A stretch of DNA of 64,000 nt, taken from assembly GCA_037968775.1 (NCBI GenBank), contig JBBKWD010000072.1, forward strand, positions 11,339 through 75,338, written 5' to 3'. How positions within the stretch are numbered: position 1 is the first letter of the stretch; each line of letters begins with the position of its first letter. The stretch is from Bdellovibrio sp. (GTDB lineage Bacteria > Bdellovibrionota > Bdellovibrionia > Bdellovibrionales > Bdellovibrionaceae). Both the position numbers and the translations under genes were made by a program. Under the pieces are notes generated by a model. It had not been told where the DNA came from. It was given only the letters and a program-made list of their open reading frames with translations, and did no database searches. This document shows, piece by piece, positions 1 to 64,000 of this stretch.

Positions 1-98
1 CAGGGATGGTCGAGTCGAGGTAAATTCATGCGCGAAACTTTGCGACTCCATTTTCGATAGGCTTCTGTTTTTAAATTTGGATTCTTGGCTCAAACGGC

Positions 99-128
99 AG
101 TCCTGAGAGAGTACTCTCAGGACTTTTT
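99..128 (+). terminator. Rho-independent terminator-like hairpin for a gene ending upstream of the window
   Basis: Perfect 11-bp inverted repeat AGTCCTGAGAG / CTCTCAGGACT with a 4-nt loop, followed by a T-run. Confidence 0.55.
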
Positions 129-165
129 GGTAGAGTAAAATTCCGGAAACAAAAAAGTACCAAGA

Positions 166-211
166 TCTGAGGCGCATGGATGCGCCTCAGAAAGGCCGCC
201 CACGGATGGCC
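166..211. repeat. Hairpin-plus-box element, copy A
   Basis: Perfect 11-bp stem TCTGAGGCGCA / TGCGCCTCAGA (loop TGGA), immediately followed by the 20-nt box AAGGCCGCCCACGGATGGCC. A second copy lies at 20899-20943. Confidence 0.6.
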
Positions 212-291
212 AGACTATCTCAAGAACCGAGAGCCGCTGTATGGAGGACTCCTCCCCAAAAAACTCAAAAAACCAAACTTCTTCGCGAAAA

Positions 292-1029
292 CTAAATCCT
301 CAACGGCAACAAGGTCTCAGAAAGCAACACCTCCGTCGCTGTCAAATCCACCACTAAAGGACTAATACGCAAACCCTTGTGGTAAGCCTCTCGCAACAGT
401 TGGCCATACACAGGATCAATATCATCCGCCGGAGCAAAGCTGCCACAGTCATGACGTTGAATCGTAAAAAGCAATTCTGCAGTATGTCCTTTATCCATCA
501 AATCCATCAACTCACGAATATGCTTTTGCCCACGCGTAGTTTCAGCGTCCGGAAATTTCGCCATCCCCTCTTCTGCTAAAGTGACATTTTTCACTTCGAT
601 AAAGTGCATTTTATCGCTGCCTTTTTTTGACAGCGCAAAATCCAAACGTGTTTCGGCGGAAATTTTATACTCCGCTTTGATCTCGTCAAACTCTGACCAG
701 TGCGAAAATGTTCCCGGTATTTTATCCTTATGTCCAACAACTCTCTCAAGAGTTTCTCTGACAATAGCATTCGGAATCGAAGTATTCACTCCGACCCACG
801 ATCCTGCTGGTGACTTGATCATCTGCAAAGTGAATTTCAATTTACGCTCAGGATTCGTCGCTTCTGAAAACAGGCAATGCTGCCCCGGGTGATTGACACT
901 TTTAAGGCTGCCCGTGTTGGGCACATGAGCCACAACAGTGTTCCCCTGCCATTCAATATCGGCGAAAAAACGTTTATAGCGCTTTAAGAAAATACCCTCT
1001 TGCAGCTTTTGCTCAAACTTCATAGCCAT
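292..1029 (-). CDS. sfsA: Sugar fermentation stimulation protein SfsA family
   Basis: 245-aa ORF. The N-terminus (FEQKLQEGIFLKRYKRFFADI...VAHVPNTGS) and the overall length are typical of SfsA. Confidence 0.85.
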   Translation of the reverse strand: MAMKFEQKLQEGIFLKRYKRFFADIEWQGNTVVAHVPNTGSLKSVNHPGQHCLFSEATNPERKLKFTLQMIKSPAGSWVGVNTSIPNAIVRETLERVVGHKDKIPGTFSHWSEFDEIKAEYKISAETRLDFALSKKGSDKMHFIEVKNVTLAEEGMAKFPDAETTRGQKHIRELMDLMDKGHTAELLFTIQRHDCGSFAPADDIDPVYGQLLREAYHKGLRISPLVVDLTATEVLLSETLLPLRI

Positions 1030-1256
1030 TTGCTCCTTAAAACCCTTAAATTAGGGCGCGAAGAGTACTCGAGACAACTCGAAACGCCCGACGCCAATAA
1101 ATACATGAGAAGCCCCTGTGTTTCTCGCCGTGCGCAGCGCGTAATCCGGTGCAAATGCTCTAGCTCCGGTCTAGAAGAAAGGATTCGCTTAAATTGCAAA
1201 ATTTAGGTCGCTCAACAGAGCGTTTAGCACACTTATTTGAAAGGAACTTTCTCAAT

Positions 1257-1826
1257 ATGGCAACAGACGTAAAACTGCCCGAACTTGGTGAAGGTGTATC
1301 TGAAGGCGAACTAGTAAAATGGTTAGTAAAAACTGGCGACGCTGTCAAAGCTGATCAACCTATCGCTGAGGTTTTAACGGACAAAGCAACTGTGGAAGTT
1401 CCATCGCCTGTTGCTGGCACCGTTGGTGATTTAAAATTCAAACCGGGCCAGGTTGTAAAAGTTGGCGAAACGATGATTACTTTATCGGCCTCTGGATCTG
1501 CTTCGGCGCCAGCCCCCGCAAAGACAGCTACCGCTGCCGCCGCATCAGCACCTCAAGCCACAACATCGGCTCCAGCTGCTGGTGGCAAAATTCAAGACAT
1601 CAAATTGCCTGAGTTGGGCGAAGGTGTTTCTGAAGGAGAACTTGTTAAGTGGTTGGTAAAATCCGGCGACTCTGTAAAAGCAGATCAAGCCATTGCTGAA
1701 GTTCTTACCGACAAAGCTACTGTTGAAGTTCCCACTCCAGTTGCGGGTGTTGTGAAAGATTTGAAATTTAAAGCTGGCGATGTTGTCAAAGTCGGCGCGA
1801 CCATGATCACACTAGCTGCTTCAGGC
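1257..1826 (+). repeat. Tandem duplicated lipoyl-domain coding segments inside the E2 gene
   Basis: Segments ~1257-1496 and ~1590-1826 encode about 78 aa that are roughly 85 percent identical by eye (KLPELGEGVSEGELVKWLVK...AEVLTDKATVEVP...MITL). An Ala/Pro/Thr linker separates them. Confidence 0.85.
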
Positions 1827-2897
1827 TCTACTTCGGCGATGGCCCCTGCGGGCGCTCAACGCGAAGTTCCTGCTTCGGCCCATGCAAACTTTGCGGCGGC
1901 GACGCCAACTCCTGTGGCAAAAATGCCCGCAGCTGGTGCGACGGCTTCTCCGAGCGGAATTTTCCCACCTGTAGCGGATTCAAAAGTTTTAGCGACTCCG
2001 GCGACTCGTCGTTTGGCGCGCGAAACAGGTATCGACATCAATGGCTTAAGTGGCAGCGGTCTTGCCGGACGAGTGACTCGTGAGGATGTCATGAGTGCTG
2101 GCGGCGGAGGAGCTATGACTGCAAGAGCGCCTTCTACTGGAGGTGCGGCTGGAATGACTATACCTCGCCCTGCTTATCAAGGACCCGCAGGTGCTATTGA
2201 AGAGCGCGTGGCATTAATTGGTATTCGCAAAAGAATTGCTGAAAATATGCAGAAATCTAAGCATATCATTCCTCACTTCACAATCATGGATGAAGCCAAG
2301 GTCGATGCTTTGGTCGACCTGCGCACGTCTTTGAAGGACTTTGCGGAAAAGAACGGTACAAAGATCACTTATTTGCCGATCGTTATTAAAGCCTTGGTGG
2401 CGACGATTCGTGAATTCCCGATGTTCAATGCTTCGATCGATGATGCCGCTGGCGAAATTGTTTACAAAAAATATTTCAATATCGGTTTTGCGGCTGACAC
2501 GCCGAATGGACTTGTTGTTCCGGTTATCAAGAATGCCGATCAAAAGACAATTCTAGAGATTTCTAAAGAGATTTTAGATTTGTCTAAGCGCGCACGTGAC
2601 AACAAATTAAAACCTGACGAAATGAAGGGCTCTAATATCACGGTGACCAACATCGGCTCTATTGGTGGAACTTATGCAACTCCAGTCATCAATCATCCAG
2701 AAGTCGCCATACTTGGCATGTACAAAATTGACGAAAAGCCTGTGATCAAAAACGGTCAATTGGCGGCGATCAAAGTCATGAACTACACAATGACTGCGGA
2801 TCACCGTTTGATCGATGGTGCTGTTGCAGCAAGATTCTTGGCAGCCTTCATTCAGCGCATTGAAAATCCCGGCAAGCTGCTTGTCGAGATGATTTAG
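1257..2897 (+). CDS. Dihydrolipoamide acyltransferase (E2 of a 2-oxoacid dehydrogenase complex) with two lipoyl domains
   Basis: Start moved to ATG 1257 (MATDVKLPELGEG). There are two lipoyl domains, each with a TDKA lipoyl-lysine motif. A PATRRLARE peripheral-subunit-binding segment is present. The catalytic domain carries the DHRLIDGA motif. Confidence 0.9.
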   Translation: MATDVKLPELGEGVSEGELVKWLVKTGDAVKADQPIAEVLTDKATVEVPSPVAGTVGDLKFKPGQVVKVGETMITLSASGSASAPAPAKTATAAAASAPQATTSAPAAGGKIQDIKLPELGEGVSEGELVKWLVKSGDSVKADQAIAEVLTDKATVEVPTPVAGVVKDLKFKAGDVVKVGATMITLAASGSTSAMAPAGAQREVPASAHANFAAATPTPVAKMPAAGATASPSGIFPPVADSKVLATPATRRLARETGIDINGLSGSGLAGRVTREDVMSAGGGGAMTARAPSTGGAAGMTIPRPAYQGPAGAIEERVALIGIRKRIAENMQKSKHIIPHFTIMDEAKVDALVDLRTSLKDFAEKNGTKITYLPIVIKALVATIREFPMFNASIDDAAGEIVYKKYFNIGFAADTPNGLVVPVIKNADQKTILEISKEILDLSKRARDNKLKPDEMKGSNITVTNIGSIGGTYATPVINHPEVAILGMYKIDEKPVIKNGQLAAIKVMNYTMTADHRLIDGAVAARFLAAFIQRIENPGKLLVEMI

Positions 2898-3005
2898 TAC
2901 GCATTTTCGTTCTGTTGTTTGATTCCGTATCTTTCTCGGCTCGGGGTGTGCAAGCACTCTGAGCAGCTTCTAAGTTCTCTCTCAATTTTATTTTCGGAGA
3001 TTTTT

Positions 3006-4427
3006 ATGCAAACTTTTGATGTTGTCGTAATCGGTTCTGGTCCTGGTGGATATGTCGCCGCGATTCGTGCGGGTCAACTTGGCTTCAAAACTGCCATTGT
3101 TGAACGTGAAGTTCTGGGCGGTGTGTGCTTGAACGTGGGATGTATTCCTTCTAAGGCGATGATCACGGCGACTCACCTTCTTCACAAAGCTCAACACAAC
3201 TTTAAAGACATGGGCTTGATGATCAAAGGCAATATCGATGTCGACATGAAGAAGCTGGTGACTTGGAAACAGTCTGTCAGCGACAAAATGTCAGGTGGCG
3301 TAAATCAACTTTTGAAGGGTAACAAAGTTACTATTTTAAAGGGCGAGGCTGAATTTAAAACTTCTAAAGAAATCACGGTTAAGTCCGCGACAGGATCTGA
3401 AAGCATTCAAGCCAAATACTTTATCGTAGCAACGGGTTCTCGGCCGATTGAAATTCCTGGGTTTAAATTTGATGAAAAAGATATTTGTTCCTCTACGGGC
3501 GCCTTAGCCTTTGATGCGATTCCCAAACGCGTGGCTGTCATTGGTGGCGGCTATATCGGCCTTGAGATTTCTTCTTATCTGCGTAAACTGGGAACTGAAA
3601 TCACAGTGATCGAAGCTCAGACCTCTTTACTTGCTGGTGTTGTCGATCCCGATTGTGCACAGGTCGTCACTCGTAAGCTTGAAAAATCTGGCGTTAAAAT
3701 TATGTATGGCGCAAAGGCAAAGGGTCAAAAGAAAGTCAAAGATGGCTATGAAGTCACGGCTGAAGTAAACGGCAAAGACGAAGTCATCAAGTGCGATAAA
3801 ATTTTGGTCACAGTTGGCCGTCGTCCGAATGGCGATCAATCGAACCTGAAAGCTGCCGGCATTGTTGTTGATGAGCGTGGCTTTGTTAAAGTCGATGCTC
3901 AACGCCGCACCAATGTTCAGCATATCTTTGCAATCGGCGACGTTGCCGGGCAACCGATGCTGGCTCACAAAGCATCCCATGAAGGTGTTTTAGTTGCGGA
4001 AATCATTTCCGGCCAGAATCGCGTTTATGATGCCAAGACAGTTCCCGCAGTGGTCTTCACGGACCCTGAAATTGCTGCTGCCGGCATGACAGAGGCCGAA
4101 GCCAAAGCTGCAGGCCACACGGACCTGTTGATTGGTCGTTTTCCTTTTGGAGCCAATGCTCGAGCCGTCAGCATGATGGAAACCGAGGGGTTCGTAAAAA
4201 TGATTGCTGACAAAAAGACACATGTTTTATTGGGTGTTCATATCGTCGGACCAGAAGCTTCGAATCTTATTTCAGAAGCCGTTGTGGCTATTGAAATGGG
4301 GGCTCGCATGGAAGACTTGGCGCTCTCTATTCATCCGCATCCTTCGCTGGGCGAAACGATGATGGAAGCTGCCGAAGCCACTTTGGGTCATGCCATTCAT
4401 ATTATCCAAAAGCCTTTAGGAAAGTAG
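3006..4427 (+). CDS. lpdA: Dihydrolipoyl dehydrogenase (E3)
   Basis: Start at ATG 3006 (MQTFDVVVIGSGPGGY FAD fold). Redox-active disulfide motif GGVCLNVGCIPSK. C-terminal HAHPSLGE-type motif (IHPHPSLGE). Confidence 0.93.
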   Translation: MQTFDVVVIGSGPGGYVAAIRAGQLGFKTAIVEREVLGGVCLNVGCIPSKAMITATHLLHKAQHNFKDMGLMIKGNIDVDMKKLVTWKQSVSDKMSGGVNQLLKGNKVTILKGEAEFKTSKEITVKSATGSESIQAKYFIVATGSRPIEIPGFKFDEKDICSSTGALAFDAIPKRVAVIGGGYIGLEISSYLRKLGTEITVIEAQTSLLAGVVDPDCAQVVTRKLEKSGVKIMYGAKAKGQKKVKDGYEVTAEVNGKDEVIKCDKILVTVGRRPNGDQSNLKAAGIVVDERGFVKVDAQRRTNVQHIFAIGDVAGQPMLAHKASHEGVLVAEIISGQNRVYDAKTVPAVVFTDPEIAAAGMTEAEAKAAGHTDLLIGRFPFGANARAVSMMETEGFVKMIADKKTHVLLGVHIVGPEASNLISEAVVAIEMGARMEDLALSIHPHPSLGETMMEAAEATLGHAIHIIQKPLGK

Positions 4428-4453
4428 TTTCCCCATTCAATTTTTTTTTGCAA

Positions 4454-4480
4454 AAGGGCAGGCTTCGGTCTGCCCTTTTT
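4454..4480 (+). terminator. Rho-independent terminator after lpdA
   Basis: 10-bp stem AAGGGCAGGC / GTCTGCCCTT (one G-U pair) with a TTCG loop and a T-run. Confidence 0.75.
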
Positions 4481-4565
4481 ATGTATAGTTCCCACTAAAG
4501 AACATTTACTTTGTCTACATAAGCCCTTCCCATTATAAAAAATAAAATTACTATGGAGGGTGCTC

Positions 4566-5006
4566 ATGAAAAAAATTGTTCTATCGTCTATTCTGTTACT
4601 CTTTGCTTCCTCGGCATACTCTGCCGAAATCACGCCAGAAAATTTAGTTGGAAAGTACAAGGTCAAGGCCCGTGTTGCCTTTCAGACTTACTATGCCACT
4701 TTAAGAGTTCTCGACACCAAAGAATTCGAAATCCAGAGAACCTATCCCGACGGCCGTGGTGATGAAGTTTGTGGTGGCACTTTCGTGCTGGCACAAGGTT
4801 TCATTCCTGACCTCGCCGAAATCAGCGCGACTAAGGTTTTTAAAGGAAAAGCCACATGCCCGAGCGACCGCTCGCGTACTTTGGACTTCAATGTCGACTT
4901 TAGAAATGCAACCACAGAAAGCCTGGATGCGGGAACGAATGTCACTTTGACTAGCTCTGTTTCACCAGGAACTCGATTGAGTGCCTATATTAAGCGATTG
5001 CATTAG
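4566..5006 (+). CDS. Small secreted protein, unknown function
   Basis: ATG 4566 (GTG 4560 is also possible) is preceded by GGAGGG. Signal peptide MKKIVLSSILLLFASSAYSA. No family recognised. Confidence 0.6.
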   Translation: MKKIVLSSILLLFASSAYSAEITPENLVGKYKVKARVAFQTYYATLRVLDTKEFEIQRTYPDGRGDEVCGGTFVLAQGFIPDLAEISATKVFKGKATCPSDRSRTLDFNVDFRNATTESLDAGTNVTLTSSVSPGTRLSAYIKRLH

Positions 5007-5063
5007 ACGACATATACCGCACCTATATTTGGAGAGTATAAGACTGTTTAAACTTCAAAAAAT

Positions 5064-5095
5064 AAAAGGCTTCCCAGGGGAAGCCTTTTATTTTG
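5064..5095. terminator. Bidirectional terminator between convergent genes
   Basis: Stem AAAAGGCTTCC / GGAAGCCTTTT is flanked by an A-run on the left and a T-run on the right. Confidence 0.75.
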
Positions 5096-5111
5096 CTTTC
5101 GCTTAAAACAA

Positions 5112-5627
5112 CTATTCTGCTGCAGTAATAGACAATCTATCAATTCCTACCTGTACACCGAAGCCCTTTAAAAGCTGAAGTGAGATATTCACCGCCAACT
5201 GAGGCATGCCTACTTTTACCGCCGTAAAGGCGCCCACACCACCAACAATGGCCGCTTCCCCTTGAGCAACTAGATAGTTCCCAAGAATCGCATTTGGACT
5301 GTGGTTCAGAAGACTGATCTCTGAAGATACGCCTCTAAGCTTAAAGTATCCAATTCCTGCCGTTGGACCTATCCAATGGTGTCCGATTGTCACATTCACA
5401 TGGCGTGAATAAGACTCACCGAAAACACTCTTACAACTTAAAGTCCCATGACCTACCGTTTTAAAGTGACCGACAATCACCTTCAAACCATGAGAGGTCC
5501 CGGAAAACTTCAATCCACAGGCCCAGACTTTGCCTGCCGTTGCATCCACGTCTCCCATTGGCTCCTGTGCTTGCGCATAGAACCCAACTAAACTCATAGC
5601 CATAATGAACGCCACTCTCTTCAACAT
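5112..5627 (-). CDS. Secreted protein, unknown function
   Basis: Internal ATG 5627 is preceded by AGGAG. Signal peptide MLKRVAFIMAMSLVGFYAQAQ. The protein is Gly/His-rich. Confidence 0.55.
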   Translation of the reverse strand: MLKRVAFIMAMSLVGFYAQAQEPMGDVDATAGKVWACGLKFSGTSHGLKVIVGHFKTVGHGTLSCKSVFGESYSRHVNVTIGHHWIGPTAGIGYFKLRGVSSEISLLNHSPNAILGNYLVAQGEAAIVGGVGAFTAVKVGMPQLAVNISLQLLKGFGVQVGIDRLSITAAE

Positions 5628-5815
5628 CTTAATCTCCTTTTGTTTCGGTCTTTGATAAACCTTTCTGCTTATTCCGCACCTGTTACATTTTAGAATCAAG
5701 TCAGTGGATGAAAGACATAGCCAAAGACGGCTGCATTTGTTTACCAACAATAACTTTGAGTGCGGAACCCTACCGATTTGTTGTCTTTCATGATAGTTGC
5801 GCGTACCTTCGAGTT

Positions 5816-6457
5816 ATGAATGTAGTCATTTGTGGAGCCTCAGGATTAGCCGGCGCAAGCCTGCTAGAAAAACTTTTATCGGAACCGACTATTCACCGAG
5901 TGATCTCCGTGGGCCGCCGTTCTCTGTCCATTCAAAATCCGAAGTACCAGGAAGTGAAGATTTCTGATTTATCCGATATTTCCCGGCACAGCGATGAGCT
6001 CAATGGAGATATTTATTTTTGCTGCTTGGGCACGACCATCAAAACCGCCGGCAATGAAGAAAATTTTCGCAAGGTGGACTATGTTGCCGTGATTGATTTT
6101 GCTCGTGTGGCACAAGACCATCATGCCAAGAAATTTGTTGTGATCTCGGCCATGGGTGCAAATTCCCAGTCCACTTTCTTTTACAATCGCGTAAAAGGTC
6201 AAATGGAAGAAGACCTCCAAGCCATCAACTTAGAAAGCCTGGTCGTTTTTCGGCCCGCACTTTTAAGAGGAAATCGTAAAGAAATTCGCCTAGGTGAAAA
6301 GTTCGCAGTGAAGGCTTTGAACTTTATTTCCCCCCTATTGCCACAAAATATTGAAAAAAGTATTTCGACCTCGATCGACGACCTGAGCGATAAAATGCTA
6401 AAAGAATGCTGGGAGCCAGCTCGCAAAGTAAAGTTTGTCCAGCCATTGGACATATAG
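5816..6457 (+). CDS. NAD(P)-binding Rossmann protein (atypical SDR, NmrA/HTATIP2-like)
   Basis: Start moved to ATG 5816. The N-terminal sequence MNVVICGASGLAGASLL is a GxxGxxG dinucleotide-binding fold. Confidence 0.65.
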   Translation: MNVVICGASGLAGASLLEKLLSEPTIHRVISVGRRSLSIQNPKYQEVKISDLSDISRHSDELNGDIYFCCLGTTIKTAGNEENFRKVDYVAVIDFARVAQDHHAKKFVVISAMGANSQSTFFYNRVKGQMEEDLQAINLESLVVFRPALLRGNRKEIRLGEKFAVKALNFISPLLPQNIEKSISTSIDDLSDKMLKECWEPARKVKFVQPLDI

Positions 6458-6460
6458 GTA

Positions 6461-7147
6461 CTAAATCATTTCATCCACAAATACTTCAAAGTACCGCAGT
6501 CCACAGCGCGACGTCTCTCCATAAATTTTTTGAGCGCGCTTTCCTGTCGTGCTCGTGCCGGGCTTATCAAGCCCGCGAATATCTCGAGATGAAGATGCTG
6601 GTGGCTTCTCGCTAGGCCCTGCCGTGCCGGTGAACGGTTCTTTTAGTGCAGAACTCGCTGTTTGTTTCACCCCAGCTTCAGGCGCCTTTGATGGCTTTTC
6701 TGTTCTCGCCGACTTCGGCGTTTCGGATTTTGCAGTAAAATCGGTGAAGGGCGCTTTTTTCCATGCCTCTGCTGTCTTCGCAGCAGCCGCCCCGGAATTT
6801 GAAGCTTTCGGGCGCAGAACGCTTGTCGCCTTCACTGTGACATCATAAGCCTTGCGTTTTAAAGGATCCAAAAGAGTTTCGCGCGCTGAATTCAGTCGAG
6901 TCATCACTTGGTTTGCGGCCTTTAAGTTTGCCGAATTTCCTTGATGGCGATCTGGGTGATAAACACTCAAGAGCCGACGATAAGCCGCTTTGACTTCCGC
7001 TGGGGTCGCATCAGAGGTCACTCCGAGAACTTCATACAGGCTTGACTGAGAGCTCACGATTCTCAGGGCCTCGGCCTTTGATTGAGCCCCAACAGGGCCA
7101 GCTGAAAAAAACATCATAAACATCAAAATTTGACACTTCATTTGCAA
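6461..7147 (-). CDS. Exported J-domain (DnaJ-like) protein with low-complexity tail
   Basis: Sec-type signal peptide MQMKCQILMFMMFFSAGPVGAQS. Canonical J domain LYEVLGV...AYRRLLSVYHPDRH with the HPD motif. The C-terminal half is Ala/Ser/Pro/Lys-rich. Confidence 0.8.
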   Translation of the reverse strand: MQMKCQILMFMMFFSAGPVGAQSKAEALRIVSSQSSLYEVLGVTSDATPAEVKAAYRRLLSVYHPDRHQGNSANLKAANQVMTRLNSARETLLDPLKRKAYDVTVKATSVLRPKASNSGAAAAKTAEAWKKAPFTDFTAKSETPKSARTEKPSKAPEAGVKQTASSALKEPFTGTAGPSEKPPASSSRDIRGLDKPGTSTTGKRAQKIYGETSRCGLRYFEVFVDEMI

Positions 7148-8712
7148 ACTCCCGTCTTGGAAGACTCTCGCATGGCTTCTGCGACTTTTTCAGGCTTTGC
7201 TTTTATTGCTTCAAAAACTTTTATTTTTTCAGACGGCGACAGACCGGAAAGGAGTCCCAAGAATTCGCCCATCTCTTCCTCGGGCACTCGAGCTTTCTCG
7301 AGTGCCCGATACAAATCTTGATCCGACGAAATTTCTTTCAGTGCGACGGAAAGGGAGTGAAGGCTCTCTGCTTCGACCTTGGCGCCTTGACTTGCAACTT
7401 TTCTCAAAGATCCCAATCGCGACGCTTGAGACATGCTTTTCATGACTTTGAAGCCTGCACCGAACGGAATGATAGAAATGGCTGAAATCCCCGCTCCTTG
7501 TAAATCTGCAAAGGCTTTTTGATTTGCTTCTTCCATACGTGTTTGTTCTGCCGTGGACAGCCCTTCCGCATAAGAAGACGATCGTATGTTTTGGGCTTCG
7601 AGATATGAATCGTGTGCCTTATTAGACGAGTACACAGTATCTCCGACCGCGGTCACTGTTCCCGCAAGTGCGGCTCCGGCCGCAACTGTTGAAAGTGTTC
7701 CGACCATTGCGACCCCCGCGACGGCCCCAACTCCAGATGCAATTAGGACTCCTGCGATGGCTATCCCGCCCCAAAAAAACAGATCCTCAAGCTTTTCATT
7801 TCGCGCCATGGAAACATCTACGCCTTGCAGGGTCCGACAAATGAGTTCTACGGCTTCCGGATGTTGAATCAGATATTGCGCCACCGCCCCGGGATTTGTT
7901 ACTACCAAACTGCGCAAAGATTTTTCGGGTGTTTCGTTTTGACTGTCTTGAAGATAGTCCGAGTTTGATTTCAGTTCGGATTTTATTTCAGCAAAGGCCT
8001 TCAGAACATCCTTCTTGGAAATATAGCTTTTATCAGCGCGCTCTTTCAAGGCCTTCGTATAAAGCAAAAGTTCAGATCCGGCTTTAGGAACACGGGAATC
8101 AAGCTCCCTTTCGGTCAGTGATACTGCCAAATTAACAGTGTCTTCTTTTTCAATCCCCGCCCAATACTCTTGAGTCTGCTTCAAATTACCACGAGCATTG
8201 GCAAGAATTTGATCCCGCGCCTCTGATTGAAAATGAGTTTCGAGCTCTTGATTAAACCGAAGAACCTTGGGTGCCCCCGAGGTCAGCTCTTGGCAAATAT
8301 CTGACTGAAGAGCCTTAACTCCGAGTGCGTTGGCGATTGTCTCGCGAATGCCCAAGGCTCCAGCTTGTTCTAGATGACAGGCCTTCAGATTTTTCTGTAA
8401 GTTGATAACGGCTAGCAAATTTTTTCCTTGCTGAAAAACCCTTTGTCCCTCTGAGGTCTGAATTTCTGGAAAACCATTTTTATCACTCATGAATGGCTTA
8501 AAGGATTCTTGAAATTGCCGTGCGACTTGAGGGTTCTCTATGTTCGCAGCCGTCCACGAAATTTGTTTTTCATATGTCGATAGCCCTAAGAGGCCCGCCT
8601 CGGCAGAAACAAGTCCACCGATAAAAATGATCATAAGTATACAGAAGAATCTCGATAGCTTCACCACCCTCACATATCGGCATCTGAGGGCAAAAACTTT
8701 TGAGTTCCACAA
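7138..8712 (-). CDS. Large exported/membrane protein, unknown function, with a central Gly/Ala-rich hydrophobic segment
   Basis: 524-aa ORF with a hydrophobic N-terminus. A ~48-aa hydrophobic block (FFWGGIAIAGVLIASGVGAVAGVAMVGTLSTVAAGAALAGTV) lies mid-protein. The 3' end overlaps the J-domain gene by 10 nt. Confidence 0.6.
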   Translation of the reverse strand: MWNSKVFALRCRYVRVVKLSRFFCILMIIFIGGLVSAEAGLLGLSTYEKQISWTAANIENPQVARQFQESFKPFMSDKNGFPEIQTSEGQRVFQQGKNLLAVINLQKNLKACHLEQAGALGIRETIANALGVKALQSDICQELTSGAPKVLRFNQELETHFQSEARDQILANARGNLKQTQEYWAGIEKEDTVNLAVSLTERELDSRVPKAGSELLLYTKALKERADKSYISKKDVLKAFAEIKSELKSNSDYLQDSQNETPEKSLRSLVVTNPGAVAQYLIQHPEAVELICRTLQGVDVSMARNEKLEDLFFWGGIAIAGVLIASGVGAVAGVAMVGTLSTVAAGAALAGTVTAVGDTVYSSNKAHDSYLEAQNIRSSSYAEGLSTAEQTRMEEANQKAFADLQGAGISAISIIPFGAGFKVMKSMSQASRLGSLRKVASQGAKVEAESLHSLSVALKEISSDQDLYRALEKARVPEEEMGEFLGLLSGLSPSEKIKVFEAIKAKPEKVAEAMRESSKTGVCK

Positions 8713-8730
8713 CCGGACTTTGGCAGGTAT

Positions 8731-9330
8731 TTACTCTTGAATCTTTATCGACTGGACCAGCATAATTTCGCAGGCACCGTTGCCGGTATCTTCCCGCATG
8801 GTGGAGCTCACCCAATCAGAACCATCTTTTCGATTCACTCGCACTAAATAACCCGCCAATTCAACCAAATGGCCGGGTCTGATTTTGAATGCTTGAGCTT
8901 TGATATATTCATTTTGAGGAATGATATGCACGTTGGCGCTATTCAACGACAAAATTTTTGGATCAACCGTCAACTGCCCCGACCAAGAATAGAAATAAAA
9001 GCGATTGCTCTGCCGAATTTTGAATTGATCTATAACTGCTGAATCCGAGGCTGGCCCCCAGGCTACTGCTAAGTCTAGAGGCGCGATATCAGAAACGGGA
9101 TCCGCCCAGTATCTTTCAGTCGATAACACGCGAGCACGCAATACATAGCGAGCCAAAGGGTCGATCACGACATCCTTGAGCAATATCGGTTTTGCATCTT
9201 TCAAAAGAGGCCCTTGCTCAGGCTGAGATGGAACCAAAATTCCTGGTGGTCGCGAAATCTCACGATGACTCCAGGCTTGAAAAAGACCCACGAGCATAAG
9301 ACCAATGAAAATAGGGCCGCGCCAATTCAT
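8731..9330 (-). CDS. N-terminally anchored protein, unknown function
   Basis: 199-aa ORF with a single N-terminal hydrophobic helix (PIFIGLMLVGLFQAW). It is first in a same-strand trio with the two genes downstream. Confidence 0.55.
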   Translation of the reverse strand: MNWRGPIFIGLMLVGLFQAWSHREISRPPGILVPSQPEQGPLLKDAKPILLKDVVIDPLARYVLRARVLSTERYWADPVSDIAPLDLAVAWGPASDSAVIDQFKIRQSNRFYFYSWSGQLTVDPKILSLNSANVHIIPQNEYIKAQAFKIRPGHLVELAGYLVRVNRKDGSDWVSSTMREDTGNGACEIMLVQSIKIQE

Positions 9331-9507
9331 AACTCATGCTAACAGGCGATGCCGGGTCAGAGGAAAAGGATTCCTCACTTCTAGATCGGCAAATTTTTCC
9401 GCGACTTCTTCTAGCCTTAGCCAAGGTCCGATTCAAGAGGTTGCAGGACTGCCTCGCTCATAGTCACGAGCTATTCTGACATCCGACACATTTTTCATGG
9501 AGGAAGA

Positions 9508-10698
9508 ATGAAGAACCACCTATTGCAAATGATGCTGGTCTTGGCTTCTATTTTCACATCTCACGTGGCCTCTGCGGTGGAGATAAAAGAATGGAATTTT
9601 TTAGTGTTCTTAAATGGCGTCAACAATCTTGATTCCTTCGGAAAAATGAACCTGAACCAAATGGAAGAAGTGGGCTCCTCAGACAAATTGAATATTTTAG
9701 TTCAATGGGGGTCTTATTCAAATAAGGACGTCACGCGTTTACAGGTGATCAAGGATCAAGATAAGAATCGAGTGACCTCACCGATCCTACAGAACCTGGG
9801 CTCTGCGGATATGGGCGACTGGAAAGAGCTTGTACGTTTTGTTCAATGGTCGCACCAGAACTTCCCGGCGAAAAAATATTTTATTGCCGTGTGGAATCAT
9901 GGCTCAGGTTGGAACTTTATGCGCCTCGGATCTAGTGGCCAACTTCGCCCTCAAGACATTTCTTACGATGATCGCACCGGCCATCGAATCACCACTGAAG
10001 AACTCGCACAAGCCATGGCTGAATCCGCCAAAATTATCGGCCACAAAGTCGATATCTATGGCTCCGATGCCTGCCTCATGGGGATGGTCGAAGTCGCCTC
10101 TGAAATGTCAGATTCCGTAAAGTATTTTGTAGGCTCACAAGACAACGAACCTGGAGAAGGATGGCCCTACTCTACTTTTCTCTCAAAATGGAGCGCTCAG
10201 GCTGCCACCATATCGGCTGCAGGCGTTTCCTCCCTGCTCTCTCAAGAGTTTCTGACCTCGTATTCACCAGGCGGCATTTACCCTCAACGTAGCGTCACCT
10301 TGTCTGCTTATGATCTCTCGTACTCTTCTGCCTATGAGAATGCCATTGCTCAAGTGTCTCAGTTTCTTCAAGGCTTGAATGCGAATGAGGTTAAGGTCGC
10401 GAGCCAAGCTCTGACGAGTTCTAAAAGTTTTTCCTACACTGATTTTTATGATCTAGCAGACTATATTGATAAGCTTGAGAAAAAAGGTTTGAAGCATTCA
10501 AGTTTCGCCCGCCTTCGCCAAGCCCAAAGTAAATATGTGATCGCCAACCATCAGAATCAGGACAGCCAAACATATGGCGTGTCTATTTGGGGGGCAAGTT
10601 CTTATGGGTATGCTAGAGATATTCGCCGTTATCAAGGACTTAAATTTGATCAGGCCACCCAGTGGTCCGAGTTTTTAAAGCTGCTTTACCGTCGCTAA
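9508..10698 (+). CDS. Secreted clostripain-like (C11 family) cysteine peptidase
   Basis: Signal peptide present. His/Cys dyad contexts WNHGSGW and YGSDACLMG. N-terminal FLVFLNGVNNL block typical of C11. Confidence 0.7.
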   Translation: MKNHLLQMMLVLASIFTSHVASAVEIKEWNFLVFLNGVNNLDSFGKMNLNQMEEVGSSDKLNILVQWGSYSNKDVTRLQVIKDQDKNRVTSPILQNLGSADMGDWKELVRFVQWSHQNFPAKKYFIAVWNHGSGWNFMRLGSSGQLRPQDISYDDRTGHRITTEELAQAMAESAKIIGHKVDIYGSDACLMGMVEVASEMSDSVKYFVGSQDNEPGEGWPYSTFLSKWSAQAATISAAGVSSLLSQEFLTSYSPGGIYPQRSVTLSAYDLSYSSAYENAIAQVSQFLQGLNANEVKVASQALTSSKSFSYTDFYDLADYIDKLEKKGLKHSSFARLRQAQSKYVIANHQNQDSQTYGVSIWGASSYGYARDIRRYQGLKFDQATQWSEFLKLLYRR

Positions 10699-10707
10699 AA
10701 CACAAAA

Positions 10708-10738
10708 AGCCGCACTTTTCCAAGTACGGCTTTTTTTT
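10708..10738 (+). terminator. Rho-independent terminator
   Basis: Stem AGCCGCACTT / AAGTACGGCT (one mismatch) followed by T8. Confidence 0.7.
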
Positions 10739-10789
10739 CGGATGGAAATAACTCTCCTGTCCTATCTTTGACTGAACTCTCTGACTGAT

Positions 10790-12403
10790 CTACTTAAGGC
10801 ATGTATAAAAAACTTCGTAGTTACCTTCTGGCAACATTTCAGAGAACGCCACATTCATACCGTTAATCGTGCGTGCTCCAGTGTAGACTTGTCCGTCTTT
10901 AAGCACTGCTACTGACCGCATAGCATCAACCACCGGGGCACAAGCAAGAGTGATCGTTTTCAATGTTGCACGAACACCGTCAGCAATACCTTGAACTTGA
11001 GCCGCGTAATCCGTCGCACATACGTCGCCGATTACACCACCAGTTAATTTAGAAATCGCATCATAGCGGTGACCTGCAGAGTAACCTTCACCATTCAAAC
11101 AAGCTGTGTCACCCGGGCGAGCAATGATGGAGTGGAAGCTAAATGCTTTATTACCACCATAAGTTGACTGAACAAAGCTTACTAAATTTGCAGGGTCGTT
11201 TTTAACACCATTAGCTGATTCATCTTCATCCGAGATCAAAACCACTGCCAATTGAGAATCGTCACGAACGAAGTTCACATTGCCACCGCTTGCAGAGATC
11301 GATCTTTCAATTGCGCGGTAAGCGGCAAAGATACCTTGCTCTGAACCACTTCCAGTTTCTGAACGCTGTAAAGTCTTTCCTAGAGTTGTGCGTGCATCCG
11401 CATCGTCCATATTAGAGGTCAATATGAACTGATTCTGTTTTCCTGTTAAGGCTACCAAGCGGCCATCACCCAAAGTGATATTGCGTGGATCGGTTGTCGT
11501 AACTGCGATCTGCCAGTCCAAGCCCTTAACAACACCTAAGAAATTCTGCACCCGAGAAGCCATGCTCTTTTGTTCGTATGCCATCGAACCCGAGTTATCT
11601 ACCACAAACAAAATGTCGACTCTTTTAGACTCATTCATTTTTACGGATTGAACCATCTGCTTATACAAAGAAGTCACAGAGAAGTTCACAGTTTTACTGG
11701 ATGCAAGTCCCAGCTTATCTGTTGCTGATACCTTAAAGGAGTAATCGCCAGCAGCCATTTTTGGCAACTTCACTTTATTTTCACCAGCAGCACAAACCTT
11801 CTGAACACCCGAGAACTCGCAAGTCACTGAAGCAACGCCCGCTCCGGCATCAGAGACTGAAAAGATAATCTCAACATCTAAACCTTCTTCAACAGCCGTT
11901 GAAGGATATTTAGCGTAAAGAATTTCTGGGGGCAAAGTGTCTATATAGATACTTTTAGTAAAACAATCACTGACCATTCCATCGTGATCACGATACTGAA
12001 CACTCAATGGAACGTTCTGATTGATGCGAGCACTGCGGTAATCGCGAGCAGCAATAAAGGCAGCCCATTGGCCTCCCTCACAAGTCGCATTTTCTGAAAG
12101 CTTCATATCGGAAGCATGAAAAGGAGCATCGAACTCCAACATAAGTAGAGGATTACCCGTTAACTTAGCATCACTATTAATGAGGAACATCGGCAAACCA
12201 GTTGAAGGCGCACCAGGATCTGTGCCCGGCCCAGGGCCGACATCCACACCACCTGCTGATGAATTTCCGTCTGCTGGATCCGTGATAACTTCAAAGTCCG
12301 AGTTGTTAAGATCTTTTGCGACCTCCAAGCCCCCGTTGTTTTCAAGACATCCAGTCAGAAACATTCCGGCAACCAAAATTCCAACTCTGCTGTGCGTTTT
12401 CAT
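10790..12403 (-). CDS. VWA-domain lipoprotein
   Basis: Start moved to ATG 12403. Lipobox in MKTHSRVGILVAGMFLTGC. MIDAS motif within VDILFVVDNSGSM. Ig-like region upstream of the VWA domain. Confidence 0.7.
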   Translation of the reverse strand: MKTHSRVGILVAGMFLTGCLENNGGLEVAKDLNNSDFEVITDPADGNSSAGGVDVGPGPGTDPGAPSTGLPMFLINSDAKLTGNPLLMLEFDAPFHASDMKLSENATCEGGQWAAFIAARDYRSARINQNVPLSVQYRDHDGMVSDCFTKSIYIDTLPPEILYAKYPSTAVEEGLDVEIIFSVSDAGAGVASVTCEFSGVQKVCAAGENKVKLPKMAAGDYSFKVSATDKLGLASSKTVNFSVTSLYKQMVQSVKMNESKRVDILFVVDNSGSMAYEQKSMASRVQNFLGVVKGLDWQIAVTTTDPRNITLGDGRLVALTGKQNQFILTSNMDDADARTTLGKTLQRSETGSGSEQGIFAAYRAIERSISASGGNVNFVRDDSQLAVVLISDEDESANGVKNDPANLVSFVQSTYGGNKAFSFHSIIARPGDTACLNGEGYSAGHRYDAISKLTGGVIGDVCATDYAAQVQGIADGVRATLKTITLACAPVVDAMRSVAVLKDGQVYTGARTINGMNVAFSEMLPEGNYEVFYTCLK

Positions 12404-12685
12404 GTGGTCTCCTCTTGCTACAAGATCATTGTTGACGGATGAGCAGAAACTTTTCAAACGAATCTCATTATGAAATTTTTGTGAATAGAGAATAGACAAA
12501 TCAAACAGATTAGCCGTCGAAAAGTTCGACACCAACTAGAACTCTCTAATGAATTCGCCATATTGAGACTTTTTGAATCCATAAAGGACGTAGAAGTACA
12601 CACTTGTGTCTTGCGATCGATCGCCATAGCTTAATGGCGATTAAAACCAGTTGAGACGACAATGCTAAGTACAAAAAAAATGATG

Positions 12686-13471
12686 TCACTTTAACTGCAA
12701 ACTATATTTTTTAAGTTCACTTTGCCATTCAAGGTCACTGGATAGTCGTACAATTGCCTGATTGATAAAAACCAACAAGTCTTCGCGTTGTTTGGGGATA
12801 AGAATGTTCCTAGCGAAACGGGGGGTTCGTGGTTTTTTTGAAATATAAAAGCCTCTTAGGCTTCCGCGTATGTCTTCCGCAGCCAAGGTCGAACGATCAA
12901 TGACGGCAAAGTCTAAATTTCTTTTTCCAGATAGAAGTTTGGAAATAGATTGCGTAAGAGCTACCGCATCTTCGCGAACCAGATCTCCAGAGGTGATCTT
13001 TGTTTGCAAATCTGGATAGTTGTGTCCGAGCGTACCTGAGAATCTTTTCCCATTAAAGGACTCAGAGTCAATGAACTCAAATTTTCTATTTTCGTGTGAA
13101 ATAAATAAGCTTTCATCTTCGACTATGTCCTGGGACCAAAGAAATTTTTCCTTGTTTGTATCGTTAAAAAACTGAGGATTCACCCAAGGCACCACGATTG
13201 TAGTTCGAGTTTTTAGATGTTGTTCAAGCCGCTTTCTGGGATAGAGTTTGGCTTCAAATTCATATTTACCTTGAGCCATAAGATTGAGCTTACTTACCAA
13301 TATGCGAGTCAGTCCTGAATCAGGGACACCCAACTCGGACCAGGGTGAGTATTCGTATTGATTGGCTACTTCAATTTTTTCAACGGCAAGTCCCTCTATT
13401 GCGAATCCAAACATGAATAGGCAAAATGAAGTTGTTACGAGTTGGATGGTTTTCTTCTGAATCGCGATCAA
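12686..13471 (-). CDS. Periplasmic solute-binding-like protein (orphan), function unknown
   Basis: 261-aa ORF with an N-terminal signal/anchor. Size and pattern loosely resemble family-3 substrate-binding proteins. No transporter genes are adjacent. Confidence 0.35.
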   Translation of the reverse strand: MIAIQKKTIQLVTTSFCLFMFGFAIEGLAVEKIEVANQYEYSPWSELGVPDSGLTRILVSKLNLMAQGKYEFEAKLYPRKRLEQHLKTRTTIVVPWVNPQFFNDTNKEKFLWSQDIVEDESLFISHENRKFEFIDSESFNGKRFSGTLGHNYPDLQTKITSGDLVREDAVALTQSISKLLSGKRNLDFAVIDRSTLAAEDIRGSLRGFYISKKPRTPRFARNILIPKQREDLLVFINQAIVRLSSDLEWQSELKKYSLQLK

Positions 13472-13660
13472 GTTACCCTTCCCTCCCCCCTGCAGTTAAA
13501 AATATTATTGTCCTCTTTACGGTATGTGCGTCTCTAAGAAAGGTAAAGATGTGATCAAATGAGCGGAGCTGGGGCACTTTCTTGCTAGACAAAAGTCTCA
13601 AAATACCTTCAGGCGTACCTCTTGCATATCACTGTCGAGCATGTCCATATGGAGGCTATA

Positions 13661-14617
13661 ATGACCCGTTCTGTAATGAAGTCCATTTCCGGCTCTATTC
13701 TTTCAATCGCCCTGTGCCTTTTTTCGGCAACTGCGCACTCTATGGACTCCCAAGGGTCCCCCAATGAACACTGCCTAGAACGAATGAAAGTCGGGAAATT
13801 CAAAGACCAGTGCCTGGACACATCGTCCAAAAGAGCTTTGAAAGTCATCACGTGGGAAAACGACCAGACCCTTTCAATTCAAAACTTCCGCAAGAATGGG
13901 GAATTCTACCAGGCCCGTATTCCCTTGAATCACATCGAAAAAGTCAGCTATCTAGTCGTAGACCTCGATGCCAAGCCCCTTAATAAATGGGGGCTGATAA
14001 ATGTCTCCCATACGCAATTGAGACTCCAACTAGCTCCGGGAGCTTATATCGAGCTAACATCCTCGAACAGAAATAACCTCGAAGTTCTTTATGAAAATGA
14101 TTTCATCATCTCCGTGAACTACATGGCCCCGAAGGACGTCCCTTATGATCCTGTGAAGGGCTTTGATGAAACGCTCTATGGATCTGTGATGCAGATGTAC
14201 GCGACAAGTGAGGAGGCCAAAGTTCGCTTTTTAGAAGATCAAGTCAATGTCTATGAGATTCCCTTGCGCATGACCAAGGAGCAAGCGGGCTCGCTGACAC
14301 TTCAAGCAATCCTGACCAGTAGCACAGCTCAATACACGACACCTTATGACAGTTGGAGTTCGAACTGCACCACCGCTGTTTTTGATCTGATCGATCAGGC
14401 TCTTGAGCTAAAGAATCAAAAACCTTATCGGTTTAAGGCTTGGATTTTCCGCGACACTGGAATGATCCCTGCATTCAAGGCTCTTGGCAAAAGAGGTCTT
14501 ATCGATCCACAGGCAAAACTCACCTCGATGAACCGAGAGTTTGGCTATCCCCAGTTTCCCAGCGACAGCAACAGATATTTTAAACGCTATCTTGGCAAAC
14601 GCTTACAGGATCTCTAA
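13661..14617 (+). CDS. Secreted protein, unknown function
   Basis: Start moved to ATG 13661 (MTRSVMKSISGSILSIALCLFSATAHS signal peptide). No confident family call. Confidence 0.5.
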   Translation: MTRSVMKSISGSILSIALCLFSATAHSMDSQGSPNEHCLERMKVGKFKDQCLDTSSKRALKVITWENDQTLSIQNFRKNGEFYQARIPLNHIEKVSYLVVDLDAKPLNKWGLINVSHTQLRLQLAPGAYIELTSSNRNNLEVLYENDFIISVNYMAPKDVPYDPVKGFDETLYGSVMQMYATSEEAKVRFLEDQVNVYEIPLRMTKEQAGSLTLQAILTSSTAQYTTPYDSWSSNCTTAVFDLIDQALELKNQKPYRFKAWIFRDTGMIPAFKALGKRGLIDPQAKLTSMNREFGYPQFPSDSNRYFKRYLGKRLQDL

Positions 14618-14828
14618 TTCTGCTGGCGAACCTTGGGAACATACATAGACAGCAGGGCAGGTGGCGTCACGCCACCTTGATAGTAAGTATTTTGATGCCT
14701 CGGCAGCCTGTCGAGCGAGTTGCACAAATGGCCGTCTCCTAGACATCAGAGAGTGTGGAGCATCCCGACACACTGCTTGCCGCAGGATATTTTTTTGTTT
14801 TGGGCTTTCCAGAATGGACCGCTTCGCC

Positions 14829-15260
14829 CTAGCCCTTACGAGTAATCAGCGCATCCACGGACCAGCGACCAGCCCCATGTAAAACGAAAAACAAAGAGGC
14901 AAACAAATAAAGAAACGCCAGCTCTTTAACTTGGAAGGGATCTGCTGCATGCACCACAAAGCCCGCAATTGCCATGGTAAAGCAAACAAAAGCCGCTGCC
15001 GGTCTGGTCAAAAAACCGATCGCTAAAAGTATGCCGCCTGCAAACTCTGCAAGCCCTGCGCACCACGAGAAAAACTCTGGAGCTGGAAAGCCCATGTTCG
15101 TAATTCCCGTCACAAGCATTTCAGGCGGAGGCAGCTTCCCCATACCATGAACAAAGGCCATCGTTAAACCGATAAAAAGGCGCAAGATCGTCAAAGCAGC
15201 ATCATCCCATCGAGAGTTGAAGTTTCGTGGGGCGATAAATCGTTGAAGCAGAGTTTTCAT
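14829..15260 (-). CDS. DoxX family membrane protein
   Basis: Start at ATG 15260 (or 15272). Four hydrophobic helices. N-terminal ...LTILRLFIGLTMAFVHGMGK is typical of DoxX. Confidence 0.7.
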   Translation of the reverse strand: MKTLLQRFIAPRNFNSRWDDAALTILRLFIGLTMAFVHGMGKLPPPEMLVTGITNMGFPAPEFFSWCAGLAEFAGGILLAIGFLTRPAAAFVCFTMAIAGFVVHAADPFQVKELAFLYLFASLFFVLHGAGRWSVDALITRKG

Positions 15261-15292
15261 AAAGGTCTCCATTATTAAATTATATTTAAAAC

Positions 15293-15721
15293 TTAAACTA
15301 ATGCGGGAGCCGAAGCGCGAAATTTTCGTAGGAAAGGTAGAATCAAAGTCCGGTGGCCGACCCCACCTTTTAAGCAAGTATCGAAAAGGTCAATCAGTTC
15401 GATAGTTGAGTTGGATGAAATGTCGCCATCTAAGAAAGCCATAGACCAGTCTTCGAAAAGACGTTCTTCGCCGTTTGCCTCTATAAGTACGCGCAGACTA
15501 TAGTTACGCTCATCCATCATGATTTTTCCTAATACATTTTTGACGGCTTTTTCTGTGCCTTCTAAAACTTGCAAAAAATAGCCATCACGAAAAACGAGGA
15601 CACCCGTAATACTTTCCAAGGCATTGTTTTTTCGCGAAACTTCCAGGATCTCACGAATATCAGTATAGCTGATATCATCAACAGCCTGGCTTATATAGAC
15701 AAGATGGAAGACCGACTTCAT
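15293..15721 (-). CDS. Short BLUF-domain protein (blue-light FAD sensor)
   Basis: Contains LVYISQA (conserved Tyr), GVLVFRDGYFLQVLEG (conserved Gln) and FEDWSMAF (Trp/Met). The protein is 142 aa with no output domain. Confidence 0.8.
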   Translation of the reverse strand: MKSVFHLVYISQAVDDISYTDIREILEVSRKNNALESITGVLVFRDGYFLQVLEGTEKAVKNVLGKIMMDERNYSLRVLIEANGEERLFEDWSMAFLDGDISSNSTIELIDLFDTCLKGGVGHRTLILPFLRKFRASAPALV

Positions 15722-16131
15722 ACGAAGGATTCAGGAGCCGCAATCATAATCATAGCTTCACCTTTGACGACCAGGTCCCCGTTAGCCTTGGTGGCAAGGG
15801 TCTCAACAGAAGCAATGCCTTTTTCGCGACGGATGTTGGTGATTCGAATAGTCACTGTGATTTCGTCATCTATGAATACAGGATTTACGAACTTTAAACT
15901 TTGCCCCATGTAAATACCCTGTCCATGGATGCCATCGACAAGGGCTCTTGAAATCAATGCGCCAACGATCATTCCGTGGGCGATGCGCTGCTTGAAGCGA
16001 GTCTTGGAAGCAAACTCTTCATCCATGTGGATCGGGTTGTAATCTCCAGATAGTTCTGCAAACTGACGGATCATATGATCCGTCACCTTGGTTGTAAATG
16101 AAGCCGTATGTCCAACATCGATCTGATTCAT
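15718..16131 (-). CDS. MaoC-like (R)-specific enoyl-CoA hydratase / hot-dog fold dehydratase
   Basis: The segment FAELSGDYNPIHMDEEFA...RIAHGM is the hydratase-2 motif. Its stop overlaps the BLUF start (ATGA). Confidence 0.8.
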   Translation of the reverse strand: MNQIDVGHTASFTTKVTDHMIRQFAELSGDYNPIHMDEEFASKTRFKQRIAHGMIVGALISRALVDGIHGQGIYMGQSLKFVNPVFIDDEITVTIRITNIRREKGIASVETLATKANGDLVVKGEAMIMIAAPESFV

Positions 16132-16140
16132 AAAAAACTC

Positions 16141-17457
16141 CTACATGATATTTGCGGCAAGTTCTGCCAGCTCGGATCTTTCACCCTTGGTCAAGGTCAC
16201 ATGGGCTGCGATTGCATGCCCCTTGAATCTTTCAACAGCATAAGTAAGACCACTGTTCGCGGAATCCACATAGGGATTGTCGATCTGGTAAACGTCACCA
16301 GTCAAAACCACTTTGGTCCCTTGTCCGGCACGAGTCACAATTGTCTTGATCTCATGAGGTGTCAAGTTTTGAGCCTCATCGACGATCAAGTATTGTTTCG
16401 GGATGCTGCGCCCGCGGATATAAGTCAGCGGTTCAATATTCAACATACCTTGATTAATCAGCTCTTGCGCACGGCCCGCAGCTTTTTTATCCGAACCCAT
16501 CAGAAATTCAACGTTATCAAATATCGGTTGCATCCATGGATTCAACTTTTGTTCAATATCACCGGGTAAATATCCGATGTCTTTTCCCATTGGGAAGATC
16601 GGTCGTGAAACCAACAGGCGCTGGAATTTTCCCAAATCCAAAGATTTATGCAAGCCAGCTGCAATTGCCAAAAGAGTTTTACCCGTTCCGGCTTTTCCAA
16701 CCAATGAAACAAATAAGATCTCGTCATTCATAAGGCAATCTAAAGCAAATGCTTGCTCGACGTTACGAGCATGGATACCCCAAATTGAATCAGCCGCTTG
16801 AACCAAAGGTACAATGGCTTTTTCGGCAGCACTAAAGCGACCAATCGCTGAATGATTCGGATTCGAAGAGTCCTTCATAATCACATATTGATTAGCATAA
16901 AGTTTCACTTCAGGAACAAATCGTTTTTCGCGATAGAATGTATCAATTTGCTCTGGAGTGACCTGAATCTCTTGATAACCTTCATAAAGGTCATCCTGAC
17001 TGAGATCTTGCGGCTCGTAGTCGGCAGCATAGATACCGTAGACGTCGGCCTTGATACGCAGATTGATATCCTTTGTGATCAACTCCACCTTGTAGTCAGG
17101 GTGTTGCTTTTGCAAACCCAGGGCGGTATTCAAAATTCGGTTGTCTGCCTTTAATTGGTCCAACTCTGGGGGCATACCTTCTAACATCAGATCGATATTA
17201 ATAAACACCATGGTTTTGGAGTTATCGATTTGCACACCGTTTGCAAGCTTCCCCTTTTCGCGCAAAACGTCGACAAAGCGACTGAATTGACGAGCATTTC
17301 GCCCATTCTCACCCTGGTCTCTTTTAAAGCGATCGACTTCTTCGATAACCGAAATAGGGATATGCAAATCAGATTCACCAAACTTTAAGATCGCTTGCGC
17401 GTCGAAAAGAATCACGTTTGTATCGAGAACAATTTTTCTGCGTGTTGATTTACTCAA
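16141..17457 (-). CDS. PIN-domain + PhoH-like ATPase (PhoH2 type)
   Basis: N-terminal PIN (VLDTNVILFD). C-terminal PhoH domain with Walker A GKAGTGKT and the LIVDEAQNLT motif. Confidence 0.85.
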   Translation of the reverse strand: MSKSTRRKIVLDTNVILFDAQAILKFGESDLHIPISVIEEVDRFKRDQGENGRNARQFSRFVDVLREKGKLANGVQIDNSKTMVFINIDLMLEGMPPELDQLKADNRILNTALGLQKQHPDYKVELITKDINLRIKADVYGIYAADYEPQDLSQDDLYEGYQEIQVTPEQIDTFYREKRFVPEVKLYANQYVIMKDSSNPNHSAIGRFSAAEKAIVPLVQAADSIWGIHARNVEQAFALDCLMNDEILFVSLVGKAGTGKTLLAIAAGLHKSLDLGKFQRLLVSRPIFPMGKDIGYLPGDIEQKLNPWMQPIFDNVEFLMGSDKKAAGRAQELINQGMLNIEPLTYIRGRSIPKQYLIVDEAQNLTPHEIKTIVTRAGQGTKVVLTGDVYQIDNPYVDSANSGLTYAVERFKGHAIAAHVTLTKGERSELAELAANIM

Positions 17458-17566
17458 AGGTCATCCCTCCGTGAAATTGGCCTAGAGGCGCGCTTCATGC
17501 GGCCTCTCTTAAATTCGACCAAATCGCAGGACCAAAGTCCACGGAATAAGGATGTTTGCTTAACAA

Positions 17567-18082
17567 TTAGGAGATGTGGGAAACCAAAACGTCGCCATTG
17601 TCTGTTTTTAGACTTGCGCTGACGGTTTCAATGAACTTAACGAAATGATGGAGCGCAACATCGTTCATTGTATCACGAGCAAAATTAGCACCATGACGAA
17701 CGACGTTTTCATCTTCCACCACACGCACGTGATTTACTGTGATCGTAAATGGAAAATAAGTTGTGTGATTCAGGTAAACTCGCATAGCCACTTCATCACC
17801 GTCTTGGAATCCACCCTCAAGTAAATCCAAGTCGAAAGCCATACCCTTTTCAGAAATGTCATACAGAGCCACTCTCATCAGACCCTTTTCGGGCAAGACA
17901 GCGAAGGCGCCGACGAACTCTGTTAAAATGGTTCGTTTTACGACGCGTCGATCACGAGTGATCATGGCCTGCCTGGCCTCTGAAATATCCGTCACCTCGA
18001 GTGGCGACCCCTTAACTAAGTAGTTGCTTTTAGTATTGTTTTCAGACTTTAAGCGCGGCGTAATATCGAGAACTTTCCCCAT
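17567..18082 (-). CDS. PilZ-domain c-di-GMP receptor
   Basis: Start moved to ATG 18082, preceded by GAGGGGGAAAA. RxxxR (RVVKR) and DxSxxG (DISEKG) motifs sit at PilZ spacing. Confidence 0.7.
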   Translation of the reverse strand: MGKVLDITPRLKSENNTKSNYLVKGSPLEVTDISEARQAMITRDRRVVKRTILTEFVGAFAVLPEKGLMRVALYDISEKGMAFDLDLLEGGFQDGDEVAMRVYLNHTTYFPFTITVNHVRVVEDENVVRHGANFARDTMNDVALHHFVKFIETVSASLKTDNGDVLVSHIS

Positions 18083-18183
18083 TTTTCCCCCTCGTACCTT
18101 AACTCGTACCTTCAACTTATCGGCAAAAAACGTTTCAACTTTAGTCATTTGCACGAAGGTCTAGTTTCGTTCTAGAATGAGAC

Positions 18184-19056
18184 ATGCGGATTCTGTACGC
18201 CGTTTTATTCAGTCTTATGTTTCACTTCATCTTCTTTAAGGGGGCCTTTTTTCTTGCGCCTTATTTAGAGCCCAAGACTCCTCCCGTACCAGAGACGATT
18301 GAGGTGACACTTGCTCCAACAAAGAACAAGTCAAAGGAACCGTCTGGAACCGTCGTACGCCAAGCTTTGCTGCCAGAAAAGCTAAAAGCACCTGACGATG
18401 AAACGATGGCTCGTTTTCTCTCTGAACAAAAGCAACGCGTGAAACAAGAATCCCAAGCACAACGAAGTGGTAAGACAGAAAATCGTACCGAGACCTCAAT
18501 TGCCCCGCCCTCTAAAGATAAGCCTCAACAAAAAACTTCGGCAGAAAAAAAACAACCTCCTGATAATGATGGCTATCGAACTGTCGATATTTCCAGAGAG
18601 CTCAGTGAGATGAATCGATTTGACCAAGGCTCCTCGACAGTCGGTGAAAGCCTGCCAACGGATGTACGCGTGGGATCGTTTACGGCCCTCAATACAGATC
18701 GCTATATTTATTATACCTTTTACGCTCGTGTCGAAGACTTGATTCGATACCGCTGGGAAACCCGCGTGCAAGGGGCCATCAACACTTTGACCAACCAACA
18801 ACTCTCCGCAATGAGCGATCGCAACTGGGTCACGCAGGTGGAATTTCTTTTAAATCCAAAAGGAGTTTTGGAAAAAGCATTGCTGATGAAAAGTTCAGGT
18901 ATTGAGTCCTTCGACCAGGCCGCCATTCGTGCCTTTCAAGAAGCTCGCACCTTTCCGAATCCACCTGAGGACATGGTGCAAGAGGACGGCTATATCCATT
19001 TGCAGTTTTCCTTCACCGTCAATTACCGACCACCGGCTCTTGTAAACCGCAATTGA
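18184..19056 (+). CDS. TonB-like energy transducer (C-terminal TonB domain)
   Basis: N-terminal TM helix, a Pro/Lys/Glu-rich spacer and a C-terminal domain ending ...AIRAFQEARTFPNPPE... Confidence 0.65.
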   Translation: MRILYAVLFSLMFHFIFFKGAFFLAPYLEPKTPPVPETIEVTLAPTKNKSKEPSGTVVRQALLPEKLKAPDDETMARFLSEQKQRVKQESQAQRSGKTENRTETSIAPPSKDKPQQKTSAEKKQPPDNDGYRTVDISRELSEMNRFDQGSSTVGESLPTDVRVGSFTALNTDRYIYYTFYARVEDLIRYRWETRVQGAINTLTNQQLSAMSDRNWVTQVEFLLNPKGVLEKALLMKSSGIESFDQAAIRAFQEARTFPNPPEDMVQEDGYIHLQFSFTVNYRPPALVNRN

Positions 19057-19168
19057 GATCGCTCCCGTACTATAGAAGCTCTCCCCCCATAACTAGACTC
19101 CGACCTTGTGCCAGAAAGAGTTCAGCTCGTATGTCGCCTCACATGGGGGACTGCTAGAATTTTACTAT

Positions 19169-19741
19169 ATGAAAATGATCTACAGCACCCTTTCCGTGAT
19201 GATGGTTTTATTTGTTTCAGCACCGGCCATGGCCCTCTATACCGAAGTGGGTTTAAGTTACGGCCGAAAAACAACCACCTTCGATCAAAATAATACCTTC
19301 GATTCAGAATCGGTTACCGGCTCCCTCTCTCTTTATTTTCTGGAACGCTTAGCTTTAGAACTCAGCTATACGGATGCGACAGGTTTGCGCAAAGAAAAGG
19401 CCTTTTCGACGGATCCTCAACGGACAACCACTCAGAAATCGCAAATTATGGGCGCGGATCTGATTTTTGTCTTTGCTGATAAGAAGGCACTATTTCAACC
19501 TTATATAAAAGCTGGTGGTGCACAAATTTCTCGCACCCAAATAGTCGATATCGAAGGCTTTAGCACTTATACTTTGCCTGTGGATAATGCGACTGTTCCC
19601 AGCTATGGAGCTGGGCTAAAAATTGCTATCACAGAAACCCTAGGAATCAAACTGAGCTATGATGTTTGGAAAACTCCTGCCGGCGGAGGCGTGCAAACAG
19701 ACGACACTTCTATTCGCGCAGGGATTACTTGGGTTCTCTAA
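19169..19741 (+). CDS. Small outer-membrane beta-barrel protein
   Basis: Start at ATG 19169. Signal peptide ...VSAPAMA. Alternating-hydrophobic strands (LSLYF, LELSYTD, GLKIAIT, IKLSYDV, IRAGITWVL). Confidence 0.6.
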   Translation: MKMIYSTLSVMMVLFVSAPAMALYTEVGLSYGRKTTTFDQNNTFDSESVTGSLSLYFLERLALELSYTDATGLRKEKAFSTDPQRTTTQKSQIMGADLIFVFADKKALFQPYIKAGGAQISRTQIVDIEGFSTYTLPVDNATVPSYGAGLKIAITETLGIKLSYDVWKTPAGGGVQTDDTSIRAGITWVL

Positions 19742-20796
19742 AGCTTACCACTCTCGTCTTCGCATTACTCACTTGGCTCCCCCTGTCCGGCTGCCAAATG
19801 AGTTATCTTTTCAGCTCAGCCTACAATCAAATGCGTTTGCTCAAAGATCGCGTGCCCCTTGAAGAGGCTCTAAAAGACCCGCGCCTCACCGACGAGGAAA
19901 AACGAAAACTTCGACTGGCCCAAGAGGTTCGCAAATTTGCAGAGACTGATTTGCATCTGATCACGACTAAAAACTACAGTTCCTTTGTGCAACTGGATCG
20001 CCCCTATGTCACTTATGTCGTGAGTGCCGCCCCCAAATGGGAACTCAAACACCATGAATGGTCTTACCCCTTTGTCGGCAAAATGCCTTATAAAGGTTAT
20101 TTCAACGAAGAGTCCGCGAAGGAACAAGAGAAAGAACTGATTCAAGAAAATCTCGATACTTATTTGCGAGGAGTCGCCGCTTACAGCACCTTGGGGTGGT
20201 TTAAAGATCCGATCCTCAGCTCCATGTTGCGCTATAAAGACTTCGACTTTGTAAACACGATCATTCATGAAACCGTGCATGCGACACTTTATATAAAAAA
20301 TTCTGCCGACTTTAATGAGCGTTTGGCCAGCTTTTTAGGTGGCAAAGGGGCGGAGATTTTTTATCTCCAGAAAGAGGGCCCGGATTCACCGACACTCACT
20401 GCTGTTCGCGCCGATAACGAGGACAGCAAACGCTTCTCTGAATTCATATCTCTGGAACTAAAAAGCCTGGGCGCTTGGTACCAGAATTTACCTGTGGCCG
20501 AACGCACGGAAGAAATGCGCCAAAAAAGAATACATGAAATTCGATCTAAGTTTGAATCAGATATACTGCCACACATGAAGACCGACAGTTTTAAGAATTT
20601 TCCAAATGCGAAACTCAACAATGCCAAACTCTTAGTTTACAAAACCTATATGCAAGATCTGAGTGATTTTGAAAATCTTTACGAAAAAGTAGGCCAGGAT
20701 TTTGGTAAGTTTTTGGAGGCTTGTAAAGGACTTGATGGGAAGAAGGATCCGGAGCAGGCGTTAAGGGAGCTTGTTGTGGAGCTTCAACAGCCGTGA
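19729..20796 (+). CDS. Lipoprotein zinc aminopeptidase-like protein (HExxH)
   Basis: The in-frame TTG at 19729 gives the lipoprotein signal LKLTTLVFALLTWLPLSGC. HExxH motif in IIHETVHATLY. The longer track ORF (19666) would overlap the OMP gene by 76 nt. Confidence 0.6.
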   Translation: MGSLKLTTLVFALLTWLPLSGCQMSYLFSSAYNQMRLLKDRVPLEEALKDPRLTDEEKRKLRLAQEVRKFAETDLHLITTKNYSSFVQLDRPYVTYVVSAAPKWELKHHEWSYPFVGKMPYKGYFNEESAKEQEKELIQENLDTYLRGVAAYSTLGWFKDPILSSMLRYKDFDFVNTIIHETVHATLYIKNSADFNERLASFLGGKGAEIFYLQKEGPDSPTLTAVRADNEDSKRFSEFISLELKSLGAWYQNLPVAERTEEMRQKRIHEIRSKFESDILPHMKTDSFKNFPNAKLNNAKLLVYKTYMQDLSDFENLYEKVGQDFGKFLEACKGLDGKKDPEQALRELVVELQQP

Positions 20797-20832
20797 CAAC
20801 TGTGAGTTCGTCCTCCATCCATGAGATGGCTG

Positions 20833-20857
20833 TAAGAGCGCCATCGTGGCGCTCTTA
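20833..20857. repeat. GC-rich perfect hairpin (11-bp stem) downstream of the aminopeptidase gene
   Basis: TAAGAGCGCCA / TGGCGCTCTTA with a TCG loop and no T-run. Confidence 0.5.
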
Positions 20858-20898
20858 GCAAAGTACATTTGGCTCTAGGAAACTAACCGATACTTTGG

Positions 20899-20943
20899 CC
20901 TGATGGGCACGATGCCCATCAGGAAGGCCGCACATGGATGGCC
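20899..20943. repeat. Hairpin-plus-box element, copy B
   Basis: 11-bp stem CCTGATGGGCA / TGCCCATCAGG followed by the box AAGGCCGCACATGGATGGCC. The box matches copy A at 18 of 20 positions. All three stem differences are compensated. Confidence 0.6.
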
Positions 20944-20979
20944 CTTCCAACTTAACTAATTCTGACAGCTGCAAAAAAT

Positions 20980-21402
20980 CTAGTGACGAGCTTTACTCCC
21001 CCGAAAATAAATTTGTCCCTCAGACTGAACAATCACAAAACGATCGCCGCGCGAACTCTCAAAAGAAATTTCGAGATCGCCAGGAGCTGCGTTCTCTAAA
21101 GGCATAACTGCCTCGACCAAACCCGTATCAAACTTCACTGCATGCGACGGTAAGAAACGGAAAGTACAACTCGCGGTCTTTTCCTGACGACCACAATCAA
21201 CTTTAATGCTCTGATCTTGATTCAGCAAATGAAGTTCGCTGCCGACGCCCATGAGGTCCATCCAGGCATGCACACGGCTGGTCTTGAATTCATTAATTAA
21301 TACAACTGTCTTTTCAGGACGAAGCATAACTGCAACAGAATCACTAGAGGCAACAGCTTGTAATGAACTCATCAAAATTAAAACTGAAACAATTGATCGC
21401 AT
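20980..21402 (-). CDS. Secreted protein, unknown function
   Basis: Start at ATG 21402. Signal peptide MRSIVSVLILMSSLQAVASS. Confidence 0.5.
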   Translation of the reverse strand: MRSIVSVLILMSSLQAVASSDSVAVMLRPEKTVVLINEFKTSRVHAWMDLMGVGSELHLLNQDQSIKVDCGRQEKTASCTFRFLPSHAVKFDTGLVEAVMPLENAAPGDLEISFESSRGDRFVIVQSEGQIYFRGSKARH

Positions 21403-21567
21403 ACAATCCCTTTCCAAGGCCGAACACCCGCTTTCAAACGGTTCTTCTGAAGAGCTTCAGAATTAGACTGCAGGCATTGAATTGGCAATAGAATTCAGTT
21501 TGTGAAAACCTTGATGGAGATCACGACGCATATCAAGAAGACTCCTGACGCAATCCTGTCTCATTAG

Positions 21568-22056
21568 CTATTCAACTATGACTTTCGGGGCTGGAAGGCT
21601 TTTCTTTTCATTCAGCTTAGGGGCCTCTGGGTTCGCCAAAAGGGATTTGATTCTTCCCGTAAGATCCTGCTTTATTTTAAGATACTGAACCAAGCGGTCT
21701 CCGCCCAATAAAACACGCAAGCCATCGAACTCTTCTTCTGCGATTCGGTTGTAGTTTGTAAGGTTCTTACGATATTTGGCCAACTCATCACTGCGCTGCT
21801 TTGCCGTTTTCACAAGGGCCATTTTGTCCACGGACTCATGCAAGGCCAGACTTAAGTCGGACTTCTTTTTATTTAGATTTTTAATGATATCTGTGAATTT
21901 TTTTTCTTCTTGAGTGGTCAACTTGAGCTCTTCACTGGTCTTCCAGATAAAGAGCTCTTCAAACTGATTTTTCTTTTCCAGCGCCTGTGCCGAAAAAGAA
22001 AACATCAGAACTAAAATCGTAATAAAAAGTCTGTCAGTACCATGCACGTCGAACAC
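21568..22056 (-). CDS. Periplasmic helical protein, third gene of the ECF sigma operon
   Basis: Signal peptide followed by Lys/Glu-rich predicted helices. It lies directly downstream of the anti-sigma gene. A Spy/CpxP-like role is only a guess. Confidence 0.4.
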   Translation of the reverse strand: MFDVHGTDRLFITILVLMFSFSAQALEKKNQFEELFIWKTSEELKLTTQEEKKFTDIIKNLNKKKSDLSLALHESVDKMALVKTAKQRSDELAKYRKNLTNYNRIAEEEFDGLRVLLGGDRLVQYLKIKQDLTGRIKSLLANPEAPKLNEKKSLPAPKVIVE

Positions 22057-22073
22057 CCATCTAAAATGGGTGA

Positions 22074-22544
22074 CTAGCGTCGCTCCTCACCCATTAATTG
22101 ATTGAATTTTGCTACAGATAAATTTTCAAATGATTCTGTAGCGACGTCCACAAAAAAGTCAGATTCGTTCTGTCCGCTGATTAAAGTCTGGGACAAATCC
22201 TCTGGAGCCAAAAGGGCTTCAGCCACAATGCGTTCACGACCATCACTCAGGAGGCCCGCACGTTGCATACCCTGGTTCACTTTTGACACTTGGCCTAAGA
22301 GCAAAGTGCTAAAGAGGAACAGTGACATGAGTCCACCGACGGGATAAAGCCAACCCCGCCAATGTGCTCGCAAAAGATTCCGCGGCGTCATCAGCATGGG
22401 AGGAGGTGCGATATCGACTCTTTCCACTTTGGCCATGATTTTGTCATGTAAGCGGTCAAAAAAGTCATCATCCATTGGCAACTCAAGATCATCAGCGGCT
22501 CGTAAGCCTTTCCGGATTTTATCCGTTCTATCGAATTGATCCAT
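22074..22544 (-). CDS. Membrane-spanning anti-sigma factor (putative)
   Basis: ATG 22544 lies just downstream of the sigma stop codon. A single central TM helix (LYPVGGLMSLFLFSTLLLG) is present. The position is the classic anti-sigma position. Confidence 0.55.
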   Translation of the reverse strand: MDQFDRTDKIRKGLRAADDLELPMDDDFFDRLHDKIMAKVERVDIAPPPMLMTPRNLLRAHWRGWLYPVGGLMSLFLFSTLLLGQVSKVNQGMQRAGLLSDGRERIVAEALLAPEDLSQTLISGQNESDFFVDVATESFENLSVAKFNQLMGEERR

Positions 22545-22545
22545 T

Positions 22546-23166
22546 TTAACCCTCTGCCTCCGCAAAACGTTGTTGGACTTCCATAAAGAAGCCACCAACT
22601 TCTTCAGTCCAGTTTTTAAGTTCGCTCTGTTGCTCAAAGGTTTGACGAAGCTTTAAAAGCGCATGGCGATAGTTGGCCTTCGCCGTGTCATATGGACACT
22701 CCATAATCTCTGCGATCTCACTAAAGCTTAAATCTTCGTAAACCCGAAGAACCAGTGCGGTCTTCTGTTTCAATGGCAACTTTTCAACTTCTTTATGAAG
22801 GATATCCTTCATAGCACCGTGGACAAGTGTGCTCTCAGCCTCGGCATTCACTGCCAATTGAACATCATCGATGTCCACGGTGACCCGTTTCCACTCGCGC
22901 AGCTTATTTCTGGCGGTGTTCACAGCGATCTGGAACAACCAGCTTTTAAAGCTCGCTCTTCCTTCGAAGGTGTGCAGCTTTTCATAGGCTTTAATAAAAG
23001 CCTCTTGCGTCACATCTTCGGCCGCATCCATATCCTTCACAAAACGCAAACTCATCCGTAGCACACTTCTTTGATGTCGTTTCACGAGTTCGGAAAAAGC
23101 GCGCCTCTCCCCCGCTTTTACTTTTTCGACTAGCTCCAGATCCGATATAACAAGATCTTCCTGCAT
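22546..23166 (-). CDS. ECF (sigma-70 group 4, RpoE-like) sigma factor
   Basis: Region 2 (AFSELVKRHQRSVLRMSLRF...QEAFIKAY) and region 4 (LSFSEIAEIMECPYDTAKANYRHAL) are both recognisable. Confidence 0.85.
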   Translation of the reverse strand: MQEDLVISDLELVEKVKAGERRAFSELVKRHQRSVLRMSLRFVKDMDAAEDVTQEAFIKAYEKLHTFEGRASFKSWLFQIAVNTARNKLREWKRVTVDIDDVQLAVNAEAESTLVHGAMKDILHKEVEKLPLKQKTALVLRVYEDLSFSEIAEIMECPYDTAKANYRHALLKLRQTFEQQSELKNWTEEVGGFFMEVQQRFAEAEG

Positions 23167-23363
23167 ATATGACTCGCTTCTGTCTAAGTTCGGTTAACGT
23201 CCTGAATTTTTTACTTAGGGAGATCACTTTGACCCCTCTCAGCTACCGGTAAATTCGCCCCCAAACCCGGCTGCCTACATGCTTAACTATGATGCAATGT
23301 TAGTGCCGAAAAAGTGGGGTCAAAATGCCTTAAATATACGAAATCTATAATGTTTTTATGTTT

Positions 23364-23415
23364 TTCTTATGGGACACATAAGAACTTCTTATGGACTCGA
23401 CATTAGCCATAAGAA
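23364..23415. promoter_or_regulatory. Clustered inverted repeats (candidate operator) in the divergent sigma / fibre intergenic region
   Basis: TTCTTAT-N7-ATAAGAA (23364-23384) is immediately followed by TTCTTATGG-N12-CCATAAGAA (23386-23415). Confidence 0.4.
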
Positions 23416-23638
23416 TCACTTTTACTTAAATCGCGCCCCTTTGACCATCGCCTTTAAATTTGAAAATTGCGACGTATCCAATGGATCCTTGAATTCAAAC
23501 GAAATCTACTCTCGCTTAAGTGGTACAAAATGAAACGAAACCGTTGAACGTAATTCATTCTCATTAAAGATCAGTCAAGATTTCGAGGCCTTCCGACGAT
23601 AAATTAATTACCAGAACGTAACTTGAAGGGAACACACT

Positions 23639-26194
23639 GTGTATCAAACGAAAATGACACACAAAATTCTAAACAACCTGCGGAGGATGAAGCCATCTCT
23701 CTTGGGCCTCGCGAGTCTCCTTCTTGTGTTCATAGGCATTCACGCTGGCGCTTCTCCTGGATCACTTAACTATCAGGGAAGAATTGTTAAAACCAATGGT
23801 GTCCCCCTGACATATTCCAGCGTCAGCTTTATCTTTAAAATCATGGATCCGGCTGGCACCTGCGTGATCTACCAGGAGCAGGTCAATGGCTACGATATGA
23901 CGAACTCTGGTGGTGTCTTCGATATTCCTATTGGACTAGGCACTGTCATCTATCCCCCTGCGGGTGCCCTCAATATATTAGATACCTTTAATAACACCTC
24001 TGTTTTTGCTTGTGATGGTGGAACATCGACATATGTGCCAAGTTCAGGTGATATTCGAAAGTTGCGTGTGCTCTTTTATGATGGCACCGGTTGGCAAACT
24101 ATTTCTCCTGACAACACCATCCGCACAGTGCCTTTTGCAGCCTATGCAAAATCCGCTGAAAAATTAGGGAACTTTGGATCGTCTGATTTTCTTTTAAAAG
24201 CGGGCCTTCCGACTTGTTCTGCAAATAGTTTTTTAAGCTACGACGGCACAGGCCTTACCTGTCAAGCCGTGTCTGGAGCTACGGGTGGAACACTTACCAG
24301 GGTAACCTCCACAAATAGTTATTTAACCATCGTAAATCCCACAGACACACCTGCCCTTACTTTGAATGTCGGAACAGTGGCCGGAACAGTGGCTGCTGGA
24401 AATGACTCTCGTCTAGTGAACTCTCTGCAACCTGGTTCGGCTGTGGGCGGGGACCTCAGTGGTACGTTGCCAAATCCTGCGGTCGTCAAAATTCAAGGTA
24501 CGGCTGTCGGTGCAGCTGCTCCGTCAGCGTCTGGGCAAGTTTTACGTTATGACGGCTCTACTTGGGGACCCGCTGCACTGAGTATTAGTGAAATCACGGG
24601 ACTCTCTGCAAATCTAGCCACTTATATGACACAAGCAACTTTCAACAGCGCTGTTTCCAGTGCAAGCTGCAGTGCGAACCAAACTCTCTATTGGAATTCA
24701 GTTTCGAGTGCTTTTACTTGCCAAAATATTTCCTTAACGGACTCTGCAGTAAGCTTCTCATCTCAAGCAGCGAATACTGTTTTTTCAGCTCCCAATGGTA
24801 CCGCTGGTGCTCCGACCTTTCGTGCTCTGGTTAACGCCGACCTTCCCCTTGTGTCAGTAGCAAAAGGTGGAACTGCCTTAGCCACGGTTCCCACGAATGG
24901 ACAACTTTTGATAGGTAACGGAACGGGATATACACTTGCAAATATTACGGCCGGGACGGGAGTCTCCGTTAATAACTCAGCTGGAGGCATCAGTATTTCC
25001 GCGACGGGCACAGGCGGAACAGTCACAAATATTACGACAGGCACCGGCCTCTCTGGCGGACCGATCACCAACACTGGAACTATCTCCTTGGCAAATACCT
25101 CCGTATCAGCCGGGTCTTATGGAACTGCTACGGCTGCTCCGACTTTTACCGTCGATGCCCAAGGTCGCTTAACAGCGGCGAATACGACCACGATGACACC
25201 TGCATGGGGATCAATCACTTCAAAACCGACGACCCTCGCTGGATATGGCATCACCGACGCCATTGATATGACAATCACTTCGGCAAATATTATTGTGGGA
25301 AGCTCCACGAATGTAGCAACAGAGCGAGCTCTCAGTGGCGATGCCACTCTGTCTAATACGGGAGTGTTGACCCTGGCCGCGACTGGAGTCACAGCTGGCC
25401 CCTACCCGAAAGTCACAGTTGATGCCAAAGGCCGCGTGACAGCTGGAGGCGCGTTGGCTTCCTCTGATATCACAACTGGCTTGGGATACACTCCGGTCAA
25501 TAGAGCTGGAGACACGATGACCGGAGTCTTAGTTTATCCCGCAGGAAGTGCTGCGGCTCCGTCGATTACGTTCGTCGGAGATACCGATACTGGATTTTAC
25601 TCCTTGGGTGCCGAACAAGTTGGGATCACGACAGCAGGAACACTTGCCGCCTCCTTTAATACAACAAGCAGCTATTTTGTTGGCAATATGGGCATCGGCG
25701 TGACCGCCAGTGAAAAATTAGAAGTGAATGGCAATGTCAAAGCCACGAGCTTCATTTCGACATCGGATCGTCGTTTGAAAAAAAATATTATCACTGCGGA
25801 GGGCCTGGACAAAGTTCTTAAACTTCGCGGCGTTCGTTTCCAATGGCGTGACAACGATGTCACTGAGTTAGGTACCATTGCTCAAGAGGTAGAAGAAATA
25901 TTTCCGGAGCTAGTCATCACCAATAAAACCACGGGTTTTAAGGCCGTTAAATACCAAGGCCTCATTGCTCCGCTAATTGAGGCGACGAAGGAACTAAACA
26001 CCAAATGTGAAATGACAGATCGTCAAATGCAACAGCTGCTGAGTTCCGTCGCCCAACACGAAGAAGAACTGACATTAGTTAAGCGCCGCTTAGCCTCGGT
26101 AGAAAATGAAAATGCAGATCTCAGATCGCTGCTGCGCGATTTTGAACAACGCCTCCAAGCTGTTGAGGCCATCGAGAAAAAAGAGTCCCCTTAA
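23639..26194 (+). CDS. Tail-fibre-like surface fibre protein with C-terminal S74-type intramolecular chaperone domain
   Basis: GTG 23639 follows GAAGGGA. An N-terminal signal/anchor is present. The long Gly/Thr/Ala/Ser-rich region has fibre-type repeats (VSAGSYGTATAAPTFTVDAQGRLTAA; VTAGPYPKVTVDAKGRVTAGG). The C-terminal block is SDRRLKKNI...LRGVRFQWRD...GTIAQEVEEIFPELV plus a coiled coil. Confidence 0.85.
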   Translation: MYQTKMTHKILNNLRRMKPSLLGLASLLLVFIGIHAGASPGSLNYQGRIVKTNGVPLTYSSVSFIFKIMDPAGTCVIYQEQVNGYDMTNSGGVFDIPIGLGTVIYPPAGALNILDTFNNTSVFACDGGTSTYVPSSGDIRKLRVLFYDGTGWQTISPDNTIRTVPFAAYAKSAEKLGNFGSSDFLLKAGLPTCSANSFLSYDGTGLTCQAVSGATGGTLTRVTSTNSYLTIVNPTDTPALTLNVGTVAGTVAAGNDSRLVNSLQPGSAVGGDLSGTLPNPAVVKIQGTAVGAAAPSASGQVLRYDGSTWGPAALSISEITGLSANLATYMTQATFNSAVSSASCSANQTLYWNSVSSAFTCQNISLTDSAVSFSSQAANTVFSAPNGTAGAPTFRALVNADLPLVSVAKGGTALATVPTNGQLLIGNGTGYTLANITAGTGVSVNNSAGGISISATGTGGTVTNITTGTGLSGGPITNTGTISLANTSVSAGSYGTATAAPTFTVDAQGRLTAANTTTMTPAWGSITSKPTTLAGYGITDAIDMTITSANIIVGSSTNVATERALSGDATLSNTGVLTLAATGVTAGPYPKVTVDAKGRVTAGGALASSDITTGLGYTPVNRAGDTMTGVLVYPAGSAAAPSITFVGDTDTGFYSLGAEQVGITTAGTLAASFNTTSSYFVGNMGIGVTASEKLEVNGNVKATSFISTSDRRLKKNIITAEGLDKVLKLRGVRFQWRDNDVTELGTIAQEVEEIFPELVITNKTTGFKAVKYQGLIAPLIEATKELNTKCEMTDRQMQQLLSSVAQHEEELTLVKRRLASVENENADLRSLLRDFEQRLQAVEAIEKKESP
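25763..26191 (+). other. Predicted auto-cleaving chaperone (endosialidase/tail-spike S74-type) domain of the fibre protein
   Basis: The domain starts at the conserved Ser of TS-SDRRLKKNI (codon 709) and has a terminal heptad-like coiled coil. Confidence 0.65.
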
Positions 26195-26595
26195 TGAAAG
26201 TCGTAGAGTCGGGCCTCTTTATTTTTAATGGGTTCACGGCACTGCTTCTTACTTTCGGGATCAGCAGCTGGGCGCAAGCGGCCTGCACCTCCCCGGCAGG
26301 AAGTTCCGGTCAGCTGCAGTGGATTCCAGCAGCAACAGCCGTGAAGTATTGCAATGGTACAACGTGGGTAACAATGGATAATACCGCCACCGCAACCGCT
26401 TGCAGCCCCGCAGGAAAAATTCAATACACCAGCTCAGAAATCATGTTTTGCAATGGCTCCGTCTGGGTCAAAACAGCACCAGCCACAAACCATGGCGCCT
26501 GTGCCGTGGCGATTGCGGGCAAGTTCTATTATGACAGCACCGGAACTTTTTATTGGTTTTGCAACGGGACCAATTGGCGCAGGATGGGCCCTTAG
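26194..26595 (+). CDS. Secreted Cys-rich protein with three A-C...[YF]-C-N-G-[ST]-x-W repeats
   Basis: Its ATG overlaps the fibre gene stop (TAATG). A signal peptide ends in WAQA. Three repeats: ACTSPAG...YCNGTTWVTM, ACSPAG...FCNGSVWVKT and ACAVAIAG...FCNGTNWRRM. Confidence 0.7.
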   Translation: MKVVESGLFIFNGFTALLLTFGISSWAQAACTSPAGSSGQLQWIPAATAVKYCNGTTWVTMDNTATATACSPAGKIQYTSSEIMFCNGSVWVKTAPATNHGACAVAIAGKFYYDSTGTFYWFCNGTNWRRMGP

Positions 26596-26611
26596 AAGAG
26601 AGCGTTAGAAA

Positions 26612-28297
26612 TTAAAGGCCGGCGTCAAATATTTCCGCAAATGATTTTTCATTTTGAGTTTCAAAGGGATCATAAATTGAAAAAGAAATGAAGTCCTCTT
26701 TTGACTGTATTTGTGGAACGTCGCCATTGCAAGGCTGGAGCTTGCTTCTTCCCATAAATTTCATCTCTAAAAAACTTGAACCTTCATAAACATACACCTG
26801 ATCTGCCGAAAGCTCTTTGCACAGGTTCCGCCACTCCTCACCGCTAAGTTTGTGCTGAGCACGGATTACATGGGCCTTTGCAAAAACCCCTTTTCCGATT
26901 CGAATAAAAAACTTTTCTTCCAGCTCTAAATAGAAATCATTCAAGTAATAGAACAAACGATTTCCAAAAAAAACCAAACCTAAATCAGGTCGCTTCAAGA
27001 CCCCGAGAACTTCCTGTCTATTTCCAAAGTGCATCGGGGCCGGAAAAACAAAAATACTGTTATCACGAGGCAACACGACCGTACTATCGTAATAAACCGT
27101 TTCTGGGTAAGAGCGCAGATACACCTGCATTTGCTCTTGAAGCTGAATCTGGGTTTGATTGTTTTGCGCCCAATAAACATTGTATACGGTCGAAAAGGCC
27201 TGAACCGTGGCGGCAATAACGATTAGGTCTCGACCAATTCTTCCGGGTCGCGGCAGACGTTCGCAAAAATGCTGGAAGTATTCGGCCGACGCCACGCCGA
27301 TAAAGGCAATCGGCAGCGGCAATAGGCTTAAAATAAAAAATGGCAAACGATCATTGTGAAGTAAGATCAAGGTCAATGCAGCTAAGCTGGCCCATCCCAA
27401 CGACTGCAATTGCGGCGACAAAGGGCGCTTGCTCTTGACTATAAAAATTTGGATTAAGAGCAGTACCATGAGCCATTGTTGAGTTAGAGCTTCTCCAACA
27501 TATCGAAAGGCTTCCATAGAAAAGAAACTTGGATGATGTTCACTTGCCGAGAAAGATTGCAGAAAGAAGACGGCAGCCGTTTGAAACTGCTCCCACTTCC
27601 AAGCTAGGAAAATTCCAAATAGCCCGATAACAACAGGAACGATCCTTAGAAGCGTGTCTTTAGAAAACCTCCCTTGACCACTGAGCCTCTCCATTGAATA
27701 AATAAAACTGATGTTCACTGCTAAATGAAATATCCCTTTTGGAGTCGCTAGTAAAACCGTGACACAAAGAAGAATATTCAAGAAATAATCGAATGGAGAC
27801 TGTTTTTGCTTTTTGCGAAACCAAAGGTAGTGACACAATGCCAGAATCTGAAAAAAACAGGCTAACATGTCGGATCTAAGCTTAAAACCCTGCGACAAAA
27901 ACAATGAAGAGCTTAAAAGCAAAAAACCCGTCCACAAGGCCGCCTTTTTGTTTTTTTGCAGAAGATAAACGAACAAAGAGAGAAGACCCACAACTCCTAG
28001 TCCCAGTATGGCAAAAATCGTTCGCGCGGCCTGCACAGTCCAACGATTGTCGAAGGGGAAGTGGTAACTCAAATTGAGGACTGCGTTAAATAAGATTTTA
28101 TAGTCCGTCGACGGCTGATGCGATTTGAAGAAGTCACGCGCCAGGCCCAGAGCCCAAAGTTCGGAGTCGGACCAGTGGGAGACCCAGGCCAGGCTGAAAA
28201 AAACAGTTACAATCAAAACAAGGATCACAAGTGACGTGATTTTTTTTAGAATGTCCACAGTGCCCCTAAGCCTATGGGACCTGGTTCCCCTTTTCAA
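26612..28297 (-). CDS. Polytopic membrane protein, GT-C-like (ArnT/PMT-type glycosyltransferase candidate) with C-terminal soluble domain
   Basis: 561 aa with about 11 hydrophobic helices and an acidic first loop (HWSDSELW...ARDFF). A ~190-aa non-membrane C-terminus follows. It is divergent from the island's first gene, with a 65-nt spacer. Confidence 0.45.
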   Translation of the reverse strand: MKRGTRSHRLRGTVDILKKITSLVILVLIVTVFFSLAWVSHWSDSELWALGLARDFFKSHQPSTDYKILFNAVLNLSYHFPFDNRWTVQAARTIFAILGLGVVGLLSLFVYLLQKNKKAALWTGFLLLSSSLFLSQGFKLRSDMLACFFQILALCHYLWFRKKQKQSPFDYFLNILLCVTVLLATPKGIFHLAVNISFIYSMERLSGQGRFSKDTLLRIVPVVIGLFGIFLAWKWEQFQTAAVFFLQSFSASEHHPSFFSMEAFRYVGEALTQQWLMVLLLIQIFIVKSKRPLSPQLQSLGWASLAALTLILLHNDRLPFFILSLLPLPIAFIGVASAEYFQHFCERLPRPGRIGRDLIVIAATVQAFSTVYNVYWAQNNQTQIQLQEQMQVYLRSYPETVYYDSTVVLPRDNSIFVFPAPMHFGNRQEVLGVLKRPDLGLVFFGNRLFYYLNDFYLELEEKFFIRIGKGVFAKAHVIRAQHKLSGEEWRNLCKELSADQVYVYEGSSFLEMKFMGRSKLQPCNGDVPQIQSKEDFISFSIYDPFETQNEKSFAEIFDAGL

Positions 28298-28362
28298 GGA
28301 TTACTCTAGCATTGCTCTTTTGTTCGAGTTGATTATACTTTCGTATTGAGATTGGAAAAAAT

Positions 28363-29712
28363 ATGTCGAGAATTGAAACTGAGAAAAAAAACTTTCGTGA
28401 CAAGCTCAATGCCGTCAGCCCCTCATTTTGCCTGGCAAAGTGGCTGCAAGTCACCATGCACCTTCATAGTGGGCATAATCACTCCTGTCATCATCCCGGA
28501 ACGCATAAAACTCCACTTTCGGAATTAAAGAACAACCCCTCAGCCCTGCATAACACTTGTTTTAAAAAAGTGCAGCGTGCGGACATGAAAGCAGGTAAGC
28601 GCCCTTCTGAATGTGAGTACTGCTGGAACATTGAAGATCTGGGCCCGTCTTACTTAAGCGATCGTACATTAAAATCTTCAGAGTTTTGGGCGGCTCCCGA
28701 GTTTGAGCGGGTTTCAGCTATGGCGAATAGCGAAAACATCAATCCAACCTATGTTGAAGTCAGCTTCAGCAATGTCTGCAATTTCCGATGCAGCTATTGC
28801 TCAGGAAATTTTTCGACGCGATGGACAGATGACATTTCCCGAAACGGATCTTACTCAACTCGCAACGGTGAACAAACCATGGACATCCTGCCAGAGGAAA
28901 ATAATCCCTATATCAAGGCCTTTTGGGAGTGGTGGCCCGAACTCGTAAAGAACCTCAAGGTTTTCCGAATCACAGGTGGTGAGCCCCTTCTTTCGCCAAA
29001 TACCTTTCGCGTGCTAGAGGAACTCAGCCGCAATCCCCAACCTGATTTAGAGATCGGAATCAATTCCAATCTAGGAATATCGGACGCCTCATTTCAAAAG
29101 TTTTTGGCGTTGGCCAAGGACCTAACCGAAAATAAAAAAATTAAAATGATTCGACTTTTCACAAGCGTGGAAGCTTGGGGAGAGCGAGCTGAGTATATCC
29201 GCAACGGCCTGCAGTTCATGCGCTTTCAACGGAATCTCGAAACCTTTCTCAAGGAAGTCCCTCAAGGGCAGGCCGTCATAATGGCAACCTTTAACTCGCT
29301 CAGCTTGACTTCTTTTACTGACTTGCTCTTGTATGTGAAGGGACTTAAAGAAACCTACACTTTGGATCCGGCAAAGTGCCCTCTATTTATTGATATTTCC
29401 TATCTCCGTCACCCTGACCACCAAAGCATTCAACTTTTGCCCGCATCTTATCAAAAAAAGATGAACGATATCTGCGACTATATGGAGCTCAATAAAGTTA
29501 CCGACAAGGATCCAGCTGGATTCTATTTTTTCGAAGTCACGAAAGCTCAACGAATTCTGGAATGGATGAAGCAACCTTTAGATGATGAAAAACTCAACGA
29601 AGGACGTCGGCACTTTTTCAAATTCTTTTCAGAGCACGATCAACGTCGCCAAACTAACTTTTTAAAGAGCTTCCCTGAAATGACAGACTTTTGGGACCTA
29701 TGCCAGCAGTAA
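28363..29712 (+). CDS. Radical SAM enzyme with N-terminal Cys-rich (twitch-like) domain, paralog 1
   Basis: CxxxCxxC motif in SFSNVCNFRCSYCSG. The N-terminal Cys set comprises FCLAKW, SCHHP, TCF and CEYC. The C-terminal tail ...FLKSFPEM is shared with the paralogs. Confidence 0.8.
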   Translation: MSRIETEKKNFRDKLNAVSPSFCLAKWLQVTMHLHSGHNHSCHHPGTHKTPLSELKNNPSALHNTCFKKVQRADMKAGKRPSECEYCWNIEDLGPSYLSDRTLKSSEFWAAPEFERVSAMANSENINPTYVEVSFSNVCNFRCSYCSGNFSTRWTDDISRNGSYSTRNGEQTMDILPEENNPYIKAFWEWWPELVKNLKVFRITGGEPLLSPNTFRVLEELSRNPQPDLEIGINSNLGISDASFQKFLALAKDLTENKKIKMIRLFTSVEAWGERAEYIRNGLQFMRFQRNLETFLKEVPQGQAVIMATFNSLSLTSFTDLLLYVKGLKETYTLDPAKCPLFIDISYLRHPDHQSIQLLPASYQKKMNDICDYMELNKVTDKDPAGFYFFEVTKAQRILEWMKQPLDDEKLNEGRRHFFKFFSEHDQRRQTNFLKSFPEMTDFWDLCQQ

Positions 29713-30734
29713 CAATAGGACTCGTTATTCATAATGAGTCCTTAAATCTTCCAGGGCTTCTACAAAACCTCGAAGATATTCTGATTCCCGACTCTGTGGA
29801 TATTCTCATCGTCGATAATGCTTCGACTGATTCAACCCCAGAAATAGTGAAAAAGTGGCAAGATGCGCAGACCAGGAAATGGAAAACTTCAATTATTTCT
29901 CGCAGAGTCAATAACTTGGCTGAAGCCCGAAATGACGTTATTCAAAATGCAGATACCGAATGGATTTTTTTTACAGATGCCGACTGCCGCCTTTCCAGTG
30001 AGTCCTGGCAAAAGCATTTAGACTTTATAGACTCACCTTTACTCACGCCCCGGATTGCAGCGTTTGGTGGCGGGAACCGACCTTGTGGCCCTAAGAGCTT
30101 TATGACCCGTGGACTTCAGACGATGAGTCTTAATGGACTTGCACATATGGGGTCCATTCAGCTCCGCAGCCCACGAAGCACTGAAAAAGTGTCCTTGCTT
30201 TCAACTTGCAATCTCATGTTACGGACCCGGATCGCGCAAGAGTGCGGTGGTTGTGATACTCGATTCCACCCAGTGGGTGAGGATTTGAGTCTTTGCCATC
30301 GGCTACTGGACAAGGGCTACTCTTTACTTGCCGTGCCCCACATCACTGTTGATCACTATCAGACACAAAACCTGAAGATCTGGTCCAAGAAAATGTTTCG
30401 CTATGGCGGGGCCCAAATTAAAGTGGCCCAGACTTATCCTCGACACTTAAGAGGCCCTCGTGGGCTGCAGCTCTTAGGAGGACTTTTGCTTAGCGGCTAT
30501 TTCCTCATTCATCCGCTTCAAATAATTTTATTCTTGGGAGCCTATGCCGCCCTCTTCATCTTGCTGTCCGTACAATCGGGGATCACAAATGGGAAAAATA
30601 TTTTTTCTGGAATGAGTTTAAGTTTTATTTCTCACGCTTGCTATTTTGCAGGGGAAGTCGACTCCCTAGGACGCTGGCTTTGCTCCACACTTGTTCGATT
30701 TTTCCCCTCAAAATTCCAACTCGAGAAAGAATAA
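29700..30734 (+). CDS. Family 2 glycosyltransferase with C-terminal TM helices (GtrB/ArnC/DPM1-like architecture)
   Basis: ATG 29700 overlaps the upstream rSAM gene by 13 nt. Motifs VTIGLVIHNES, ILIVDNASTD and FFTDADCRL. Hydrophobic C-terminus LLGGLLLSGYFLIHPLQIILFLGAYAALFILL. Confidence 0.8.
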   Translation: MPAVTIGLVIHNESLNLPGLLQNLEDILIPDSVDILIVDNASTDSTPEIVKKWQDAQTRKWKTSIISRRVNNLAEARNDVIQNADTEWIFFTDADCRLSSESWQKHLDFIDSPLLTPRIAAFGGGNRPCGPKSFMTRGLQTMSLNGLAHMGSIQLRSPRSTEKVSLLSTCNLMLRTRIAQECGGCDTRFHPVGEDLSLCHRLLDKGYSLLAVPHITVDHYQTQNLKIWSKKMFRYGGAQIKVAQTYPRHLRGPRGLQLLGGLLLSGYFLIHPLQIILFLGAYAALFILLSVQSGITNGKNIFSGMSLSFISHACYFAGEVDSLGRWLCSTLVRFFPSKFQLEKE

Positions 30735-31494
30735 GGAACAAAATCAGGCCCGGAATGAGACTGACTGCAAGACCGGAAAGATCAAACTTTAATGCGCCAC
30801 TGAGATTTCTTTTTCCAGCGGCGACTCCTTGGCGATAGGCCCGCTTTGCGAAAACATCGAAATTAGACTCGTCAATATGAGTGATCGAGAAATCAGAATG
30901 CCAACGCCCGCTAAATGAAGTCTGGCGTTCAAGATTCAGCAGCATTTCTTTTTCCTCTCCGCCCCAACGCAACTCTGCAGGAAAGACGATGGCTGCTTTG
31001 ATCACTGCCGAGCCAAAGATGAAACCACCTAAAAGATGCACTTGACCACGATCTGTCTGTCCTGATCGCAACCACAATTGGTTCACGGCCTGATACACAC
31101 GATTCCAGTAGTTGGATTTACCTTTCAAAATATAGCTGCCGCCATGAACACGGTTTTCCTCTGCCGAGATCTCAAAAATTCTGGCAATAATTTCGGGATT
31201 CTCGATGAGGCAGTCATCGTCCAAGAAAATAAAATAGCGACCTTTTGAAATGCGCAATCCCAAATTTCGCGCATTGGACACGCCACCTAAATGGCTGAGA
31301 TAGAATTGAAAATCAGAAAACTCCTGTTTGAGCTCAGTGATTTTTGAGGACTCTAAGGCCTCATCCACGATCACCAAGACTTCATAGGATTGTACGTCTG
31401 GCAATCCCTGCAAGGCCTGCAGACATCGTCCTAAATGGCGCCCCTCTTTCGTGGCGATTATTATGCTGAGAGACGGTGTCTGAGGATTGCCCAA
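30625..31494 (-). CDS. Family 2 glycosyltransferase
   Basis: Motifs LSIIIATKEG, VLVIVDE and IFLDDDCLI, with one C-terminal hydrophobic helix. The 3' end overlaps the convergent GT2 gene by 110 nt. Confidence 0.75.
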   Translation of the reverse strand: MGNPQTPSLSIIIATKEGRHLGRCLQALQGLPDVQSYEVLVIVDEALESSKITELKQEFSDFQFYLSHLGGVSNARNLGLRISKGRYFIFLDDDCLIENPEIIARIFEISAEENRVHGGSYILKGKSNYWNRVYQAVNQLWLRSGQTDRGQVHLLGGFIFGSAVIKAAIVFPAELRWGGEEKEMLLNLERQTSFSGRWHSDFSITHIDESNFDVFAKRAYRQGVAAGKRNLSGALKFDLSGLAVSLIPGLILFLILSRVGILRGKIEQVWSKASVLGSRLPLQNSKREK

Positions 31495-32153
31495 AAAAAC
31501 TTGACTCCATCTGAAAGAGGATTGAGTTTCGATTCGCCTCGGCGCTCTTCATAGCGAATTTGCATTTCCGAAAACTTCATTTTGCCATTAAGAATCTGCA
31601 AAGTCAGAGCCATAGAATAACTCAGATCATTTTGACCAACGCTGCAAAACTCCTCTTTTAAATGCGACCGGAACAATCGCATACCCGTGCACGGATCCCC
31701 AATGTGGGGAAAACCAAATAACTTCAAACAATAGTAGTAGAGATTATTTCCAACTCTGCGAACAAAGGGCATCCCATTGGCTTGCCCCAGGCGATTTCCG
31801 AACAGGACATCCAACTCTTGGGTTTCAAGTTGGTGGTAAATCTCTGGCAGCTGGCGAATATCGTAAGTGTCATCCATATCTAAAAAAACAATCAAATCAG
31901 ATTTGGCATGGCGAAAGCCTTTTTTTAAAGACGCCCCATAGCCCTCGCATCTCTCAGAACGCAATACCGTCAGATCTGAAAACTGCCTCAACATTTCGGA
32001 GGAGCGATCATTCGAACCGTCATCCACAACAATCACTTCTTGAACTTGAGGCATTTGCAATCGCAGCTCATGGACTTTTGCCATAACGGCGACGATAGCC
32101 TTTTCCTCGTTGTGGCAGGGAATAACGATGCTGACGGAAGGAGATTTTTTAAT
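31461..32153 (-). CDS. Family 2 glycosyltransferase (polyprenol-phosphate glycosyltransferase-like), probable ATT start
   Basis: Track ORF starts at ATG 32084, but the GT2 motif SVSIVIPCHNEE is encoded in frame upstream of it. There is no ATG/GTG/TTG between the in-frame TGA (32168-32166) and 32084. AGGAG at 32165-32161 lies 7 nt before ATT 32153. Other motifs: VIVVDDGSNDRS, LDMDDTYD. Confidence 0.7.
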   Translation of the reverse strand: MKKSPSVSIVIPCHNEEKAIVAVMAKVHELRLQMPQVQEVIVVDDGSNDRSSEMLRQFSDLTVLRSERCEGYGASLKKGFRHAKSDLIVFLDMDDTYDIRQLPEIYHQLETQELDVLFGNRLGQANGMPFVRRVGNNLYYYCLKLFGFPHIGDPCTGMRLFRSHLKEEFCSVGQNDLSYSMALTLQILNGKMKFSEMQIRYEERRGESKLNPLSDGVKFFWAILRHRLSA

Positions 32154-33525
32154 AAACCAGCTCCTTCATCTCCGGGAAGGTTTCACCGAAGTTCAGCTTA
32201 CGAATTCCATCCATATGTTGAATATACTCTTTAAATTCAGGCAGACGATTAGACCAGTCCTCAGAGTTCATAAACTTTACGAGGCCCTTGAGACGTTTGA
32301 TCCCGTATTCGCTTTCTTCCAAACGAACCGGATCTGGATGGTTCTCGTGCAACCACTTGTAAAAATCTTCATACTTTTCTGCGACCTTTTGCTTAAACTC
32401 TGGCGGCAGAACTTTCACATTCAAATGGGCCGGATGATAAACGAAATGGAAGTTGATCAGCCCCGCCCCCAATGGCCACGGATTTATTTTTTTAAATCCT
32501 TGAGTGAGCTTCCACTTAATAAAATCAGGAATATAATAAATATTTAAAATTTGCACGGCGCAAGCAACGGTCACCTCGATATGAGCCTCAGACTGATCCA
32601 AACGATGCAGCTGGGCCTCGATCTTAGACCACTGCGAAGGAAAACGAATGTAGTGATTCATCTCCCCAATGCTATCGATACTAAAATGAAAACGAACGCG
32701 GCGAAATTGCTTCCAAAGGTCAAAAATTCGCTCTGGCATTTCTAAGCCGTTGCTATTGTAGCGAAGCTCGATATTTTTCGCATGGCCTTGCTCAATGCAT
32801 TGCTCGAGCAATTTATAGTGCTCTTCAATGATGGTACTTTCCCCGCCGGCAAAATAAAGTTGCTGCAGATTCGGCAACTGAGTTGTCAAACCCTTCCAAA
32901 ATTCCGGGTTGTCTGAAAACCAGGTATAACTGGCGCCATCGACCTTGCCTTGTGAAGGCCACTGAATCGTTTCTTTGAGTTGGGGATTTTCGACCAAAGC
33001 ATGAAGCTTATTCCAATCGCCGACCCAGCGTGAACTGTCGTGAGGCGAACACATGATACACTTTAAATTACACTTTGTGCCCAAACGCAAATCGATATAA
33101 GCAATATGAGGTGGGACCTCTCCCTCGGGAGTTGTCTTTTCGATAAGCGCCTTGGTGTCGATTCTCTGACTCCAATATTCAGTTTCCCAAATTCTCTTGG
33201 AGCGATGTCCCGCGGCCTCTTCCTTAAAACACTTCAAGCAAGAAGGCGGTTGTTCTCCGCTCAACATCATCTGCCGAACTTTTCGCATATAAGGGCCATT
33301 CCAAGCTTCGAGCAAACTGACCTGACCAAGATTGGCCGGAGCCCCTGACTCAGTCTTCAAGATCCCCACTTCACCACCATATTTTTTATCATTGGTTTTC
33401 CCAGCTGAGGACGCATTTGCCGTACAGCACAAACGCATATGCCCATTAGGACGGGTGGAAAGATGAATCCATGGAAGGATACAAAACGAAGATGTTACTT
33501 GGTCCGGATGAAGGCGTTCTGGCAT
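32149..33525 (-). CDS. Radical SAM enzyme with N-terminal Cys-rich (twitch-like) domain, paralog 2
   Basis: N-terminal FCILPWIHLSTRPNGHMRLCC...CLKC, then LGTKCNLKCIMCSP (CxxxCxxC). It aligns by eye along its length with the 49491-50864 protein. Confidence 0.8.
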   Translation of the reverse strand: MPERLHPDQVTSSFCILPWIHLSTRPNGHMRLCCTANASSAGKTNDKKYGGEVGILKTESGAPANLGQVSLLEAWNGPYMRKVRQMMLSGEQPPSCLKCFKEEAAGHRSKRIWETEYWSQRIDTKALIEKTTPEGEVPPHIAYIDLRLGTKCNLKCIMCSPHDSSRWVGDWNKLHALVENPQLKETIQWPSQGKVDGASYTWFSDNPEFWKGLTTQLPNLQQLYFAGGESTIIEEHYKLLEQCIEQGHAKNIELRYNSNGLEMPERIFDLWKQFRRVRFHFSIDSIGEMNHYIRFPSQWSKIEAQLHRLDQSEAHIEVTVACAVQILNIYYIPDFIKWKLTQGFKKINPWPLGAGLINFHFVYHPAHLNVKVLPPEFKQKVAEKYEDFYKWLHENHPDPVRLEESEYGIKRLKGLVKFMNSEDWSNRLPEFKEYIQHMDGIRKLNFGETFPEMKELVY

Positions 33526-33552
33526 AGCTCAACATGATGTAATAACTATTGA

Positions 33553-34923
33553 GTGTTTGCAACAGGTGCCCTCTTAAATTACATTATCAGAGTGGCACGT
33601 CATTTTCTTGTAGAGCGAAATTCATTTCATAGTCTGACTCCTTATGGCTCCAAGGAAAGCGCTCTTTCGATTTCTTCGTGGGATTACTCCTTCACAACTC
33701 TCAAGCTGCAGGATATCGAGGCCAATAAAATCCAAATCCCCTTGGTGTTGAACTCCACTGCCTTTGACTTGCTGCCTTCTCCAGAGCTAGAAGCCATACT
33801 GATGAGCCAAACAGCTCCTGTTCGTTTGCAAATCTCCCTTGGCGCAGAGCTTACACGACACCAAGCCCTGGTTTTTGGACTCCTCAAAGATGGGTGCGGA
33901 CTTGATTTCCTTATAGACCGCCCTATCCCTGATGCGTCGCGAGCTATGATCGCTGAATTATGTCAGCAGTTTGATATCCGACTTTGTGTTTTGGTGAATC
34001 GATACTTTTCCACTCAAGAGACTCTTCGATCACTTCCGAAAGAGGTTAAGGATAATATTTTCCTGCTTCTTCTGCCGCCCCTGAATTCTGGATCTCACTT
34101 TTGCGCGCCGGATCATGTATACCGAATTCTGAGCGAACTTGAGGGGACCTGGCGTCTTTTGGTTTTTGAAAATGCTCTTGGACAACTGCCTCCCGGGGCC
34201 GAAAAGAATTTTTATACTCACTTTGATATCGAGAATTTTCTTGAGGACTCCAAAAGCATTCGTACCTATCACACTTTTAGAGAAGTCACCGTTTGGCTTT
34301 TGCAGAGACGTTGGATTTTTTTCTTAGATTTCTTACATTCAATTTTGCTCTTGGTACGCAATCCTTCACTAGCAAAGTTTTCGCAACTGCTTTCAATTTT
34401 AATCCGCCCTCTTAAAAACTTAATGAGAGCTGCAAAATATTTCACTTGGAAATTAAAGATGGGCGGCCACGCAGTTTATATTTTTTTTAGATACCGCTCA
34501 CTCACCCAAGTCTATTCATTTGTTCGCTACGAATGCGTTAATAAAGGTTTTTATTGGTCGCGCGAAAGGTCGGTACGGGTTTGGCACTTTTGTAAATACA
34601 ATTTGGCGATCCCGTTTTACTATGGAATTCGCGGATTCGGACCTCAAGCATGGGTGTTCTTTCGACATCGAGTCTTCGGTCTCGCAAAGGGTTTTGTCGT
34701 TCAAATCTGGATGCTAATTAAGTTTCAACTCATTCATAGAATTTTTATCTTCTTTCGATACACAGCATTCGGGTGGATTCAAATTGCTTGGGGTCAAGCT
34801 TGGCGCCTGAAGGAAGTTCTTCGCGTTCTGCTTTTTCCCATATTCAAAGTTTTTTGGTTTTTTTCCTATCAATTTCGAACTCGCGTCTCTCCTCTCTTCA
34901 AAAATGAAGTCGAAGACGAATGA
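33553..34923 (+). CDS. Unknown protein with C-terminal aromatic/basic FFR[YH] repeat region
   Basis: 456-aa ORF (GTG start uncertain). The C-terminal ~200 aa carries the recurring motifs IFFRYRS, VFFRHRV, IFFRYTA and WFFSYQF. Its stop overlaps the next GT2 start (ATGA). Confidence 0.5.
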   Translation: MFATGALLNYIIRVARHFLVERNSFHSLTPYGSKESALSISSWDYSFTTLKLQDIEANKIQIPLVLNSTAFDLLPSPELEAILMSQTAPVRLQISLGAELTRHQALVFGLLKDGCGLDFLIDRPIPDASRAMIAELCQQFDIRLCVLVNRYFSTQETLRSLPKEVKDNIFLLLLPPLNSGSHFCAPDHVYRILSELEGTWRLLVFENALGQLPPGAEKNFYTHFDIENFLEDSKSIRTYHTFREVTVWLLQRRWIFFLDFLHSILLLVRNPSLAKFSQLLSILIRPLKNLMRAAKYFTWKLKMGGHAVYIFFRYRSLTQVYSFVRYECVNKGFYWSRERSVRVWHFCKYNLAIPFYYGIRGFGPQAWVFFRHRVFGLAKGFVVQIWMLIKFQLIHRIFIFFRYTAFGWIQIAWGQAWRLKEVLRVLLFPIFKVFWFFSYQFRTRVSPLFKNEVEDE

Positions 34924-35882
34924 TTTCTATTGTAGTGCCCTCTTCAGGGTCTGCCTCGTCAGTTCGACACCTCTGTGACTCGATTCTTCAGCAGAAAGTC
35001 TCGGAGGAACTTGAGGTTTATATTGTCGCCAATCCCGATTCGAAAGAGATTCGCTCGCTACTTGCCGAATACCCGGCTCGATTTCATTACCTATCCAGCG
35101 GTCGCGGAGCGAATTGCGCGCGCAACGCAGGCCTTAAAGCCACACGCGGACGATTTGTTTTCTTTTTTGATGACGACTGTATTTTACCCTCAGCAGACTT
35201 TTTGGCTCGCGGCATTTCCTACCTAAATCAACATCCCGCCTGCATGGGGTATGGCGGCACTTATCGCCCTTACCAAAAATCGCTTTCCATCTATGACACC
35301 GCCTACTGCTATATTCAAAATAAATGGCTATTGGAAGGGGTCACCTCCACCGGAGAATCGCTATATTTAATTGGCGGCAATATGATGCTTCGACGCGAGC
35401 TCTTTACTCAGTATGGATTATTTTCCGAAAATCTCGCCTTCGGTGGCACCGAGACCGAACTCTTCAGTCGCATGGAAAACGTGCGCCTCGACTTCGATGC
35501 CGATCGATTTGTGTGGCACAATTATCAACTCAGCTATTGGACCTTTTTGCGAAAAGGATTCCTGCAGGGGGTGGGCAGCAGTTATATCCGTAAATTTCAT
35601 CCGGGTTGGAAACGCAGCGAAATTACCTACGGAAAATCGGCCGTTCTAAACAAAGTTGAACTCAACTCCGTGTCAGACCGCGCGCTGCAGAAATACAAAT
35701 GGGCTTTTTTTACTGGGGATCTTTTTTACCAGAAGAACAAGCGGACGAAAATGTCTCGTGCGCGGATATCTTGGGAACTTTTTCGATCCCAATACTTTCA
35801 AAATAAAAACAGATTCCGTCACACCCTTGATGATATTTTGTGTATCGTAGAGAACATAAGGAATAAATATGCCGGTCGATAA
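34920..35882 (+). CDS. Family 2 glycosyltransferase
   Basis: Motifs MISIVVPSSG, VYIVANPD, ARNAGL and FFFDDDCIL. Confidence 0.75.
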   Translation: MISIVVPSSGSASSVRHLCDSILQQKVSEELEVYIVANPDSKEIRSLLAEYPARFHYLSSGRGANCARNAGLKATRGRFVFFFDDDCILPSADFLARGISYLNQHPACMGYGGTYRPYQKSLSIYDTAYCYIQNKWLLEGVTSTGESLYLIGGNMMLRRELFTQYGLFSENLAFGGTETELFSRMENVRLDFDADRFVWHNYQLSYWTFLRKGFLQGVGSSYIRKFHPGWKRSEITYGKSAVLNKVELNSVSDRALQKYKWAFFTGDLFYQKNKRTKMSRARISWELFRSQYFQNKNRFRHTLDDILCIVENIRNKYAGR

Positions 35883-36738
35883 AAGCTTATTGCTACGCTC
35901 TGCTCAGCCCCTACAGGACCCTCAAGTGGAAGCTTATATAGAAACGCTATCATTCAAGAACCTTCGCAAGTGGAATGATGCAGAGAACTCGAGGCTTCAC
36001 TTTTTTCGAGCAGCGACCCTTTGGCTGCAGGATTTTTTGGGCACAAATGACTTAGCCGCATTTCCTCATCTTCACCTCACAAACGGGACTACGGGGTCTT
36101 TTGAAAACTTCTACCAAATTCACTGCAATCGTAAGCTGAAGGTTTTGCCTGGCGAATATCCCTTTCATCGCGATGTTTTTGAGAATCTTGAACGCCCCTG
36201 GGCTTGGCTCCAAATTGATCAGCTTGATCAGAATGACTTTGTGATACTCTCTGTTCCTTTTTCCGGAGACGGCAATATCCATCCCGAACTTTTTTCCGTT
36301 CTAGAGCACTGCGAAGCCTTAAGAATTCCCGTTCTTATTGATTGTGCTTTCGCGGGCCTCAGTGCATTGACCTTGCCAGACCTCCGTCGCTTTCAATGCA
36401 TTCAAAAAATTTCTTTTTCTCTATCCAAGGTGTTTAACTTCGGGCACTTTCGCTGTGGATTTGAATATTGCAAACTTCCTACAGGCAGTAATTTTATTCT
36501 TAACAACTGGGATTATGGCCCTAAAGCTGCCGCCTATTGGGGATTGGCTTTGATGCAGCAGTTTCCCCTTCGCCATATATTTGATACCTATCGAGCTAAG
36601 CAGCTCGAGGTTTGCAAAGAACTTCAGATTACGCCCTCTGATACGGTGCTTTTTGGAATCGGTGATGATTCTTGGAAAGAGTTTAATCGCGATAAGACTT
36701 TCAACCGAATTTGTCTTTCAAATGTTTTAGCGACTTAA
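35869..36738 (+). CDS. PLP-dependent aminotransferase-like protein (short, fold-type I-like)
   Basis: FSLSKVFNFGHFRCGF matches the SxSK...GxRxG pyridoxal-lysine signature of class I/II aminotransferases. At 289 aa it is shorter than canonical enzymes. Confidence 0.4.
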   Translation: MPVDKSLLLRSAQPLQDPQVEAYIETLSFKNLRKWNDAENSRLHFFRAATLWLQDFLGTNDLAAFPHLHLTNGTTGSFENFYQIHCNRKLKVLPGEYPFHRDVFENLERPWAWLQIDQLDQNDFVILSVPFSGDGNIHPELFSVLEHCEALRIPVLIDCAFAGLSALTLPDLRRFQCIQKISFSLSKVFNFGHFRCGFEYCKLPTGSNFILNNWDYGPKAAAYWGLALMQQFPLRHIFDTYRAKQLEVCKELQITPSDTVLFGIGDDSWKEFNRDKTFNRICLSNVLAT

Positions 36739-36755
36739 GAGTTTTAATGGCGGTA

Positions 36756-37214
36756 TTAGAGTTTGATCTGAACATAACTGTGTTCAGACTCATTTTCAGT
36801 GGATGGCATCTCTTGAAATCCGAAACTTTCGTAAACCGGCAATGCCGATAGCCTAGGGTAAGACCACATTTTCTGAAACCCTTGCTTTCGGCCCCACTCC
36901 CTCTGTGCATTCATTAACATCACAGAACCGCCCTGCTTTCGATAGTCCGGTTCCACATATAAACCTCGAATACGGTACGTCAGAGCAGAGGTTCCATGGC
37001 CCGATAGCACGCCGATGAGATTTTCCCCTCTAAAAAGGCCCACAAAATAGGGCTCATATTGATGGTAAATTTGCAGGTCATAACCACCCCCTAAAAGCAT
37101 AGAGCTCATGGGACGTATCGCATCGGTGCGCGTAGGCCAAAGTTTAGTGCGCCAAAATGGCAGGACTTCTGCAAAAGTGATTTGTTTGATAGAAAAATTC
37201 ATAAGTTCTGCCAT
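36756..37214 (-). CDS. GNAT-family N-acetyltransferase
   Basis: 152 aa. LYVEPDYRKQGGSVMLMNAQREWGRKQG is an acetyl-CoA-binding motif A-like segment. Confidence 0.6.
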   Translation of the reverse strand: MAELMNFSIKQITFAEVLPFWRTKLWPTRTDAIRPMSSMLLGGGYDLQIYHQYEPYFVGLFRGENLIGVLSGHGTSALTYRIRGLYVEPDYRKQGGSVMLMNAQREWGRKQGFQKMWSYPRLSALPVYESFGFQEMPSTENESEHSYVQIKL

Positions 37215-37223
37215 AATAATATC

Positions 37224-37772
37224 ATGTCGTCGTCAAATCCCGTACGGAAAATAAGTTTTGAAGTTAATTTACCACGCTTGCTGGATGAGGCGAACCAGCT
37301 GATTTCCTCGGTGGGATTTGACAAGTCCGCGCAACAGATTGGCCTCACTCATACGCCTTCATGTGCCGCAGAGAATCGATACTTTGAGTCCGTGGGCTCA
37401 CTTTATGACTATGAAAAAGACAAGTTTGCCTTTCATGAACGTGATTTTAATGTCTTCAATCAAGACCACCAGGGGTCTTATTTTGAATGGCTCTATTTAA
37501 ACCTGCCCTTTAAAGTGGCCCGCATGCGCCTGATGCGCATGCCACCCAAAAAATGTCTTTCTATTCATGAGGACACCGGGCCCCGTTATCATATTGCGCT
37601 AAAGACCAATCCATTTTCTTATCTCTTTTTCCCAGAGTCGAAAATCAGCTTTCAAATTCCAGCTGATGGATTTTTATATGAGATGGATGCGACTCAGCTC
37701 CACACAGCATTCAATGCCGACCTCAGTGAAGATCGCATTCATTTAGTTTTCTCAGATTTAGAAAAAAGCTAA
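37224..37772 (+). CDS. Aspartyl/asparaginyl beta-hydroxylase-like cupin (2OG/Fe(II) oxygenase family)
   Basis: Start at ATG 37224. The segment LSIHEDTGPRYHIALKTN...DATQLHTAFNADLSEDRIHLVF fits the H-x-D...H pattern and the conserved R-x-H / D-R-x-H-L blocks of that family. Confidence 0.55.
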   Translation: MSSSNPVRKISFEVNLPRLLDEANQLISSVGFDKSAQQIGLTHTPSCAAENRYFESVGSLYDYEKDKFAFHERDFNVFNQDHQGSYFEWLYLNLPFKVARMRLMRMPPKKCLSIHEDTGPRYHIALKTNPFSYLFFPESKISFQIPADGFLYEMDATQLHTAFNADLSEDRIHLVFSDLEKS

Positions 37773-37795
37773 GACGAAATTTTTCAGGCCGCGAA

Positions 37796-39250
37796 TCAAT
37801 CGAGAAATATCTTGAGCTTTTCATATATGGAGGGCGACAGATGATTAACGAAAAACGTCTTTGCCGTCGTCCGCATTAATTTGTGTTTAAAATACATCGA
37901 ATGGCGGTAACGTGCTTTTTCTGTCAACGGCGTCAAATGATACAGAGGAGTCCTCTCAAGATAAAATCGCAAACCTTTTTGATGGGCTGTAAACCCAAAG
38001 TCCGTATCTTCAAAACCATAAGAAACATAGGTCTTGCGAAATTTACCCAAGTTTAAGAATGTCTCTCGCTTTAAACTCAAACTATAAGTACACGCGTACT
38101 TCCAATAGTCGGGAATACCCATCCAATCGTCGCTGGTGAAAAAGGGGCCCCAATAGGATTCTTCCTCGATATAGACGTCTTTTTTCCCGAGCGCTTGAAT
38201 TTCTGTGAACTTGCCGGAAAATGACGGCTTTATATGATAACGAACAAACTGTAAAAGATCTGTTTGCTGCAGCCTTTGCTGCACGATTTCTAAATAGTTA
38301 TCGGGAACGATCATGTCGGAGTCTAAGAAACTCAAGATCGATCCCTTAGAAAAAGATGCCCCATAGTTTCGGCAGAGACCCGCCCGAAAGCTTCCCAACA
38401 ACTCCCCTGCTTTCTGAGTTTTCGGCACATGGTGATAGCTAAAGTTAAAGTTACCAAGCTCAGGGGCCAAGAAGGACTTCAGCGTATTCGTCGCCGCTTG
38501 GGGTGAACCATCATCGACAACTAGGACCTCAAATCGATTGCGATTGCAGTTTTGCTTCAAAAGATGGCGCAAAGAGTTCACCAAAAAGTCAGTTCCTTCA
38601 TATGCCGGAATGATCACCGACACTTCGATCTGAGGCTGGGCACTTTGACTTGAAACCAATTCCTGCCCTCGCAAAAAGAGTTCGACTTCTTGAGGAATCC
38701 GACTGTCGTATTGATCCAGTCCCGGTAACGGGCGATATTTCATTTCCGGGAAACTCTTTGTGATCTTTTGGCCCAATTGGTAAATATGTTTGCCGCTCAT
38801 CTTGCTGCAAGGCTCAAAGTAAAGTTGTTCCCTGAGCCAAATCGGTAGATACGACAAATTTGCCGCCACCTCAAAAGGTTTTGAATACTTCAGCAATCCA
38901 TAAATTTGAGCGCGCAGCGGATACAAACTCTCCAGATGACCGGACAAAGGCTCTGCACAAGGCCTGAGCTCCAAAATAATCTCATCAGTTTCCTGCAAAA
39001 TATTTTCCAGGTCCGAACGACTGACGTCCTTCAACACCTCATGCGGAAGCTGCAAGCAAATGGCCATCTTTGCCTCTCGCAACCGCTGCCTTAAATCACT
39101 CCACAACTTTGGGTGGCGGGGCCATTGCCACGAAATAAGTATATGCGAACACTCGCAGAGCAAGGCTTTCTGAATTCGCCTCTCGCAAATCGCCGCCTCC
39201 TCATGGAACTCTAGTCGATAATAAGTTTTCATGACTCTAGAGTCGGCCAT
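37796..39250 (-). CDS. Long two-domain glycosyltransferase (unknown N-terminal ~200 aa + GT2 domain), paralog A
   Basis: Motifs VSVIIPAYEG, FEVLVVDDGSPQ, FLDSDMIVP and YGFEDTDFGF. The start overlaps the rSAM stop by 22 nt, or by ATGA if Met7 at 39232 is used. Confidence 0.8.
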   Translation of the reverse strand: MADSRVMKTYYRLEFHEEAAICERRIQKALLCECSHILISWQWPRHPKLWSDLRQRLREAKMAICLQLPHEVLKDVSRSDLENILQETDEIILELRPCAEPLSGHLESLYPLRAQIYGLLKYSKPFEVAANLSYLPIWLREQLYFEPCSKMSGKHIYQLGQKITKSFPEMKYRPLPGLDQYDSRIPQEVELFLRGQELVSSQSAQPQIEVSVIIPAYEGTDFLVNSLRHLLKQNCNRNRFEVLVVDDGSPQAATNTLKSFLAPELGNFNFSYHHVPKTQKAGELLGSFRAGLCRNYGASFSKGSILSFLDSDMIVPDNYLEIVQQRLQQTDLLQFVRYHIKPSFSGKFTEIQALGKKDVYIEEESYWGPFFTSDDWMGIPDYWKYACTYSLSLKRETFLNLGKFRKTYVSYGFEDTDFGFTAHQKGLRFYLERTPLYHLTPLTEKARYRHSMYFKHKLMRTTAKTFFVNHLSPSIYEKLKIFLD

Positions 39251-40362
39251 AAGGGTGCCGTTGATGAACTTTTTCTTTTTGGAATTTTACTATCAGCACT
39301 GCTCACGCAAGACGGTGTCGTGCACGGTCGCAGGTCCTCAAACAATTGAAAGCCTTCGTCTAAACTTCCCAGGGGTTTGTCATGACAACTATAACTTCGC
39401 TTAACGACGCCACCGGGTTCTCGAATAACCAAAGAGCGATAACCAGCACTGCACTGCCATCCGGAAAATTGATTAAAGGGAAATGCATTCAATCTTTCGG
39501 CCTGATCTAAATACCAAAGCTTGCCGTCCGAATCCCTTAGTTCCATTTGCATATTTGCATGGCGAACAGTTTCCAGACTGCGATCTTGAATTTGATATTT
39601 AGAACGAGGACGAGGCGAAGTCTTTTGCAAGGCTTGCAGCCGCAGACCGGTATAGTCCATTTGCGGCAATCCGTTCTTCAGGATCTCCATTTGGGCTGCT
39701 GTGTAACCGTCCACTACCATGGTCGCATCCAAGTTGGATTGGGGCTTCAAGGTCACATTGATTCCCGCATTGTGAAAGTCTAAAGCCAGTTCCCACAGCA
39801 TTTCAAAACGCTCTGGCACCATCACCATATTGATAGTGACTTGCACGTCATGCCCCTGCAAAAAGATAATTTTCTGTTTGAATTCTTCAGACTTCGCAAA
39901 TTCAGAGTGATAGCTCGCTGTGATGCTGACGCGATTGAGTTCTTTCGTGGCTTCGACGTATTTCTCATACCAAGCCATTTTTAAACTGAGATTTGTAGTC
40001 ATATGAACAGATTGATAATTACAGTTAGGTGTGTCGGCCCCGTAAGCCTGCAAAAAATCGAGGTAACCCGGATGCATACTGGGCTCACCTCCACTAAAAG
40101 AAAAGTGAAAAGAATTAAAGCCCCGCTCTCGGGCTTGGCGTTTGATCTCTGCAATATTCTGAATGACGACTTCTGTCGGACGGTGATCTTTTATTTTAGT
40201 GCTCGCATAGGGCCAGCAATAGCTGCAAGAGTAATTGCAAAAGCGACCGAGAATCCAGCTCACAGCAAATAAGTCGCGATACAAAAGACTGCGCTGCCCC
40301 AGGCTCTCGATTTTTTCAAATGGAATTTGAGTGAAATCATATTCAGATAGATGTGTACTCAC
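39229..40362 (-). CDS. Radical SAM enzyme with C-terminal Cys cluster (twitch/SPASM-like)
   Basis: The GTG start shares nt 40362 with the upstream stop. CxxxCxxC in GRFCNYSCSYCWP. C-terminal WQCSAG...SYSCHD...RPCTTPSC. Confidence 0.8.
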   Translation of the reverse strand: MSTHLSEYDFTQIPFEKIESLGQRSLLYRDLFAVSWILGRFCNYSCSYCWPYASTKIKDHRPTEVVIQNIAEIKRQARERGFNSFHFSFSGGEPSMHPGYLDFLQAYGADTPNCNYQSVHMTTNLSLKMAWYEKYVEATKELNRVSITASYHSEFAKSEEFKQKIIFLQGHDVQVTINMVMVPERFEMLWELALDFHNAGINVTLKPQSNLDATMVVDGYTAAQMEILKNGLPQMDYTGLRLQALQKTSPRPRSKYQIQDRSLETVRHANMQMELRDSDGKLWYLDQAERLNAFPFNQFSGWQCSAGYRSLVIREPGGVVKRSYSCHDKPLGSLDEGFQLFEDLRPCTTPSCVSSADSKIPKRKSSSTAPLWPTLES

Positions 40363-41090
40363 TACTTCACTCCAATTTGCATGAAACGCTTGTATCCGAA
40401 CAATTCTAGCTCTCCGCTAAAAAGAATCGTGGATAAAGGAGCTTGCTGTTCAAAGGCATGCAGATCTGCCACACAATTCACATGATCACGGCCCTCATAA
40501 AAATCATTATTCTGGAGAACAACAAATTGCCCGGAAGGAATGGCCTCAAACCAACCCTTAAAATTCGTCAAATGCTCACAGACGGTATTAATTATAATAT
40601 GGGGTTGATGGGGTGCAAAAGCAGCGGCGTGTAAATCCATAGTTTTCACATCCAGCATGCCGTTCCAAGAATAAGGCTCATTCAAACTATTTGCGATCTC
40701 GGCGCATTCTGGATCAATATCAAAGCTGCAACAGTCTTTGACTAAATGAGGCATCAACCAAAAACTCATTAAAGCTGTCATTCCCGTCCAGCCCCCACCA
40801 ACTTGCAGTGAATACTGTCCTTGCGGAAGGACGTCTTTTAAGACTTCAAAAAGCCAAATTTTAGATTCGATTTGTCCTTGAGAAAGGGACTCTTGCACAC
40901 TTTTCCAATGACGCGCGTCCAACTTTTTAACTTGTCGCGCATAGGTGCCGTACTCCCACAATCCTTCACTGAGCAAATGCTTTTGCCAGTGCCCTAGCGC
41001 CTGCGTGGAGCAAGATCCCTCGAGGAAGGATTGCATCGCCCTGGCAAAAGAGCGTATAGATTGTGAAGTTAGAGTTCTGTCCTGCATCAA
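40362..41090 (-). CDS. Class I SAM-dependent methyltransferase-like protein
   Basis: LQVGGGWTG resembles a glycine-rich motif I. SFDIDPEC provides the acidic end of strand 2. IIINTVCEHL resembles motif IV. Confidence 0.5.
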   Translation of the reverse strand: MMQDRTLTSQSIRSFARAMQSFLEGSCSTQALGHWQKHLLSEGLWEYGTYARQVKKLDARHWKSVQESLSQGQIESKIWLFEVLKDVLPQGQYSLQVGGGWTGMTALMSFWLMPHLVKDCCSFDIDPECAEIANSLNEPYSWNGMLDVKTMDLHAAAFAPHQPHIIINTVCEHLTNFKGWFEAIPSGQFVVLQNNDFYEGRDHVNCVADLHAFEQQAPLSTILFSGELELFGYKRFMQIGVK

Positions 41091-41145
41091 CTATTTATTA
41101 GCCATTCCAGGACCTGTAATGTCAAGATCTTGAAAGAGGTTTGGT

Positions 41146-42240
41146 TTGTATAATTATGAAGATATCAGAATGGTTCATCTCGAGGTGACGTCTCGCTGCA
41201 ACGCGAGCTGCCCTATGTGCGCACGCAATATTCACGGCGGCAAAACCAGCCCCTATCTTCCCTTAACAGACCTCCGCCTGGAGCAAATAAAACAAATCTT
41301 TCCTGTCGCATTTATCCGACAACTTAATAAAATCTATCTCTGCGGTAATTATGGGGACCCGGCTGCGGGGCCAGAGACTCTCGAAATTCTTTCTTACTTC
41401 CGAGAGGTCCACCCTCAAATCACTCTCGGAGTCCACACCAATGGCGGCGTTCGATCCTCTGAATGGTGGGGGCAATTAGCAAAAGTTGTTAGTTATTGCC
41501 GTTTCGGTATCGATGGCCTCGAGGACACCAATCACCTTTATCGCCGAAATGTAAACTGGGAGCGCCTGCAACAAAACATTAAGGCCTTTGTTGCTGCCGG
41601 TGGACGTGCCGAATGGGACTTCCTATTGTTTGAACACAATGAACACCAAATAGACAGAGCACGAGACCTTGCAAAAACCTGGGGCTTTCAAGACTTTCAG
41701 GTTAAGAACACGTCGCGGTTTTTTGACAAAAAAACAACCACGACATTAATGGACTATCAGGTGCGGGATGTTGATGGTCAGAACATTTATAAGTTACGTC
41801 CGACGCGCTTGTCTCATTATCAAAATAAAGCCCTTGAAAAGGGTTATCGTGAAGTTGTGGCGGAATACGGTTCAGTGATGGATTATTGGAACAAGACTGA
41901 AATTCAGTGCCGTGTTGCTGTTGAAAAAAGTATTTATATCTCAGCAGAGGGTTTGGTTTTCCCCTGCTGTTGGACCGCTGGGCAGCTTTACTCTGCGACG
42001 ACGCCAATGTCGGCCGCGAACAATGAAGTCTGGAAACAAATTGAGTCCTTGAGTGAAGGCAAAGAATCCCTTTCGGCTCTTCGTTACAGCATAGAGTCCA
42101 TCCTCCGTGGTGCTTACTTTCAAAAAACGCTACCAGAAAGCTGGAACGCGCCTTCCCTGAAAGAAGGTAAACTGCAAGTCTGTGCAAAAACCTGTGGACA
42201 GACTGTGAAACCTTTTGAAAGTCAGTTTATCAAAGTATGA
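41146..42240 (+). CDS. Radical SAM / SPASM-type enzyme
   Basis: TTG 41146 lies 6 nt after AAAGAGG. Motifs LEVTSRCNASCPMC (CxxxCxxC) and LCGNYGDP. C-terminal Cys motifs: IQCRV, FPCCW and CAKTCG. Confidence 0.8.
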   Translation: MYNYEDIRMVHLEVTSRCNASCPMCARNIHGGKTSPYLPLTDLRLEQIKQIFPVAFIRQLNKIYLCGNYGDPAAGPETLEILSYFREVHPQITLGVHTNGGVRSSEWWGQLAKVVSYCRFGIDGLEDTNHLYRRNVNWERLQQNIKAFVAAGGRAEWDFLLFEHNEHQIDRARDLAKTWGFQDFQVKNTSRFFDKKTTTTLMDYQVRDVDGQNIYKLRPTRLSHYQNKALEKGYREVVAEYGSVMDYWNKTEIQCRVAVEKSIYISAEGLVFPCCWTAGQLYSATTPMSAANNEVWKQIESLSEGKESLSALRYSIESILRGAYFQKTLPESWNAPSLKEGKLQVCAKTCGQTVKPFESQFIKV

Positions 42241-43628
42241 AGGGCGCCTATATTTCCCCGACAGTTTACAAATACCTTTGGGGCACAAGACTCCCTTGGC
42301 CCTTTGGTAAAACTCGCGTAGAAATTGATTCTCTCTACACAGAGTTTCAAAAGTCCCCTTATCGCCATTTTCTGTTTCCAGCTGACTGGCTCCAAAAGTT
42401 AAAAAACTCAGAAACCCTTCCACCGGAAGCCGTCCTCATTGTTACCGCAAAAAAATATTCAACCTCAAATGGCCACAAACACCCATTGATTGTTTTGGTA
42501 AAGTCGGCCGATGAGGCCCTGCGATTTTTTGACTCCGGCAGTCCCGCAACTGAAATTTTTCTACTTACCGACTCTGTTCCTCAAAAAAAAGATTTAGAGG
42601 CTCTTATGAAAATTCCCAATTTAAAATGGCATTTTTCATATAAAATGAAGGACTCCGACCTGCAACGCAGTCTTAAGATCTTAAAGTCTCAAAATTTTTC
42701 CGCGAAATCTTCCGATTTTATAGAGCTGACTTCGCAAAAGAATATCGACCTTTGGTTTGCCCCTGAAGTTGAAGTTCTCTTGCAAAAAATTCCACCAGAA
42801 AGTCCCGACTTTTCGATCGTCATCCCTTTTCAGGACAACTATGCAGAGCTCGAGCAAACCCTGACATTTCTTTTCCAAAGCCTGACCTCAGACCTTCATT
42901 TTGAGATTTTACTTGCCGACGACAGCTTTTCCAAAGCTCACCAGGCCGCTCTGCTCGAAATCCTGAAGTCTCATTCCGTACCAGCAACTTATTTAAAACT
43001 TCACCGCGAAGCTGGACGAAAAAAAGGTGACTTGTCTTTTCGGGCCGGTGTCGCCCGCAACTGTGCTGTCCGTTTTGCCCACGGCAAAGAACTCGTCTTT
43101 TTGGACTCTGATATTCTGGTCGGAGCCGGTTTGTGGAATAACATTCAGCTAGATCGCAAGAGTCACCAAGGCCCCTTGATGCCCCGTCGCCACTTTCTTC
43201 GTTCAGATCTTTCGCTGCGAAATAAAGACTATTCTAAAATTTCTTTAGGCCAAGACACCCTTTTAAGCTGGGGCGGACACTGGGAAGATTTCTATCGCCA
43301 TTCAACAGATTCCGATAGCTGGAAATGGACATCGACCTACTGCCTGGCTCTTCCCAAAGACCTTTTTCTTGAGCTCGGAGGCTTTCGCAGATCTTTTTAT
43401 TGTTACGGATTTGAGGACACCGATTTGGGCTTTAGATTGGCGCATAGTTCACGTCCTTTAAAAGTACTCAATCAGGATGTTTTTCACCTGCCCACCCCCA
43501 CAGAACGCAGTGAATATGCCGCCGACTTTAACCAACGAAAAAAGCTTTTGAAAAAATCTTTTGCAGTTTTTCAACGGAGCGTTTTGGAACCGAATTTATT
43601 GCCGCAATTTAAGCACATTATTTCCTAG
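42237..43628 (+). CDS. Long two-domain glycosyltransferase (unknown N-terminal ~200 aa + GT2 domain), paralog B
   Basis: ATGA overlap with the upstream rSAM gene. Motifs FSIVIPFQDN, FEILLADDS, FLDSDILV and YGFEDTDLGF. The C-terminal domain aligns with that of the 37796-39250 protein. Confidence 0.8.
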   Translation: MKGAYISPTVYKYLWGTRLPWPFGKTRVEIDSLYTEFQKSPYRHFLFPADWLQKLKNSETLPPEAVLIVTAKKYSTSNGHKHPLIVLVKSADEALRFFDSGSPATEIFLLTDSVPQKKDLEALMKIPNLKWHFSYKMKDSDLQRSLKILKSQNFSAKSSDFIELTSQKNIDLWFAPEVEVLLQKIPPESPDFSIVIPFQDNYAELEQTLTFLFQSLTSDLHFEILLADDSFSKAHQAALLEILKSHSVPATYLKLHREAGRKKGDLSFRAGVARNCAVRFAHGKELVFLDSDILVGAGLWNNIQLDRKSHQGPLMPRRHFLRSDLSLRNKDYSKISLGQDTLLSWGGHWEDFYRHSTDSDSWKWTSTYCLALPKDLFLELGGFRRSFYCYGFEDTDLGFRLAHSSRPLKVLNQDVFHLPTPTERSEYAADFNQRKKLLKKSFAVFQRSVLEPNLLPQFKHIIS

Positions 43629-43661
43629 AACAATCGCCACTCTGGCATTAATCTTTTCATC

Positions 43662-44372
43662 ATGACGAAGCCACTTTTTATAGTCGACGACTGGGGCATG
43701 AGCCCTGCGATCAACGAAGCCGCGCTCTTTCTGGCCCAGCAAGGCTGGCTGTATGGAATTTCTGTCATTGCGAGATCACGATTTTATGCTCACCAACTTC
43801 AAGAAGTTCTCGCCTGTGACGTCAAAGTGGGCTGCCATCTCAACTTAACCTTTGATCTGAATCCAGCACTTCCCGAAAGCTCCACTTGGCTGGGAACAAC
43901 TCAACAAATTGCGAAAGCTCTGGGCACGGGCCTGTTTTTCAATCAAAAAATTTCGATAGAAATAAATCAACAAGTGGATTGGGTTCGAAAGCACATAGGA
44001 CGATTGGACTATTTGGATGGGCATCATCATATTCACTTGTATCCGGGGGTTTTGAAGGCCAGCCAGGCCGTGGCCGCCTATAACCAGATCCCACTGCGAG
44101 TGGTGACGGACTCTTCGTTTAAAAGTAACTACGGATTGGCTTTGTGGGCCAAGTGGGCCCTTAAAAAATCAGACTACTTCGAGTGTCTATATCTCAATCA
44201 AAATGATATCGAAACAGATCGGAACTTACGCGCAAAGGCGCTGAATACTCAAGAACTACCTGTGGCCGTTCATCCAGCCACTCGGAATGACTTTGCTGAA
44301 AATAAAGTGGCCGATCTTTTAAGTGCGGATCGCGTGATTCAATTTGAAAAAATTAAATCTGCCCTTTTGTAG
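43662..44372 (+). CDS. YdjC/ChbG/HpnK-family carbohydrate deacetylase
   Basis: N-terminal FIVDDWGMSPAINEA (metal-binding Asp) and DGHHHIH motif. Confidence 0.75.
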   Translation: MTKPLFIVDDWGMSPAINEAALFLAQQGWLYGISVIARSRFYAHQLQEVLACDVKVGCHLNLTFDLNPALPESSTWLGTTQQIAKALGTGLFFNQKISIEINQQVDWVRKHIGRLDYLDGHHHIHLYPGVLKASQAVAAYNQIPLRVVTDSSFKSNYGLALWAKWALKKSDYFECLYLNQNDIETDRNLRAKALNTQELPVAVHPATRNDFAENKVADLLSADRVIQFEKIKSALL

Positions 44373-44380
44373 ATCTTCGT

Positions 44381-45418
44381 TTAAAAATAGCTTTCTAACT
44401 TACCGGTGCGTTTTAAATCTAAAGTCACACAGTGGGCTCCTCCACCTAAAGTTCGTTGATGGCGCATTTTTACAGGAATCACATTGATCTGATTTTTCTC
44501 AAGTAAATTTATCAAAGGCACTTGAGTTGCTTCCACGATGGCCAAATCCGGTCGAACCATAAAAAGATTCATGCCAATCCACGTCGAGGCATTCTCATAG
44601 GGGGCCTGAAATCCAATGTCTATTGGTTCTGGACACCACAGCACATCCCATTTGTCTAAAGGCGCCGGTATAGAGTCCTTCTGAATGCGAGCGGGATTGA
44701 GCAGAGCCAAACCAGGGCGCAAGAGCGAAATCGTGCTATCAATGTGCATATAAGAATAAAGACCTTCCAAGGTGTGCACTTTAAATTCTTGCCCCAGTAT
44801 CGATTGCAACCAACGGGCACCTTTTAGATTTCCGCTATTAGAAACTAAATAGAACAAATCCCGCCCACATCGCAAAACATTGGCAGCATCAAAGCAAATT
44901 TCTTCATTCGTGAGAGTTGGGATCTTGGGTTCGGCCTTATCCAAATAGTTATTATCTGACAGCAAGGGCCGAGGGGCACTGAGCCACTTGGCCCCCGCCT
45001 CAAAAGCTTGTGCGAACAGCGCTCGATAAGCCAGGGTTTCTGAATACCGAGCCCGAATGGGCATAGGAGTTTCGATGATCATATCGCCAATCACCAGGGC
45101 CGAATCCCGGGGACAGAAAAAGTATTGCGAGTCCGATTTCCAAAAAGGATTTCCATGTTGCGAACTAGAATCAAATACTTGAGGCCGATGCACTTGAATC
45201 CCCAATTTTTCAAACACCTGACATAGCTCCGTCAAATCTTCCTCGGCCTCTTCAATCACTTGCTGGGGGTAGGCTCCTGAGGGAATGAATCGAGCGTCCT
45301 CGAGTTGTGCATAAGCTATGGCTTTCAAACTCGTGTCCACCTGGGGCACGCGTGCCCCCAAAGCCGTCCCCACAAGGACAGACTCTAGAGGGTCCCATTC
45401 ATTCCAGCTATTAATCAT
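44381..45418 (-). CDS. Amidinotransferase (glycine / inosamine-phosphate amidinotransferase family)
   Basis: Motifs SWNEWDPLESVLVG, CFDAANV (Asp), YMHIDSTI (His) and LGGGAHCVTLDLKR (Cys). These align along the full length with the remembered AGAT/StrB1 pattern. Confidence 0.85.
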   Translation of the reverse strand: MINSWNEWDPLESVLVGTALGARVPQVDTSLKAIAYAQLEDARFIPSGAYPQQVIEEAEEDLTELCQVFEKLGIQVHRPQVFDSSSQHGNPFWKSDSQYFFCPRDSALVIGDMIIETPMPIRARYSETLAYRALFAQAFEAGAKWLSAPRPLLSDNNYLDKAEPKIPTLTNEEICFDAANVLRCGRDLFYLVSNSGNLKGARWLQSILGQEFKVHTLEGLYSYMHIDSTISLLRPGLALLNPARIQKDSIPAPLDKWDVLWCPEPIDIGFQAPYENASTWIGMNLFMVRPDLAIVEATQVPLINLLEKNQINVIPVKMRHQRTLGGGAHCVTLDLKRTGKLESYF

Positions 45419-46875
45419 AGTGGTTTCTCATTTCTCTGTTCATTTTCTTTTTGAATAAAGGCGTGCATATCCGGAAGAAGCCCTTCAAGCAAACGGGATC
45501 GATTGCGCGCCAGACGTGGTTGCATTTTTGTCAGCAACGCTTGCAGGTCTGCTAAGGGCTGACTTAACAAACTATCTAAGAGATCCAAAACAGCCTGCAT
45601 ACGCTCTCCATGATTCAAAATTTCATCGTAGCTTTCATCCCAAAGGTCCGCGAAGGTTTCAAATCCCATCTCTCTGAGGTATCGAAGCATTTGGGGCCCC
45701 CCGACCACCACAAACGGGCGCATATAGAGAATCGGCAAAAATGTTTTTTCACTGATTTCGCCACACAAAGTCCCAAATCTCGTCTCGTTCACCACCGCCA
45801 AAAACGCTTCTGAATACCAGGCATAAAATTCAAATCCCGTTCGTAGGTTGGACTCGCCGTCAGCATCGGGCAACGAAAAACCTTGAGGGTCTAAAACTTT
45901 GGAGTTTTTTGAATCCAACACCAGGGGCAGCTTCTTCTGCATTCCTTGAATCCCGTCTTGAATTTGATGCCACCACGAAAGATTCTCGGGATTAAATGGC
46001 AACTCATTGCGAAAGTGCACCGGATCATGACGATGAAAGAAGCTGATCGATCCCGATTGACTATAACTCGATTTTTGATTCGCTGGCTGATTTCGCGTCT
46101 GAATTTGGCCTTCCAAAAAACCAACAACAAGCTCTCGTACACCTTCATAGCGAAAATTTGGGCAAATAAATTTTTTGCTGACGAGAGTGTTAAATGGAAA
46201 GCCATTTTTCGTAAACTCGGCATCGCGATCAATCTCTCTTTCAACTAAACTCCGGCAAAGATCTGCAAGAAAAAAATCCCACGTTTGCACCTGAAGAGAG
46301 TGGTACATATTTTTAGATCGCAGATAAGTTCCCAGCCCATAGTCACACACATAGACCTTGGCGCGAATCGTTCCGCCGTGATTAAAAATGAAATCCTCAA
46401 CCCAGCCCAGTTCAGGAAAAAAGGGCTTTGAATCCGTGTGAATAAAGGCGGGTGATCTTTGGTCCTCGTTAGTTCTTTGAAAAAGGGGTTCATAGAAATA
46501 AAACGCCACTTCTTTTCCCTGCAACTGCTTTAACTCTGACCCCGTGAATTTAAGTCGACTGAGTAAATTAGTATCCCCATTGATCAAAAACCACGGACGC
46601 TTTTCTACCGTCAAAAAAATATCCAAATACTTCTTTAGCCAAACTTTTTTATAGTCCAAGGGAGGTCGGCGCAACAGGATTTCATCATGACAGGTCACCA
46701 TGGTATAGCTGTCAGTCGACTCATGATTCCCATTTAATTTGTAGGTCACCGAAAAATAGTGGGCATTATAAGAAAGTAACGAAGGATCATGCAACATGGG
46801 AACCGAGGAAGAACGAAAATTTCTTCCCATTAAAACATCTCTCCAACCTCGTTTATCCTGGATTTTAAGAGCCAT
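45415..46875 (-). CDS. Unknown 486-aa protein inside the sugar-tailoring operon
   Basis: No confident family. The C-terminal block VVNETRFG..GEISEKTFLPILYMRPFVVVGGP..L..L...GFETF loosely recalls the nucleotide-sugar-binding half of some GT-B transferases. Confidence 0.5.
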   Translation of the reverse strand: MALKIQDKRGWRDVLMGRNFRSSSVPMLHDPSLLSYNAHYFSVTYKLNGNHESTDSYTMVTCHDEILLRRPPLDYKKVWLKKYLDIFLTVEKRPWFLINGDTNLLSRLKFTGSELKQLQGKEVAFYFYEPLFQRTNEDQRSPAFIHTDSKPFFPELGWVEDFIFNHGGTIRAKVYVCDYGLGTYLRSKNMYHSLQVQTWDFFLADLCRSLVEREIDRDAEFTKNGFPFNTLVSKKFICPNFRYEGVRELVVGFLEGQIQTRNQPANQKSSYSQSGSISFFHRHDPVHFRNELPFNPENLSWWHQIQDGIQGMQKKLPLVLDSKNSKVLDPQGFSLPDADGESNLRTGFEFYAWYSEAFLAVVNETRFGTLCGEISEKTFLPILYMRPFVVVGGPQMLRYLREMGFETFADLWDESYDEILNHGERMQAVLDLLDSLLSQPLADLQALLTKMQPRLARNRSRLLEGLLPDMHAFIQKENEQRNEKPL

Positions 46876-47524
46876 GCTGATGAAAAACTTCTAGCTTGCT
46901 CAGATCCGGATAGTCCGCCGAGTGGCCCGTTTGCAGAGGGTGATTCGTAATTTCGTCCATTAGCAAGATGCCGCGTGCGGCATCTTCTGGTGTCATATAG
47001 TAATGATAGCCTAAAGTCTGAATTGGATCCTGCTTCCAGGTGCGCCCCCGAGTCCTGCCATCGTAACTTGCTCGGCGCAACCATTCGGCCGCTTTCGCAT
47101 CAGAAGTCAGAATCATCCCGCCGCGACCGATCGGAAGTCGTTTCTTTTGCTGAAAGCTCAGACAAAAAAATGTGCCCTTGATATAGCTGTTTTCAGTGTA
47201 ACTCATGCTCGCGTCTACGACTGGATAAGGACTTAAGCTATAGTGATCTTTCCACTCTCTGTCGACCCATTGAATCTGGCACTGCAACTTCAAAACTGTC
47301 ATCGGTACACTGACATAGGTTCTTTTCGGGACCTCAATTGAGCCTTTGGCGTTGAGGTACCGCAATGACAACTCTATTGCGTGGCTACAGCAATCCACGG
47401 CCACTGCGTACGGTGCGCCGATATAAGCCGCTACCCGTTCTTCAAATAGAGTGACCACATCAAAGGGATCACTAAATTCAATACCTTTTTGTTTGAGAAG
47501 TCCCAGCTCATTTCGCTCGAGCAT
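46865..47524 (-). CDS. Short DegT/DnrJ/EryC1/StrS-like PLP-dependent sugar aminotransferase-like protein
   Basis: YIGAPYAVAVDCCSHAIELSLRYL matches the N-terminal family pattern. LSFQQKKRLPIGRGGMILT matches the SF..K...GEGG active-lysine block. At 219 aa it is much shorter than typical members. Confidence 0.5.
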   Translation of the reverse strand: MLERNELGLLKQKGIEFSDPFDVVTLFEERVAAYIGAPYAVAVDCCSHAIELSLRYLNAKGSIEVPKRTYVSVPMTVLKLQCQIQWVDREWKDHYSLSPYPVVDASMSYTENSYIKGTFFCLSFQQKKRLPIGRGGMILTSDAKAAEWLRRASYDGRTRGRTWKQDPIQTLGYHYYMTPEDAARGILLMDEITNHPLQTGHSADYPDLSKLEVFHQHGS

Positions 47525-48341
47525 ACATTGTCACCATTTCTCTGAGGCCGTCTTCAACTTGGCTAAAATCGCTGCCAAAAAAATTTTGAATTTGAATCTT
47601 ATAGTTCCGGCTGTCCCCTATATTGCTTAAACTGAAACTCAGGGGCTTTTCTTCAAAAACCTTGGATTTTAAAATATCGGTTTTAGTCAAATTTTCGGTC
47701 ACGATGTTTTGCGGCCCCACCCAAGAATCCAGTAGGCAGGCCTCAAGTGTTCGAGCAAAATCCTGACAATGAATATAGGGTCTCCAAGCATCGGGCGCAT
47801 AGATCTCGAGATGCTCCGAATGAGCAGCAGAACGCGCCAATTGATTAATAAATAAATCATTTCGCATTTTTTCGGACCAACCATAAGCTGTTCCAAAGCG
47901 ACAAATACGGTGAGGCAAAGAAAGTTTTTTTAAAATCTCTTCCACCGCCAATTTGGATTCAGCATAGTGGCTGGTGGGATTCACGATTGACGACTCCGTG
48001 ATGAGTTCCTCGGAAAATCCATACACACTGCAGCTCGAAGAAAAAATTACGCGCTTAAGATTTGGTAAATCAGAAACTTTATTTAAAAAATTCTCATGCA
48101 TACGAATATTATCTTTTAGATTCTCTGCGTGAATATCTTGAAAACGCCGATCCGCCAAGTGCACGACCGTCGTGACATCTTGAACGCCTTCCGACAGCGG
48201 ATCAAAAGACTCCAGGTCATTCAAGACTTGATCTCTATCTAATCCTAAAAATGAAATTCTTTTCCCAAGATGACTCCCAATATATCCGGAGGAGCCGGTC
48301 ACCAATGTCATCCCCGCTTCCCGATTATCGAGTGTTGCCAT
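47508..48341 (-). CDS. NAD-dependent sugar epimerase/dehydratase (extended SDR)
   Basis: VTGSSGYIGSHLG is a Rossmann motif, and YAESK is a YxxxK catalytic motif. An alternative start at ATG 48311 is possible. Confidence 0.75.
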   Translation of the reverse strand: MATLDNREAGMTLVTGSSGYIGSHLGKRISFLGLDRDQVLNDLESFDPLSEGVQDVTTVVHLADRRFQDIHAENLKDNIRMHENFLNKVSDLPNLKRVIFSSSCSVYGFSEELITESSIVNPTSHYAESKLAVEEILKKLSLPHRICRFGTAYGWSEKMRNDLFINQLARSAAHSEHLEIYAPDAWRPYIHCQDFARTLEACLLDSWVGPQNIVTENLTKTDILKSKVFEEKPLSFSLSNIGDSRNYKIQIQNFFGSDFSQVEDGLREMVTMYARAK

Positions 48342-49494
48342 ATTGTTTCACCTGACATCCTGGAATTTTTAGAACGGTTCGCCACGGATCAACCACGACA
48401 CTGTCATGAACAAATCCCACTTTGGTTTCCCAGTTTTCATAAGGGTGCGCCAAAAGGTACACTGCAGGGTTGTGAGGGATTTCATTGTAGCCCGCCAAGG
48501 GATCAAAGAGCAAAACTTTGACTTTATATTGCTGCAGATAGTGCGCCACCAGCAAACTGAAACTGCCATCAACTAAGGCACACTGAGGTTTAAAGCCCAC
48601 TCCTAAAATACAGACTTCTTTGCCATAGCCGGCTAAGTGTCGAGCCATGTTCTGCGCTTGTACCTCACGACTGTGAATGATTTCACCGAACAGATCATAC
48701 CCCAACTCGAGTCTTTTCGCGAGGTCTCGCAAGGCAATATTGTCGCGAGGATGGCAAGGCCCACCATCCCCCATGCCGGCCTTCATATAGGTGGGGCTTA
48801 AAATTCTTTGGTTCGCACGAGTCAATGCCTCCGTAACCACATCTACATTCATATGACCGATACGTTCGGCTACATCTTGGATCATATTTACGAAGCTCAG
48901 CTTAAAACTAATAAAAGTATTATAGAATATTTTTATTGATTCGGCTTCCTCCCAGGTACCTAAGGCGATGGGCGGCCGATCAATGAAAGTCTGATAGAGT
49001 TCCTCTAGGCGTTCAATTCCCGCATTGGAACCATCTCGAGTTCCGATTGGCAATAGCTCCGGATTCAAAAAATCCGCCTTCACTGTTCCCATCGCGATAA
49101 AGTAGGGATTGTAAATCAACTGACCTTGTGGCAACAAAGGCGCCAGCTCTATTCGAGTAGTCCCCGGCAATACTGTTGAAATAAGAACCACTGTCGCAGC
49201 GGGGTTGAGATTGTGAATATCTGAAAGAACTTTTTTAACTGCTTCATAACTGAAGTTCTTTAATGGCAATTGCGATACAGGCAAGCTGCCGTCGTAAGCA
49301 CGATCGTGGGGAGTCGGGACTGCCACCAAGATCAGGTCCTGATTCAAAACGACCTCTGAAAAGGTTTTGGCTATTTTCAAAGTTTCAGATTGAATAGCCG
49401 GGTCAAGATCAAAACCTGTGACTTCATGTTTCGTCGCCATAACCTCGGCACAAGGCAAACCCAACTTCCCTAAACCAATCATTCCCACTTTCAT
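48325..49494 (-). CDS. Nucleotide-sugar 6-dehydrogenase (UDP-glucose/GDP-mannose dehydrogenase family)
   Basis: MKVGMIGLGKLGLP forms the NAD fold. GDGGPCHPRDN matches the catalytic-Cys motif GGxCxxKD. Confidence 0.75.
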   Translation of the reverse strand: MKVGMIGLGKLGLPCAEVMATKHEVTGFDLDPAIQSETLKIAKTFSEVVLNQDLILVAVPTPHDRAYDGSLPVSQLPLKNFSYEAVKKVLSDIHNLNPAATVVLISTVLPGTTRIELAPLLPQGQLIYNPYFIAMGTVKADFLNPELLPIGTRDGSNAGIERLEELYQTFIDRPPIALGTWEEAESIKIFYNTFISFKLSFVNMIQDVAERIGHMNVDVVTEALTRANQRILSPTYMKAGMGDGGPCHPRDNIALRDLAKRLELGYDLFGEIIHSREVQAQNMARHLAGYGKEVCILGVGFKPQCALVDGSFSLLVAHYLQQYKVKVLLFDPLAGYNEIPHNPAVYLLAHPYENWETKVGFVHDSVVVDPWRTVLKIPGCQVKQYGNTR

Positions 49495-50864
49495 AACTCA
49501 ACTCCCGAATTGAACAACATATTCGAGTACTCCGGTGACACTACATCTTGAAACTTTTCATTTCGTATGCGATCTAAATTTTCTGTGTATTTCAAAAATT
49601 CATCAAAGTAGCTAGATAAATCCCGAGCCATCAAGTGATGAGCCAAACCTCTGTAGAGCTCTTGCCACTTGGCGATCAAGTGATCCGCCTCGGTCTTTTC
49701 ATATGCCATAAGACGGAGTCTGTCCTCAAAACGTTTTTGCAACAGTGGTATGGCTCGCAAAAGCTTTGCCTTTGATTCTTCTGGAAGGCACTGCACATTC
49801 AAAAACTCTGGTTTATGTAACACATGATGAGTCACCAAGGGTTTTTTTGAAGAGGCGTTGATCTTATTAAATCTCTTTTGCAACTTCCAAAGAATTAAAT
49901 CCGACAGATCATAAAAGTTAATTATCGAAACTGTACAGGCCAACCAAACCACGATATTCGGCGATGAAGCATCTAGACGTTCTAAGTTTTTTTCAATCAC
50001 TGAAAATCGACTCGGATTGCGAATAAAGTCGTTCAATTTCCCATGAGCATCGACACTGACACCAATACGAACTTGCTTAAAGTTTTTCCAAAGATCTAGA
50101 GCCTTCTCTGGCAAGATGGTCAGATTGGTGTTGTATTCCAGAACCACGCGAGCAGAAAGCCCCCGGGCAATGAGGTGATTCAAAAACTCATAGTGCTTTT
50201 CGATCAACAGTGGTTCGCCACCGACGACATAGATATGCTCAAGAGCCGTAGAGTTTCTTTCTAGGTCGATCCAGAACTCTTGGCTCTCATGCCAATTCAA
50301 AGTAGCGGGGGCCTCGTAGGCCTTTCCATTCAAGACTTTAAAATCTTCGTACCAAGCCGACGAATCCGTCGGTCCACACATTCGGCACTTTAGGTTGCAC
50401 TTATTTCCAAATCGAAGGTCCAGATCCATCACGGGATGATCACCGGTCACAATAGAGCCGTCTTTTGATGTCTTCGACAGAGTCTGCTCCCGATTTGGCA
50501 AGAGAAGTTCATTTGCATAATTTCTTTTCGACCTCAAACCACTGGATTCTTCCCGCTGACAACGTCCACAGGCTTCGGGCCACTCGCCTTGCGCCATTTG
50601 CGAGCGAACTTGCTTTAAGGTCGCGGAATTTCTGGCAGCTTCAAAACGATGAGTTCCAGCGTTGAGAGCCTGACCCTGCTCGTCTTTGAGCACTCCCCTC
50701 TGATCCGAGACATTGGCGTGACAGCAAATACGGAACTGCCCATCATTTCTAATGGCGACAGACGACCAAGGCAGGGGACAGAAAGTGTCTTGGATATTCA
50801 TTATAAAATTGCTCGCTGTCTCATATCCAGAATGACCCGGCGATGAGTGAAGTGTCTTTGCCAC
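49491..50864 (-). CDS. Radical SAM enzyme with N-terminal Cys-rich (twitch-like) domain, paralog 3
   Basis: N-terminal FCPLPWSSVAIRNDGQFRICC...CGRC, then FGNKCNLKCRMCGP. ATGA overlap with the dehydrogenase gene. Confidence 0.8.
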   Translation of the reverse strand: MAKTLHSSPGHSGYETASNFIMNIQDTFCPLPWSSVAIRNDGQFRICCHANVSDQRGVLKDEQGQALNAGTHRFEAARNSATLKQVRSQMAQGEWPEACGRCQREESSGLRSKRNYANELLLPNREQTLSKTSKDGSIVTGDHPVMDLDLRFGNKCNLKCRMCGPTDSSAWYEDFKVLNGKAYEAPATLNWHESQEFWIDLERNSTALEHIYVVGGEPLLIEKHYEFLNHLIARGLSARVVLEYNTNLTILPEKALDLWKNFKQVRIGVSVDAHGKLNDFIRNPSRFSVIEKNLERLDASSPNIVVWLACTVSIINFYDLSDLILWKLQKRFNKINASSKKPLVTHHVLHKPEFLNVQCLPEESKAKLLRAIPLLQKRFEDRLRLMAYEKTEADHLIAKWQELYRGLAHHLMARDLSSYFDEFLKYTENLDRIRNEKFQDVVSPEYSNMLFNSGVEL

Positions 50865-51147
50865 ATACTCTCTACGCTAATGGAAGACTGCGTAAAAATG
50901 GACCAATTTCTTTTGTTATGCCCTGTGGCTTGCACCTTTTTTTGAATGAAATCGACTTCGAAAAAATCTTTCTAAAGAAATCTGTGTTTTCTATTAAAAA
51001 TTTGATAATTTCTTATCTAGGCCCCTTGAACTCGAATTTCTGAGCGGATCGGTTTATATGATCGGTGAGAAAAAAACCTAAGCTTGACCATTTGGACGCA
51101 AATTCCAAAAGCCCACCGGGCCTAATAACTCCAGAGCAAAAGGATCC

Positions 51148-52071
51148 ATGAAAAAATCGATTTACTCCAAGCTTCATATAGAATTCGCGGATGCCCCCGC
51201 CTCCTTACAACCGTCCTTGCGACTGTCATTTCAGATTGCCGATCATTCGGCTGCGCAAAAGTGGGCTCATTGCATAGCTCAATCCCAAGCCCACAGCCAG
51301 TTACTTGAAGACAAACGATGGTATAATTTCCCAGGTAAAAAGATGAGTTCCCTCCCCAAGATCGCGCTGGAGCTGGAAGGAGTTATTCATCGCCTCAATG
51401 AGCTTCATCCCGGCTTGATCACCGAAAAACCAGATCCCGAGAATCTTCAAGATAGCGTGAACCGGCTGCATACCCACTTTGCCGACAGTCACCTTGTGAA
51501 AAATCGTATCACTGAAATTTCACACGACGCCTGGTTTGAGTTCAATAACCTTTTGCATGCCTTTGAAGCCGTCGAAAGATCTCTTCAAGTTGAGCCTCAA
51601 GCGCAGATTCCCAATGCCAGTATTGTGTTCACCTGGAAAGACAATTTCAACACACCCCTTGCCGAATTGGACTATCAAGAGTTCACAATCGCTAAAAAAT
51701 TTGGAACTTGTTATATCAATTACTGCCAGGTCGGGCGGCATCTTTTTGAAATGTTCCAAGCACAGGATCACGAGCTTGCCGACGAACACATTCTGCCCTT
51801 AAGAAATGCCAGCGCTGATACTTATCTCTGGTTTGGCCAAAGCACTGGGCCTCAAGGCTTTAAAAGAAAAATGCAAGACATCGAAACTTGGTTTTTTAAA
51901 AATGAAGAGCATTTTAAACGTCTTGGCTTTAAATGGGGGGATCCGAAACTAGCGATTGGGTGGATTCCTGTGGCCAGCCTTGAAAAAGATCTTCGAAATC
52001 TCTCAGACCAAAAAGATATGATTCAAAAAATTAGCCAAATGGATCGCATCGCAAATTGCATCGTTGAATAG
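51148..52071 (+). CDS. Hypothetical protein
   Basis: 307-aa ORF with ATG preceded by AAAGGA. No family recognised. It is divergent from the island, with a 283-nt spacer. Confidence 0.5.
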   Translation: MKKSIYSKLHIEFADAPASLQPSLRLSFQIADHSAAQKWAHCIAQSQAHSQLLEDKRWYNFPGKKMSSLPKIALELEGVIHRLNELHPGLITEKPDPENLQDSVNRLHTHFADSHLVKNRITEISHDAWFEFNNLLHAFEAVERSLQVEPQAQIPNASIVFTWKDNFNTPLAELDYQEFTIAKKFGTCYINYCQVGRHLFEMFQAQDHELADEHILPLRNASADTYLWFGQSTGPQGFKRKMQDIETWFFKNEEHFKRLGFKWGDPKLAIGWIPVASLEKDLRNLSDQKDMIQKISQMDRIANCIVE

Positions 52072-52102
52072 AGGCAAAGCAAAGGACAGGGCTCAAAAGC
52101 CC

Positions 52103-53032
52103 TTACCCCATTGTGACTCGATTTCGTCCGTTTTGTTTGGCATGATAGAGTGCTTTATCGGCGCGATCATAGATTTGACTCCACTCGGATTCTTGCGCTG
52201 CTTTCGTCGCAACACCGACCGATATCGTCACAGGAATTTTTTTACTTTCAAATAAGAACTCATGACTCTCGATCGTATGCCGAATACGTTCTCCGATTTC
52301 GCCAGCGATCTTGGCATTCGTACCTGAAAGAATCAGAACAAACTCCTCTCCGCCATAGCGGGCAAAGAAGTCATTCGCACGAATCAATTTGGAAATGACG
52401 ATCTGACATAGCTCTTTCAGAACATAATCGCCACCGGGGTGACCGATGGAGTCGTTAATTTTTTTAAAATGATCGATGTCGAAAGTGACGATGCTTAGTG
52501 GTTCATTTAAGATTTCGGAGCGCTTAATCGCCTCCGGGCCTTTTTCAATCAGAGCCCCTTTAGAGTGGGCTCCTGTCAGCGCATCCTTTTGCGCCTTCTC
52601 ATACATGGTCTGATTTGACATGGCCTCCAAGCTTCCCTTCTCAAGGAACTTGAAAATGACATTTCCGGTTTTAATTTGATCATTGTTTTTCAATAAACAT
52701 GAGGAAAGCGGCGGCAAGATCTGACCGTTCACGATTGTCTTGTTCGTCGAACCCAAATCAATGATAGAGACTTCCGGCCCGTTCACAGCAAACTTTGCAT
52801 GAGAACGGCTGAGACTTTTATCATCGATATAAACTTGGCTTTCCACCGAGCGACCAATCACGATGTCACTAGCCGTTACGGGATATTGTTTGCCAACATA
52901 GCCGGGGGGTCCCATTAAAACGACAACTGCCGGAGGCACTTCATCCGCTTCTTTGAGGCGGCCGCGAAAGGTATCGCTGGCAACTATACTGGTTTTTTCT
53001 AAACTATCGGAGTTATCATCGTTATGAGCCAT
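52103..53032 (-). CDS. dgcB: FHA-domain diguanylate cyclase (DgcB-like)
   Basis: N-terminal FHA (IGRSVESQVYIDDKSLSRSHAKF...TNKTIVNG). C-terminal GGDEF domain with RYGGEEF. Confidence 0.8.
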   Translation of the reverse strand: MAHNDDNSDSLEKTSIVASDTFRGRLKEADEVPPAVVVLMGPPGYVGKQYPVTASDIVIGRSVESQVYIDDKSLSRSHAKFAVNGPEVSIIDLGSTNKTIVNGQILPPLSSCLLKNNDQIKTGNVIFKFLEKGSLEAMSNQTMYEKAQKDALTGAHSKGALIEKGPEAIKRSEILNEPLSIVTFDIDHFKKINDSIGHPGGDYVLKELCQIVISKLIRANDFFARYGGEEFVLILSGTNAKIAGEIGERIRHTIESHEFLFESKKIPVTISVGVATKAAQESEWSQIYDRADKALYHAKQNGRNRVTMG

Positions 53033-53069
53033 AGTGGTAAGTATAAAACTTTGAACTTGCCTCTGACAA

Positions 53070-54290
53070 TCAGGCTTTCTTCAATTTTTCTTTCGCTAGT
53101 CTCTTGCCTAGCTCTACTCCGGGCTGGTTAAAGGCATCAATTTGCATAGCCTCGCCCAAACCCGCAACGACCAGCTGCCAGAACATAAATAGATATCCCA
53201 AGCCTTCTTCATCCAGGACTTTAGTCTTAAGACTGAATGTCGAAACTTTTTGTTCGTTTAAGGCCTCCTGTGTGGCCAATGCTTCTGCACGCAAAAGATC
53301 ACCCATCGTACGCCCCTCAAGATCCTGAGTTTCACCGAATTGAGCTTTTGCCAACCGCTGAGAACCAAACTCGGACTCCTCCACGCGTAAGAAAATTACG
53401 AATTTATCCAAGGCCCCTTCCATCACTTGCTGCAAAATCGAGTGTTGATCTGAGGCTCCAACTGCCCACATTGGAGTGCTTGCACGCGGTGCCGGCTTTC
53501 CGTCACGAGTTGTTTTTTTGGCTAAAGACTCCGCCCATAGTTGTTGAAACCAAGAACCGAAATTTTTAAGTCGAGAATTATAGAACCACAACAAAGTGAT
53601 CCACTCTTGTCGCTCGAAGCTTTGCAGAATCTGCGACATCGTTTGTGCGATCAAAGCCTCATCGTAACGGGCATGCTGCGCCCCTCTGCGAATTTTTTCT
53701 AAATCCAAACCAATGAATGCAGCAGGCACCATGCCTACAGGCGACAAGACCGAAAAACGCCCGCCCACATCTGCAGGAATTTCACATTGAGTGACGTTAT
53801 TCTTTTGGGCCCATTTAGTCAGAGTGTTTTCTTTGTTTTCAGAAATTACAACGCTGTGATCCGCTAACTTCAAAGACTCTTGTTGATAAATTTGATCTAA
53901 AAACTCTAAAGCGCATAAGGATTCAATTGTCCCACCCGACTTTGAAACAAAGGCCCAGCCGACCTCTTTAAGGTCGCCTAATTCTTCAATCAAAGTTTCA
54001 AACTCAAGCGCATCGACATTGTCGACAAAAAACAGTGTTTTGGAGCGGAAAGCTTCCGCTAAGACACGAGTGCCCAGCGAGCTCCCGCCGATTCCGACAA
54101 CCACAAGGCGGCGAAACTTACGAGCTAAAGCTTGTCCCACTTCGTGGGATTGCTGCCACAAGTGCATGCGTTCAACAAGTTGCGGAAATCCAATTTCAGA
54201 GCGCTTTAAAAAGCTCTGAAAAGCAGCTTCACATTTTGCGACTTGGTCAGCTTCTGATTTTTGACTGGCATGTGTGATCTCTAAAAACAT
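53070..54290 (-). CDS. pgi: Glucose-6-phosphate isomerase (short type)
   Basis: Motifs VVVGIGGSSLG and GGRFSVLSPVG, consistent with phosphoglucose isomerase SIS domains. Confidence 0.85.
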   Translation of the reverse strand: MFLEITHASQKSEADQVAKCEAAFQSFLKRSEIGFPQLVERMHLWQQSHEVGQALARKFRRLVVVGIGGSSLGTRVLAEAFRSKTLFFVDNVDALEFETLIEELGDLKEVGWAFVSKSGGTIESLCALEFLDQIYQQESLKLADHSVVISENKENTLTKWAQKNNVTQCEIPADVGGRFSVLSPVGMVPAAFIGLDLEKIRRGAQHARYDEALIAQTMSQILQSFERQEWITLLWFYNSRLKNFGSWFQQLWAESLAKKTTRDGKPAPRASTPMWAVGASDQHSILQQVMEGALDKFVIFLRVEESEFGSQRLAKAQFGETQDLEGRTMGDLLRAEALATQEALNEQKVSTFSLKTKVLDEEGLGYLFMFWQLVVAGLGEAMQIDAFNQPGVELGKRLAKEKLKKA

Positions 54291-54354
54291 GGCTCATCCT
54301 ATTCGTAAGGGAATCGATTCACCTTAGATGAAAGATTGAGCCAAGGCAACATTC

Positions 54355-55494
54355 CTAAGAAATTACCACATCTTCTTCGATACGATGGTAGCCCCGCCAT
54401 TCTTTCAGACGGCCACGAGGGCGGGCTCCCTCTTCGGGGTACTCAATAAGCACATAGGTCAACTTGGTAATTTTACCCAAGGAAACGATATCCAAGGAGG
54501 TGATTTCGGTCCAAGTTCCAGTATTGAAATATTCTTTTTCTTCCGTCCATTGACGGTATTGATAAACATGTGTGTGGCCGAATACGACAGTGTGGACGCG
54601 CTCATCGGAAAGAATCTTACGAGCGGACTCGCTGAGGTCTGGAAAAATCGCACTTTCTAAAATGACCTGAACAATTCTTTTGATCGACCACTGCCGCCTA
54701 GCATCTTTGGTCACAGCACTGCGTATAAAGTAACCCAGCGTCATAAAAAAAGAACTCACCATCACGCGCGTTTCATTGATTAACGCCCACCGCAACATCT
54801 TGCCGAAGGGGCGAATTTTATCAACGTGTGGATAACGCTGTTTAATCTTAAGCACCACTTCCAAAAAGAAGTGCGAACCAAATGGTAAATTCAAAATAGG
54901 CTCCACAAGATCCTTTTTTAAAAAAAACTTCTTGGGATCCATGCGATTTGCAGCCTCGTGCATATGCCCGTGCTCGATGTGAACGCCATCGAAAAAGTAG
55001 ACGATGTTTTTATAGCGAATGGGCGTTCCGATCACTTGATTCAAGTAAGCCCGGCAAGCTGGCCACAACATCCCCTGGTCATGATTTCCAACAATATATG
55101 TTAAAGAGTTCCCGGGCTTTGCAGCAAACTCTGCCAAGGCCTTAAAAACATTTTCATGTCCTTTTACAATGTCCTTGAGAATGTCAAGTGTCACAGCCTC
55201 TGTTATCACAGTCAGAATATGACCCTTGTAATCACACTGAAGAAAATTAAGAAAATCGCCGTTGATGATCAACTCGACTTCATAGTCTTTGTAAGTTCCT
55301 GTGGAGTAATAGTGAATGAATTCCACTAGCTTTTCACCATAGTAAAACTCTTCTAATGAGTTCAGTCCGCCTTTTTCTAAAAGCCGACCTTTTCCCAAGT
55401 GAAGATCACTGACAATAATTTTTATTTTTTTGACGGGAGCAGGCTTAACCACCACTGTGTTTTCGGAATTTTCGACTGTGGTAGGTGACTCCAT
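54355..55494 (-). CDS. Calcineurin-like metallophosphoesterase
   Basis: Motifs SDLHLGKG, NGDFLNF, GNHD and FGHTH in canonical order. Confidence 0.8.
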   Translation of the reverse strand: MESPTTVENSENTVVVKPAPVKKIKIIVSDLHLGKGRLLEKGGLNSLEEFYYGEKLVEFIHYYSTGTYKDYEVELIINGDFLNFLQCDYKGHILTVITEAVTLDILKDIVKGHENVFKALAEFAAKPGNSLTYIVGNHDQGMLWPACRAYLNQVIGTPIRYKNIVYFFDGVHIEHGHMHEAANRMDPKKFFLKKDLVEPILNLPFGSHFFLEVVLKIKQRYPHVDKIRPFGKMLRWALINETRVMVSSFFMTLGYFIRSAVTKDARRQWSIKRIVQVILESAIFPDLSESARKILSDERVHTVVFGHTHVYQYRQWTEEKEYFNTGTWTEITSLDIVSLGKITKLTYVLIEYPEEGARPRGRLKEWRGYHRIEEDVVIS

Positions 55495-55495
55495 A

Positions 55496-56851
55496 TTACT
55501 CAGCTTTCTTCAACGGAATGAGGTTCTCCTCATTGACCTCTAAATTCGATAGAGCCAAACGCAATGCGCGCTCTGTCCGTTTGAATTGGTCTTGATTCGC
55601 ATCGAGCGCCTTATTTAGTTCAAGGCATTTCTTACGATAATTATCAAGTTCCTGGGAAAGCTGATCAACCTTTCTTTTCTGCTCTAAGATATACTCATCT
55701 TTAGACCGAACAAGAGCGGCTTTTTCGGCACGTAATAGCTCCAAGCGGTTTTCTAGCTCTCGCTCACGCACACGAATTTTTTTAAAATCTGATCTAAGTC
55801 GAGTTTCTAGCTCCTCAACCTTGAGACGCGCCTTGGCAGCCTCATTCTCTTTAAACTGCAAACTGCCTTTCAAAACCAACATCTCGCTTTGTGCTGACTC
55901 TCGGTCCTCTTGACGGTCCTTTTCTGTCGCACCAATGCGAATTGCCAATTCATCTGCCCGGATGCGAATGATGTCCCCTGCTGAAGCGAGCTCTTCATTT
56001 TCACTGCGCAGCGCCTCGACTTCTTTTTCAAGTTCAAGAATACGTTGTTGGGCAATTTTTAAATTTTCTGCCTGCGCTAAACTTGCATCCACTGAAGTAA
56101 AAACATTCGCTGCACCCGCACGATTGCTGCCTCGAAAATGCCCGACACTTACTTTGACATCGACCTCTTGAGATTTGCGCTTGCCCATACGAGCATTCGC
56201 AAAGCCCTCAACGGCAATTGTCTTGTCGCTGCTCATCGATCCGGTGTGTGCAGACGGTGCATTTGTTTGATTTTCTAAAGGGATTGAAATTGTTCTGTCT
56301 TCCGGGCTCTCGCCGGAAGCCATTCCCACTGGTCGAGTCGATTCATCAAGCAAGGCCTCTGCCGAGGCTGCCTTATTTTTCTTTTTTGGCGTTGGAATTG
56401 GCGGCGCTTCGAGTTCATCCCGAGATTGATATCTCGCGTCGAGCGAAGGACCTTGGTAGCGCTGTTCTTCAGCGGATGGCGCATTGTAAATGCGCTCTGA
56501 AGCCGGCACCCCTTCCCATCCTTCAGGCACGCCGTCTTCGATAGGAGTCCCAAAGTCTTTTGAGTCGTCATCGTCATATGGCGTGTCCACTCCGCCACCG
56601 AACTCGGAAGAATCTAATTCATCTCCGAGGCCTTGTTCTAAATTGTCCCAAATATTTGCCACTCGAGAATTCGTTTGATCCACCCGATTTTCAGAGCTAT
56701 CAAGACCGCTGGGCATTCCCGCAAAACTGTCCTCATTCATTTGTCTTTTGGACGAATGAATAGACGATTCCGATTGGACACCTTTTAAGTCATCCATTAA
56801 TGACTCAATAAGATTTTCTGCAGCTGTCGATTTCTTTTTTCTTTTGCTCAT
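55496..56851 (-). CDS. Acidic disordered N-terminus + long coiled-coil protein
   Basis: Start moved to ATG 56851 (MSKRKKK). The C-terminal ~200 aa are heptad-rich (LELEKEVEALRSENEEL...). The stop abuts the phosphoesterase start. Confidence 0.6.
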   Translation of the reverse strand: MSKRKKKSTAAENLIESLMDDLKGVQSESSIHSSKRQMNEDSFAGMPSGLDSSENRVDQTNSRVANIWDNLEQGLGDELDSSEFGGGVDTPYDDDDSKDFGTPIEDGVPEGWEGVPASERIYNAPSAEEQRYQGPSLDARYQSRDELEAPPIPTPKKKNKAASAEALLDESTRPVGMASGESPEDRTISIPLENQTNAPSAHTGSMSSDKTIAVEGFANARMGKRKSQEVDVKVSVGHFRGSNRAGAANVFTSVDASLAQAENLKIAQQRILELEKEVEALRSENEELASAGDIIRIRADELAIRIGATEKDRQEDRESAQSEMLVLKGSLQFKENEAAKARLKVEELETRLRSDFKKIRVRERELENRLELLRAEKAALVRSKDEYILEQKRKVDQLSQELDNYRKKCLELNKALDANQDQFKRTERALRLALSNLEVNEENLIPLKKAE

Positions 56852-57375
56852 GGCTACTGTATGTATCGGATTTTTGGGGACTTCTCTTAAGCTTTCCGGG
56901 GATGCATGCCTCGATAACCCGACATTGGTCGGGTCGCAATTCAGCTTCTCACAATGAGACAGTACCGACTGACAGTACCGACTATTCCGTCGAATAATAA
57001 GACAACGCCTAGATCTTGGACTGTGATTCGTCTTCAAAGCTTATATAGACCTTATGGACAGCATCTTTCATGGCCGTAATTTTGCTGGAAAGAATGTTAG
57101 GGGGCTGCAAATGGAAAAATTCATGTACGAACGTCGACCCGTCTTTTATCTGTTCCTTGGCGCATGGTCCTCCATAAAAATACCCGACTCAAAGCTCGCT
57201 CTGCTCTCCGGATTGATGCTTTTGATTTGCGGGGCCTATGTGATTCACTTGAGACACGAATTTCGAAAATAGAAATAAAGGTTTGTCCTGAAAAGCGCTG
57301 GCGCACTTCTAAGTTCAAAAAAAAAGACTGAGATAACATCCCAGCCTTTTACATATTAGCTTTATGAACAAAGAA

Positions 57376-58284
57376 TTAAAGCGTGATGACCTTCTTGTAG
57401 TCACTCAAACGCTTTTCCAAATCACCCATTGTGACTTTTGAAAGTGCTTTCACAGAGAAATCTTGAATCGTATGACTGGCCATCATGGAACCCATGATAC
57501 AAGCCTGCTTCAAATTAGCATGTGTCGGTACGGTTTTTTGCGCAGCCAAATAACCAAAGAAACCGCCGGCAAAGGTATCACCTGCACCTGTGGGATCAAT
57601 AACAGTGGGGATCGGCATTGCTGGCAGAATGAAATAACCTTCAGCCTTTGAGTACATCGCAAAGCCGTACTCGCCACGTTTGATCACAACAGTTTTAGGT
57701 CCCATCTCTGTGATCAAAGGGGCTGCAGAAATAGCATTCGCAGCGCCAGTCAGCATTTTAGCTTCACCTTCGTTGATCAATACCAAATCGATTTTCTTAA
57801 GTACTTTTTTGATGGCATCTTCTTTAGTGGAAATCCAGAAGTTCATAGTATCCATACCAACAAACTTAGGCTCTTTCACCTGCTCTAGAACTTGCAATTG
57901 CAATTCAGGCGCGATGTTTGCCAAAAACACGAAAGAAGAATCTTTGAAATGCTCTGGCAATTGTGGATTAAAGTGTTCAAAAACATTGAGCTCCGTGCGC
58001 AAAGTTTTAGCTTCGTTCAAATCACCTTCGTAAGAACCTGCCCAATGGAAGGTTTTTCCGGGAACTTTTGAAAGGCCGCTTAAGTCCACGCCGCGAGAGT
58101 TCAACATGTCATAGTCTTTTTGGTCGTAGTCTTCGCCGACAACGCCCACAACACGCACTTTAGAAAACAATGACGCTGCTAAAGAGAAATAATTCGCAGA
58201 TCCACCAATGGCGCGATCTACTTTACCAGCAGGAGTTTCAATTGAGTCATAAGCTAAGCTTCCAACAACAAGAATTTCAGACAT
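57376..58284 (-). CDS. PfkB-family carbohydrate kinase
   Basis: N-terminal VVGSLAYD and C-terminal DPTGAGDTFAGGF motifs. Confidence 0.8.
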   Translation of the reverse strand: MSEILVVGSLAYDSIETPAGKVDRAIGGSANYFSLAASLFSKVRVVGVVGEDYDQKDYDMLNSRGVDLSGLSKVPGKTFHWAGSYEGDLNEAKTLRTELNVFEHFNPQLPEHFKDSSFVFLANIAPELQLQVLEQVKEPKFVGMDTMNFWISTKEDAIKKVLKKIDLVLINEGEAKMLTGAANAISAAPLITEMGPKTVVIKRGEYGFAMYSKAEGYFILPAMPIPTVIDPTGAGDTFAGGFFGYLAAQKTVPTHANLKQACIMGSMMASHTIQDFSVKALSKVTMGDLEKRLSDYKKVITL

Positions 58285-58295
58285 ATTTGATCCTT

Positions 58296-59492
58296 TTACT
58301 GTTTATTCAACTCTTGTGACTGTCCGTCCAAAAGTTCACGTTTATATTTTGGAAGTCCCGCCAATTTTGAATTGGAAATATCCATCACCTGAGGACGCTC
58401 TTTCATGGTCGTTAACTGTCCACAAGCAGCGAAGATATCGCGTCCCATTGAACGACGCAATAACACATGGGCTCCAAGACGCATCAGCTCAGAATGGAAG
58501 GCCTCAATGGCGGCATCCGTCGGACGCTCATAACCTGAACCCGGGTGTTCATTAAAGGGAATGATATTGATTTTGCAAGGCACATCTTTAACAAGTTTCA
58601 CCAATTGACGAGCATGCTCAATCTGATCCGTAACACCTTTAAGCAAAACATACTCGAACGTAATTTTGTCTTTAGTTGCTTGATAATGTTTTTTACAAGC
58701 TTCCAACAACTCTGCCACGGGCCAACGTTTATTGATCGGCATAACCTGGGAACGAATTTCATCCGTTGGTCCGTTTAAGCTCACCGCCAATCGAACTTTA
58801 GAGTTCGCCACGCGCCACATTTCAGGAACAATGCCCGAAGTTGAAACCGTGATTTTCTTGCGCGACAAATTGATGCCCCATGGGGAATGAATCACATCGA
58901 TCATCTTAAAGACAGCTTCAGGATTGTCCAAAGGCTCGCCCATGCCCATGAAGACCACGTTCGTCAGTCTTTGGCCCTCTTCGAGGCGATCATGAACTTG
59001 CATAAACTGCCCAATGATTTCTTCCGTGCGCAAACGACGCTTCAGTTTTTGTTTTCCAGTGAAACAAAACTTACAGGCCATATTGCAGCCGACTTCAGAA
59101 GAAATACACAGGGTCAAACGACCTTCAGAAGGAATCACCACGGCCTCAACCGAGTTGCCGTCTTTTACGTCAAAAAGAAATTTTTGTGTGCCGTCGACCG
59201 ACTTCAAATGCTGCAGCACCGGAGGCAATTCAAAGGACAATAAGTCAGGCATATCCGCACGGAATTGCTTCGACAAATTTGTCATTTGCTCGGGATCGGT
59301 AATTCGTTGCTCGTAAACCCATTTAAAGATTTGCTGGGCGCGGAATTGCTCTTTTCCTTTGCTCTTAATGTATTCTTTGAGGTCTTCCAAGGTCAGCGAG
59401 TAGAAATTCACTGCTTGGTTTTCGAGAGGCTTCGCGACATCGTCATCGGTATAGTTCACAGGCGCTAAAGCGCTGTCCGTGTTCAATTCCAT
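58296..59492 (-). CDS. rlmN: 23S rRNA/tRNA adenine-C2 methyltransferase RlmN (radical SAM)
   Basis: FRAQQIFKWVY N-terminal domain, CNMACKFCFTG cluster motif and a conserved C-terminal Cys (FAACGQL). Confidence 0.9.
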   Translation of the reverse strand: MELNTDSALAPVNYTDDDVAKPLENQAVNFYSLTLEDLKEYIKSKGKEQFRAQQIFKWVYEQRITDPEQMTNLSKQFRADMPDLLSFELPPVLQHLKSVDGTQKFLFDVKDGNSVEAVVIPSEGRLTLCISSEVGCNMACKFCFTGKQKLKRRLRTEEIIGQFMQVHDRLEEGQRLTNVVFMGMGEPLDNPEAVFKMIDVIHSPWGINLSRKKITVSTSGIVPEMWRVANSKVRLAVSLNGPTDEIRSQVMPINKRWPVAELLEACKKHYQATKDKITFEYVLLKGVTDQIEHARQLVKLVKDVPCKINIIPFNEHPGSGYERPTDAAIEAFHSELMRLGAHVLLRRSMGRDIFAACGQLTTMKERPQVMDISNSKLAGLPKYKRELLDGQSQELNKQ

Positions 59493-59731
59493 CTTGGGGC
59501 TCCTTGGGGCTTGTGACAGCCATGCTTGTTACAGCTGGGACCTTGTGGTCCCTTTAAAGTTAAAGGATGCGCGTTTGTAGCATAGCCCCCTGGTATTTCC
59601 TAGAAATTTAACAAATTGAAGGCCCCCTCAAAAAAGTTACAGGGGCAGAAAAGTCAAAAATGGCCATCAAAGCGATTATATAGCAAAACGGCCAATCAAC
59701 ATTTAAACGAGCTTCTAAAAGACCTAATGAA

Positions 59732-60760
59732 CTAATGCGCAGTTCGGATGTATTCGATGAGTTCTGGAATTTCACAAGGCACGCAGCCCACTTTACCGAC
59801 CACGACTCCGGCTGCGAAATTTGCGAGCATGCAGGACTGAACCAAGGTTAAACCCGACACCAAGCCCAAGGCCATCGTGGCAATTACGGTATCACCAGCA
59901 CCGGTCACATCGAAAACTTTGCGTGCATAGGTTGGAACTTCAGTGACGTCAGAGCCAGAGAAAATCGTCATGCCGTCTTTTCCACGAGTCAGAACGACCT
60001 CTTTAGCACCTGTGATTTTTTGCAGAGCATGTCCTACTTCGACAACTTTGTTGGGGTTGTCGCGAAGATCATCAAAATCCATATTGGCTAAGGCCACGGC
60101 CTCATCGTAATTGGGCTTAATTAAATCCACACCTTGATAAAAAGGACCTGAAGAGGTCTTATGTGGATCGACGAATACTTTTTTATTTTTTCGCTTACAA
60201 ATTTCGACTACTTTTTCAATTACGTTACGAGAAACCACACCCTTGGCATAGTCCTCGATCACCACGCAGTCGGCTTGATCGACATTTTTTTCGACGACAC
60301 TGATCATCTGACTTTCGACTTCTTCTGATAAATGACGACGGAGTTCGTAATCGACTCGCACCAGGTGATGGTGCTTTGCCATGATACGAGTTTTACGAGT
60401 TGTCGGACGCTTTACATCAGTTACCAAGTATTCAGAGCTCACGCCACTTTTGGCACAAAGTTCACGCATAAGGTTGGCCCCGGTGTCGTTGCCAACAACG
60501 GAAACCAGCATCGCCTGCCCACCCAAGCTGCAAACATTTTGGGCAACATTGGCAGCCATACCTAAACGGATGTCTTCTTCTTCGACTTCTAAAACAGGAA
60601 CGGGAGCCTCGGGGCTGATACGACGAACTTGACCCATAACATATTCATCCACGCAGACATCACCGATGATGAGAATTTTTTTACCCTTCAGCAAAGGAAT
60701 TTGGTCGATCAAAAGTTGTTTTTCTTGGGGACCTAGGCTGGCCTTTACGGGTGTTGTCAT
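59732..60760 (-). CDS. D-glycero-beta-D-manno-heptose-7-phosphate kinase-like (RfaE/HldE domain I, PfkB family)
   Basis: Start at ATG 60760. Motifs ILIIGDVCVDEY and DVTGAGDTVIATM. Confidence 0.7.
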   Translation of the reverse strand: MTTPVKASLGPQEKQLLIDQIPLLKGKKILIIGDVCVDEYVMGQVRRISPEAPVPVLEVEEEDIRLGMAANVAQNVCSLGGQAMLVSVVGNDTGANLMRELCAKSGVSSEYLVTDVKRPTTRKTRIMAKHHHLVRVDYELRRHLSEEVESQMISVVEKNVDQADCVVIEDYAKGVVSRNVIEKVVEICKRKNKKVFVDPHKTSSGPFYQGVDLIKPNYDEAVALANMDFDDLRDNPNKVVEVGHALQKITGAKEVVLTRGKDGMTIFSGSDVTEVPTYARKVFDVTGAGDTVIATMALGLVSGLTLVQSCMLANFAAGVVVGKVGCVPCEIPELIEYIRTAH

Positions 60761-60865
60761 TTTTTCATTCTCCCAGAGCTTATTTTTATCGGAACCGGGC
60801 CCTTCTGTCACCCTCTAACAAGGGGCGCTTGGCGGCAAGCCTGCCGGTGTGCTAAAAGGGGCCCT

Positions 60866-61750
60866 ATGTTTAGACCTCGCCCTTCCAAGTCAGGACCGAC
60901 CCCAAAAACCGACAAGGCCAAAAACCTGTCGAAAAACCTGATCTATCAGCCCGACTATATCACTCCGCGTGAAAAAGAAGAGATCTTAACTTACCTGCGA
61001 ACTCTGTATCCCATTTGGGAAATGCGCTATTCCAAAAACAATCCGCCGCCTGCCAATCAAAAACAACGACAGCTGTTGCGACCGGTTTATTGGTTAGGAA
61101 ATTGGCAGTTTGCTTGTTTGAATTATTATCATCCGCCTAAAGGCATATACGACCGCTGCGTTCAGGGCGAAACTTACCCACCCGTTTTGCAAAATATTGT
61201 AGATAAAATTGAACAGATGGTACGAGAGCAATTCGATCCCCGCGATGTCCCCCGTGATTGGCACTTGAACACCTGCTTGATTAATTATTACGGCAACCAA
61301 ACTCAAGAAGACGGCAAAAAAAATGACTGTGCTCGCGTGGGTGAACACAAAGACTTTGAACCCGGGCCTGTGGCATCAGTGTCTTTTGGCGAACGCGCTT
61401 TATTTCAATTTGTGTCTAGCCTTGGCACTGAAAGCAAATCCAATGTGGTCTTGCAACAATGGTTAGAAGATTCTTCTTTGCAAATTTTTGGCGGCGACAA
61501 GTTTAAAAAACATCATTTCCATCGCGTGCAAAGAGTCGACACCAAAGAGGGCTGGAACTTTGAATTGAATGACATTCAGAATTTTGAAACTCGCAGGATT
61601 AATTTCACGTTCCGCTATGTTCCCGATGATCATATTCTGCCATTTTTCAAAATTTCAGAAACGGCCCAAGAAGACGTTAATGGGTATATGGAGCAACTTG
61701 CGAAACGGTCTGATTTTTTCAAACGACAGTTGGAGTTTAAGAAATCTTAA
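60866..61750 (+). CDS. AlkB-like 2OG/Fe(II) dioxygenase
   Basis: Contains NTCLINYYG, GEHKDFE (HxD), SVSFGERALFQF and RINFTFR. Confidence 0.65.
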   Translation: MFRPRPSKSGPTPKTDKAKNLSKNLIYQPDYITPREKEEILTYLRTLYPIWEMRYSKNNPPPANQKQRQLLRPVYWLGNWQFACLNYYHPPKGIYDRCVQGETYPPVLQNIVDKIEQMVREQFDPRDVPRDWHLNTCLINYYGNQTQEDGKKNDCARVGEHKDFEPGPVASVSFGERALFQFVSSLGTESKSNVVLQQWLEDSSLQIFGGDKFKKHHFHRVQRVDTKEGWNFELNDIQNFETRRINFTFRYVPDDHILPFFKISETAQEDVNGYMEQLAKRSDFFKRQLEFKKS

Positions 61751-61757
61751 ACGCGCA

Positions 61758-61870
61758 TCTAATACATTTTTGAGCCCGATCCTACCCGCCGAAAATCGCG
61801 ACTCAAGTCTACATCCAAAAAAGATCAATATTTAAGCTCGCCACTTCCTCGGAAGATGATGTCTTTCACA
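61758..61870. repeat. Direct repeat copy 1 (degenerate remnant of a DUF4423-type gene 3' end plus downstream sequence)
   Basis: About 90 percent identical by eye to 63405-63516, including a 46-nt perfect core TTGAGCCCGATCCTACCCGCCGAAAATCGCGACTCAAGTCTACATC. Confidence 0.85.
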
Positions 61871-61901
61871 ACTTCCATTATTGAACGGTTTTGTCTTGGT
61901 C

Positions 61902-62279
61902 TTACCCTCGGCGCCCCTTCCGAATCGTTTGAATCAGGCAGCCAAAACAGGAAACAATAACCACTATTGCGACCATGATGTCGATACTCCGCAGAGGAAT
62001 ATCGACATAGCCCAGCTTATTCAATAAATAGGTGATATAAGAAGAAGGCAGGTTGGACTCCCCCAGGGCTTCTTTCACCCGCCACTGCCAGTCCGTCAGA
62101 AAGCAATATCCCCATCCATATACGGAGCCGAATCCAAACCAGGAGATCACTGTCAGACTTAAGGTAATTTGAGCCCATCGCAATGTTCGAGGAAAACACC
62201 AAAAGGTGGTATTGATCACAATAGCCATCAAATGGAGAAAATGAAAAAGATAATCGAGGCTGTGAAGAGCTATTTGCAT
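61902..62279 (-). CDS. DUF2784-like small membrane protein
   Basis: 125 aa with four hydrophobic helices. The CFLTDWQWRVKE segment is typical of that family. Confidence 0.55.
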   Translation of the reverse strand: MQIALHSLDYLFHFLHLMAIVINTTFWCFPRTLRWAQITLSLTVISWFGFGSVYGWGYCFLTDWQWRVKEALGESNLPSSYITYLLNKLGYVDIPLRSIDIMVAIVVIVSCFGCLIQTIRKGRRG

Positions 62280-62303
62280 TACAATGGCATTGATTTCTAA
62301 TCG

Positions 62304-63092
62304 CTAATTTAAAGGAGCGACCTCCTTTAAAAATACTAAAAGTGACTCCCATGATCGTTTATCAGCTTTTTCATTGTAGGCGGCCCCTTGTGATGGATCA
62401 TCCCCTGCACTGGGATCTGTAAAAGAGTGAACTGCGTTTCCGTAGGAAGTGAAAAGATAGTCGATTTGGGCCGCATCCATTTCTGACTTAAATTGAAAAA
62501 CCTCTGGGAGCGGAACGAAAGGGTCAATAGATCCGTGATGAACAGCAATAGGCATAGTCATATTCTGAATATCCTGTGGGTTGGGGTTGCTGAGCCCACC
62601 ATGAAAGCTGACCGCTCCAACAATGCCAGCACCCGCGCGGGCCATCTCCAAAGCCCCCATCCCTCCGAAACAATATCCGATAACGACAACTTTCGTGGCA
62701 ACAACTCGAGGATCTAATTTAATATGATTCAAAGCAGCCAGCTCCCTCTGCCTAAAAAGGGCGCGGTCAGATCTAAAAAGACCAGAAAGACGAGCTCGTT
62801 CGACTGGATCCACGGGTCGAATACCTTTGCCATAGACATCAATGGCAAAAGCAACATAGCCAGCTTCGGCAAGCATTTGCGCCCTCATTTTTTCGTAGTC
62901 GCCTAGGCCACCCCACTGATGAACAATTAGGACTGCCGGCCGAGGGGCGGAGTTTTGATCGTCATAGGCCAGAAAGCCCTCTAGCTCAGTGCTGCCATCC
63001 TTGTAATCCACAACTTCGGTTTTGATGGCTGCAAAGGCGCTGCCCGCGACCAACATCAATGAGACGAATAAATTGAATGTGGAAATTTTCAT
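62304..63092 (-). CDS. Secreted dienelactone hydrolase-family protein
   Basis: Signal peptide, IGYCFGG nucleophile motif (Cys type) and conserved His in NAVHSF. Confidence 0.8.
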   Translation of the reverse strand: MKISTFNLFVSLMLVAGSAFAAIKTEVVDYKDGSTELEGFLAYDDQNSAPRPAVLIVHQWGGLGDYEKMRAQMLAEAGYVAFAIDVYGKGIRPVDPVERARLSGLFRSDRALFRQRELAALNHIKLDPRVVATKVVVIGYCFGGMGALEMARAGAGIVGAVSFHGGLSNPNPQDIQNMTMPIAVHHGSIDPFVPLPEVFQFKSEMDAAQIDYLFTSYGNAVHSFTDPSAGDDPSQGAAYNEKADKRSWESLLVFLKEVAPLN

Positions 63093-63211
63093 ATTTCCTC
63101 CTGCATCGAATGATAGAGCGGAGGAATTCCAGGAGTCAAAACAGGGGTGGCGCCATTGGTAGAATACAGTGTTTGTTACCGGAGTCTGACAGTCACAAGC
63201 TAGCTAGAGAT

Positions 63212-63412
63212 TCAATTTTTTAAGTACTCTACCATAAGCGACTGATATTTTTTGCCATCTGCTTTTTGTTTTAAATTTGATTGCTCGCAAATATTTTCTG
63301 GAACTCGCAAACTAATTGCAGCAGTCGGCTCATCAATCTCGCTTGGCATCAGTCTGATGTCCTCCAGAAAGCGGACAACTTCATTTGGAGAAATTGCGGC
63401 AACCTCTAACAC
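63212..63412 (-). CDS. Small BrnA/CopG-like antitoxin-like protein (orphan)
   Basis: GTG start at 63412. The C-terminal ISLRVPENI...GKKYQSLMVEYLKN resembles the BrnA pattern (isiRl...GyQt.in..L). No toxin partner is visible. Confidence 0.4.
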   Translation of the reverse strand: MLEVAAISPNEVVRFLEDIRLMPSEIDEPTAAISLRVPENICEQSNLKQKADGKKYQSLMVEYLKN

Positions 63413-63516
63413 ATTCTTGAGCCCGATCCTACCCGCCGAAAATCGCGACTCAAGTCTACATCAAAAAAAGATCAATATTTAGATTCGCCACTTCCTCGGA
63501 AGGCGATGCTTTCACT
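63405..63516. repeat. Direct repeat copy 2 (spans the 3' end of the DUF4423-like gene and its downstream region)
   Basis: See copy 1. Positions 63456-63516 encode the last 20 codons of the gene below. Confidence 0.85.
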
Positions 63517-64000
63517 GTTTCAACGACTTCTTGGATCGTTCTCACAAGGGTCTCGCGAACCTTCAAAAAGTCCTCTTTGCTCAAAGAGACATTGGCTGTA
63601 AACATCAACTCTTCGTCACTCAGAATTTCGCTCTTTTTTATGGCTTCAATACGCCAGTTCCCGTGATGCTTAATAAGAAAGGGCGATCCCTTATCAACAT
63701 GTATGGTTTGATTGCCGGTTCGATAGTAATGAGAGTGCTGGCTGCAAAGTCCTGTGGAAACCAAAAATTGCAAGATCTCATGCACACGCACTCGTGGCAG
63801 ATCAAATTTCTTAGCGATGGACTCTACGGTGGCGCCTTTTCCGATGGAACAAAATAAGTGAATGGCAGAATAGTTTTTGCTGGAGTAAAAAATCGATCGT
63901 TCTAAGTCTGTTAGCTTGCGATCGGATTTGATTCGTTTCGAAATCTTCAGCGAATCCTTTTTCAACTCATCGATCTTTTCTTTGAAATAGCTTTTCAGTT
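63456..64000 (-). CDS. TIGR02147/DUF4423-like protein, 5' end beyond the window
   Basis: The reading frame stays open to position 64000. The internal HTH-like segment VESIAKKFDLPRVRVHEILQFLVSTGL and the C-terminal domain are typical of this paralogous family. Confidence 0.6.
   Translation of the reverse strand, partial: LKSYFKEKIDELKKDSLKISKRIKSDRKLTDLERSIFYSSKNYSAIHLFCSIGKGATVESIAKKFDLPRVRVHEILQFLVSTGLCSQHSHYYRTGNQTIHVDKGSPFLIKHHGNWRIEAIKKSEILSDEELMFTANVSLSKEDFLKVRETLVRTIQEVVETVKASPSEEVANLNIDLFLM

Follow-up and report, generated by a model that had tools for sequence, protein, structure and literature searches.

What product does a region of a Bdellovibrio sp. chromosome make when it gathers five radical SAM (rSAM) genes and six GT2 glycosyltransferase genes within 22.5 kb? 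We analysed this region (28363-50864) in a window of 64 kb, which is the whole stretch of DNA studied here. The best explanation was a chromosomal glycoconjugate pathway in which sugars would be edited stepwise by radical chemistry, and we give this reading a probability of about one half.

Gene content and organization

The ORF listing contained 22 ORFs in the region, with the coordinates of the first-pass annotation, and the inventory given there (five rSAM and six GT2 proteins with tailoring enzymes) was correct, nearly every named tailoring enzyme being verified (Table 1). Six compact operons had also been described. Six multi-gene strand blocks were indeed found, and the majority of gene junctions were overlapping or at most 60 nt apart, but the GNAT and hydroxylase genes stand alone.

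Each of four rSAM genes has a directly coupled GT2 gene, in the orders R1-G1, R2-G3-G2, U242-R3-G5 and R4-G6-YdjC. The fifth, R5, is located at the head of a nucleotide-sugar tailoring operon, followed by the genes of the 6-dehydrogenase, SDR, DegT-like protein, U486 and StrB1-type amidinotransferase.

GC content was flat at ~0.45 over the whole window, and GC3 values of the island (0.466) and its flanks (0.452) were close. Because both values resemble those of the flanks, "island" is a functional term here and has no compositional meaning; the region is neither foreign in composition nor unique.

Table 1. Genes of the region and its left neighbours
Feature	Position	Strand	Evidence
S74-type trimeric fibre (MAT-like), 851 aa	23639-26194	+	Peptidase_S74 E 4e-16; N-terminal signal/anchor
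s133, small secreted Cys-rich protein	26194-26595	+	three repeats ending [YF]CNG[TS]xW
Putative GT-C-like multi-TM membrane protein	26612-28297	-	6-9 predicted TM helices
R1, N-terminal-twitch rSAM	28363-29712	+	CNFRCSYC; PF04055 37.5 bits; NF033640 326.8 bits
G1, GT2, two C-terminal TM helices	29691-30734	+	PF00535 E 6e-21; DAD at residue 96
G2, GT2, two predicted TM helices	30625-31494	-	PF00535 E 2e-10; DDD at residue 92
G3, DPM1-like soluble GT2	31461-32153	-	PF00535 E 8e-24
R2, N-terminal-twitch rSAM	32149-33525	-	PF04055 29.5 bits; NF033640 439 bits
U456, first gene of U456-G4-U289 block	33553-34923	+	no Pfam, NCBIfam or PADLOC match
G4, GT2	34920-35882	+	PF00535 E 5e-15; DDD at residue 84
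U289, PLP-enzyme-like, fold type I aminotransferase-like	35869-36738	+	SLSK Lys and Asp158 invariant
GNAT acetyltransferase	36756-37214	-	PF00583 E 5e-11
U196, small Fe(II)/2-oxoglutarate beta-hydroxylase, Cpz10-like	37182-37772	+	profile A6 vs 7V4F E 3e-28
G5, two-domain GT2	37796-39250	-	PF00535 at residues 211-351; N-terminal ~200 aa unassigned
R3, rSAM, Cys-rich C-terminus, core cassette member	39229-40362	-	PF04055 56.4 bits
U242, class I SAM-methyltransferase fold, core cassette member	40362-41090	-	AlphaFold + Foldseek
R4, rSAM, core cassette member	41146-42240	+	PF04055 44.2 bits
G6, two-domain GT2	42237-43628	+	PF00535 at residues 193-294; weak Glyco_transf_7C match
YdjC-family carbohydrate deacetylase	43662-44372	+	PF04794 E 9e-25
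StrB1/AGAT-type amidinotransferase	44381-45418	-	profile A5 vs 1BWD (StrB1) E 1e-66
U486	45415-46875	-	no Pfam, NCBIfam or PADLOC match
DegT/DnrJ/EryC1-like protein, truncated, 219 aa	46865-47524	-	PF01041 E 8e-18, two stretches
SDR NAD-dependent epimerase/dehydratase	47508-48341	-	PF01370 E 6e-20
Nucleotide-sugar 6-dehydrogenase	48325-49494	-	PF00984 + PF03721
R5, N-terminal-twitch rSAM	49491-50864	-	PF04055 40.8 bits; NF033640 378 bits

Radical SAM enzymes and the methyltransferase-fold protein

The five CxxxCxxC motifs first noticed by eye were found exactly as quoted, and all five proteins reached the 29.5-bit cut-off of Pfam PF04055, R2 standing exactly at it. R1, R2 and R5 scored 327-439 bits with NCBIfam NF033640 ("twitch domain-containing radical SAM protein", cut-off 170 bits). 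No NCBIfam family was above its cut-off for R3, and the best NCBIfam match of R4 was far under it. In R2, the best-conserved cassette member, Pfam placed a SPASM domain at residues 15-99 and the rSAM core at residues 149-289. Among the other window ORFs tested only one rSAM was revealed, the housekeeping RlmN (58296-59492), so five in 22.5 kb represent a real concentration. They are five distinct orthologous groups.

The set had been supposed to be without a characterised counterpart, and this was borne out. There was no NCBIfam equivalog for any of the five, R2, R3 and R4 had no significant match to PDB sequences, and the orthologues in Bdellovibrio sp. HCB2-146 bore no names beyond "hypothetical", "radical SAM protein" or "twitch domain-containing radical SAM protein". 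The R2 model had no close solved structure; its best TM-score against PDB folds was 0.30, with the sactipeptide synthase CteB. R3 had 4857 relatives with generic names throughout, and its best sequence matches in PDB and PADLOC were viperin-like enzymes. Since characterised relatives are lacking for every rSAM of the set, the chemistry could be read from gene context only.

The protein annotated as class I methyltransferase-like is U242. Its AlphaFold2 model (pLDDT 84) gave 737 Foldseek matches in PDB at E<=1e-3, the best among those listed being SAM-dependent methyltransferases, and the assigned fold was thus confirmed. None of its 874 relatives was named, and the methyltransferase Pfam domain was absent among the relatives listed.

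Glycosyltransferases and the membrane protein

All six annotated GT2 proteins passed PF00535 and contained a DxD or DDD motif where expected. TM helices were predicted only in G1 (at 261-298) and G2. G1 had been called GtrB/ArnC/DPM1-like, but its best PDB matches were SunS/ThuS, PcManGT and TarS, not GtrB, DPMS or ArnC, and its best NCBIfam match was MftF/EpsD, with SunS also in the NCBIfam list; these matches do not support a GtrB/ArnC-like G1. Weak NCBIfam similarity of GT2s to EpsD, HpsE and HfsG was found. An ORF in HCB2-146 was similar to G2 (375 bits).

G1 overlaps R1 by 22 nt, G5 overlaps R3 by 22 nt, and R4 and G6 join through an ATGA overlap. The ORF listing gave G3 as 31461-32084, but its start is probably an ATT at 32153 that overlaps the R2 stop codon; the frame upstream is SVSIVIPCHNEE, and AAGGAG stands 7 nt ahead of the ATT. 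G5, a paralogue of G6, recurs in further Bdellovibrionota loci, where it adjoins R3, R2 or R4.

The neighbouring membrane protein annotated as GT-C-like scored 19.9 bits with Pfam PMT, under the cut-off of 22.7 despite its predicted helices, and showed no NCBIfam or PDB match. As the first-pass annotation had stated, no Wzx, Wzy, Wzz, ABC exporter or WbaP/WecA-type priming transferase was found among ~50 ORFs tested in the window, and no GtrA/ArnEF-type flippase was seen. A lipid-carrier step is unsupported, because no priming transferase or flippase was found, G1 is not GtrB/ArnC-like and the GT-C score is below threshold. A GtrB/ArnC-plus-GT-C route is at best faintly suggested.

Tailoring enzymes

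The YdjC, GNAT, SDR and nucleotide-sugar dehydrogenase proteins all passed Pfam. The dehydrogenase scored 169 bits with TIGR03026, slightly under the cut-off of 189.8, and viral locus L100 encodes a homologue of it with 47% identity. The Pfam match of the amidinotransferase was weak, yet the call was upheld by its profile match to StrB1; AGAT and SxtG were matched at ~1e-53, and His225, Asp227 and Cys330 are invariant. The supposed Asp/Asn beta-hydroxylase-like cupin is U196, whose profile matched Cpz10 (7V4F) of caprazamycin biosynthesis (PMC9814697). Its HxD...H motif and Arg are invariant, and homologues are present in viral loci.

Two PLP-like proteins had been proposed. One is DegT-like though truncated, only profile positions 26-96 and 178-258 being matched. 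The other, U289, possesses the SLSK Lys, but its matches to aminotransferases were weak (E 0.02-0.7); it is a recurrent cassette accessory whose homologues adjoin R5-type rSAMs in many loci. A homologue of U456 was found in HCB2-146 only, and weak homologues of U486 adjoin a sugar dehydrogenase (UGD) in L059 and L100.

Conservation in Bdellovibrionota and aquatic phages

The five rSAM groups (R1, R2 and R5 of the N-terminal-twitch type, R3 and R4) and U242 are a conserved cassette, which Bdellovibrionota and aquatic tailed phages have in common. It is present in ~58 Bdellovibrionota genomes, including most relatives of this predator, and in viruses. The marker rSAM gave >600 viral matches in IMG/VR, the best-kept members showed 55-70% identity, and rSAM density reached 14 genes per 21 kb. 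Most Bdellovibrionota loci encode an R2 with 62-70% identity; for viral contigs the range is about 56-63%. R3 (at least 400 bits) accompanied R2 in 44 of 58 Bdellovibrionota loci, and R4 (at least 300 bits) likewise in 44/58; in the viral loci with R2, R4 was found in 75/80 and U242 in 70/80. Viral locus L108 encodes a separate, full-length homologue of each of the five rSAMs (40, 61, 59, 41 and 39% identity for R1-R5) together with U242 and the hydroxylase, all on one strand. Identities of viral homologues were 40% for R1 (L108), 41-45% for R4 and 39% for R5. The locus is therefore less exceptional than first thought: of the 40 loci from Bdellovibrio relatives that span 15 kb or more, 22 have at least five rSAM genes (median 6), and the median for aquatic phage contigs is 9.

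Bdellovibrionota loci contain GT2s, a weak PMT_2 match and an NTP-transferase with a kinase, and viral loci contain a sugar dehydrogenase, carbamoyltransferase and amidinotransferase. Of the 21 other Bdellovibrionota loci having a homologous GT2, 12 show same-strand adjoining rSAM-GT2 pairs, and one R3 orthologue is fused to a GT2 (protein P0340). Homologues of the window GT2s were found in 0/80 viral loci, so the cassette can function without them. A ubiquitous protein of the viral loci, c0, is glycosyltransferase-like by eye only. Minimal cassette versions occur in unrelated, housekeeping contexts.

Neighbouring fibre and secreted protein

The S74 fibre carries SDRRLK, which fits the SDxxxK motif defined previously (PMC10769870). 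It adjoins the island also in HCB2-146 and in the distant locus L071, and in no other locus. Only 2 of 57 further Bdellovibrionota loci, and none of the viral ones, have an S74 fibre within 10 kb, about the background rate expected of a genome that encodes 13 such fibres; a link between fibre and island is only hinted at. By reading of its sequence, s133 has six Cys past the signal peptide and three N-x-S/T repeats, and it gave no Pfam or PADLOC match. Its orthologues in L004 and L071, with identities of 71% and 52%, adjoin the fibre and the GT-C-like gene there.

Proposed pathway and alternatives

The glycan reading rests on established enzyme identities and operon layout, on the observed conservation and distribution of the cassette, on its sugar context elsewhere, on the failure to find conventional export and priming genes in the window, and on rSAM-GT2 coupling, for which overlapping stop and start codons, the pairs in other loci and the P0340 fusion speak. 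A common NDP-hexose or NDP-HexNAc would be oxidized to a uronic acid, which may then undergo keto and amino chemistry through the SDR and PLP enzymes. The product could be amidinated, N-acetylated or deacetylated (GNAT/YdjC), hydroxylated by the Cpz10-like enzyme and methylated by U242. The rSAMs might edit unactivated C-H positions, e.g. by oxidation, epimerisation, deoxygenation or C-C/C-methyl formation. Each would work together with its partner GT2, by supplying the donor of that GT2 or by modifying the residue newly added. Given the membrane anchors of G1 and G2, assembly would take place on the inner membrane, at its cytoplasmic face, and the GT-C-like protein may pass the product to an envelope acceptor; a periplasmic or surface acceptor is plausible. 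Against this reading stand the viral loci without window GT2 homologues, the truncated DegT-like protein, the unsupported lipid-carrier step and the low TM-score of the R2 model. Characterised SPASM/twitch rSAMs, moreover, are mostly peptide maturases.

The twitch/SPASM rSAMs and SunS-like GT2s could instead act on a secreted protein after its translation, by cross-linking, hydroxylation and glycosylation. The substrate would be s133 or the S74 fibre here, and tail-fibre or virion proteins in phages. The best solved relatives of G1 are the peptide S-glycosyltransferases SunS and ThuS, though this match (N-terminal 100 aa), like that of R2 to CteB, is weak. The cysteines and repeats of s133, the retained adjacency of fibre, s133 and GT-C-like gene in HCB2-146 and L071, an Asp/Asn beta-hydroxylase gene adjoining R2 in viral locus L082, and pelagimyophage rSAM cassettes reported to lie within a tail-fibre "host recognition cluster" (PMC7029224) would agree with such maturation. 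It is nevertheless unlikely: Pfam found no RRE/PqqD domain in any island rSAM, minimal cassettes have no conserved small ORF beside them, S74 neighbours are near background, and the accessory enzymes (StrB1-like, Cpz10-like, nucleotide-sugar dehydrogenase) are of small-molecule or sugar kind. A diffusible aminoglycoside-, aminocyclitol- or nucleoside-like molecule, and no cell-surface polymer, might be made by the pathway, considering the full-length StrB1 match, the Cpz10 match, the natural-product methyltransferases nearest to U242 in fold, the PLP aminotransferase-like proteins, and the QueC-like PP-loop enzyme and carbamoyltransferase recurring in related loci. A DegT-like, rSAM and amidinotransferase trio in cyanophage S-SCSM2R was also read as "antibiotic synthesis genes" (PMC12801897). 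Six GT2s, two of them membrane-anchored, and the GT-C-like protein make this improbable; none of the exporters, resistance genes or regulators usual in antibiotic clusters were seen in the window, and very high conservation in hundreds of phages would point to a role in structure or in interaction with the host.

An ordinary O-antigen, capsule or exopolysaccharide locus, with export and priming genes elsewhere in the genome, would account for the chromosomal composition, the usual sugar-nucleotide genes (dehydrogenase, SDR, DegT-like, GNAT) and the many GT2s, some resembling EpsD, HpsE and HfsG. It is very improbable, as the 64 kb lack the expected genes among the ORFs tested, phages carry the same rSAM set without these GT2s, and minimal cassettes sit in housekeeping surroundings. 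Nucleic-acid hypermodification or antiviral nucleotide chemistry, with rSAMs that are viperin-like or modify phage DNA, is extremely unlikely. ThyX, ThyA and QueC-like genes do occur beside or within viral cassettes, but the viperin similarity of R3 covers the rSAM core only (37.7 bits against a cut-off of 180; PADLOC 39 bits), no DpdA/TGT-type inserting enzyme was seen, and in the bacterium, membrane GT2s and sugar-nucleotide enzymes are encoded in between these genes.

The glycoconjugate pathway remains the preferred reading. The cassette members all lack a solved structure, a specific name and a described function, and this uncharacterised set of rSAM enzymes constitutes a widespread pathway, present in most Bdellovibrio relatives and in hundreds of aquatic phage genomes.

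Layout and composition of the island

The island is made up of 22 ORFs, the number given in the first-pass annotation and borne out by the ORF map. They form six multi-gene strand blocks and two single genes, whose junctions are mostly overlapping or nearly touching, in keeping with the compact operons described there. The positions of the features discussed are collected in the table below.

The Pfam screen of about 50 ORFs over 64 kb identified the flanks as housekeeping genes, including pyruvate dehydrogenase E2 and E3, a clostripain-family peptidase, PhoH, TonB, an aminopeptidase, an ECF sigma factor, phosphoglucose isomerase, a GGDEF-FHA protein, two PfkB kinases, RlmN and a dienelactone hydrolase. 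A few ORFs, entered in the table as unmatched, had no match whatever in this screen. Directly beyond the island we found a 307-aa protein without family match and, on the opposite strand, an FHA-GGDEF diguanylate cyclase.

The GC content was about 0.45 and flat throughout the 64-kb window. Island and flanks had GC3 values of 0.466 and 0.452, respectively, the codon-frequency correlation was 0.81 between island and flanks and 0.93 between the two flanks, and a tRNA scan revealed no tRNA genes in the window. The comparison of GC and codon usage with the flanks, suggested in the first-pass annotation, thus gave no foreign composition, and since no foreign signature appeared in GC, GC3, codon use or tRNA genes, the view of the region as a compositional island or a recent transfer was rejected.

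Positions of the features in the window and of selected genes in compared loci
Feature	Position	Strand	Description
Unmatched ORF	7138-8712		No Pfam match
Unmatched ORF	10790-12535		No Pfam match
ECF sigma factor and 187-aa ORF	22074-23166	-	Divergent from the fibre gene
S74 fibre	23639-26194	+	S74-type trimeric fibre
s133	26194-26595	+	133-aa secreted protein
GT-C-like neighbour	26612-28297		561-aa membrane protein
Island	28363-50864		22 ORFs
R1	28363-29712		Radical SAM, NF033640
G1	29691-30734	+	GT2
G2	30625-31494	-	GT2
G3	31461-32153	-	GT2
R2	32149-33525		Radical SAM, NF033640
U456	33553-34923		No family match
G4	34920-35882		GT2
U289	35869-36738		PLP-enzyme-like
Hydroxylase	37182-37772		Cpz10-like
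G5	37796-39250		GT2
R3	39229-40362		Radical SAM
U242	40362-41090		Methyltransferase-like
R4	41146-42240		Radical SAM
G6	42237-43628		GT2
Amidinotransferase	44381-45418		StrB1/AGAT-like
U486	45415-46875		No family match
DegT-like	46865-47524	-	DegT/DnrJ/EryC1-like, 219 aa
R5	49491-50864		Radical SAM, NF033640
307-aa ORF	51148-52071	+	No family match
Diguanylate cyclase	52103-53032	-	FHA-GGDEF
Unmatched ORF	55496-57037		No Pfam match
RlmN	58296-59492		Housekeeping radical SAM
c0 example	L046:9174-9866		Accessory family c0
c0 example	L016:9217-9939		Accessory family c0
c0 example	L080:7241-7969		Accessory family c0
DnaK/Hsp70	L098:316-2208		Bacterial type, viral contig

Radical SAM enzymes

All five CxxxCxxC motifs quoted in the first-pass annotation were found, and the five radical SAM (rSAM) proteins, R1 to R5, all reached the cut-off of Pfam PF04055 (29.5 bits), with 37.5, 29.5, 56.4, 44.2 and 40.8 bits, respectively. 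R2 is the weakest and lies exactly at the cut-off, yet it scored 439 bits against the NCBIfam family NF033640 (N_Twi_rSAM, cut-off 170), of which R1 (327 bits) and R5 (378 bits) are also members; R3 (45.7 bits) and R4 (41.6 bits) were below this cut-off. In the three members a Cys-rich twitch/SPASM-like domain lies N-terminal to the rSAM core; a SPASM-type domain was detected above cut-off at residues 15-99 of R2, and at residues 29-103 of R5 with a score of 21.0 against a cut-off of 21.5. The pairwise identity of R1, R2 and R5 is just 20-34%, so they should be regarded as old, distinct lineages. Outside the island, RlmN was the only other rSAM among the tested ORFs, and the concentration of rSAM genes is therefore real.

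None of R1 to R5 has an NCBIfam equivalog, and the names of their relatives are generic. Sequence searches of PDB with R2, R3 and R4 revealed nothing closer than generic rSAM cores, and a fold search with the R2 model (pLDDT 75) gave no close solved structure, the best being CteB (E 1e-3, TM-score 0.30). No study of the rSAM family or of the cassette (the rSAM set with U242) was found in the literature. On all these results together, we found no characterised counterpart of the island. Matches to viperin were at most 37.7 bits against the viperin_w_prok cut-off of 180. A defence-system reading was rejected, PADLOC pVip reaching at most 39 bits and covering the rSAM core only. An RRE/PqqD-like leader-binding domain was absent from all five proteins by Pfam.

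Glycosyltransferases and their coupling to rSAM genes

The six GT2 glycosyltransferases (G1 to G6) all matched PF00535 above cut-off, with E values from 3e-6 to 8e-24, and every one carries a DxD/DDD motif, as had been claimed. A feature of this genome is the regular alternation of rSAM genes with GT2 genes. R1 is coupled to G1 by a 22-nt overlap; R2, G3 and G2 follow in this order within one block; U242, R3 and G5 overlap by 1 nt and 22 nt; and R4 is joined to G6 through an ATGA overlap, with the YdjC gene behind. R5 is followed in its operon by the dehydrogenase, the SDR, the DegT-like protein, U486 and the amidinotransferase.

The start of G3 in the ORF map is an ATG at 32084 on the minus strand, and the frame extends upstream of it, encoding a canonical GT2 N-terminus (SVSIVIPCHNEE). 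The orthologue in the related Bdellovibrio sp. HCB2-146 begins at TTG, and the same codon in the window is TGG. The true start is probably the ATT at 32153, which is preceded by AAGGAG 7 nt upstream and overlaps the R2 stop codon. G1 and G2 are convergent, their 3′ ends overlapping by 110 nt (30625-30734); the G2 orthologue is uncalled in the public HCB2-146 annotation, though a conserved ORF (375 bits) exists there.

GT2 homologues were found in 21 of 57 other Bdellovibrionota loci, 12 of which contained a same-strand adjacent rSAM-GT2 pair, so the pairing is not limited to the source strain. A 621-aa protein on a 3.3-kb Logan contig (P0340), an R3 orthologue with 64% identity over 370 aa, is naturally fused to a DPM1-like GT2 domain. 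Homologues of the window's GT2s were found in none of 80 viral loci; in their place, beside U242 or R2, these loci have the c0 family described below.

Tailoring enzymes

The YdjC deacetylase, GNAT, SDR epimerase/dehydratase and nucleotide-sugar 6-dehydrogenase named in the first-pass annotation are plain Pfam matches. For the amidinotransferase, Pfam gave a weak arginine-deiminase match only; a profile built from this protein and seven homologues matched StrB1 (1BWD) with E 1e-66 over residues 3-353, and also AGAT, SxtG and HsvA at about 1e-53. No variation was seen in the alignment at His225, Asp227 and Cys330, which by position would be equivalent to the Cys-His-Asp triad of StrB1. Judged from these matches, the protein can be considered a genuine StrB1/AGAT-family amidinotransferase, as first proposed. 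The cupin-like hydroxylase had no Pfam match, and its assignment was upheld by a profile match to Cpz10 (7V4F, E 3e-28) with the HxD...H triad and the Arg kept. Cpz10 is the Fe(II)/2-oxoglutarate beta-hydroxylase of caprazamycin biosynthesis (PMC9814697).

U242, called methyltransferase-like before, had no Pfam or NCBIfam match. Its AlphaFold model (pLDDT 84) gave 737 PDB matches at E<=1e-3, and TleD, Fur6, TehB and other SAM-dependent methyltransferases make up the top matches listed, at TM-scores of 0.5-0.6; a GGW-G loop and a DID motif are conserved. The model thus predicts a class I SAM-dependent methyltransferase fold, for which a nicotianamine-synthase-like use of SAM may be an alternative to methyl transfer.

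Two PLP enzymes had been proposed, and both stood in part. U289 has an invariant Lys (SLSK) and an invariant Asp, but its matches to fold-type-I aminotransferases are weak. The DegT-like protein matches its family but is truncated; since it has only 219 aa and lacks profile positions from about 97 to 177 and the C-terminal domain, it could be a decayed remnant or one without catalytic activity. U456 and U486 had no family match in Pfam, NCBIfam or PADLOC.

Export, priming and neighbouring genes

In agreement with the first-pass annotation, Pfam revealed no Wzx, Wzy, Wzz or ABC exporter among the approximately 50 window ORFs tested, and no Bac_transf or Glycos_transf_4 priming transferase (WbaP/WecA type) in the window. 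A GtrA or ArnE-ArnF-type flippase was also absent among the tested window ORFs of at least 90 aa. With two predicted C-terminal TM helices, G1 has the topology expected of a GtrB/ArnC/DPM1-like GT2, but its best PDB matches are SunS/ThuS, archaeal PcManGT and TarS and the NCBIfam ones MftF and EpsD, with GtrB, DPMS and ArnC not among them. DPM1-like motifs were recognised in G3 by eye only. The GT-C-like neighbour contains multiple TM helices and a soluble C-terminal part; it scored 19.9 bits against PMT (cut-off 22.7), had no NCBIfam or PDB match, and may be a GT-C transferase. A lipid-carrier/GT-C route for the island is weakly founded.

The upstream gene is that of the S74 fibre, encoding an SDxxxK motif; between it and the GT-C-like gene lies the gene of s133, a protein with three tandem repeats ending in [YF]CNG[TS]xW, three N-x-S/T sequons and six Cys, without family match. 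SDxxxK S74 fibres are the class described in B. bacteriovorus as MAT prey-recognition fibres (PMC10769870), in a paper in which glycosylation is not mentioned. The fibre, s133 and GT-C-like trio adjoins rSAM/GT2 genes in HCB2-146 and in a distant MAG locus (L071, R2 64% identical), where its order is rearranged; this retention hints at a functional link to the island in this lineage. When all 156 loci were searched with an iterated S74-domain HMM, a fibre near the cassette appeared only in these two, so the fibre link is not a general property of the cassette, and "the cassette sits beside fibres" is unsupported as a general rule in cellular genomes. Divergent and upstream of the fibre gene lie an ECF sigma factor and a 187-aa ORF, possibly an anti-sigma factor, an arrangement that suggests dedicated regulation of the fibre.

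Distribution in cellular genomes

The closest public relative of R2 is in HCB2-146 (87% amino-acid identity). We found 3415 relatives at E<=1e-10, the best 120 of which are all at least 62% identical, and an alignment with 15 of the best gave 70% mean column identity. A scan of one genome per species, which found close R2 relatives only, yielded 73 loci, about 58 of them labelled Bdellovibrionota, and the carriers include megabase contigs and complete chromosomes such as OZ242254 (2.9 Mb) and CBDCLX010000002 (3.0 Mb).

The island proteins were compared with all ORFs of the cellular and viral loci. R3 (at least 400 bits) was present in 44/58 Bdellovibrionota and 33/80 viral loci, R4 (at least 300 bits) in 44/58 and 75/80, and U242 in 28/58 and 70/80, while the median number of rSAM genes in loci of at least 15 kb was 6 (maximum 10) and 9 (maximum 14), respectively. 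In either group, some loci also have R5, R1, U289, the amidinotransferase, the hydroxylase or the dehydrogenase-U486 pair, and PLP aminotransferase-like proteins adjoin twitch-type rSAMs in many loci. The synteny check thus supported conservation of the rSAM set across Bdellovibrionota but not the exceptional status of the locus; its uniqueness among glycan loci is tempered, the arrangement being common in this phylum, which makes the function more worth solving.

For most accessory proteins of cassette loci Pfam gave no domain. Those that could be identified include a QueC-like PP-loop enzyme (48 loci), a carbamoyltransferase (21 loci), Asp/Asn beta-hydroxylase, ThyX and ThyA. The c0 family is the commonest of the accessories, found in 95 loci and beside U242 or R2 in most cassettes; its members have 230-320 aa with conserved DIFF-SY-E, VVDGDN and YG-GGVKLFP motifs, and in some viral contigs c0 is fused into proteins of 920-1374 aa. 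It had no specific Pfam match and no member in the window. By its DGDN motif, recognised by eye, c0 resembles a small GT-A, but a PDB profile search and profile comparisons with G3 and G5 were empty and gave this no confirmation. In the minimal cassettes (c0-R2-R3-R4), a search of the ORFs of 90 aa or more revealed no small gene that is conserved.

R2 matches were also found in MAGs of Acidimicrobiaceae, Chloroflexota, Planctomycetota, Verrucomicrobiales, Thermoplasmata and others. Contigs with the cassette from such phyla (L048, L051-L052, L056, L059, L061-L064, L069-L070) have a GC of 0.28-0.37, and several carry one-strand arrays of 10-13 rSAM genes; because of the low GC and the long phage-like arrays they are taken as probably mis-binned viral contigs, and not as evidence for a spread across phyla. 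Six other-phyla loci, probably viral, had a median of 11.5 rSAM genes.

Further R2 homologues occur in contigs assigned to a Candidatus Parcubacteria MAG (L053, 1.27-Mb contig), to Dojkabacteria (L054) and to the predatory Micavibrio (L076). These CPR bacteria and Micavibrio, few cases in all, are attached to other bacteria, like phages and Bdellovibrio. In some genomes, such as a Bdellovibrionales MAG (L002/L028, 3.0-Mb contig), the R2 orthologue occurs without R3 or R4; it is flanked by an oligopeptide ABC transporter on one side and an RseP-like M50 protease/TsaB on the other, and a weak R5-like rSAM is found some 4 kb upstream, so the best-conserved rSAM can exist outside a glycan-type context.

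Viral contigs

Scanning IMG/VR with R2 gave at least 600 matches; for the best 80 the identity to R2 is 56-63%, and their contigs reach 328 kb. One contig (L108, IMGVR_UViG_3300008963_000718) contains separate full-length homologues of all five rSAMs, with identities of 40, 61, 59, 41 and 39% to R1 through R5, together with U242 and hydroxylase homologues, everything on one strand. These five separate homologues and their recurrence elsewhere argue that R1 to R5 are an inherited set and not a local expansion.

No close R2 homologue was found in GenBank phages (best 22% identity), and PHROGs gave only a handful of matches within 10 kb of the cassette (ThyA, ThyX, a ClpP-like protease and a carbamoyltransferase). 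A 242-kb contig classed as viral (L098, IMGVR_UViG_3300020477_001008) encodes a bacterial-type DnaK/Hsp70 8 kb upstream of the cassette, about 58-68% identical to GenBank dnaK sequences. In BFVD the R2 model matched "uncultured Caudovirales phage" rSAMs at TM-scores of 0.6-0.7, and "MoaA/NifB/PqqE family" proteins of KVP40 and phi-pp2 at about 0.5; this predicted-fold search is the best support for a viral origin of the IMG/VR contigs. In pelagimyophages, "radical SAM cassettes" are reported from within the "host recognition cluster" of the tail fibres (PMC7029224), and a DegT-like/rSAM/amidinotransferase trio of cyanophage S-SCSM2R was called "antibiotic synthesis genes" (PMC12801897); both papers mention such genes in passing, without analysis of the genes or their function.

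Interpretation and significance

With the enzyme families, operon coupling and conservation observed here, a glycoconjugate pathway is the best-supported reading of the island. For its substrates, radical reactions, carrier and export or transfer step we infer a scheme in which nucleotide sugars would be tailored by the R5 operon together with the GNAT, YdjC, hydroxylase and methyltransferase, and would then pass through four GT2 steps, each with a partner rSAM editing the donor or the newly added residue.

A bolder proposal, to which we give about one chance in four, is that the rSAMs and U242 form the core of an undescribed radical carbohydrate-editing toolkit, exchanged between tailed phages and predatory Bdellovibrionota and expandable to 10-14 rSAM genes per locus, which would make hyper-diverse glycans, linked to the surface or to adhesins, that matter when hosts or prey are recognised or when recognition is evaded. 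Each rSAM-GT2 pair would then be one module that adds a sugar and afterwards edits it by radical chemistry. Phages and Bdellovibrionota alike must attach to other bacteria.

The enzyme superfamilies are known, as are glycan islands as a kind. We found no characterised counterpart for their combination here, five rSAM families that occur as a fixed set, are coupled one-to-one with GT2 genes, and are common to a predatory phylum and aquatic phages with up to 14 rSAM genes. The known cases of radical SAM enzymes acting on sugars come from a few antibiotic pathways, and this rSAM set is conserved at 40-70% identity over the predatory phylum and hundreds of aquatic phage contigs. Solving the function of the cassette would probably reveal new carbohydrate radical reactions, would explain one of the largest unknown-gene blocks in marine phage variable regions, and may be relevant to the way in which predators and phages display or mask their surfaces. 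HCB2-146 is a cultured carrier, and genetics therefore looks feasible.

Alternative readings and comparison with known systems

One rival to the glycoconjugate pathway is a system for the maturation of proteins or peptides, for instance of s133 or the fibres. R2 has its best match in CteB and G1 in SunS/ThuS, which recalls rSAM/SPASM RiPP maturases and glycocin S-glycosyltransferases, but these matches are weak and confined to generic core regions, and the island has no RRE domain or precursor peptide that we could find. Another rival is a diffusible aminoglycoside- or nucleoside-like metabolite. In aminoglycoside-type logic the twitch rSAM dehydrogenase BtrN works with an aminotransferase; the island likewise has a StrB1/AGAT-family amidinotransferase, and many cassette loci have PLP aminotransferase-like proteins beside twitch-type rSAMs. 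An oxidise-aminate-amidinate sequence is chemically plausible. However, the twitch domain is C-terminal in BtrN-type systems and N-terminal in R1, R2 and R5, BtrN and DesII have no detectable sequence or close fold relation to R2, and unlike an aminocyclitol pathway the island has a context of six GT2s.

An ordinary polysaccharide locus with export genes elsewhere and a nucleic-acid modification or viperin-like chemistry are jointly the least supported, the latter in view of the viperin scores. The island resembles Wzx/Wzy or ABC O-antigen and capsule clusters in its sugar-nucleotide tailoring genes, GT2s and compact operons, but differs in that flippase, polymerase, chain-length regulator, ABC exporter and initiating phosphoglycosyltransferase were not found among the tested ORFs of the 64-kb window, and in that all five of its rSAM genes are linked either to a GT2 or to a tailoring operon. 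The island recalls Gtr/Arn/PMT glycosylation in the C-terminal TM helices of G1, the motifs seen by eye in G3 and the multi-TM neighbour with its weak PMT match, and departs from it in the best matches of G1, the flippase that was not found and the PMT score below threshold.

NF033640, to which R1, R2 and R5 conform with an N-terminal Cys-rich domain ahead of the rSAM core, is a family delimited by its architecture alone, with R3 and R4 falling outside, and no assigned function, solved structure or paper was found for it. The closest systems also include the pelagimyophage cassettes and ORF305-309 of S-SCSM2R. Aquatic tailed-phage contigs in IMG/VR, possibly from such phages, resemble the island in their rSAM orthologues, sugar dehydrogenase, amidinotransferase and PLP enzymes, and the window's GT2s are absent from these viral versions.

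Follow-up and report, generated by a model that had tools for sequence, protein, structure and literature searches.

Gene content of the island

The window, a stretch of 64,000 nucleotides of Bdellovibrio sp. DNA, contains an island for glycoconjugate biosynthesis that measures about 24 kb (26.6-50.9 kb) in a predatory, Bdellovibrio-like bacterium, and a region of radical-SAM (rSAM) and GT2 glycosyltransferase genes forms its core. Profile searches with Pfam and NCBIfam identified five rSAM genes of the twitch/SPASM type and six GT2 genes, one of them polyprenyl-phosphate-transferase-like. The island also encodes a YdjC deacetylase, nucleotide-sugar enzymes including a nucleotide-sugar dehydrogenase, an SDR protein, a DegT-like protein, a GNAT protein and a protein weakly matching GT-C (PMT-like) enzymes. 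The genes are arranged as follows.

26612..28297, minus: PMT-like predicted membrane protein at the left island edge (Pfam PMT E 6e-4, 19.9 bits, below cut-off; no NCBIfam match)
28363..29712, plus: rSAM1, twitch-domain N_Twi_rSAM, opens pair 1
29700..30734, plus: GT2_1 (PF00535 5.8e-21), closes pair 1
30625..31494, minus: GT2_x (PF00535 1.9e-10), downstream of GT2_2
31461..32153, minus: GT2_2, short GT2 (PF00535 2.4e-29), closes pair 2
32149..33525, minus: rSAM2, N_Twi_rSAM, opens pair 2
33553..34923, plus: 456-aa protein, divergent from rSAM2 (neither Pfam nor NCBIfam match)
34920..35882, plus: GT2_y (PF00535 5.4e-15)
35869..36738, plus: 289-aa protein, weakly like PLP-dependent aminotransferases
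36756..37214, minus: GNAT acetyltransferase (Pfam Acetyltransf_1 4.6e-11)
37182..37772, plus: protein of ~182-196 aa, clade-conserved, 70% identical to its L002 homologue in an alignment starting at residue 15 (no Pfam/NCBIfam family match)
37796..39250, minus: GT2_3 (PF00535 at residues 211-351), closes pair 3
39229..40362, minus: rSAM3 (Pfam Radical_SAM 5.4e-15), Cys-rich C-terminus, opens pair 3
40362..41090, minus: 242-aa protein, its gene upstream of rSAM3 and overlapping it by 1 nt (no Pfam/NCBIfam family match)
41146..42240, plus: rSAM4 (Pfam Radical_SAM 3e-11), SPASM-like C-terminal Cys cluster, opens pair 4
42237..43628, plus: GT2_4 (PF00535 and Glyco_transf_7C matches), closes pair 4
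43662..44372, plus: YdjC-family putative sugar deacetylase (Pfam YdjC 8.9e-25), third in the rSAM4 operon
44381..45418, minus: 345-aa protein, weakly assigned to the arginine deiminase/amidinotransferase superfamily (Pfam ADI 4e-4, below cut-off)
45415..46875, minus: 486-aa protein in the rSAM5 operon (no Pfam/NCBIfam family match)
46865..47524, minus: short (219 aa) DegT/DnrJ-type aminotransferase-like protein (Pfam DegT_DnrJ_EryC1 8.4e-18)
47508..48341, minus: NAD-dependent sugar epimerase/dehydratase, SDR (Pfam Epimerase 6.2e-20)
48325..49494, minus: nucleotide-sugar dehydrogenase (Pfam UDPG_MGDP_dh domains; TIGR03026 169 bits)
49491..50864, minus: rSAM5, N_Twi_rSAM

Some of the remaining genes could be characterized further. 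The 456-aa protein belongs to a family present in four loci and has a homologue at 39% identity in L002. The family of the 289-aa protein adjoins an rSAM gene at all seven of its occurrences outside the window and four related loci; D158, S184 and K187 are invariant in the family alignment, and the aminotransferase profile matches are weak (PDB E 0.16-0.18, with Pfam Aminotran_1_2 found in 3 of 10 members). The 242-aa protein is putatively methyltransferase-like, judging from GGGW and DIDP motifs read in its translation, and its homologues adjoin rSAM genes in L009 and L010. The L052 operon has a 470-aa gene in the place of that for the 486-aa protein, a likeness of position only, and a DegT gene of equal length (219 aa) was called there. 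A PMT_2 gene, in turn, also adjoins the gene for a deacetylase-GT2-rSAM fusion in L134.

The sequence-only reading had described the rSAM and GT2 genes as belonging to different subtypes, and we found them to be less different than stated. The NF033640 cut-off (170 bits) was passed by rSAM1, rSAM2 and rSAM5 with 326.8, 439.4 and 378.2 bits, respectively, which places these three in one family, N_Twi_rSAM. In addition to Pfam Radical_SAM, rSAM1 carries a CNFRCSYC motif and rSAM2 an N-terminal Pfam SPASM match. A CNYSCSYC motif is present in rSAM3, which scored under the cut-offs of both STM4011 and N_Twi_rSAM, and all five rSAMs fell into a single cluster of 147 proteins after single-linkage BLAST clustering. 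GT2_3 is a paralogue of GT2_4 (28% identity over 302 aa), and the two share an N-terminal extension. In GT2_3, as modelled by AlphaFold2 (mean pLDDT 91.5), this is an alternating beta/alpha domain of ~190 aa, in which residues 10-166 form six strand-helix units, placed before a GT-A domain similar to K4CP, RmlT and TarP; the GT2_3 family is nearly restricted to Bdellovibrionia. GT2_2 resembles polyprenyl-phosphate hexose transferases, its best NCBIfam model being dolichyl-phosphate hexose transferase at 102 bits, below cut-off.

The four pairs and their junctions

Directly 3' of four rSAM genes (rSAM1 to rSAM4, each with a Pfam Radical_SAM match) lies a same-strand GT2 gene (GT2_1 to GT2_4, each with a Pfam Glycos_transf_2 match) whose start overlaps the rSAM stop. 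The profile calls and the junctions both agree with the eight genes and four overlapping pairs first proposed from the letters of the sequence. In pair 1 the GT2_1 ATG at 29700 begins a 13-nt overlap with rSAM1, the TAA of which ends at 29712; in pair 2 an ATT at 32153 overlaps the rSAM2 TAA at 32151-32149; in pair 3 the ATG at 39250 gives a 22-nt overlap and that at 39232 an ATGA overlap; and in pair 4 the two genes share an ATGA at 42237-42240.

Such overlaps would be lost if the GT2 genes started further downstream, an objection that the profile alignments, homologue coverage, AlphaFold2 model and gene calls in relatives did not bear out. The Pfam GT2 match of GT2_1 starts 6 residues past the ATG at 29700. 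Homologues of GT2_3 at 48-59% identity span 98-99% of its long form, and in its model the first strand, at residues 10-13, is predicted with confidence, while the long form of GT2_4 (461-475 aa), with a 4-nt overlap, was called in L051, L052 and L053. Judged from this sequence and model evidence, the GT2 starts of the pairs cannot lie much further downstream. The GT2_2 reading frame opens only after a TGA at 32168-32166, and no ATG, GTG or TTG occurs between this TGA and the ATG at 32084. A protein translated from that ATG would lack the first strand, SIVIPCHNEE, where the Pfam alignment starts at profile position 1; in the ATT-started translation PF00535 begins at residue 8. A GGAG is present 7 nt upstream of the ATT, the nearest relative has a TTG two codons earlier (TGG in the window), and L051 and L053 have an ATG. 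Taken together, these features make the ATT start of GT2_2 plausible but unproven.

The pairing was not universal in the island. The word 'always' in the earlier description goes too far: rSAM5 precedes and overlaps by 4 nt the gene of the nucleotide-sugar dehydrogenase, and two of the six GT2 genes (GT2_x and GT2_y) have no rSAM gene upstream. Shuffling of gene labels among the 23 island genes with strands kept gave a probability of 0.001 for at least four of five rSAM genes being followed by GT2, in what was a post hoc test; the rSAM-then-GT2 order within the island is non-random. The overlaps themselves are a different matter. Since 13 of 14 junctions between same-strand island genes are overlapping, overlap is generic rather than special to the pairs, and the stop/start overlaps alone are therefore no argument for the stoichiometric co-production that had been deduced from fixed order and coupling.

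Conservation and single-chain fusions

The pairs were kept, overlapping or abutting, in four related Bdellovibrio-type genomes (L002, L051, L052 and L053). Relative to the window, rSAM4 is 59-70% and GT2_3 49-59% identical in these genomes, and the pairs persist despite extra genes inserted between the operons. Pair 1 is kept in L051, and in L052 an rSAM gene is likewise paired with a dehydrogenase gene downstream, ahead of genes of the kinds that follow in the rSAM5 operon. Within the clade we counted 15 cases of rSAM then GT2 and none of the reverse. The five genomes with pairs represent one lineage and thus amount to one evolutionary observation.

Outside this clade pairing was close to background. 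In 44 loci from other genomes, 4 of 124 related rSAM genes were followed by a GT2 gene, against roughly 1.5 expected (an estimate from the counts), and 44 of 124 by another rSAM gene. Orthologues of rSAM2, rSAM3 and rSAM4 (62-68%, 59-65% and 41-50% identity, respectively) lie close together in other genomes, the rSAM3 orthologue being directly followed by that of rSAM4 in six loci, and with one exception these loci (8 of 9) have no directly downstream GT2 gene, although the orthologues resemble the window proteins to about the degree seen within the clade. Either these rSAMs can therefore function with no GT2 next to them, or their GT2 partners are encoded at other sites. Distant relatives of GT2_3 (L006, L007 and L008) have no rSAM gene nearby. 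The pairing is a feature of the Bdellovibrio clade and some distant lineages and not of the families as a whole, so that of the recurring organisational principle suggested earlier the non-random, clade-kept order stands and the wider generality does not.

These counts would suit an explanation by operon packing and inheritance, in which an ordinary, dense polysaccharide locus, by chance rich in rSAM and GT2 genes alike, acquired its gene order once in one Bdellovibrio lineage and kept it by block synteny, the rSAMs and GT2s acting only in the same or parallel pathways with no enzyme-specific partnership. The generic overlaps, the dehydrogenase partner of rSAM5 and the unpaired GT2 genes are all in line with it. 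It accounts less well for the shuffling result, for the strict direction within the clade and for the presence of the paralogous GT2_3 and GT2_4 each behind one partner of the widely co-located rSAM3/rSAM4 pair. Moreover, archaea and Myxococcota have independent fusions of the same domain types, in which the GT2 parts are nearest to GT2_3. We regard packing and inheritance alone as possible though on balance unlikely.

The fusions, found in DPANN archaea and Myxococcota, comprise rSAM-SPASM-GT2, GT2-rSAM, rSAM-GT2-rSAM and deacetylase-GT2-rSAM proteins, and at least 14 cluster representatives combine PF00535 with PF04055. The best window match of their GT2 domains was GT2_3 (E 1e-15 to 1e-24), and after the PF00535+PF04055 fusions the next best matches were Bdellovibrionia members of the GT2_3 family. 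A Nanoarchaeota MAG (L135) encodes rSAM-SPASM-GT2, an N-to-C order equal to the gene order in the window, and the rSAM-GT2-rSAM proteins contain two CxxxCxxC motifs. The fusions of L054 include GT2-rSAM proteins of 490 and 523 aa, a GT28-type domain with rSAM-SPASM, and deacetylase-B12-rSAM. In L134 the order is rSAM/SPASM, deacetylase-GT2-rSAM, B12-rSAM and PMT_2, largely the same family kinds as in the window. The rSAM domains of most fusions are closer to HxsC- or MoaA-like rSAMs than to rSAM3 or rSAM4 of the window, and an rSAM4-like domain was found only in the GT28-type fusion (BLAST E 1.6e-7). The fusion of the same two domain types in both groups indicates, on independent grounds, a functional link between rSAM and GT2 enzyme types.

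Fusions in both orders, together with the triple rSAM-GT2-rSAM arrangement, are a classical sign of action in close proximity, and with the overlaps in 4 of 4 pairs, kept in relatives, they speak for the strong form of the earlier proposal: an obligate stoichiometric rSAM-GT2 complex with the radical step and transfer coupled in one active-site assembly. The extra beta/alpha domain of GT2_3 and GT2_4 occupies the position that the rSAM domain has in fusions; its collinear profile match to the fusion rSAM domain is weak, however, and not significant (hhalign E 0.004, probability 8%), and it has no similarity to the rSAM3 and rSAM4 profiles. Orthologous rSAMs and related GT2s also occur without each other as neighbours, and overlap is not specific to the pairs. 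We consider an obligate complex unlikely.

Proposed sugar tailoring and glycosyl transfer

The AlphaFold2 model of rSAM4 (mean pLDDT 93.3), a protein for which a search cut off at E 1e-5 gave 5054 homologues, had as its top fold match BlsE, whose substrate is described as cytosylglucuronic acid (PMC3715490). The other best PDB matches were SkfB, SuiB, anSME, MoaA and viperin; CteB and the sugar/cyclitol twitch rSAMs BtrN and SpeY were matched too. With TM values of about 0.5, these matches do not separate sugar-acting from peptide-acting rSAMs. Tandem rSAM arrays, present in L035, L049 and L050, are a feature of some RiPP clusters. The fold likeness of rSAM4 to SkfB, SuiB, CteB and anSME would also fit maturation of the RiPP type, in which a ribosomal product, peptide or protein, would receive its modifications from the SPASM/twitch rSAMs and its sugar from the GT2s, as for glycocin or mycofactocin. 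Also in its favour, NCBIfam weakly likens the GT2s to MftF and SunS, and the fusion rSAM domains to HxsC. Against it, every match to a peptide-maturase model was far below cut-off. There is no space for a precursor gene: nearly every junction is an overlap, and the largest gap, found at the edge of the island, measures 284 nt. The island, in which we saw neither peptidase nor export genes, is rich in nucleotide-sugar enzymes and contains the polyprenyl-phosphate-transferase-like GT2 and the weak GT-C match. We consider peptide maturation very unlikely.

The pairs are a real, clade-restricted operon pattern and are probably modules of radical sugar tailoring and glycosyl transfer. A glycan island in which each rSAM/GT2 pair forms one tailoring-transfer module is, as a whole, the explanation that we favour, by a modest measure of confidence. 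Each pair would be the unfused counterpart of the rSAM-GT2 fusions of DPANN archaea and Myxococcota. The GT2 would add a sugar, either a hexose or an N-acetylhexosamine, to an acceptor that is lipid-linked or a glycan, and the partner rSAM would remodel that sugar via a 5'-deoxyadenosyl radical, either while it is still part of the nucleotide sugar or once it has been transferred; oxidation, epimerisation, dehydration, decarboxylation and ring contraction are candidate reactions. The pairs would then probably act as functional units in an unstudied type of sugar chemistry.

Among described systems the nearest analogue is that of hopanoid synthesis, where HpnI (glycosyltransferase), HpnK (deacetylase) and HpnJ (rSAM) perform successive steps on one sugar as the side chain is made (PMC13459092), and the sequence-only statement that no enzyme pair of this type had been described was too strong in view of that pathway. 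The window genes fell outside these families in membership tests, and the YdjC protein showed NCBIfam resemblances to chitin disaccharide deacetylase and HpnK that are weak and far below both cut-offs. In the operon of rSAM4, GT2_4 and YdjC, by analogy with HpnI, HpnK and HpnJ, deacetylation would take place between transfer and radical chemistry.

Radical SAM and GT2 gene pairs in a probable glycan island

The probable glycoconjugate-biosynthesis island, at about 26.6-50.9 kb of the window, contains five radical SAM genes (rSAM1 to rSAM5) and six genes of family-2 glycosyltransferases, four of them located behind rSAM1-4 (GT2_1 to GT2_4) and two unpaired (GT2_x and GT2_y). The sequence-only reading of this DNA had proposed four same-strand pairs, in each of which the radical SAM gene comes first and its stop overlaps the start of the GT2 gene. 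ORF analysis, translations, Pfam and NCBIfam scans and reading of the junctions confirmed all four.

Radical SAM genes of the island and the genes that directly follow them
28363-29712, plus strand: rSAM1, followed by GT2_1 (29700-30734); 13-nt overlap (ORF list, Pfam, NCBIfam)
33525-32149, minus strand: rSAM2, followed by GT2_2 (32153-31461); 5-nt overlap, with an ATT start
40362-39229, minus strand: rSAM3, followed by GT2_3 (39250-37796); 22-nt overlap (4 nt if the second ATG is the start)
41146-42240, plus strand: rSAM4, followed by GT2_4 (42237-43628); 4-nt overlap
49491-50864: rSAM5, whose stop overlaps a nucleotide-sugar dehydrogenase gene, with no GT2 gene; N_Twi_rSAM, 378 bits

The order of radical SAM and GT2 gene had been described as always the same, which is too strong: rSAM5 precedes a dehydrogenase gene instead, and two of the six GT2 genes, GT2_x (30625-31494) and GT2_y (34920-35882), have no radical SAM gene upstream. 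Behind the dehydrogenase gene come genes for an SDR and a short DegT-like protein, one unknown gene and then one whose product weakly matches the amidinotransferase type. The DegT-type aminotransferase-like gene (46865-47524) encodes only 219 aa, whereas its Pfam model has a length of 360 (coverage about 60%). Since a DegT gene of identical length occupies the equivalent operon position in a related genome (L052, 18681-19340), the short length is probably not the result of a recent truncation.

Translational coupling of the pairs had also been proposed, and the start/stop overlap on which this was based is present in all four of them; in all, such an overlap is found at 13 of the island's 14 same-strand junctions. 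Stop/start overlap is the usual junction style of the island and no hallmark of the pairs. Rfam and tRNA scans gave no hits, and promoter and terminator scans returned motif counts at or below shuffle expectation.

A start far downstream, which would do away with coupling, can be dismissed for the GT2 genes. Only six residues separate the proposed start of GT2_1 from its GT2 domain (Pfam). The long form of GT2_3 is covered to 98-99% by homologues of 48-59% identity and its AlphaFold2 model (mean pLDDT 91.5) has the first strand at residues 10-13, for which reasons we consider the database gene call (423 aa) too short. For GT2_4, the gene calls of three related genomes have the long form with the 4-nt overlap. 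GT2_2 is the weak point. Its frame contains no ATG, GTG or TTG from the TGA at 32168-32166 to the ATG at 32084, and a protein starting from this ATG loses the first strand of the fold. The ATT at 32153 (minus strand), with GGAG 7 nt upstream, is the sole good candidate that keeps this strand. Two codons upstream of the ATT position, the closest relative has a TTG in place of the window's TGG; in two further relatives an ATG is present. From these comparisons an ATT start appears plausible, and the start region (32149-32170, minus strand) would represent either a rare AUU start, a recent loss of the start codon or a sequencing error. At the other end of GT2_1 (plus strand) its 3' end overlaps that of the convergent GT2_x (minus strand) by 110 nt (30625-30734); gene calls of the related locus L051 show an equivalent convergent overlap of 113 nt (18883-18995).

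All five radical SAM proteins reach or pass the PF04055 cut-off of 29.5 bits (37.5, 29.5, 56.4, 44.2 and 40.8 bits), and the translations and their alignment contain the CxxxCxxC motifs CNFRCSYC, CNLKCIMC, CNYSCSYC, CNASCPMC and CNLKCRMC. The auxiliary domain is N-terminal in three of the proteins. All six GT2 genes pass PF00535 (27.9-102.8 bits; gathering score 23.3), and the DxD-type motifs DADC, DMDD, DSDM and DSDI are readable in the translations. The view that the pairs combine different radical SAM and GT2 subtypes proved only partly right. rSAM1 (326.8 bits), rSAM2 (439.4 bits) and rSAM5 (378.2 bits) are all members of NF033640 (N_Twi_rSAM, 'twitch domain-containing radical SAM protein'; cut-off 170 bits), a model on which rSAM3 (45.7 bits) and rSAM4 (41.6 bits) stay under the cut-off, and GT2_3 and GT2_4 are paralogues with a common N-terminal extension. 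BLAST single-linkage placed all five radical SAM proteins in one cluster of 147 proteins.

Two genes adjoin the island on its left (23639-26595). The first encodes a fibre-like protein of 851 aa that carries a Peptidase_S74 (endosialidase chaperone) domain at its C-terminus and is reminiscent of the trimeric fibre adhesins reported in Bdellovibrio. The second, which follows with a 1-nt overlap, encodes a Cys-rich protein of 133 aa whose N-terminus is hydrophobic.

Conservation of the pairs within and beyond one lineage

Among named homologues, the best were those of Bdellovibrio sp. HCB2-146 and of MAGs assigned to Bdellovibrionales, Pseudobdellovibrionaceae and Oligoflexia. The island itself was found in four related genomes (L002, which is HCB2-146, and L051, L052 and L053), whose rSAM4 and GT2_3 proteins are 59-70% and 49-59% identical, respectively, to those of the window. 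The predicted conservation of adjacency in related genomes was borne out here, as all the pairs visible on these contigs are kept, with the genes overlapping or 1 nt apart; L052 keeps the pair of radical SAM and dehydrogenase genes too. Since these genomes form one lineage, the retention of the pairs counts as one evolutionary observation. Extra genes (P460, arylsulfotransferase-like and FtsJ-like) are inserted between the operons of the relatives. Cytochrome P460-like and arylsulfotransferase-like genes, both of which the window lacks, lie in or next to the equivalent island at L052 (2339-4856), L053 (11151-13614) and L006 (3244-5294).

The order of the genes within the island is non-random. 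When the labels of its 23 genes (5 radical SAM and 6 GT2) were shuffled a million times with the strands fixed, four or more cases of a radical SAM gene followed by a GT2 gene arose in 0.1% of the shuffles, in what was a post hoc test. In an ORF and HMM survey of the clade formed by the window and its four relatives, 15 of the 21 radical SAM genes precede a GT2 gene and no GT2 gene precedes a radical SAM gene.

A different distribution was observed outside the clade. One genome per species was scanned with an N_Twi_rSAM alignment, which gave 42 loci; with L003 and L004 added, the set contains 124 radical SAM-type ORFs. A GT2 gene follows only four of the 124 (at L013, L034, L041 and L048), against a rough expectation of about 1.5 from the GT2 frequency there, whereas 44 (35%) are followed by another radical SAM gene. 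The commonest non-radical SAM neighbour of these genes in other genomes, outside the clade commoner than GT2, is a family represented in the window by a 289-aa protein (35869-36738). Its members, of about 290-330 aa, have an invariant Asp and a Ser-x-x-Lys motif and match aminotransferase profiles weakly; our alignment of the family (A4) contains, beyond the window, members from L002, L011, L018, L024, L030, L038 and L051-L053.

Nine loci (L003, L004, L009-L014 and L020) carry orthologues of rSAM2, rSAM3 and rSAM4 (62-68%, 59-65% and 41-50% identity) no more than a few kb apart, with rSAM3 directly followed by rSAM4 at six of them (L003, L004, L009, L010, L012 and L020). Eight of the nine loci have no GT2 gene directly downstream, L013 being the exception. 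The identity of these orthologues to the window proteins (41-68%) matches the range seen in the four genomes that share the island. This suggests that these radical SAM proteins have a conserved function of their own, and from the GT2-free orthologues we conclude that a complex with a GT2 is not obligatory for the radical SAM families. Such orthologue clusters are often situated amid unrelated housekeeping genes (Bdellovibrionales, Pseudobdellovibrionaceae).

On the GT2 side, distant members of the GT2_3 family at L006, L007 and L008 have no radical SAM gene nearby, and at L014, L015 and L041 a GT2_3-like gene shares the neighbourhood of the radical SAM genes, arranged in other orders. When metagenomes were scanned with the GT2_3 family alignment, most of the loci obtained were generic GT2 loci (22-36% identity), and the set was for this reason used as background and not as a family-specific test of linkage; in 80 such generic loci, one of 108 GT2 genes lies directly behind a radical SAM gene. 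With adjacency kept in a single clade and found for 4 of 124 genes elsewhere, with no GT2 gene directly downstream at eight of the nine rSAM2/3/4 loci and with no radical SAM gene near distant GT2_3 relatives, the pairing could not be upheld as a recurring organisational principle. It is not a general rule of these enzyme families.

Fusion proteins and predicted structures

The scan with the GT2_3 family also yielded a metagenome locus, L054, in which the two activities are joined in single chains. Two of its proteins are GT2-rSAM chains (490 and 523 aa). Another, of 746 aa, has a GT28-type domain with rSAM and SPASM domains behind it, and a deacetylase-B12-rSAM protein reaches 131 bits on the HpnJ model, below its cut-off. 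The locus looks archaeal, judging by an archaeal A24 peptidase C-terminal domain. For the radical SAM part of the 746-aa chain, the top two NCBIfam hits are those of rSAM4 of the window (a tungsten-cofactor maturase model and N_Twi_rSAM), and this part matches rSAM4 with a BLAST E-value of 1.6e-7.

With the 490-aa fusion as query, at least 14 cluster representatives were detected that combine PF00535 and PF04055 in a single protein, the named carriers being Woesearchaeota, Nanoarchaeota and Myxococcota; the next best hits after the fusions were the Bdellovibrionia GT2_3 family. Three fusions are of the form rSAM-GT2-rSAM, with two CxxxCxxC motifs. A Nanoarchaeota MAG (L135) encodes an rSAM-SPASM-GT2 protein in which the N-to-C order of the domains is the gene order of the window, and its neighbours are rSAM-GT2-rSAM and rSAM-GT4 proteins, a DegT gene and further rSAM/SPASM genes. 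Next to the rSAM-GT2, rSAM-GT2-rSAM and rSAM-GT4 fusions of L135 there is also a 1678-aa protein (2951-7987), whose single chain combines four CxxxCxxC motifs with three or more radical SAM domains. At another locus, L134, the order is rSAM/SPASM, deacetylase-GT2-rSAM, B12-rSAM and PMT_2, and these are largely kinds of family that the window has too. Among the window proteins, GT2_3 is the one that the fusions match best with their GT2 domains (E 1e-15 to 1e-24), and their radical SAM domains are only distantly related to those of the window. PF04055 and PF00535 thus occur in one ORF or protein at L054 (two), L134 and L135 (two) as well as in the cluster representatives, as the Rosetta-stone approach looks for. 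Domain fusion of this kind is classical evidence that a GT2 of the GT2_3 subtype and a radical SAM enzyme would work together, with the strongest case for pairs 3 and 4.

Predicted structures were obtained for rSAM4 and GT2_3. The AlphaFold2 model of rSAM4 (mean pLDDT 93.3) has as its best PDB folds BlsE, SkfB, SuiB, CteB, anSME, NifB, MoaA, viperin, SpeY and BtrN, with TM of approximately 0.4-0.55 and BlsE as the top match (Foldseek E 2.8e-12). By its predicted fold rSAM4 is a SPASM/twitch-class enzyme. The class includes enzymes for sugars (BlsE, BtrN, SpeY) as well as for peptides, so that no substrate can be assigned from the fold. Phmmer comparison of rSAM2, rSAM3 and rSAM4 with PDB chains gave nothing informative (best E 1e-3 to 0.4).

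The GT-A part of the GT2_3 model superposes on K4CP, RmlT and TarP and also resembles WrtF; in a Foldseek search with the whole model this domain dominates the hits. Ahead of it the N-terminal 190 aa form, in a confident model, six strand-helix units, with a counterpart in GT2_4 at 42237-42800. This domain occupies the slot of the radical SAM domain in the rSAM-GT2-rSAM fusions, and we considered whether it could be a decayed radical SAM domain. Comparison with the N-terminal radical SAM domain of these fusions gave a collinear match that was not significant (local hhalign probability 8%, E 0.004), and global hhalign probabilities with other radical SAM profiles were 0.1-0.3%; there is little support for such an origin. 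Phmmer against 1.84 billion representatives found for the extension its own family only, which appears to be restricted to Bdellovibrionia.

Known systems and the possible role of the pairs

Literature searches did not turn up any paper about this pairing, about radical SAM proteins with an N-terminal twitch domain in glycan loci or about fusions of radical SAM enzymes and glycosyltransferases, and no characterised member of these particular radical SAM and GT2 families came to light. The earlier statement that no enzyme pair of this type has been described nevertheless needs correction, since a related trio is known from hopanoid biosynthesis: HpnI adds GlcNAc to bacteriohopanetetrol (BHT), HpnK, a deacetylase of the YdjC type, converts the resulting GlcNAc-BHT to GlcN-BHT, and the radical SAM protein HpnJ is proposed to contract the ring, giving BHT cyclitol ether (PMC13459092). 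Calditol synthase is a related case (PMC13459092). In the hopanoid module a glycosyltransferase, a deacetylase and a radical SAM enzyme act in succession on one sugar, and the operon of rSAM4, GT2_4 and a YdjC gene contains the same three kinds of protein. It differs in that the window radical SAM proteins are of the twitch/SPASM kind and number four or five as against one. Membership in the Hpn system was rejected. The HpnJ model TIGR03471 was absent from the NCBIfam matches of rSAM1-4 (E <=0.01) and rSAM5 (E <=0.001), Pfam detected no B12-binding domain in the window radical SAM proteins, and the YdjC protein scored 28.1 bits on the HpnK model TIGR03473, far below the cut-off of 232.6. Neither squalene-hopene cyclase nor HpnH, the hopanoid core genes looked for, was found among about 50 window ORFs scanned between about 16 and 59.5 kb. 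By analogy, the comparison may bear on how a module works and not on its family.

BtrN and SpeY, which are dehydrogenases, and BlsE resemble the window proteins as small radical SAM enzymes with an auxiliary Fe-S (twitch/SPASM) domain and carbohydrate-like substrates; they differ in having no sequence-level relation to them (PDB phmmer E >1e-3), the TM values being about 0.4-0.55. We know of no pairing of any of the three with a GT2. BtrN together with BtrS follows a dehydrogenase-plus-aminotransferase logic, of which the weakly aminotransferase-like 289-aa family, often a neighbour of these radical SAM genes, is reminiscent. BlsE acts on cytosylglucuronic acid (PMC3715490). A substrate of the glucuronic-acid type would fit rSAM5, coupled as it is to a nucleotide-sugar dehydrogenase. 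The N_Twi_rSAM family is itself a name without a function, and as a whole it was unlinked to GT2 genes in our survey.

Other pathways were compared with the island. Mycofactocin (MftC and MftF) and arsenosugar (ArsS and a TIGR04283 protein) clusters combine a radical SAM enzyme with a GT2-type protein. The window GT2 proteins match the MftF and TIGR04283 models, but only weakly and with all scores far under the cut-offs (MftF 82 bits against 280), and no mycofactocin precursor or arsenic-related gene is present here. The Arn pathway of lipid A and polyprenyl-phosphate sugars (Ugd, ArnA, ArnB, ArnC, ArnT) has its parallel in the island's dehydrogenase, SDR, DegT-like protein, short GT2 similar to polyprenyl-phosphate transferases and weak PMT/GT-C match. 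Membership in this aminoarabinose pathway was rejected because all hits to Arn models score far under the cut-offs (48 bits against 529 for the ArnC model and 16 against 631 for the ArnB model); no formyltransferase or deformylase was found and, to our knowledge, the Arn pathway has no radical SAM enzyme. RiPP maturation was rejected as well, because there is no intergenic room for a precursor gene inside the island and sugar-nucleotide genes are abundant; no ORF for a precursor was noticed.

The nucleotide-sugar enzymes, the GT2 similar to polyprenyl-phosphate transferases, the weak GT-C match and the acetyltransferase and deacetylase genes suggest that the product of the island would be a surface glycoconjugate. 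On the simplest reading each pair would be a module, with the radical SAM enzyme remodelling the sugar handled by its GT2, be it the one donated or the one just transferred. A functional pairing of the two enzymes in this clade is likely and is echoed by the fusions elsewhere, which also make it reasonable to regard the partners as a putative complex. If the pairing is mere operon packing, this is an unusual but ordinary polysaccharide locus. It is possible, though doubtful, that the units of radical SAM enzyme and GT2 represent an undescribed recurrent class of glycan-building systems, comprising the Bdellovibrio pairs and the DPANN and Myxococcota fusions, in which the radical step is physically coupled to sugar transfer. 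If this were so, surface glycans or glycolipids with several radical-remodelled sugars would be expected, for instance carbocyclic, keto or amino, decarboxylated or C-C-linked ones. Bdellovibrionota and DPANN archaea live by attachment to other cells, and it is pure speculation that such glycans could matter for that contact.

Only a few antibiotic and lipid pathways are known to use radical SAM chemistry on sugars, and in the assembly of cell-surface glycans such chemistry is hardly known. Here one glycan island holds five uncharacterised twitch/SPASM radical SAM genes, four of them locked to GT2 genes, and the two activities are fused in other phyla. If they are true modules, the pairs would be leads to sugar structures and enzyme reactions that are new and would give a first functional handle on N_Twi_rSAM, a family without an assigned function. 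The closest database relative, HCB2-146, is a named strain, so that a genetic test is possible if it can be cultured. In Bdellovibrionota the N_Twi_rSAM family shows strong expansion, as many as 8 copies standing in tandem at one locus. The related radical SAM ORFs number 147 in 45 loci, and large arrays of paralogous genes of the N_Twi or a related type were observed at L035 (8 in tandem), in Planctomycetales (L050, 11 radical SAM-type ORFs) and in an archaeon (L049, 8), and also at L030 and L022.
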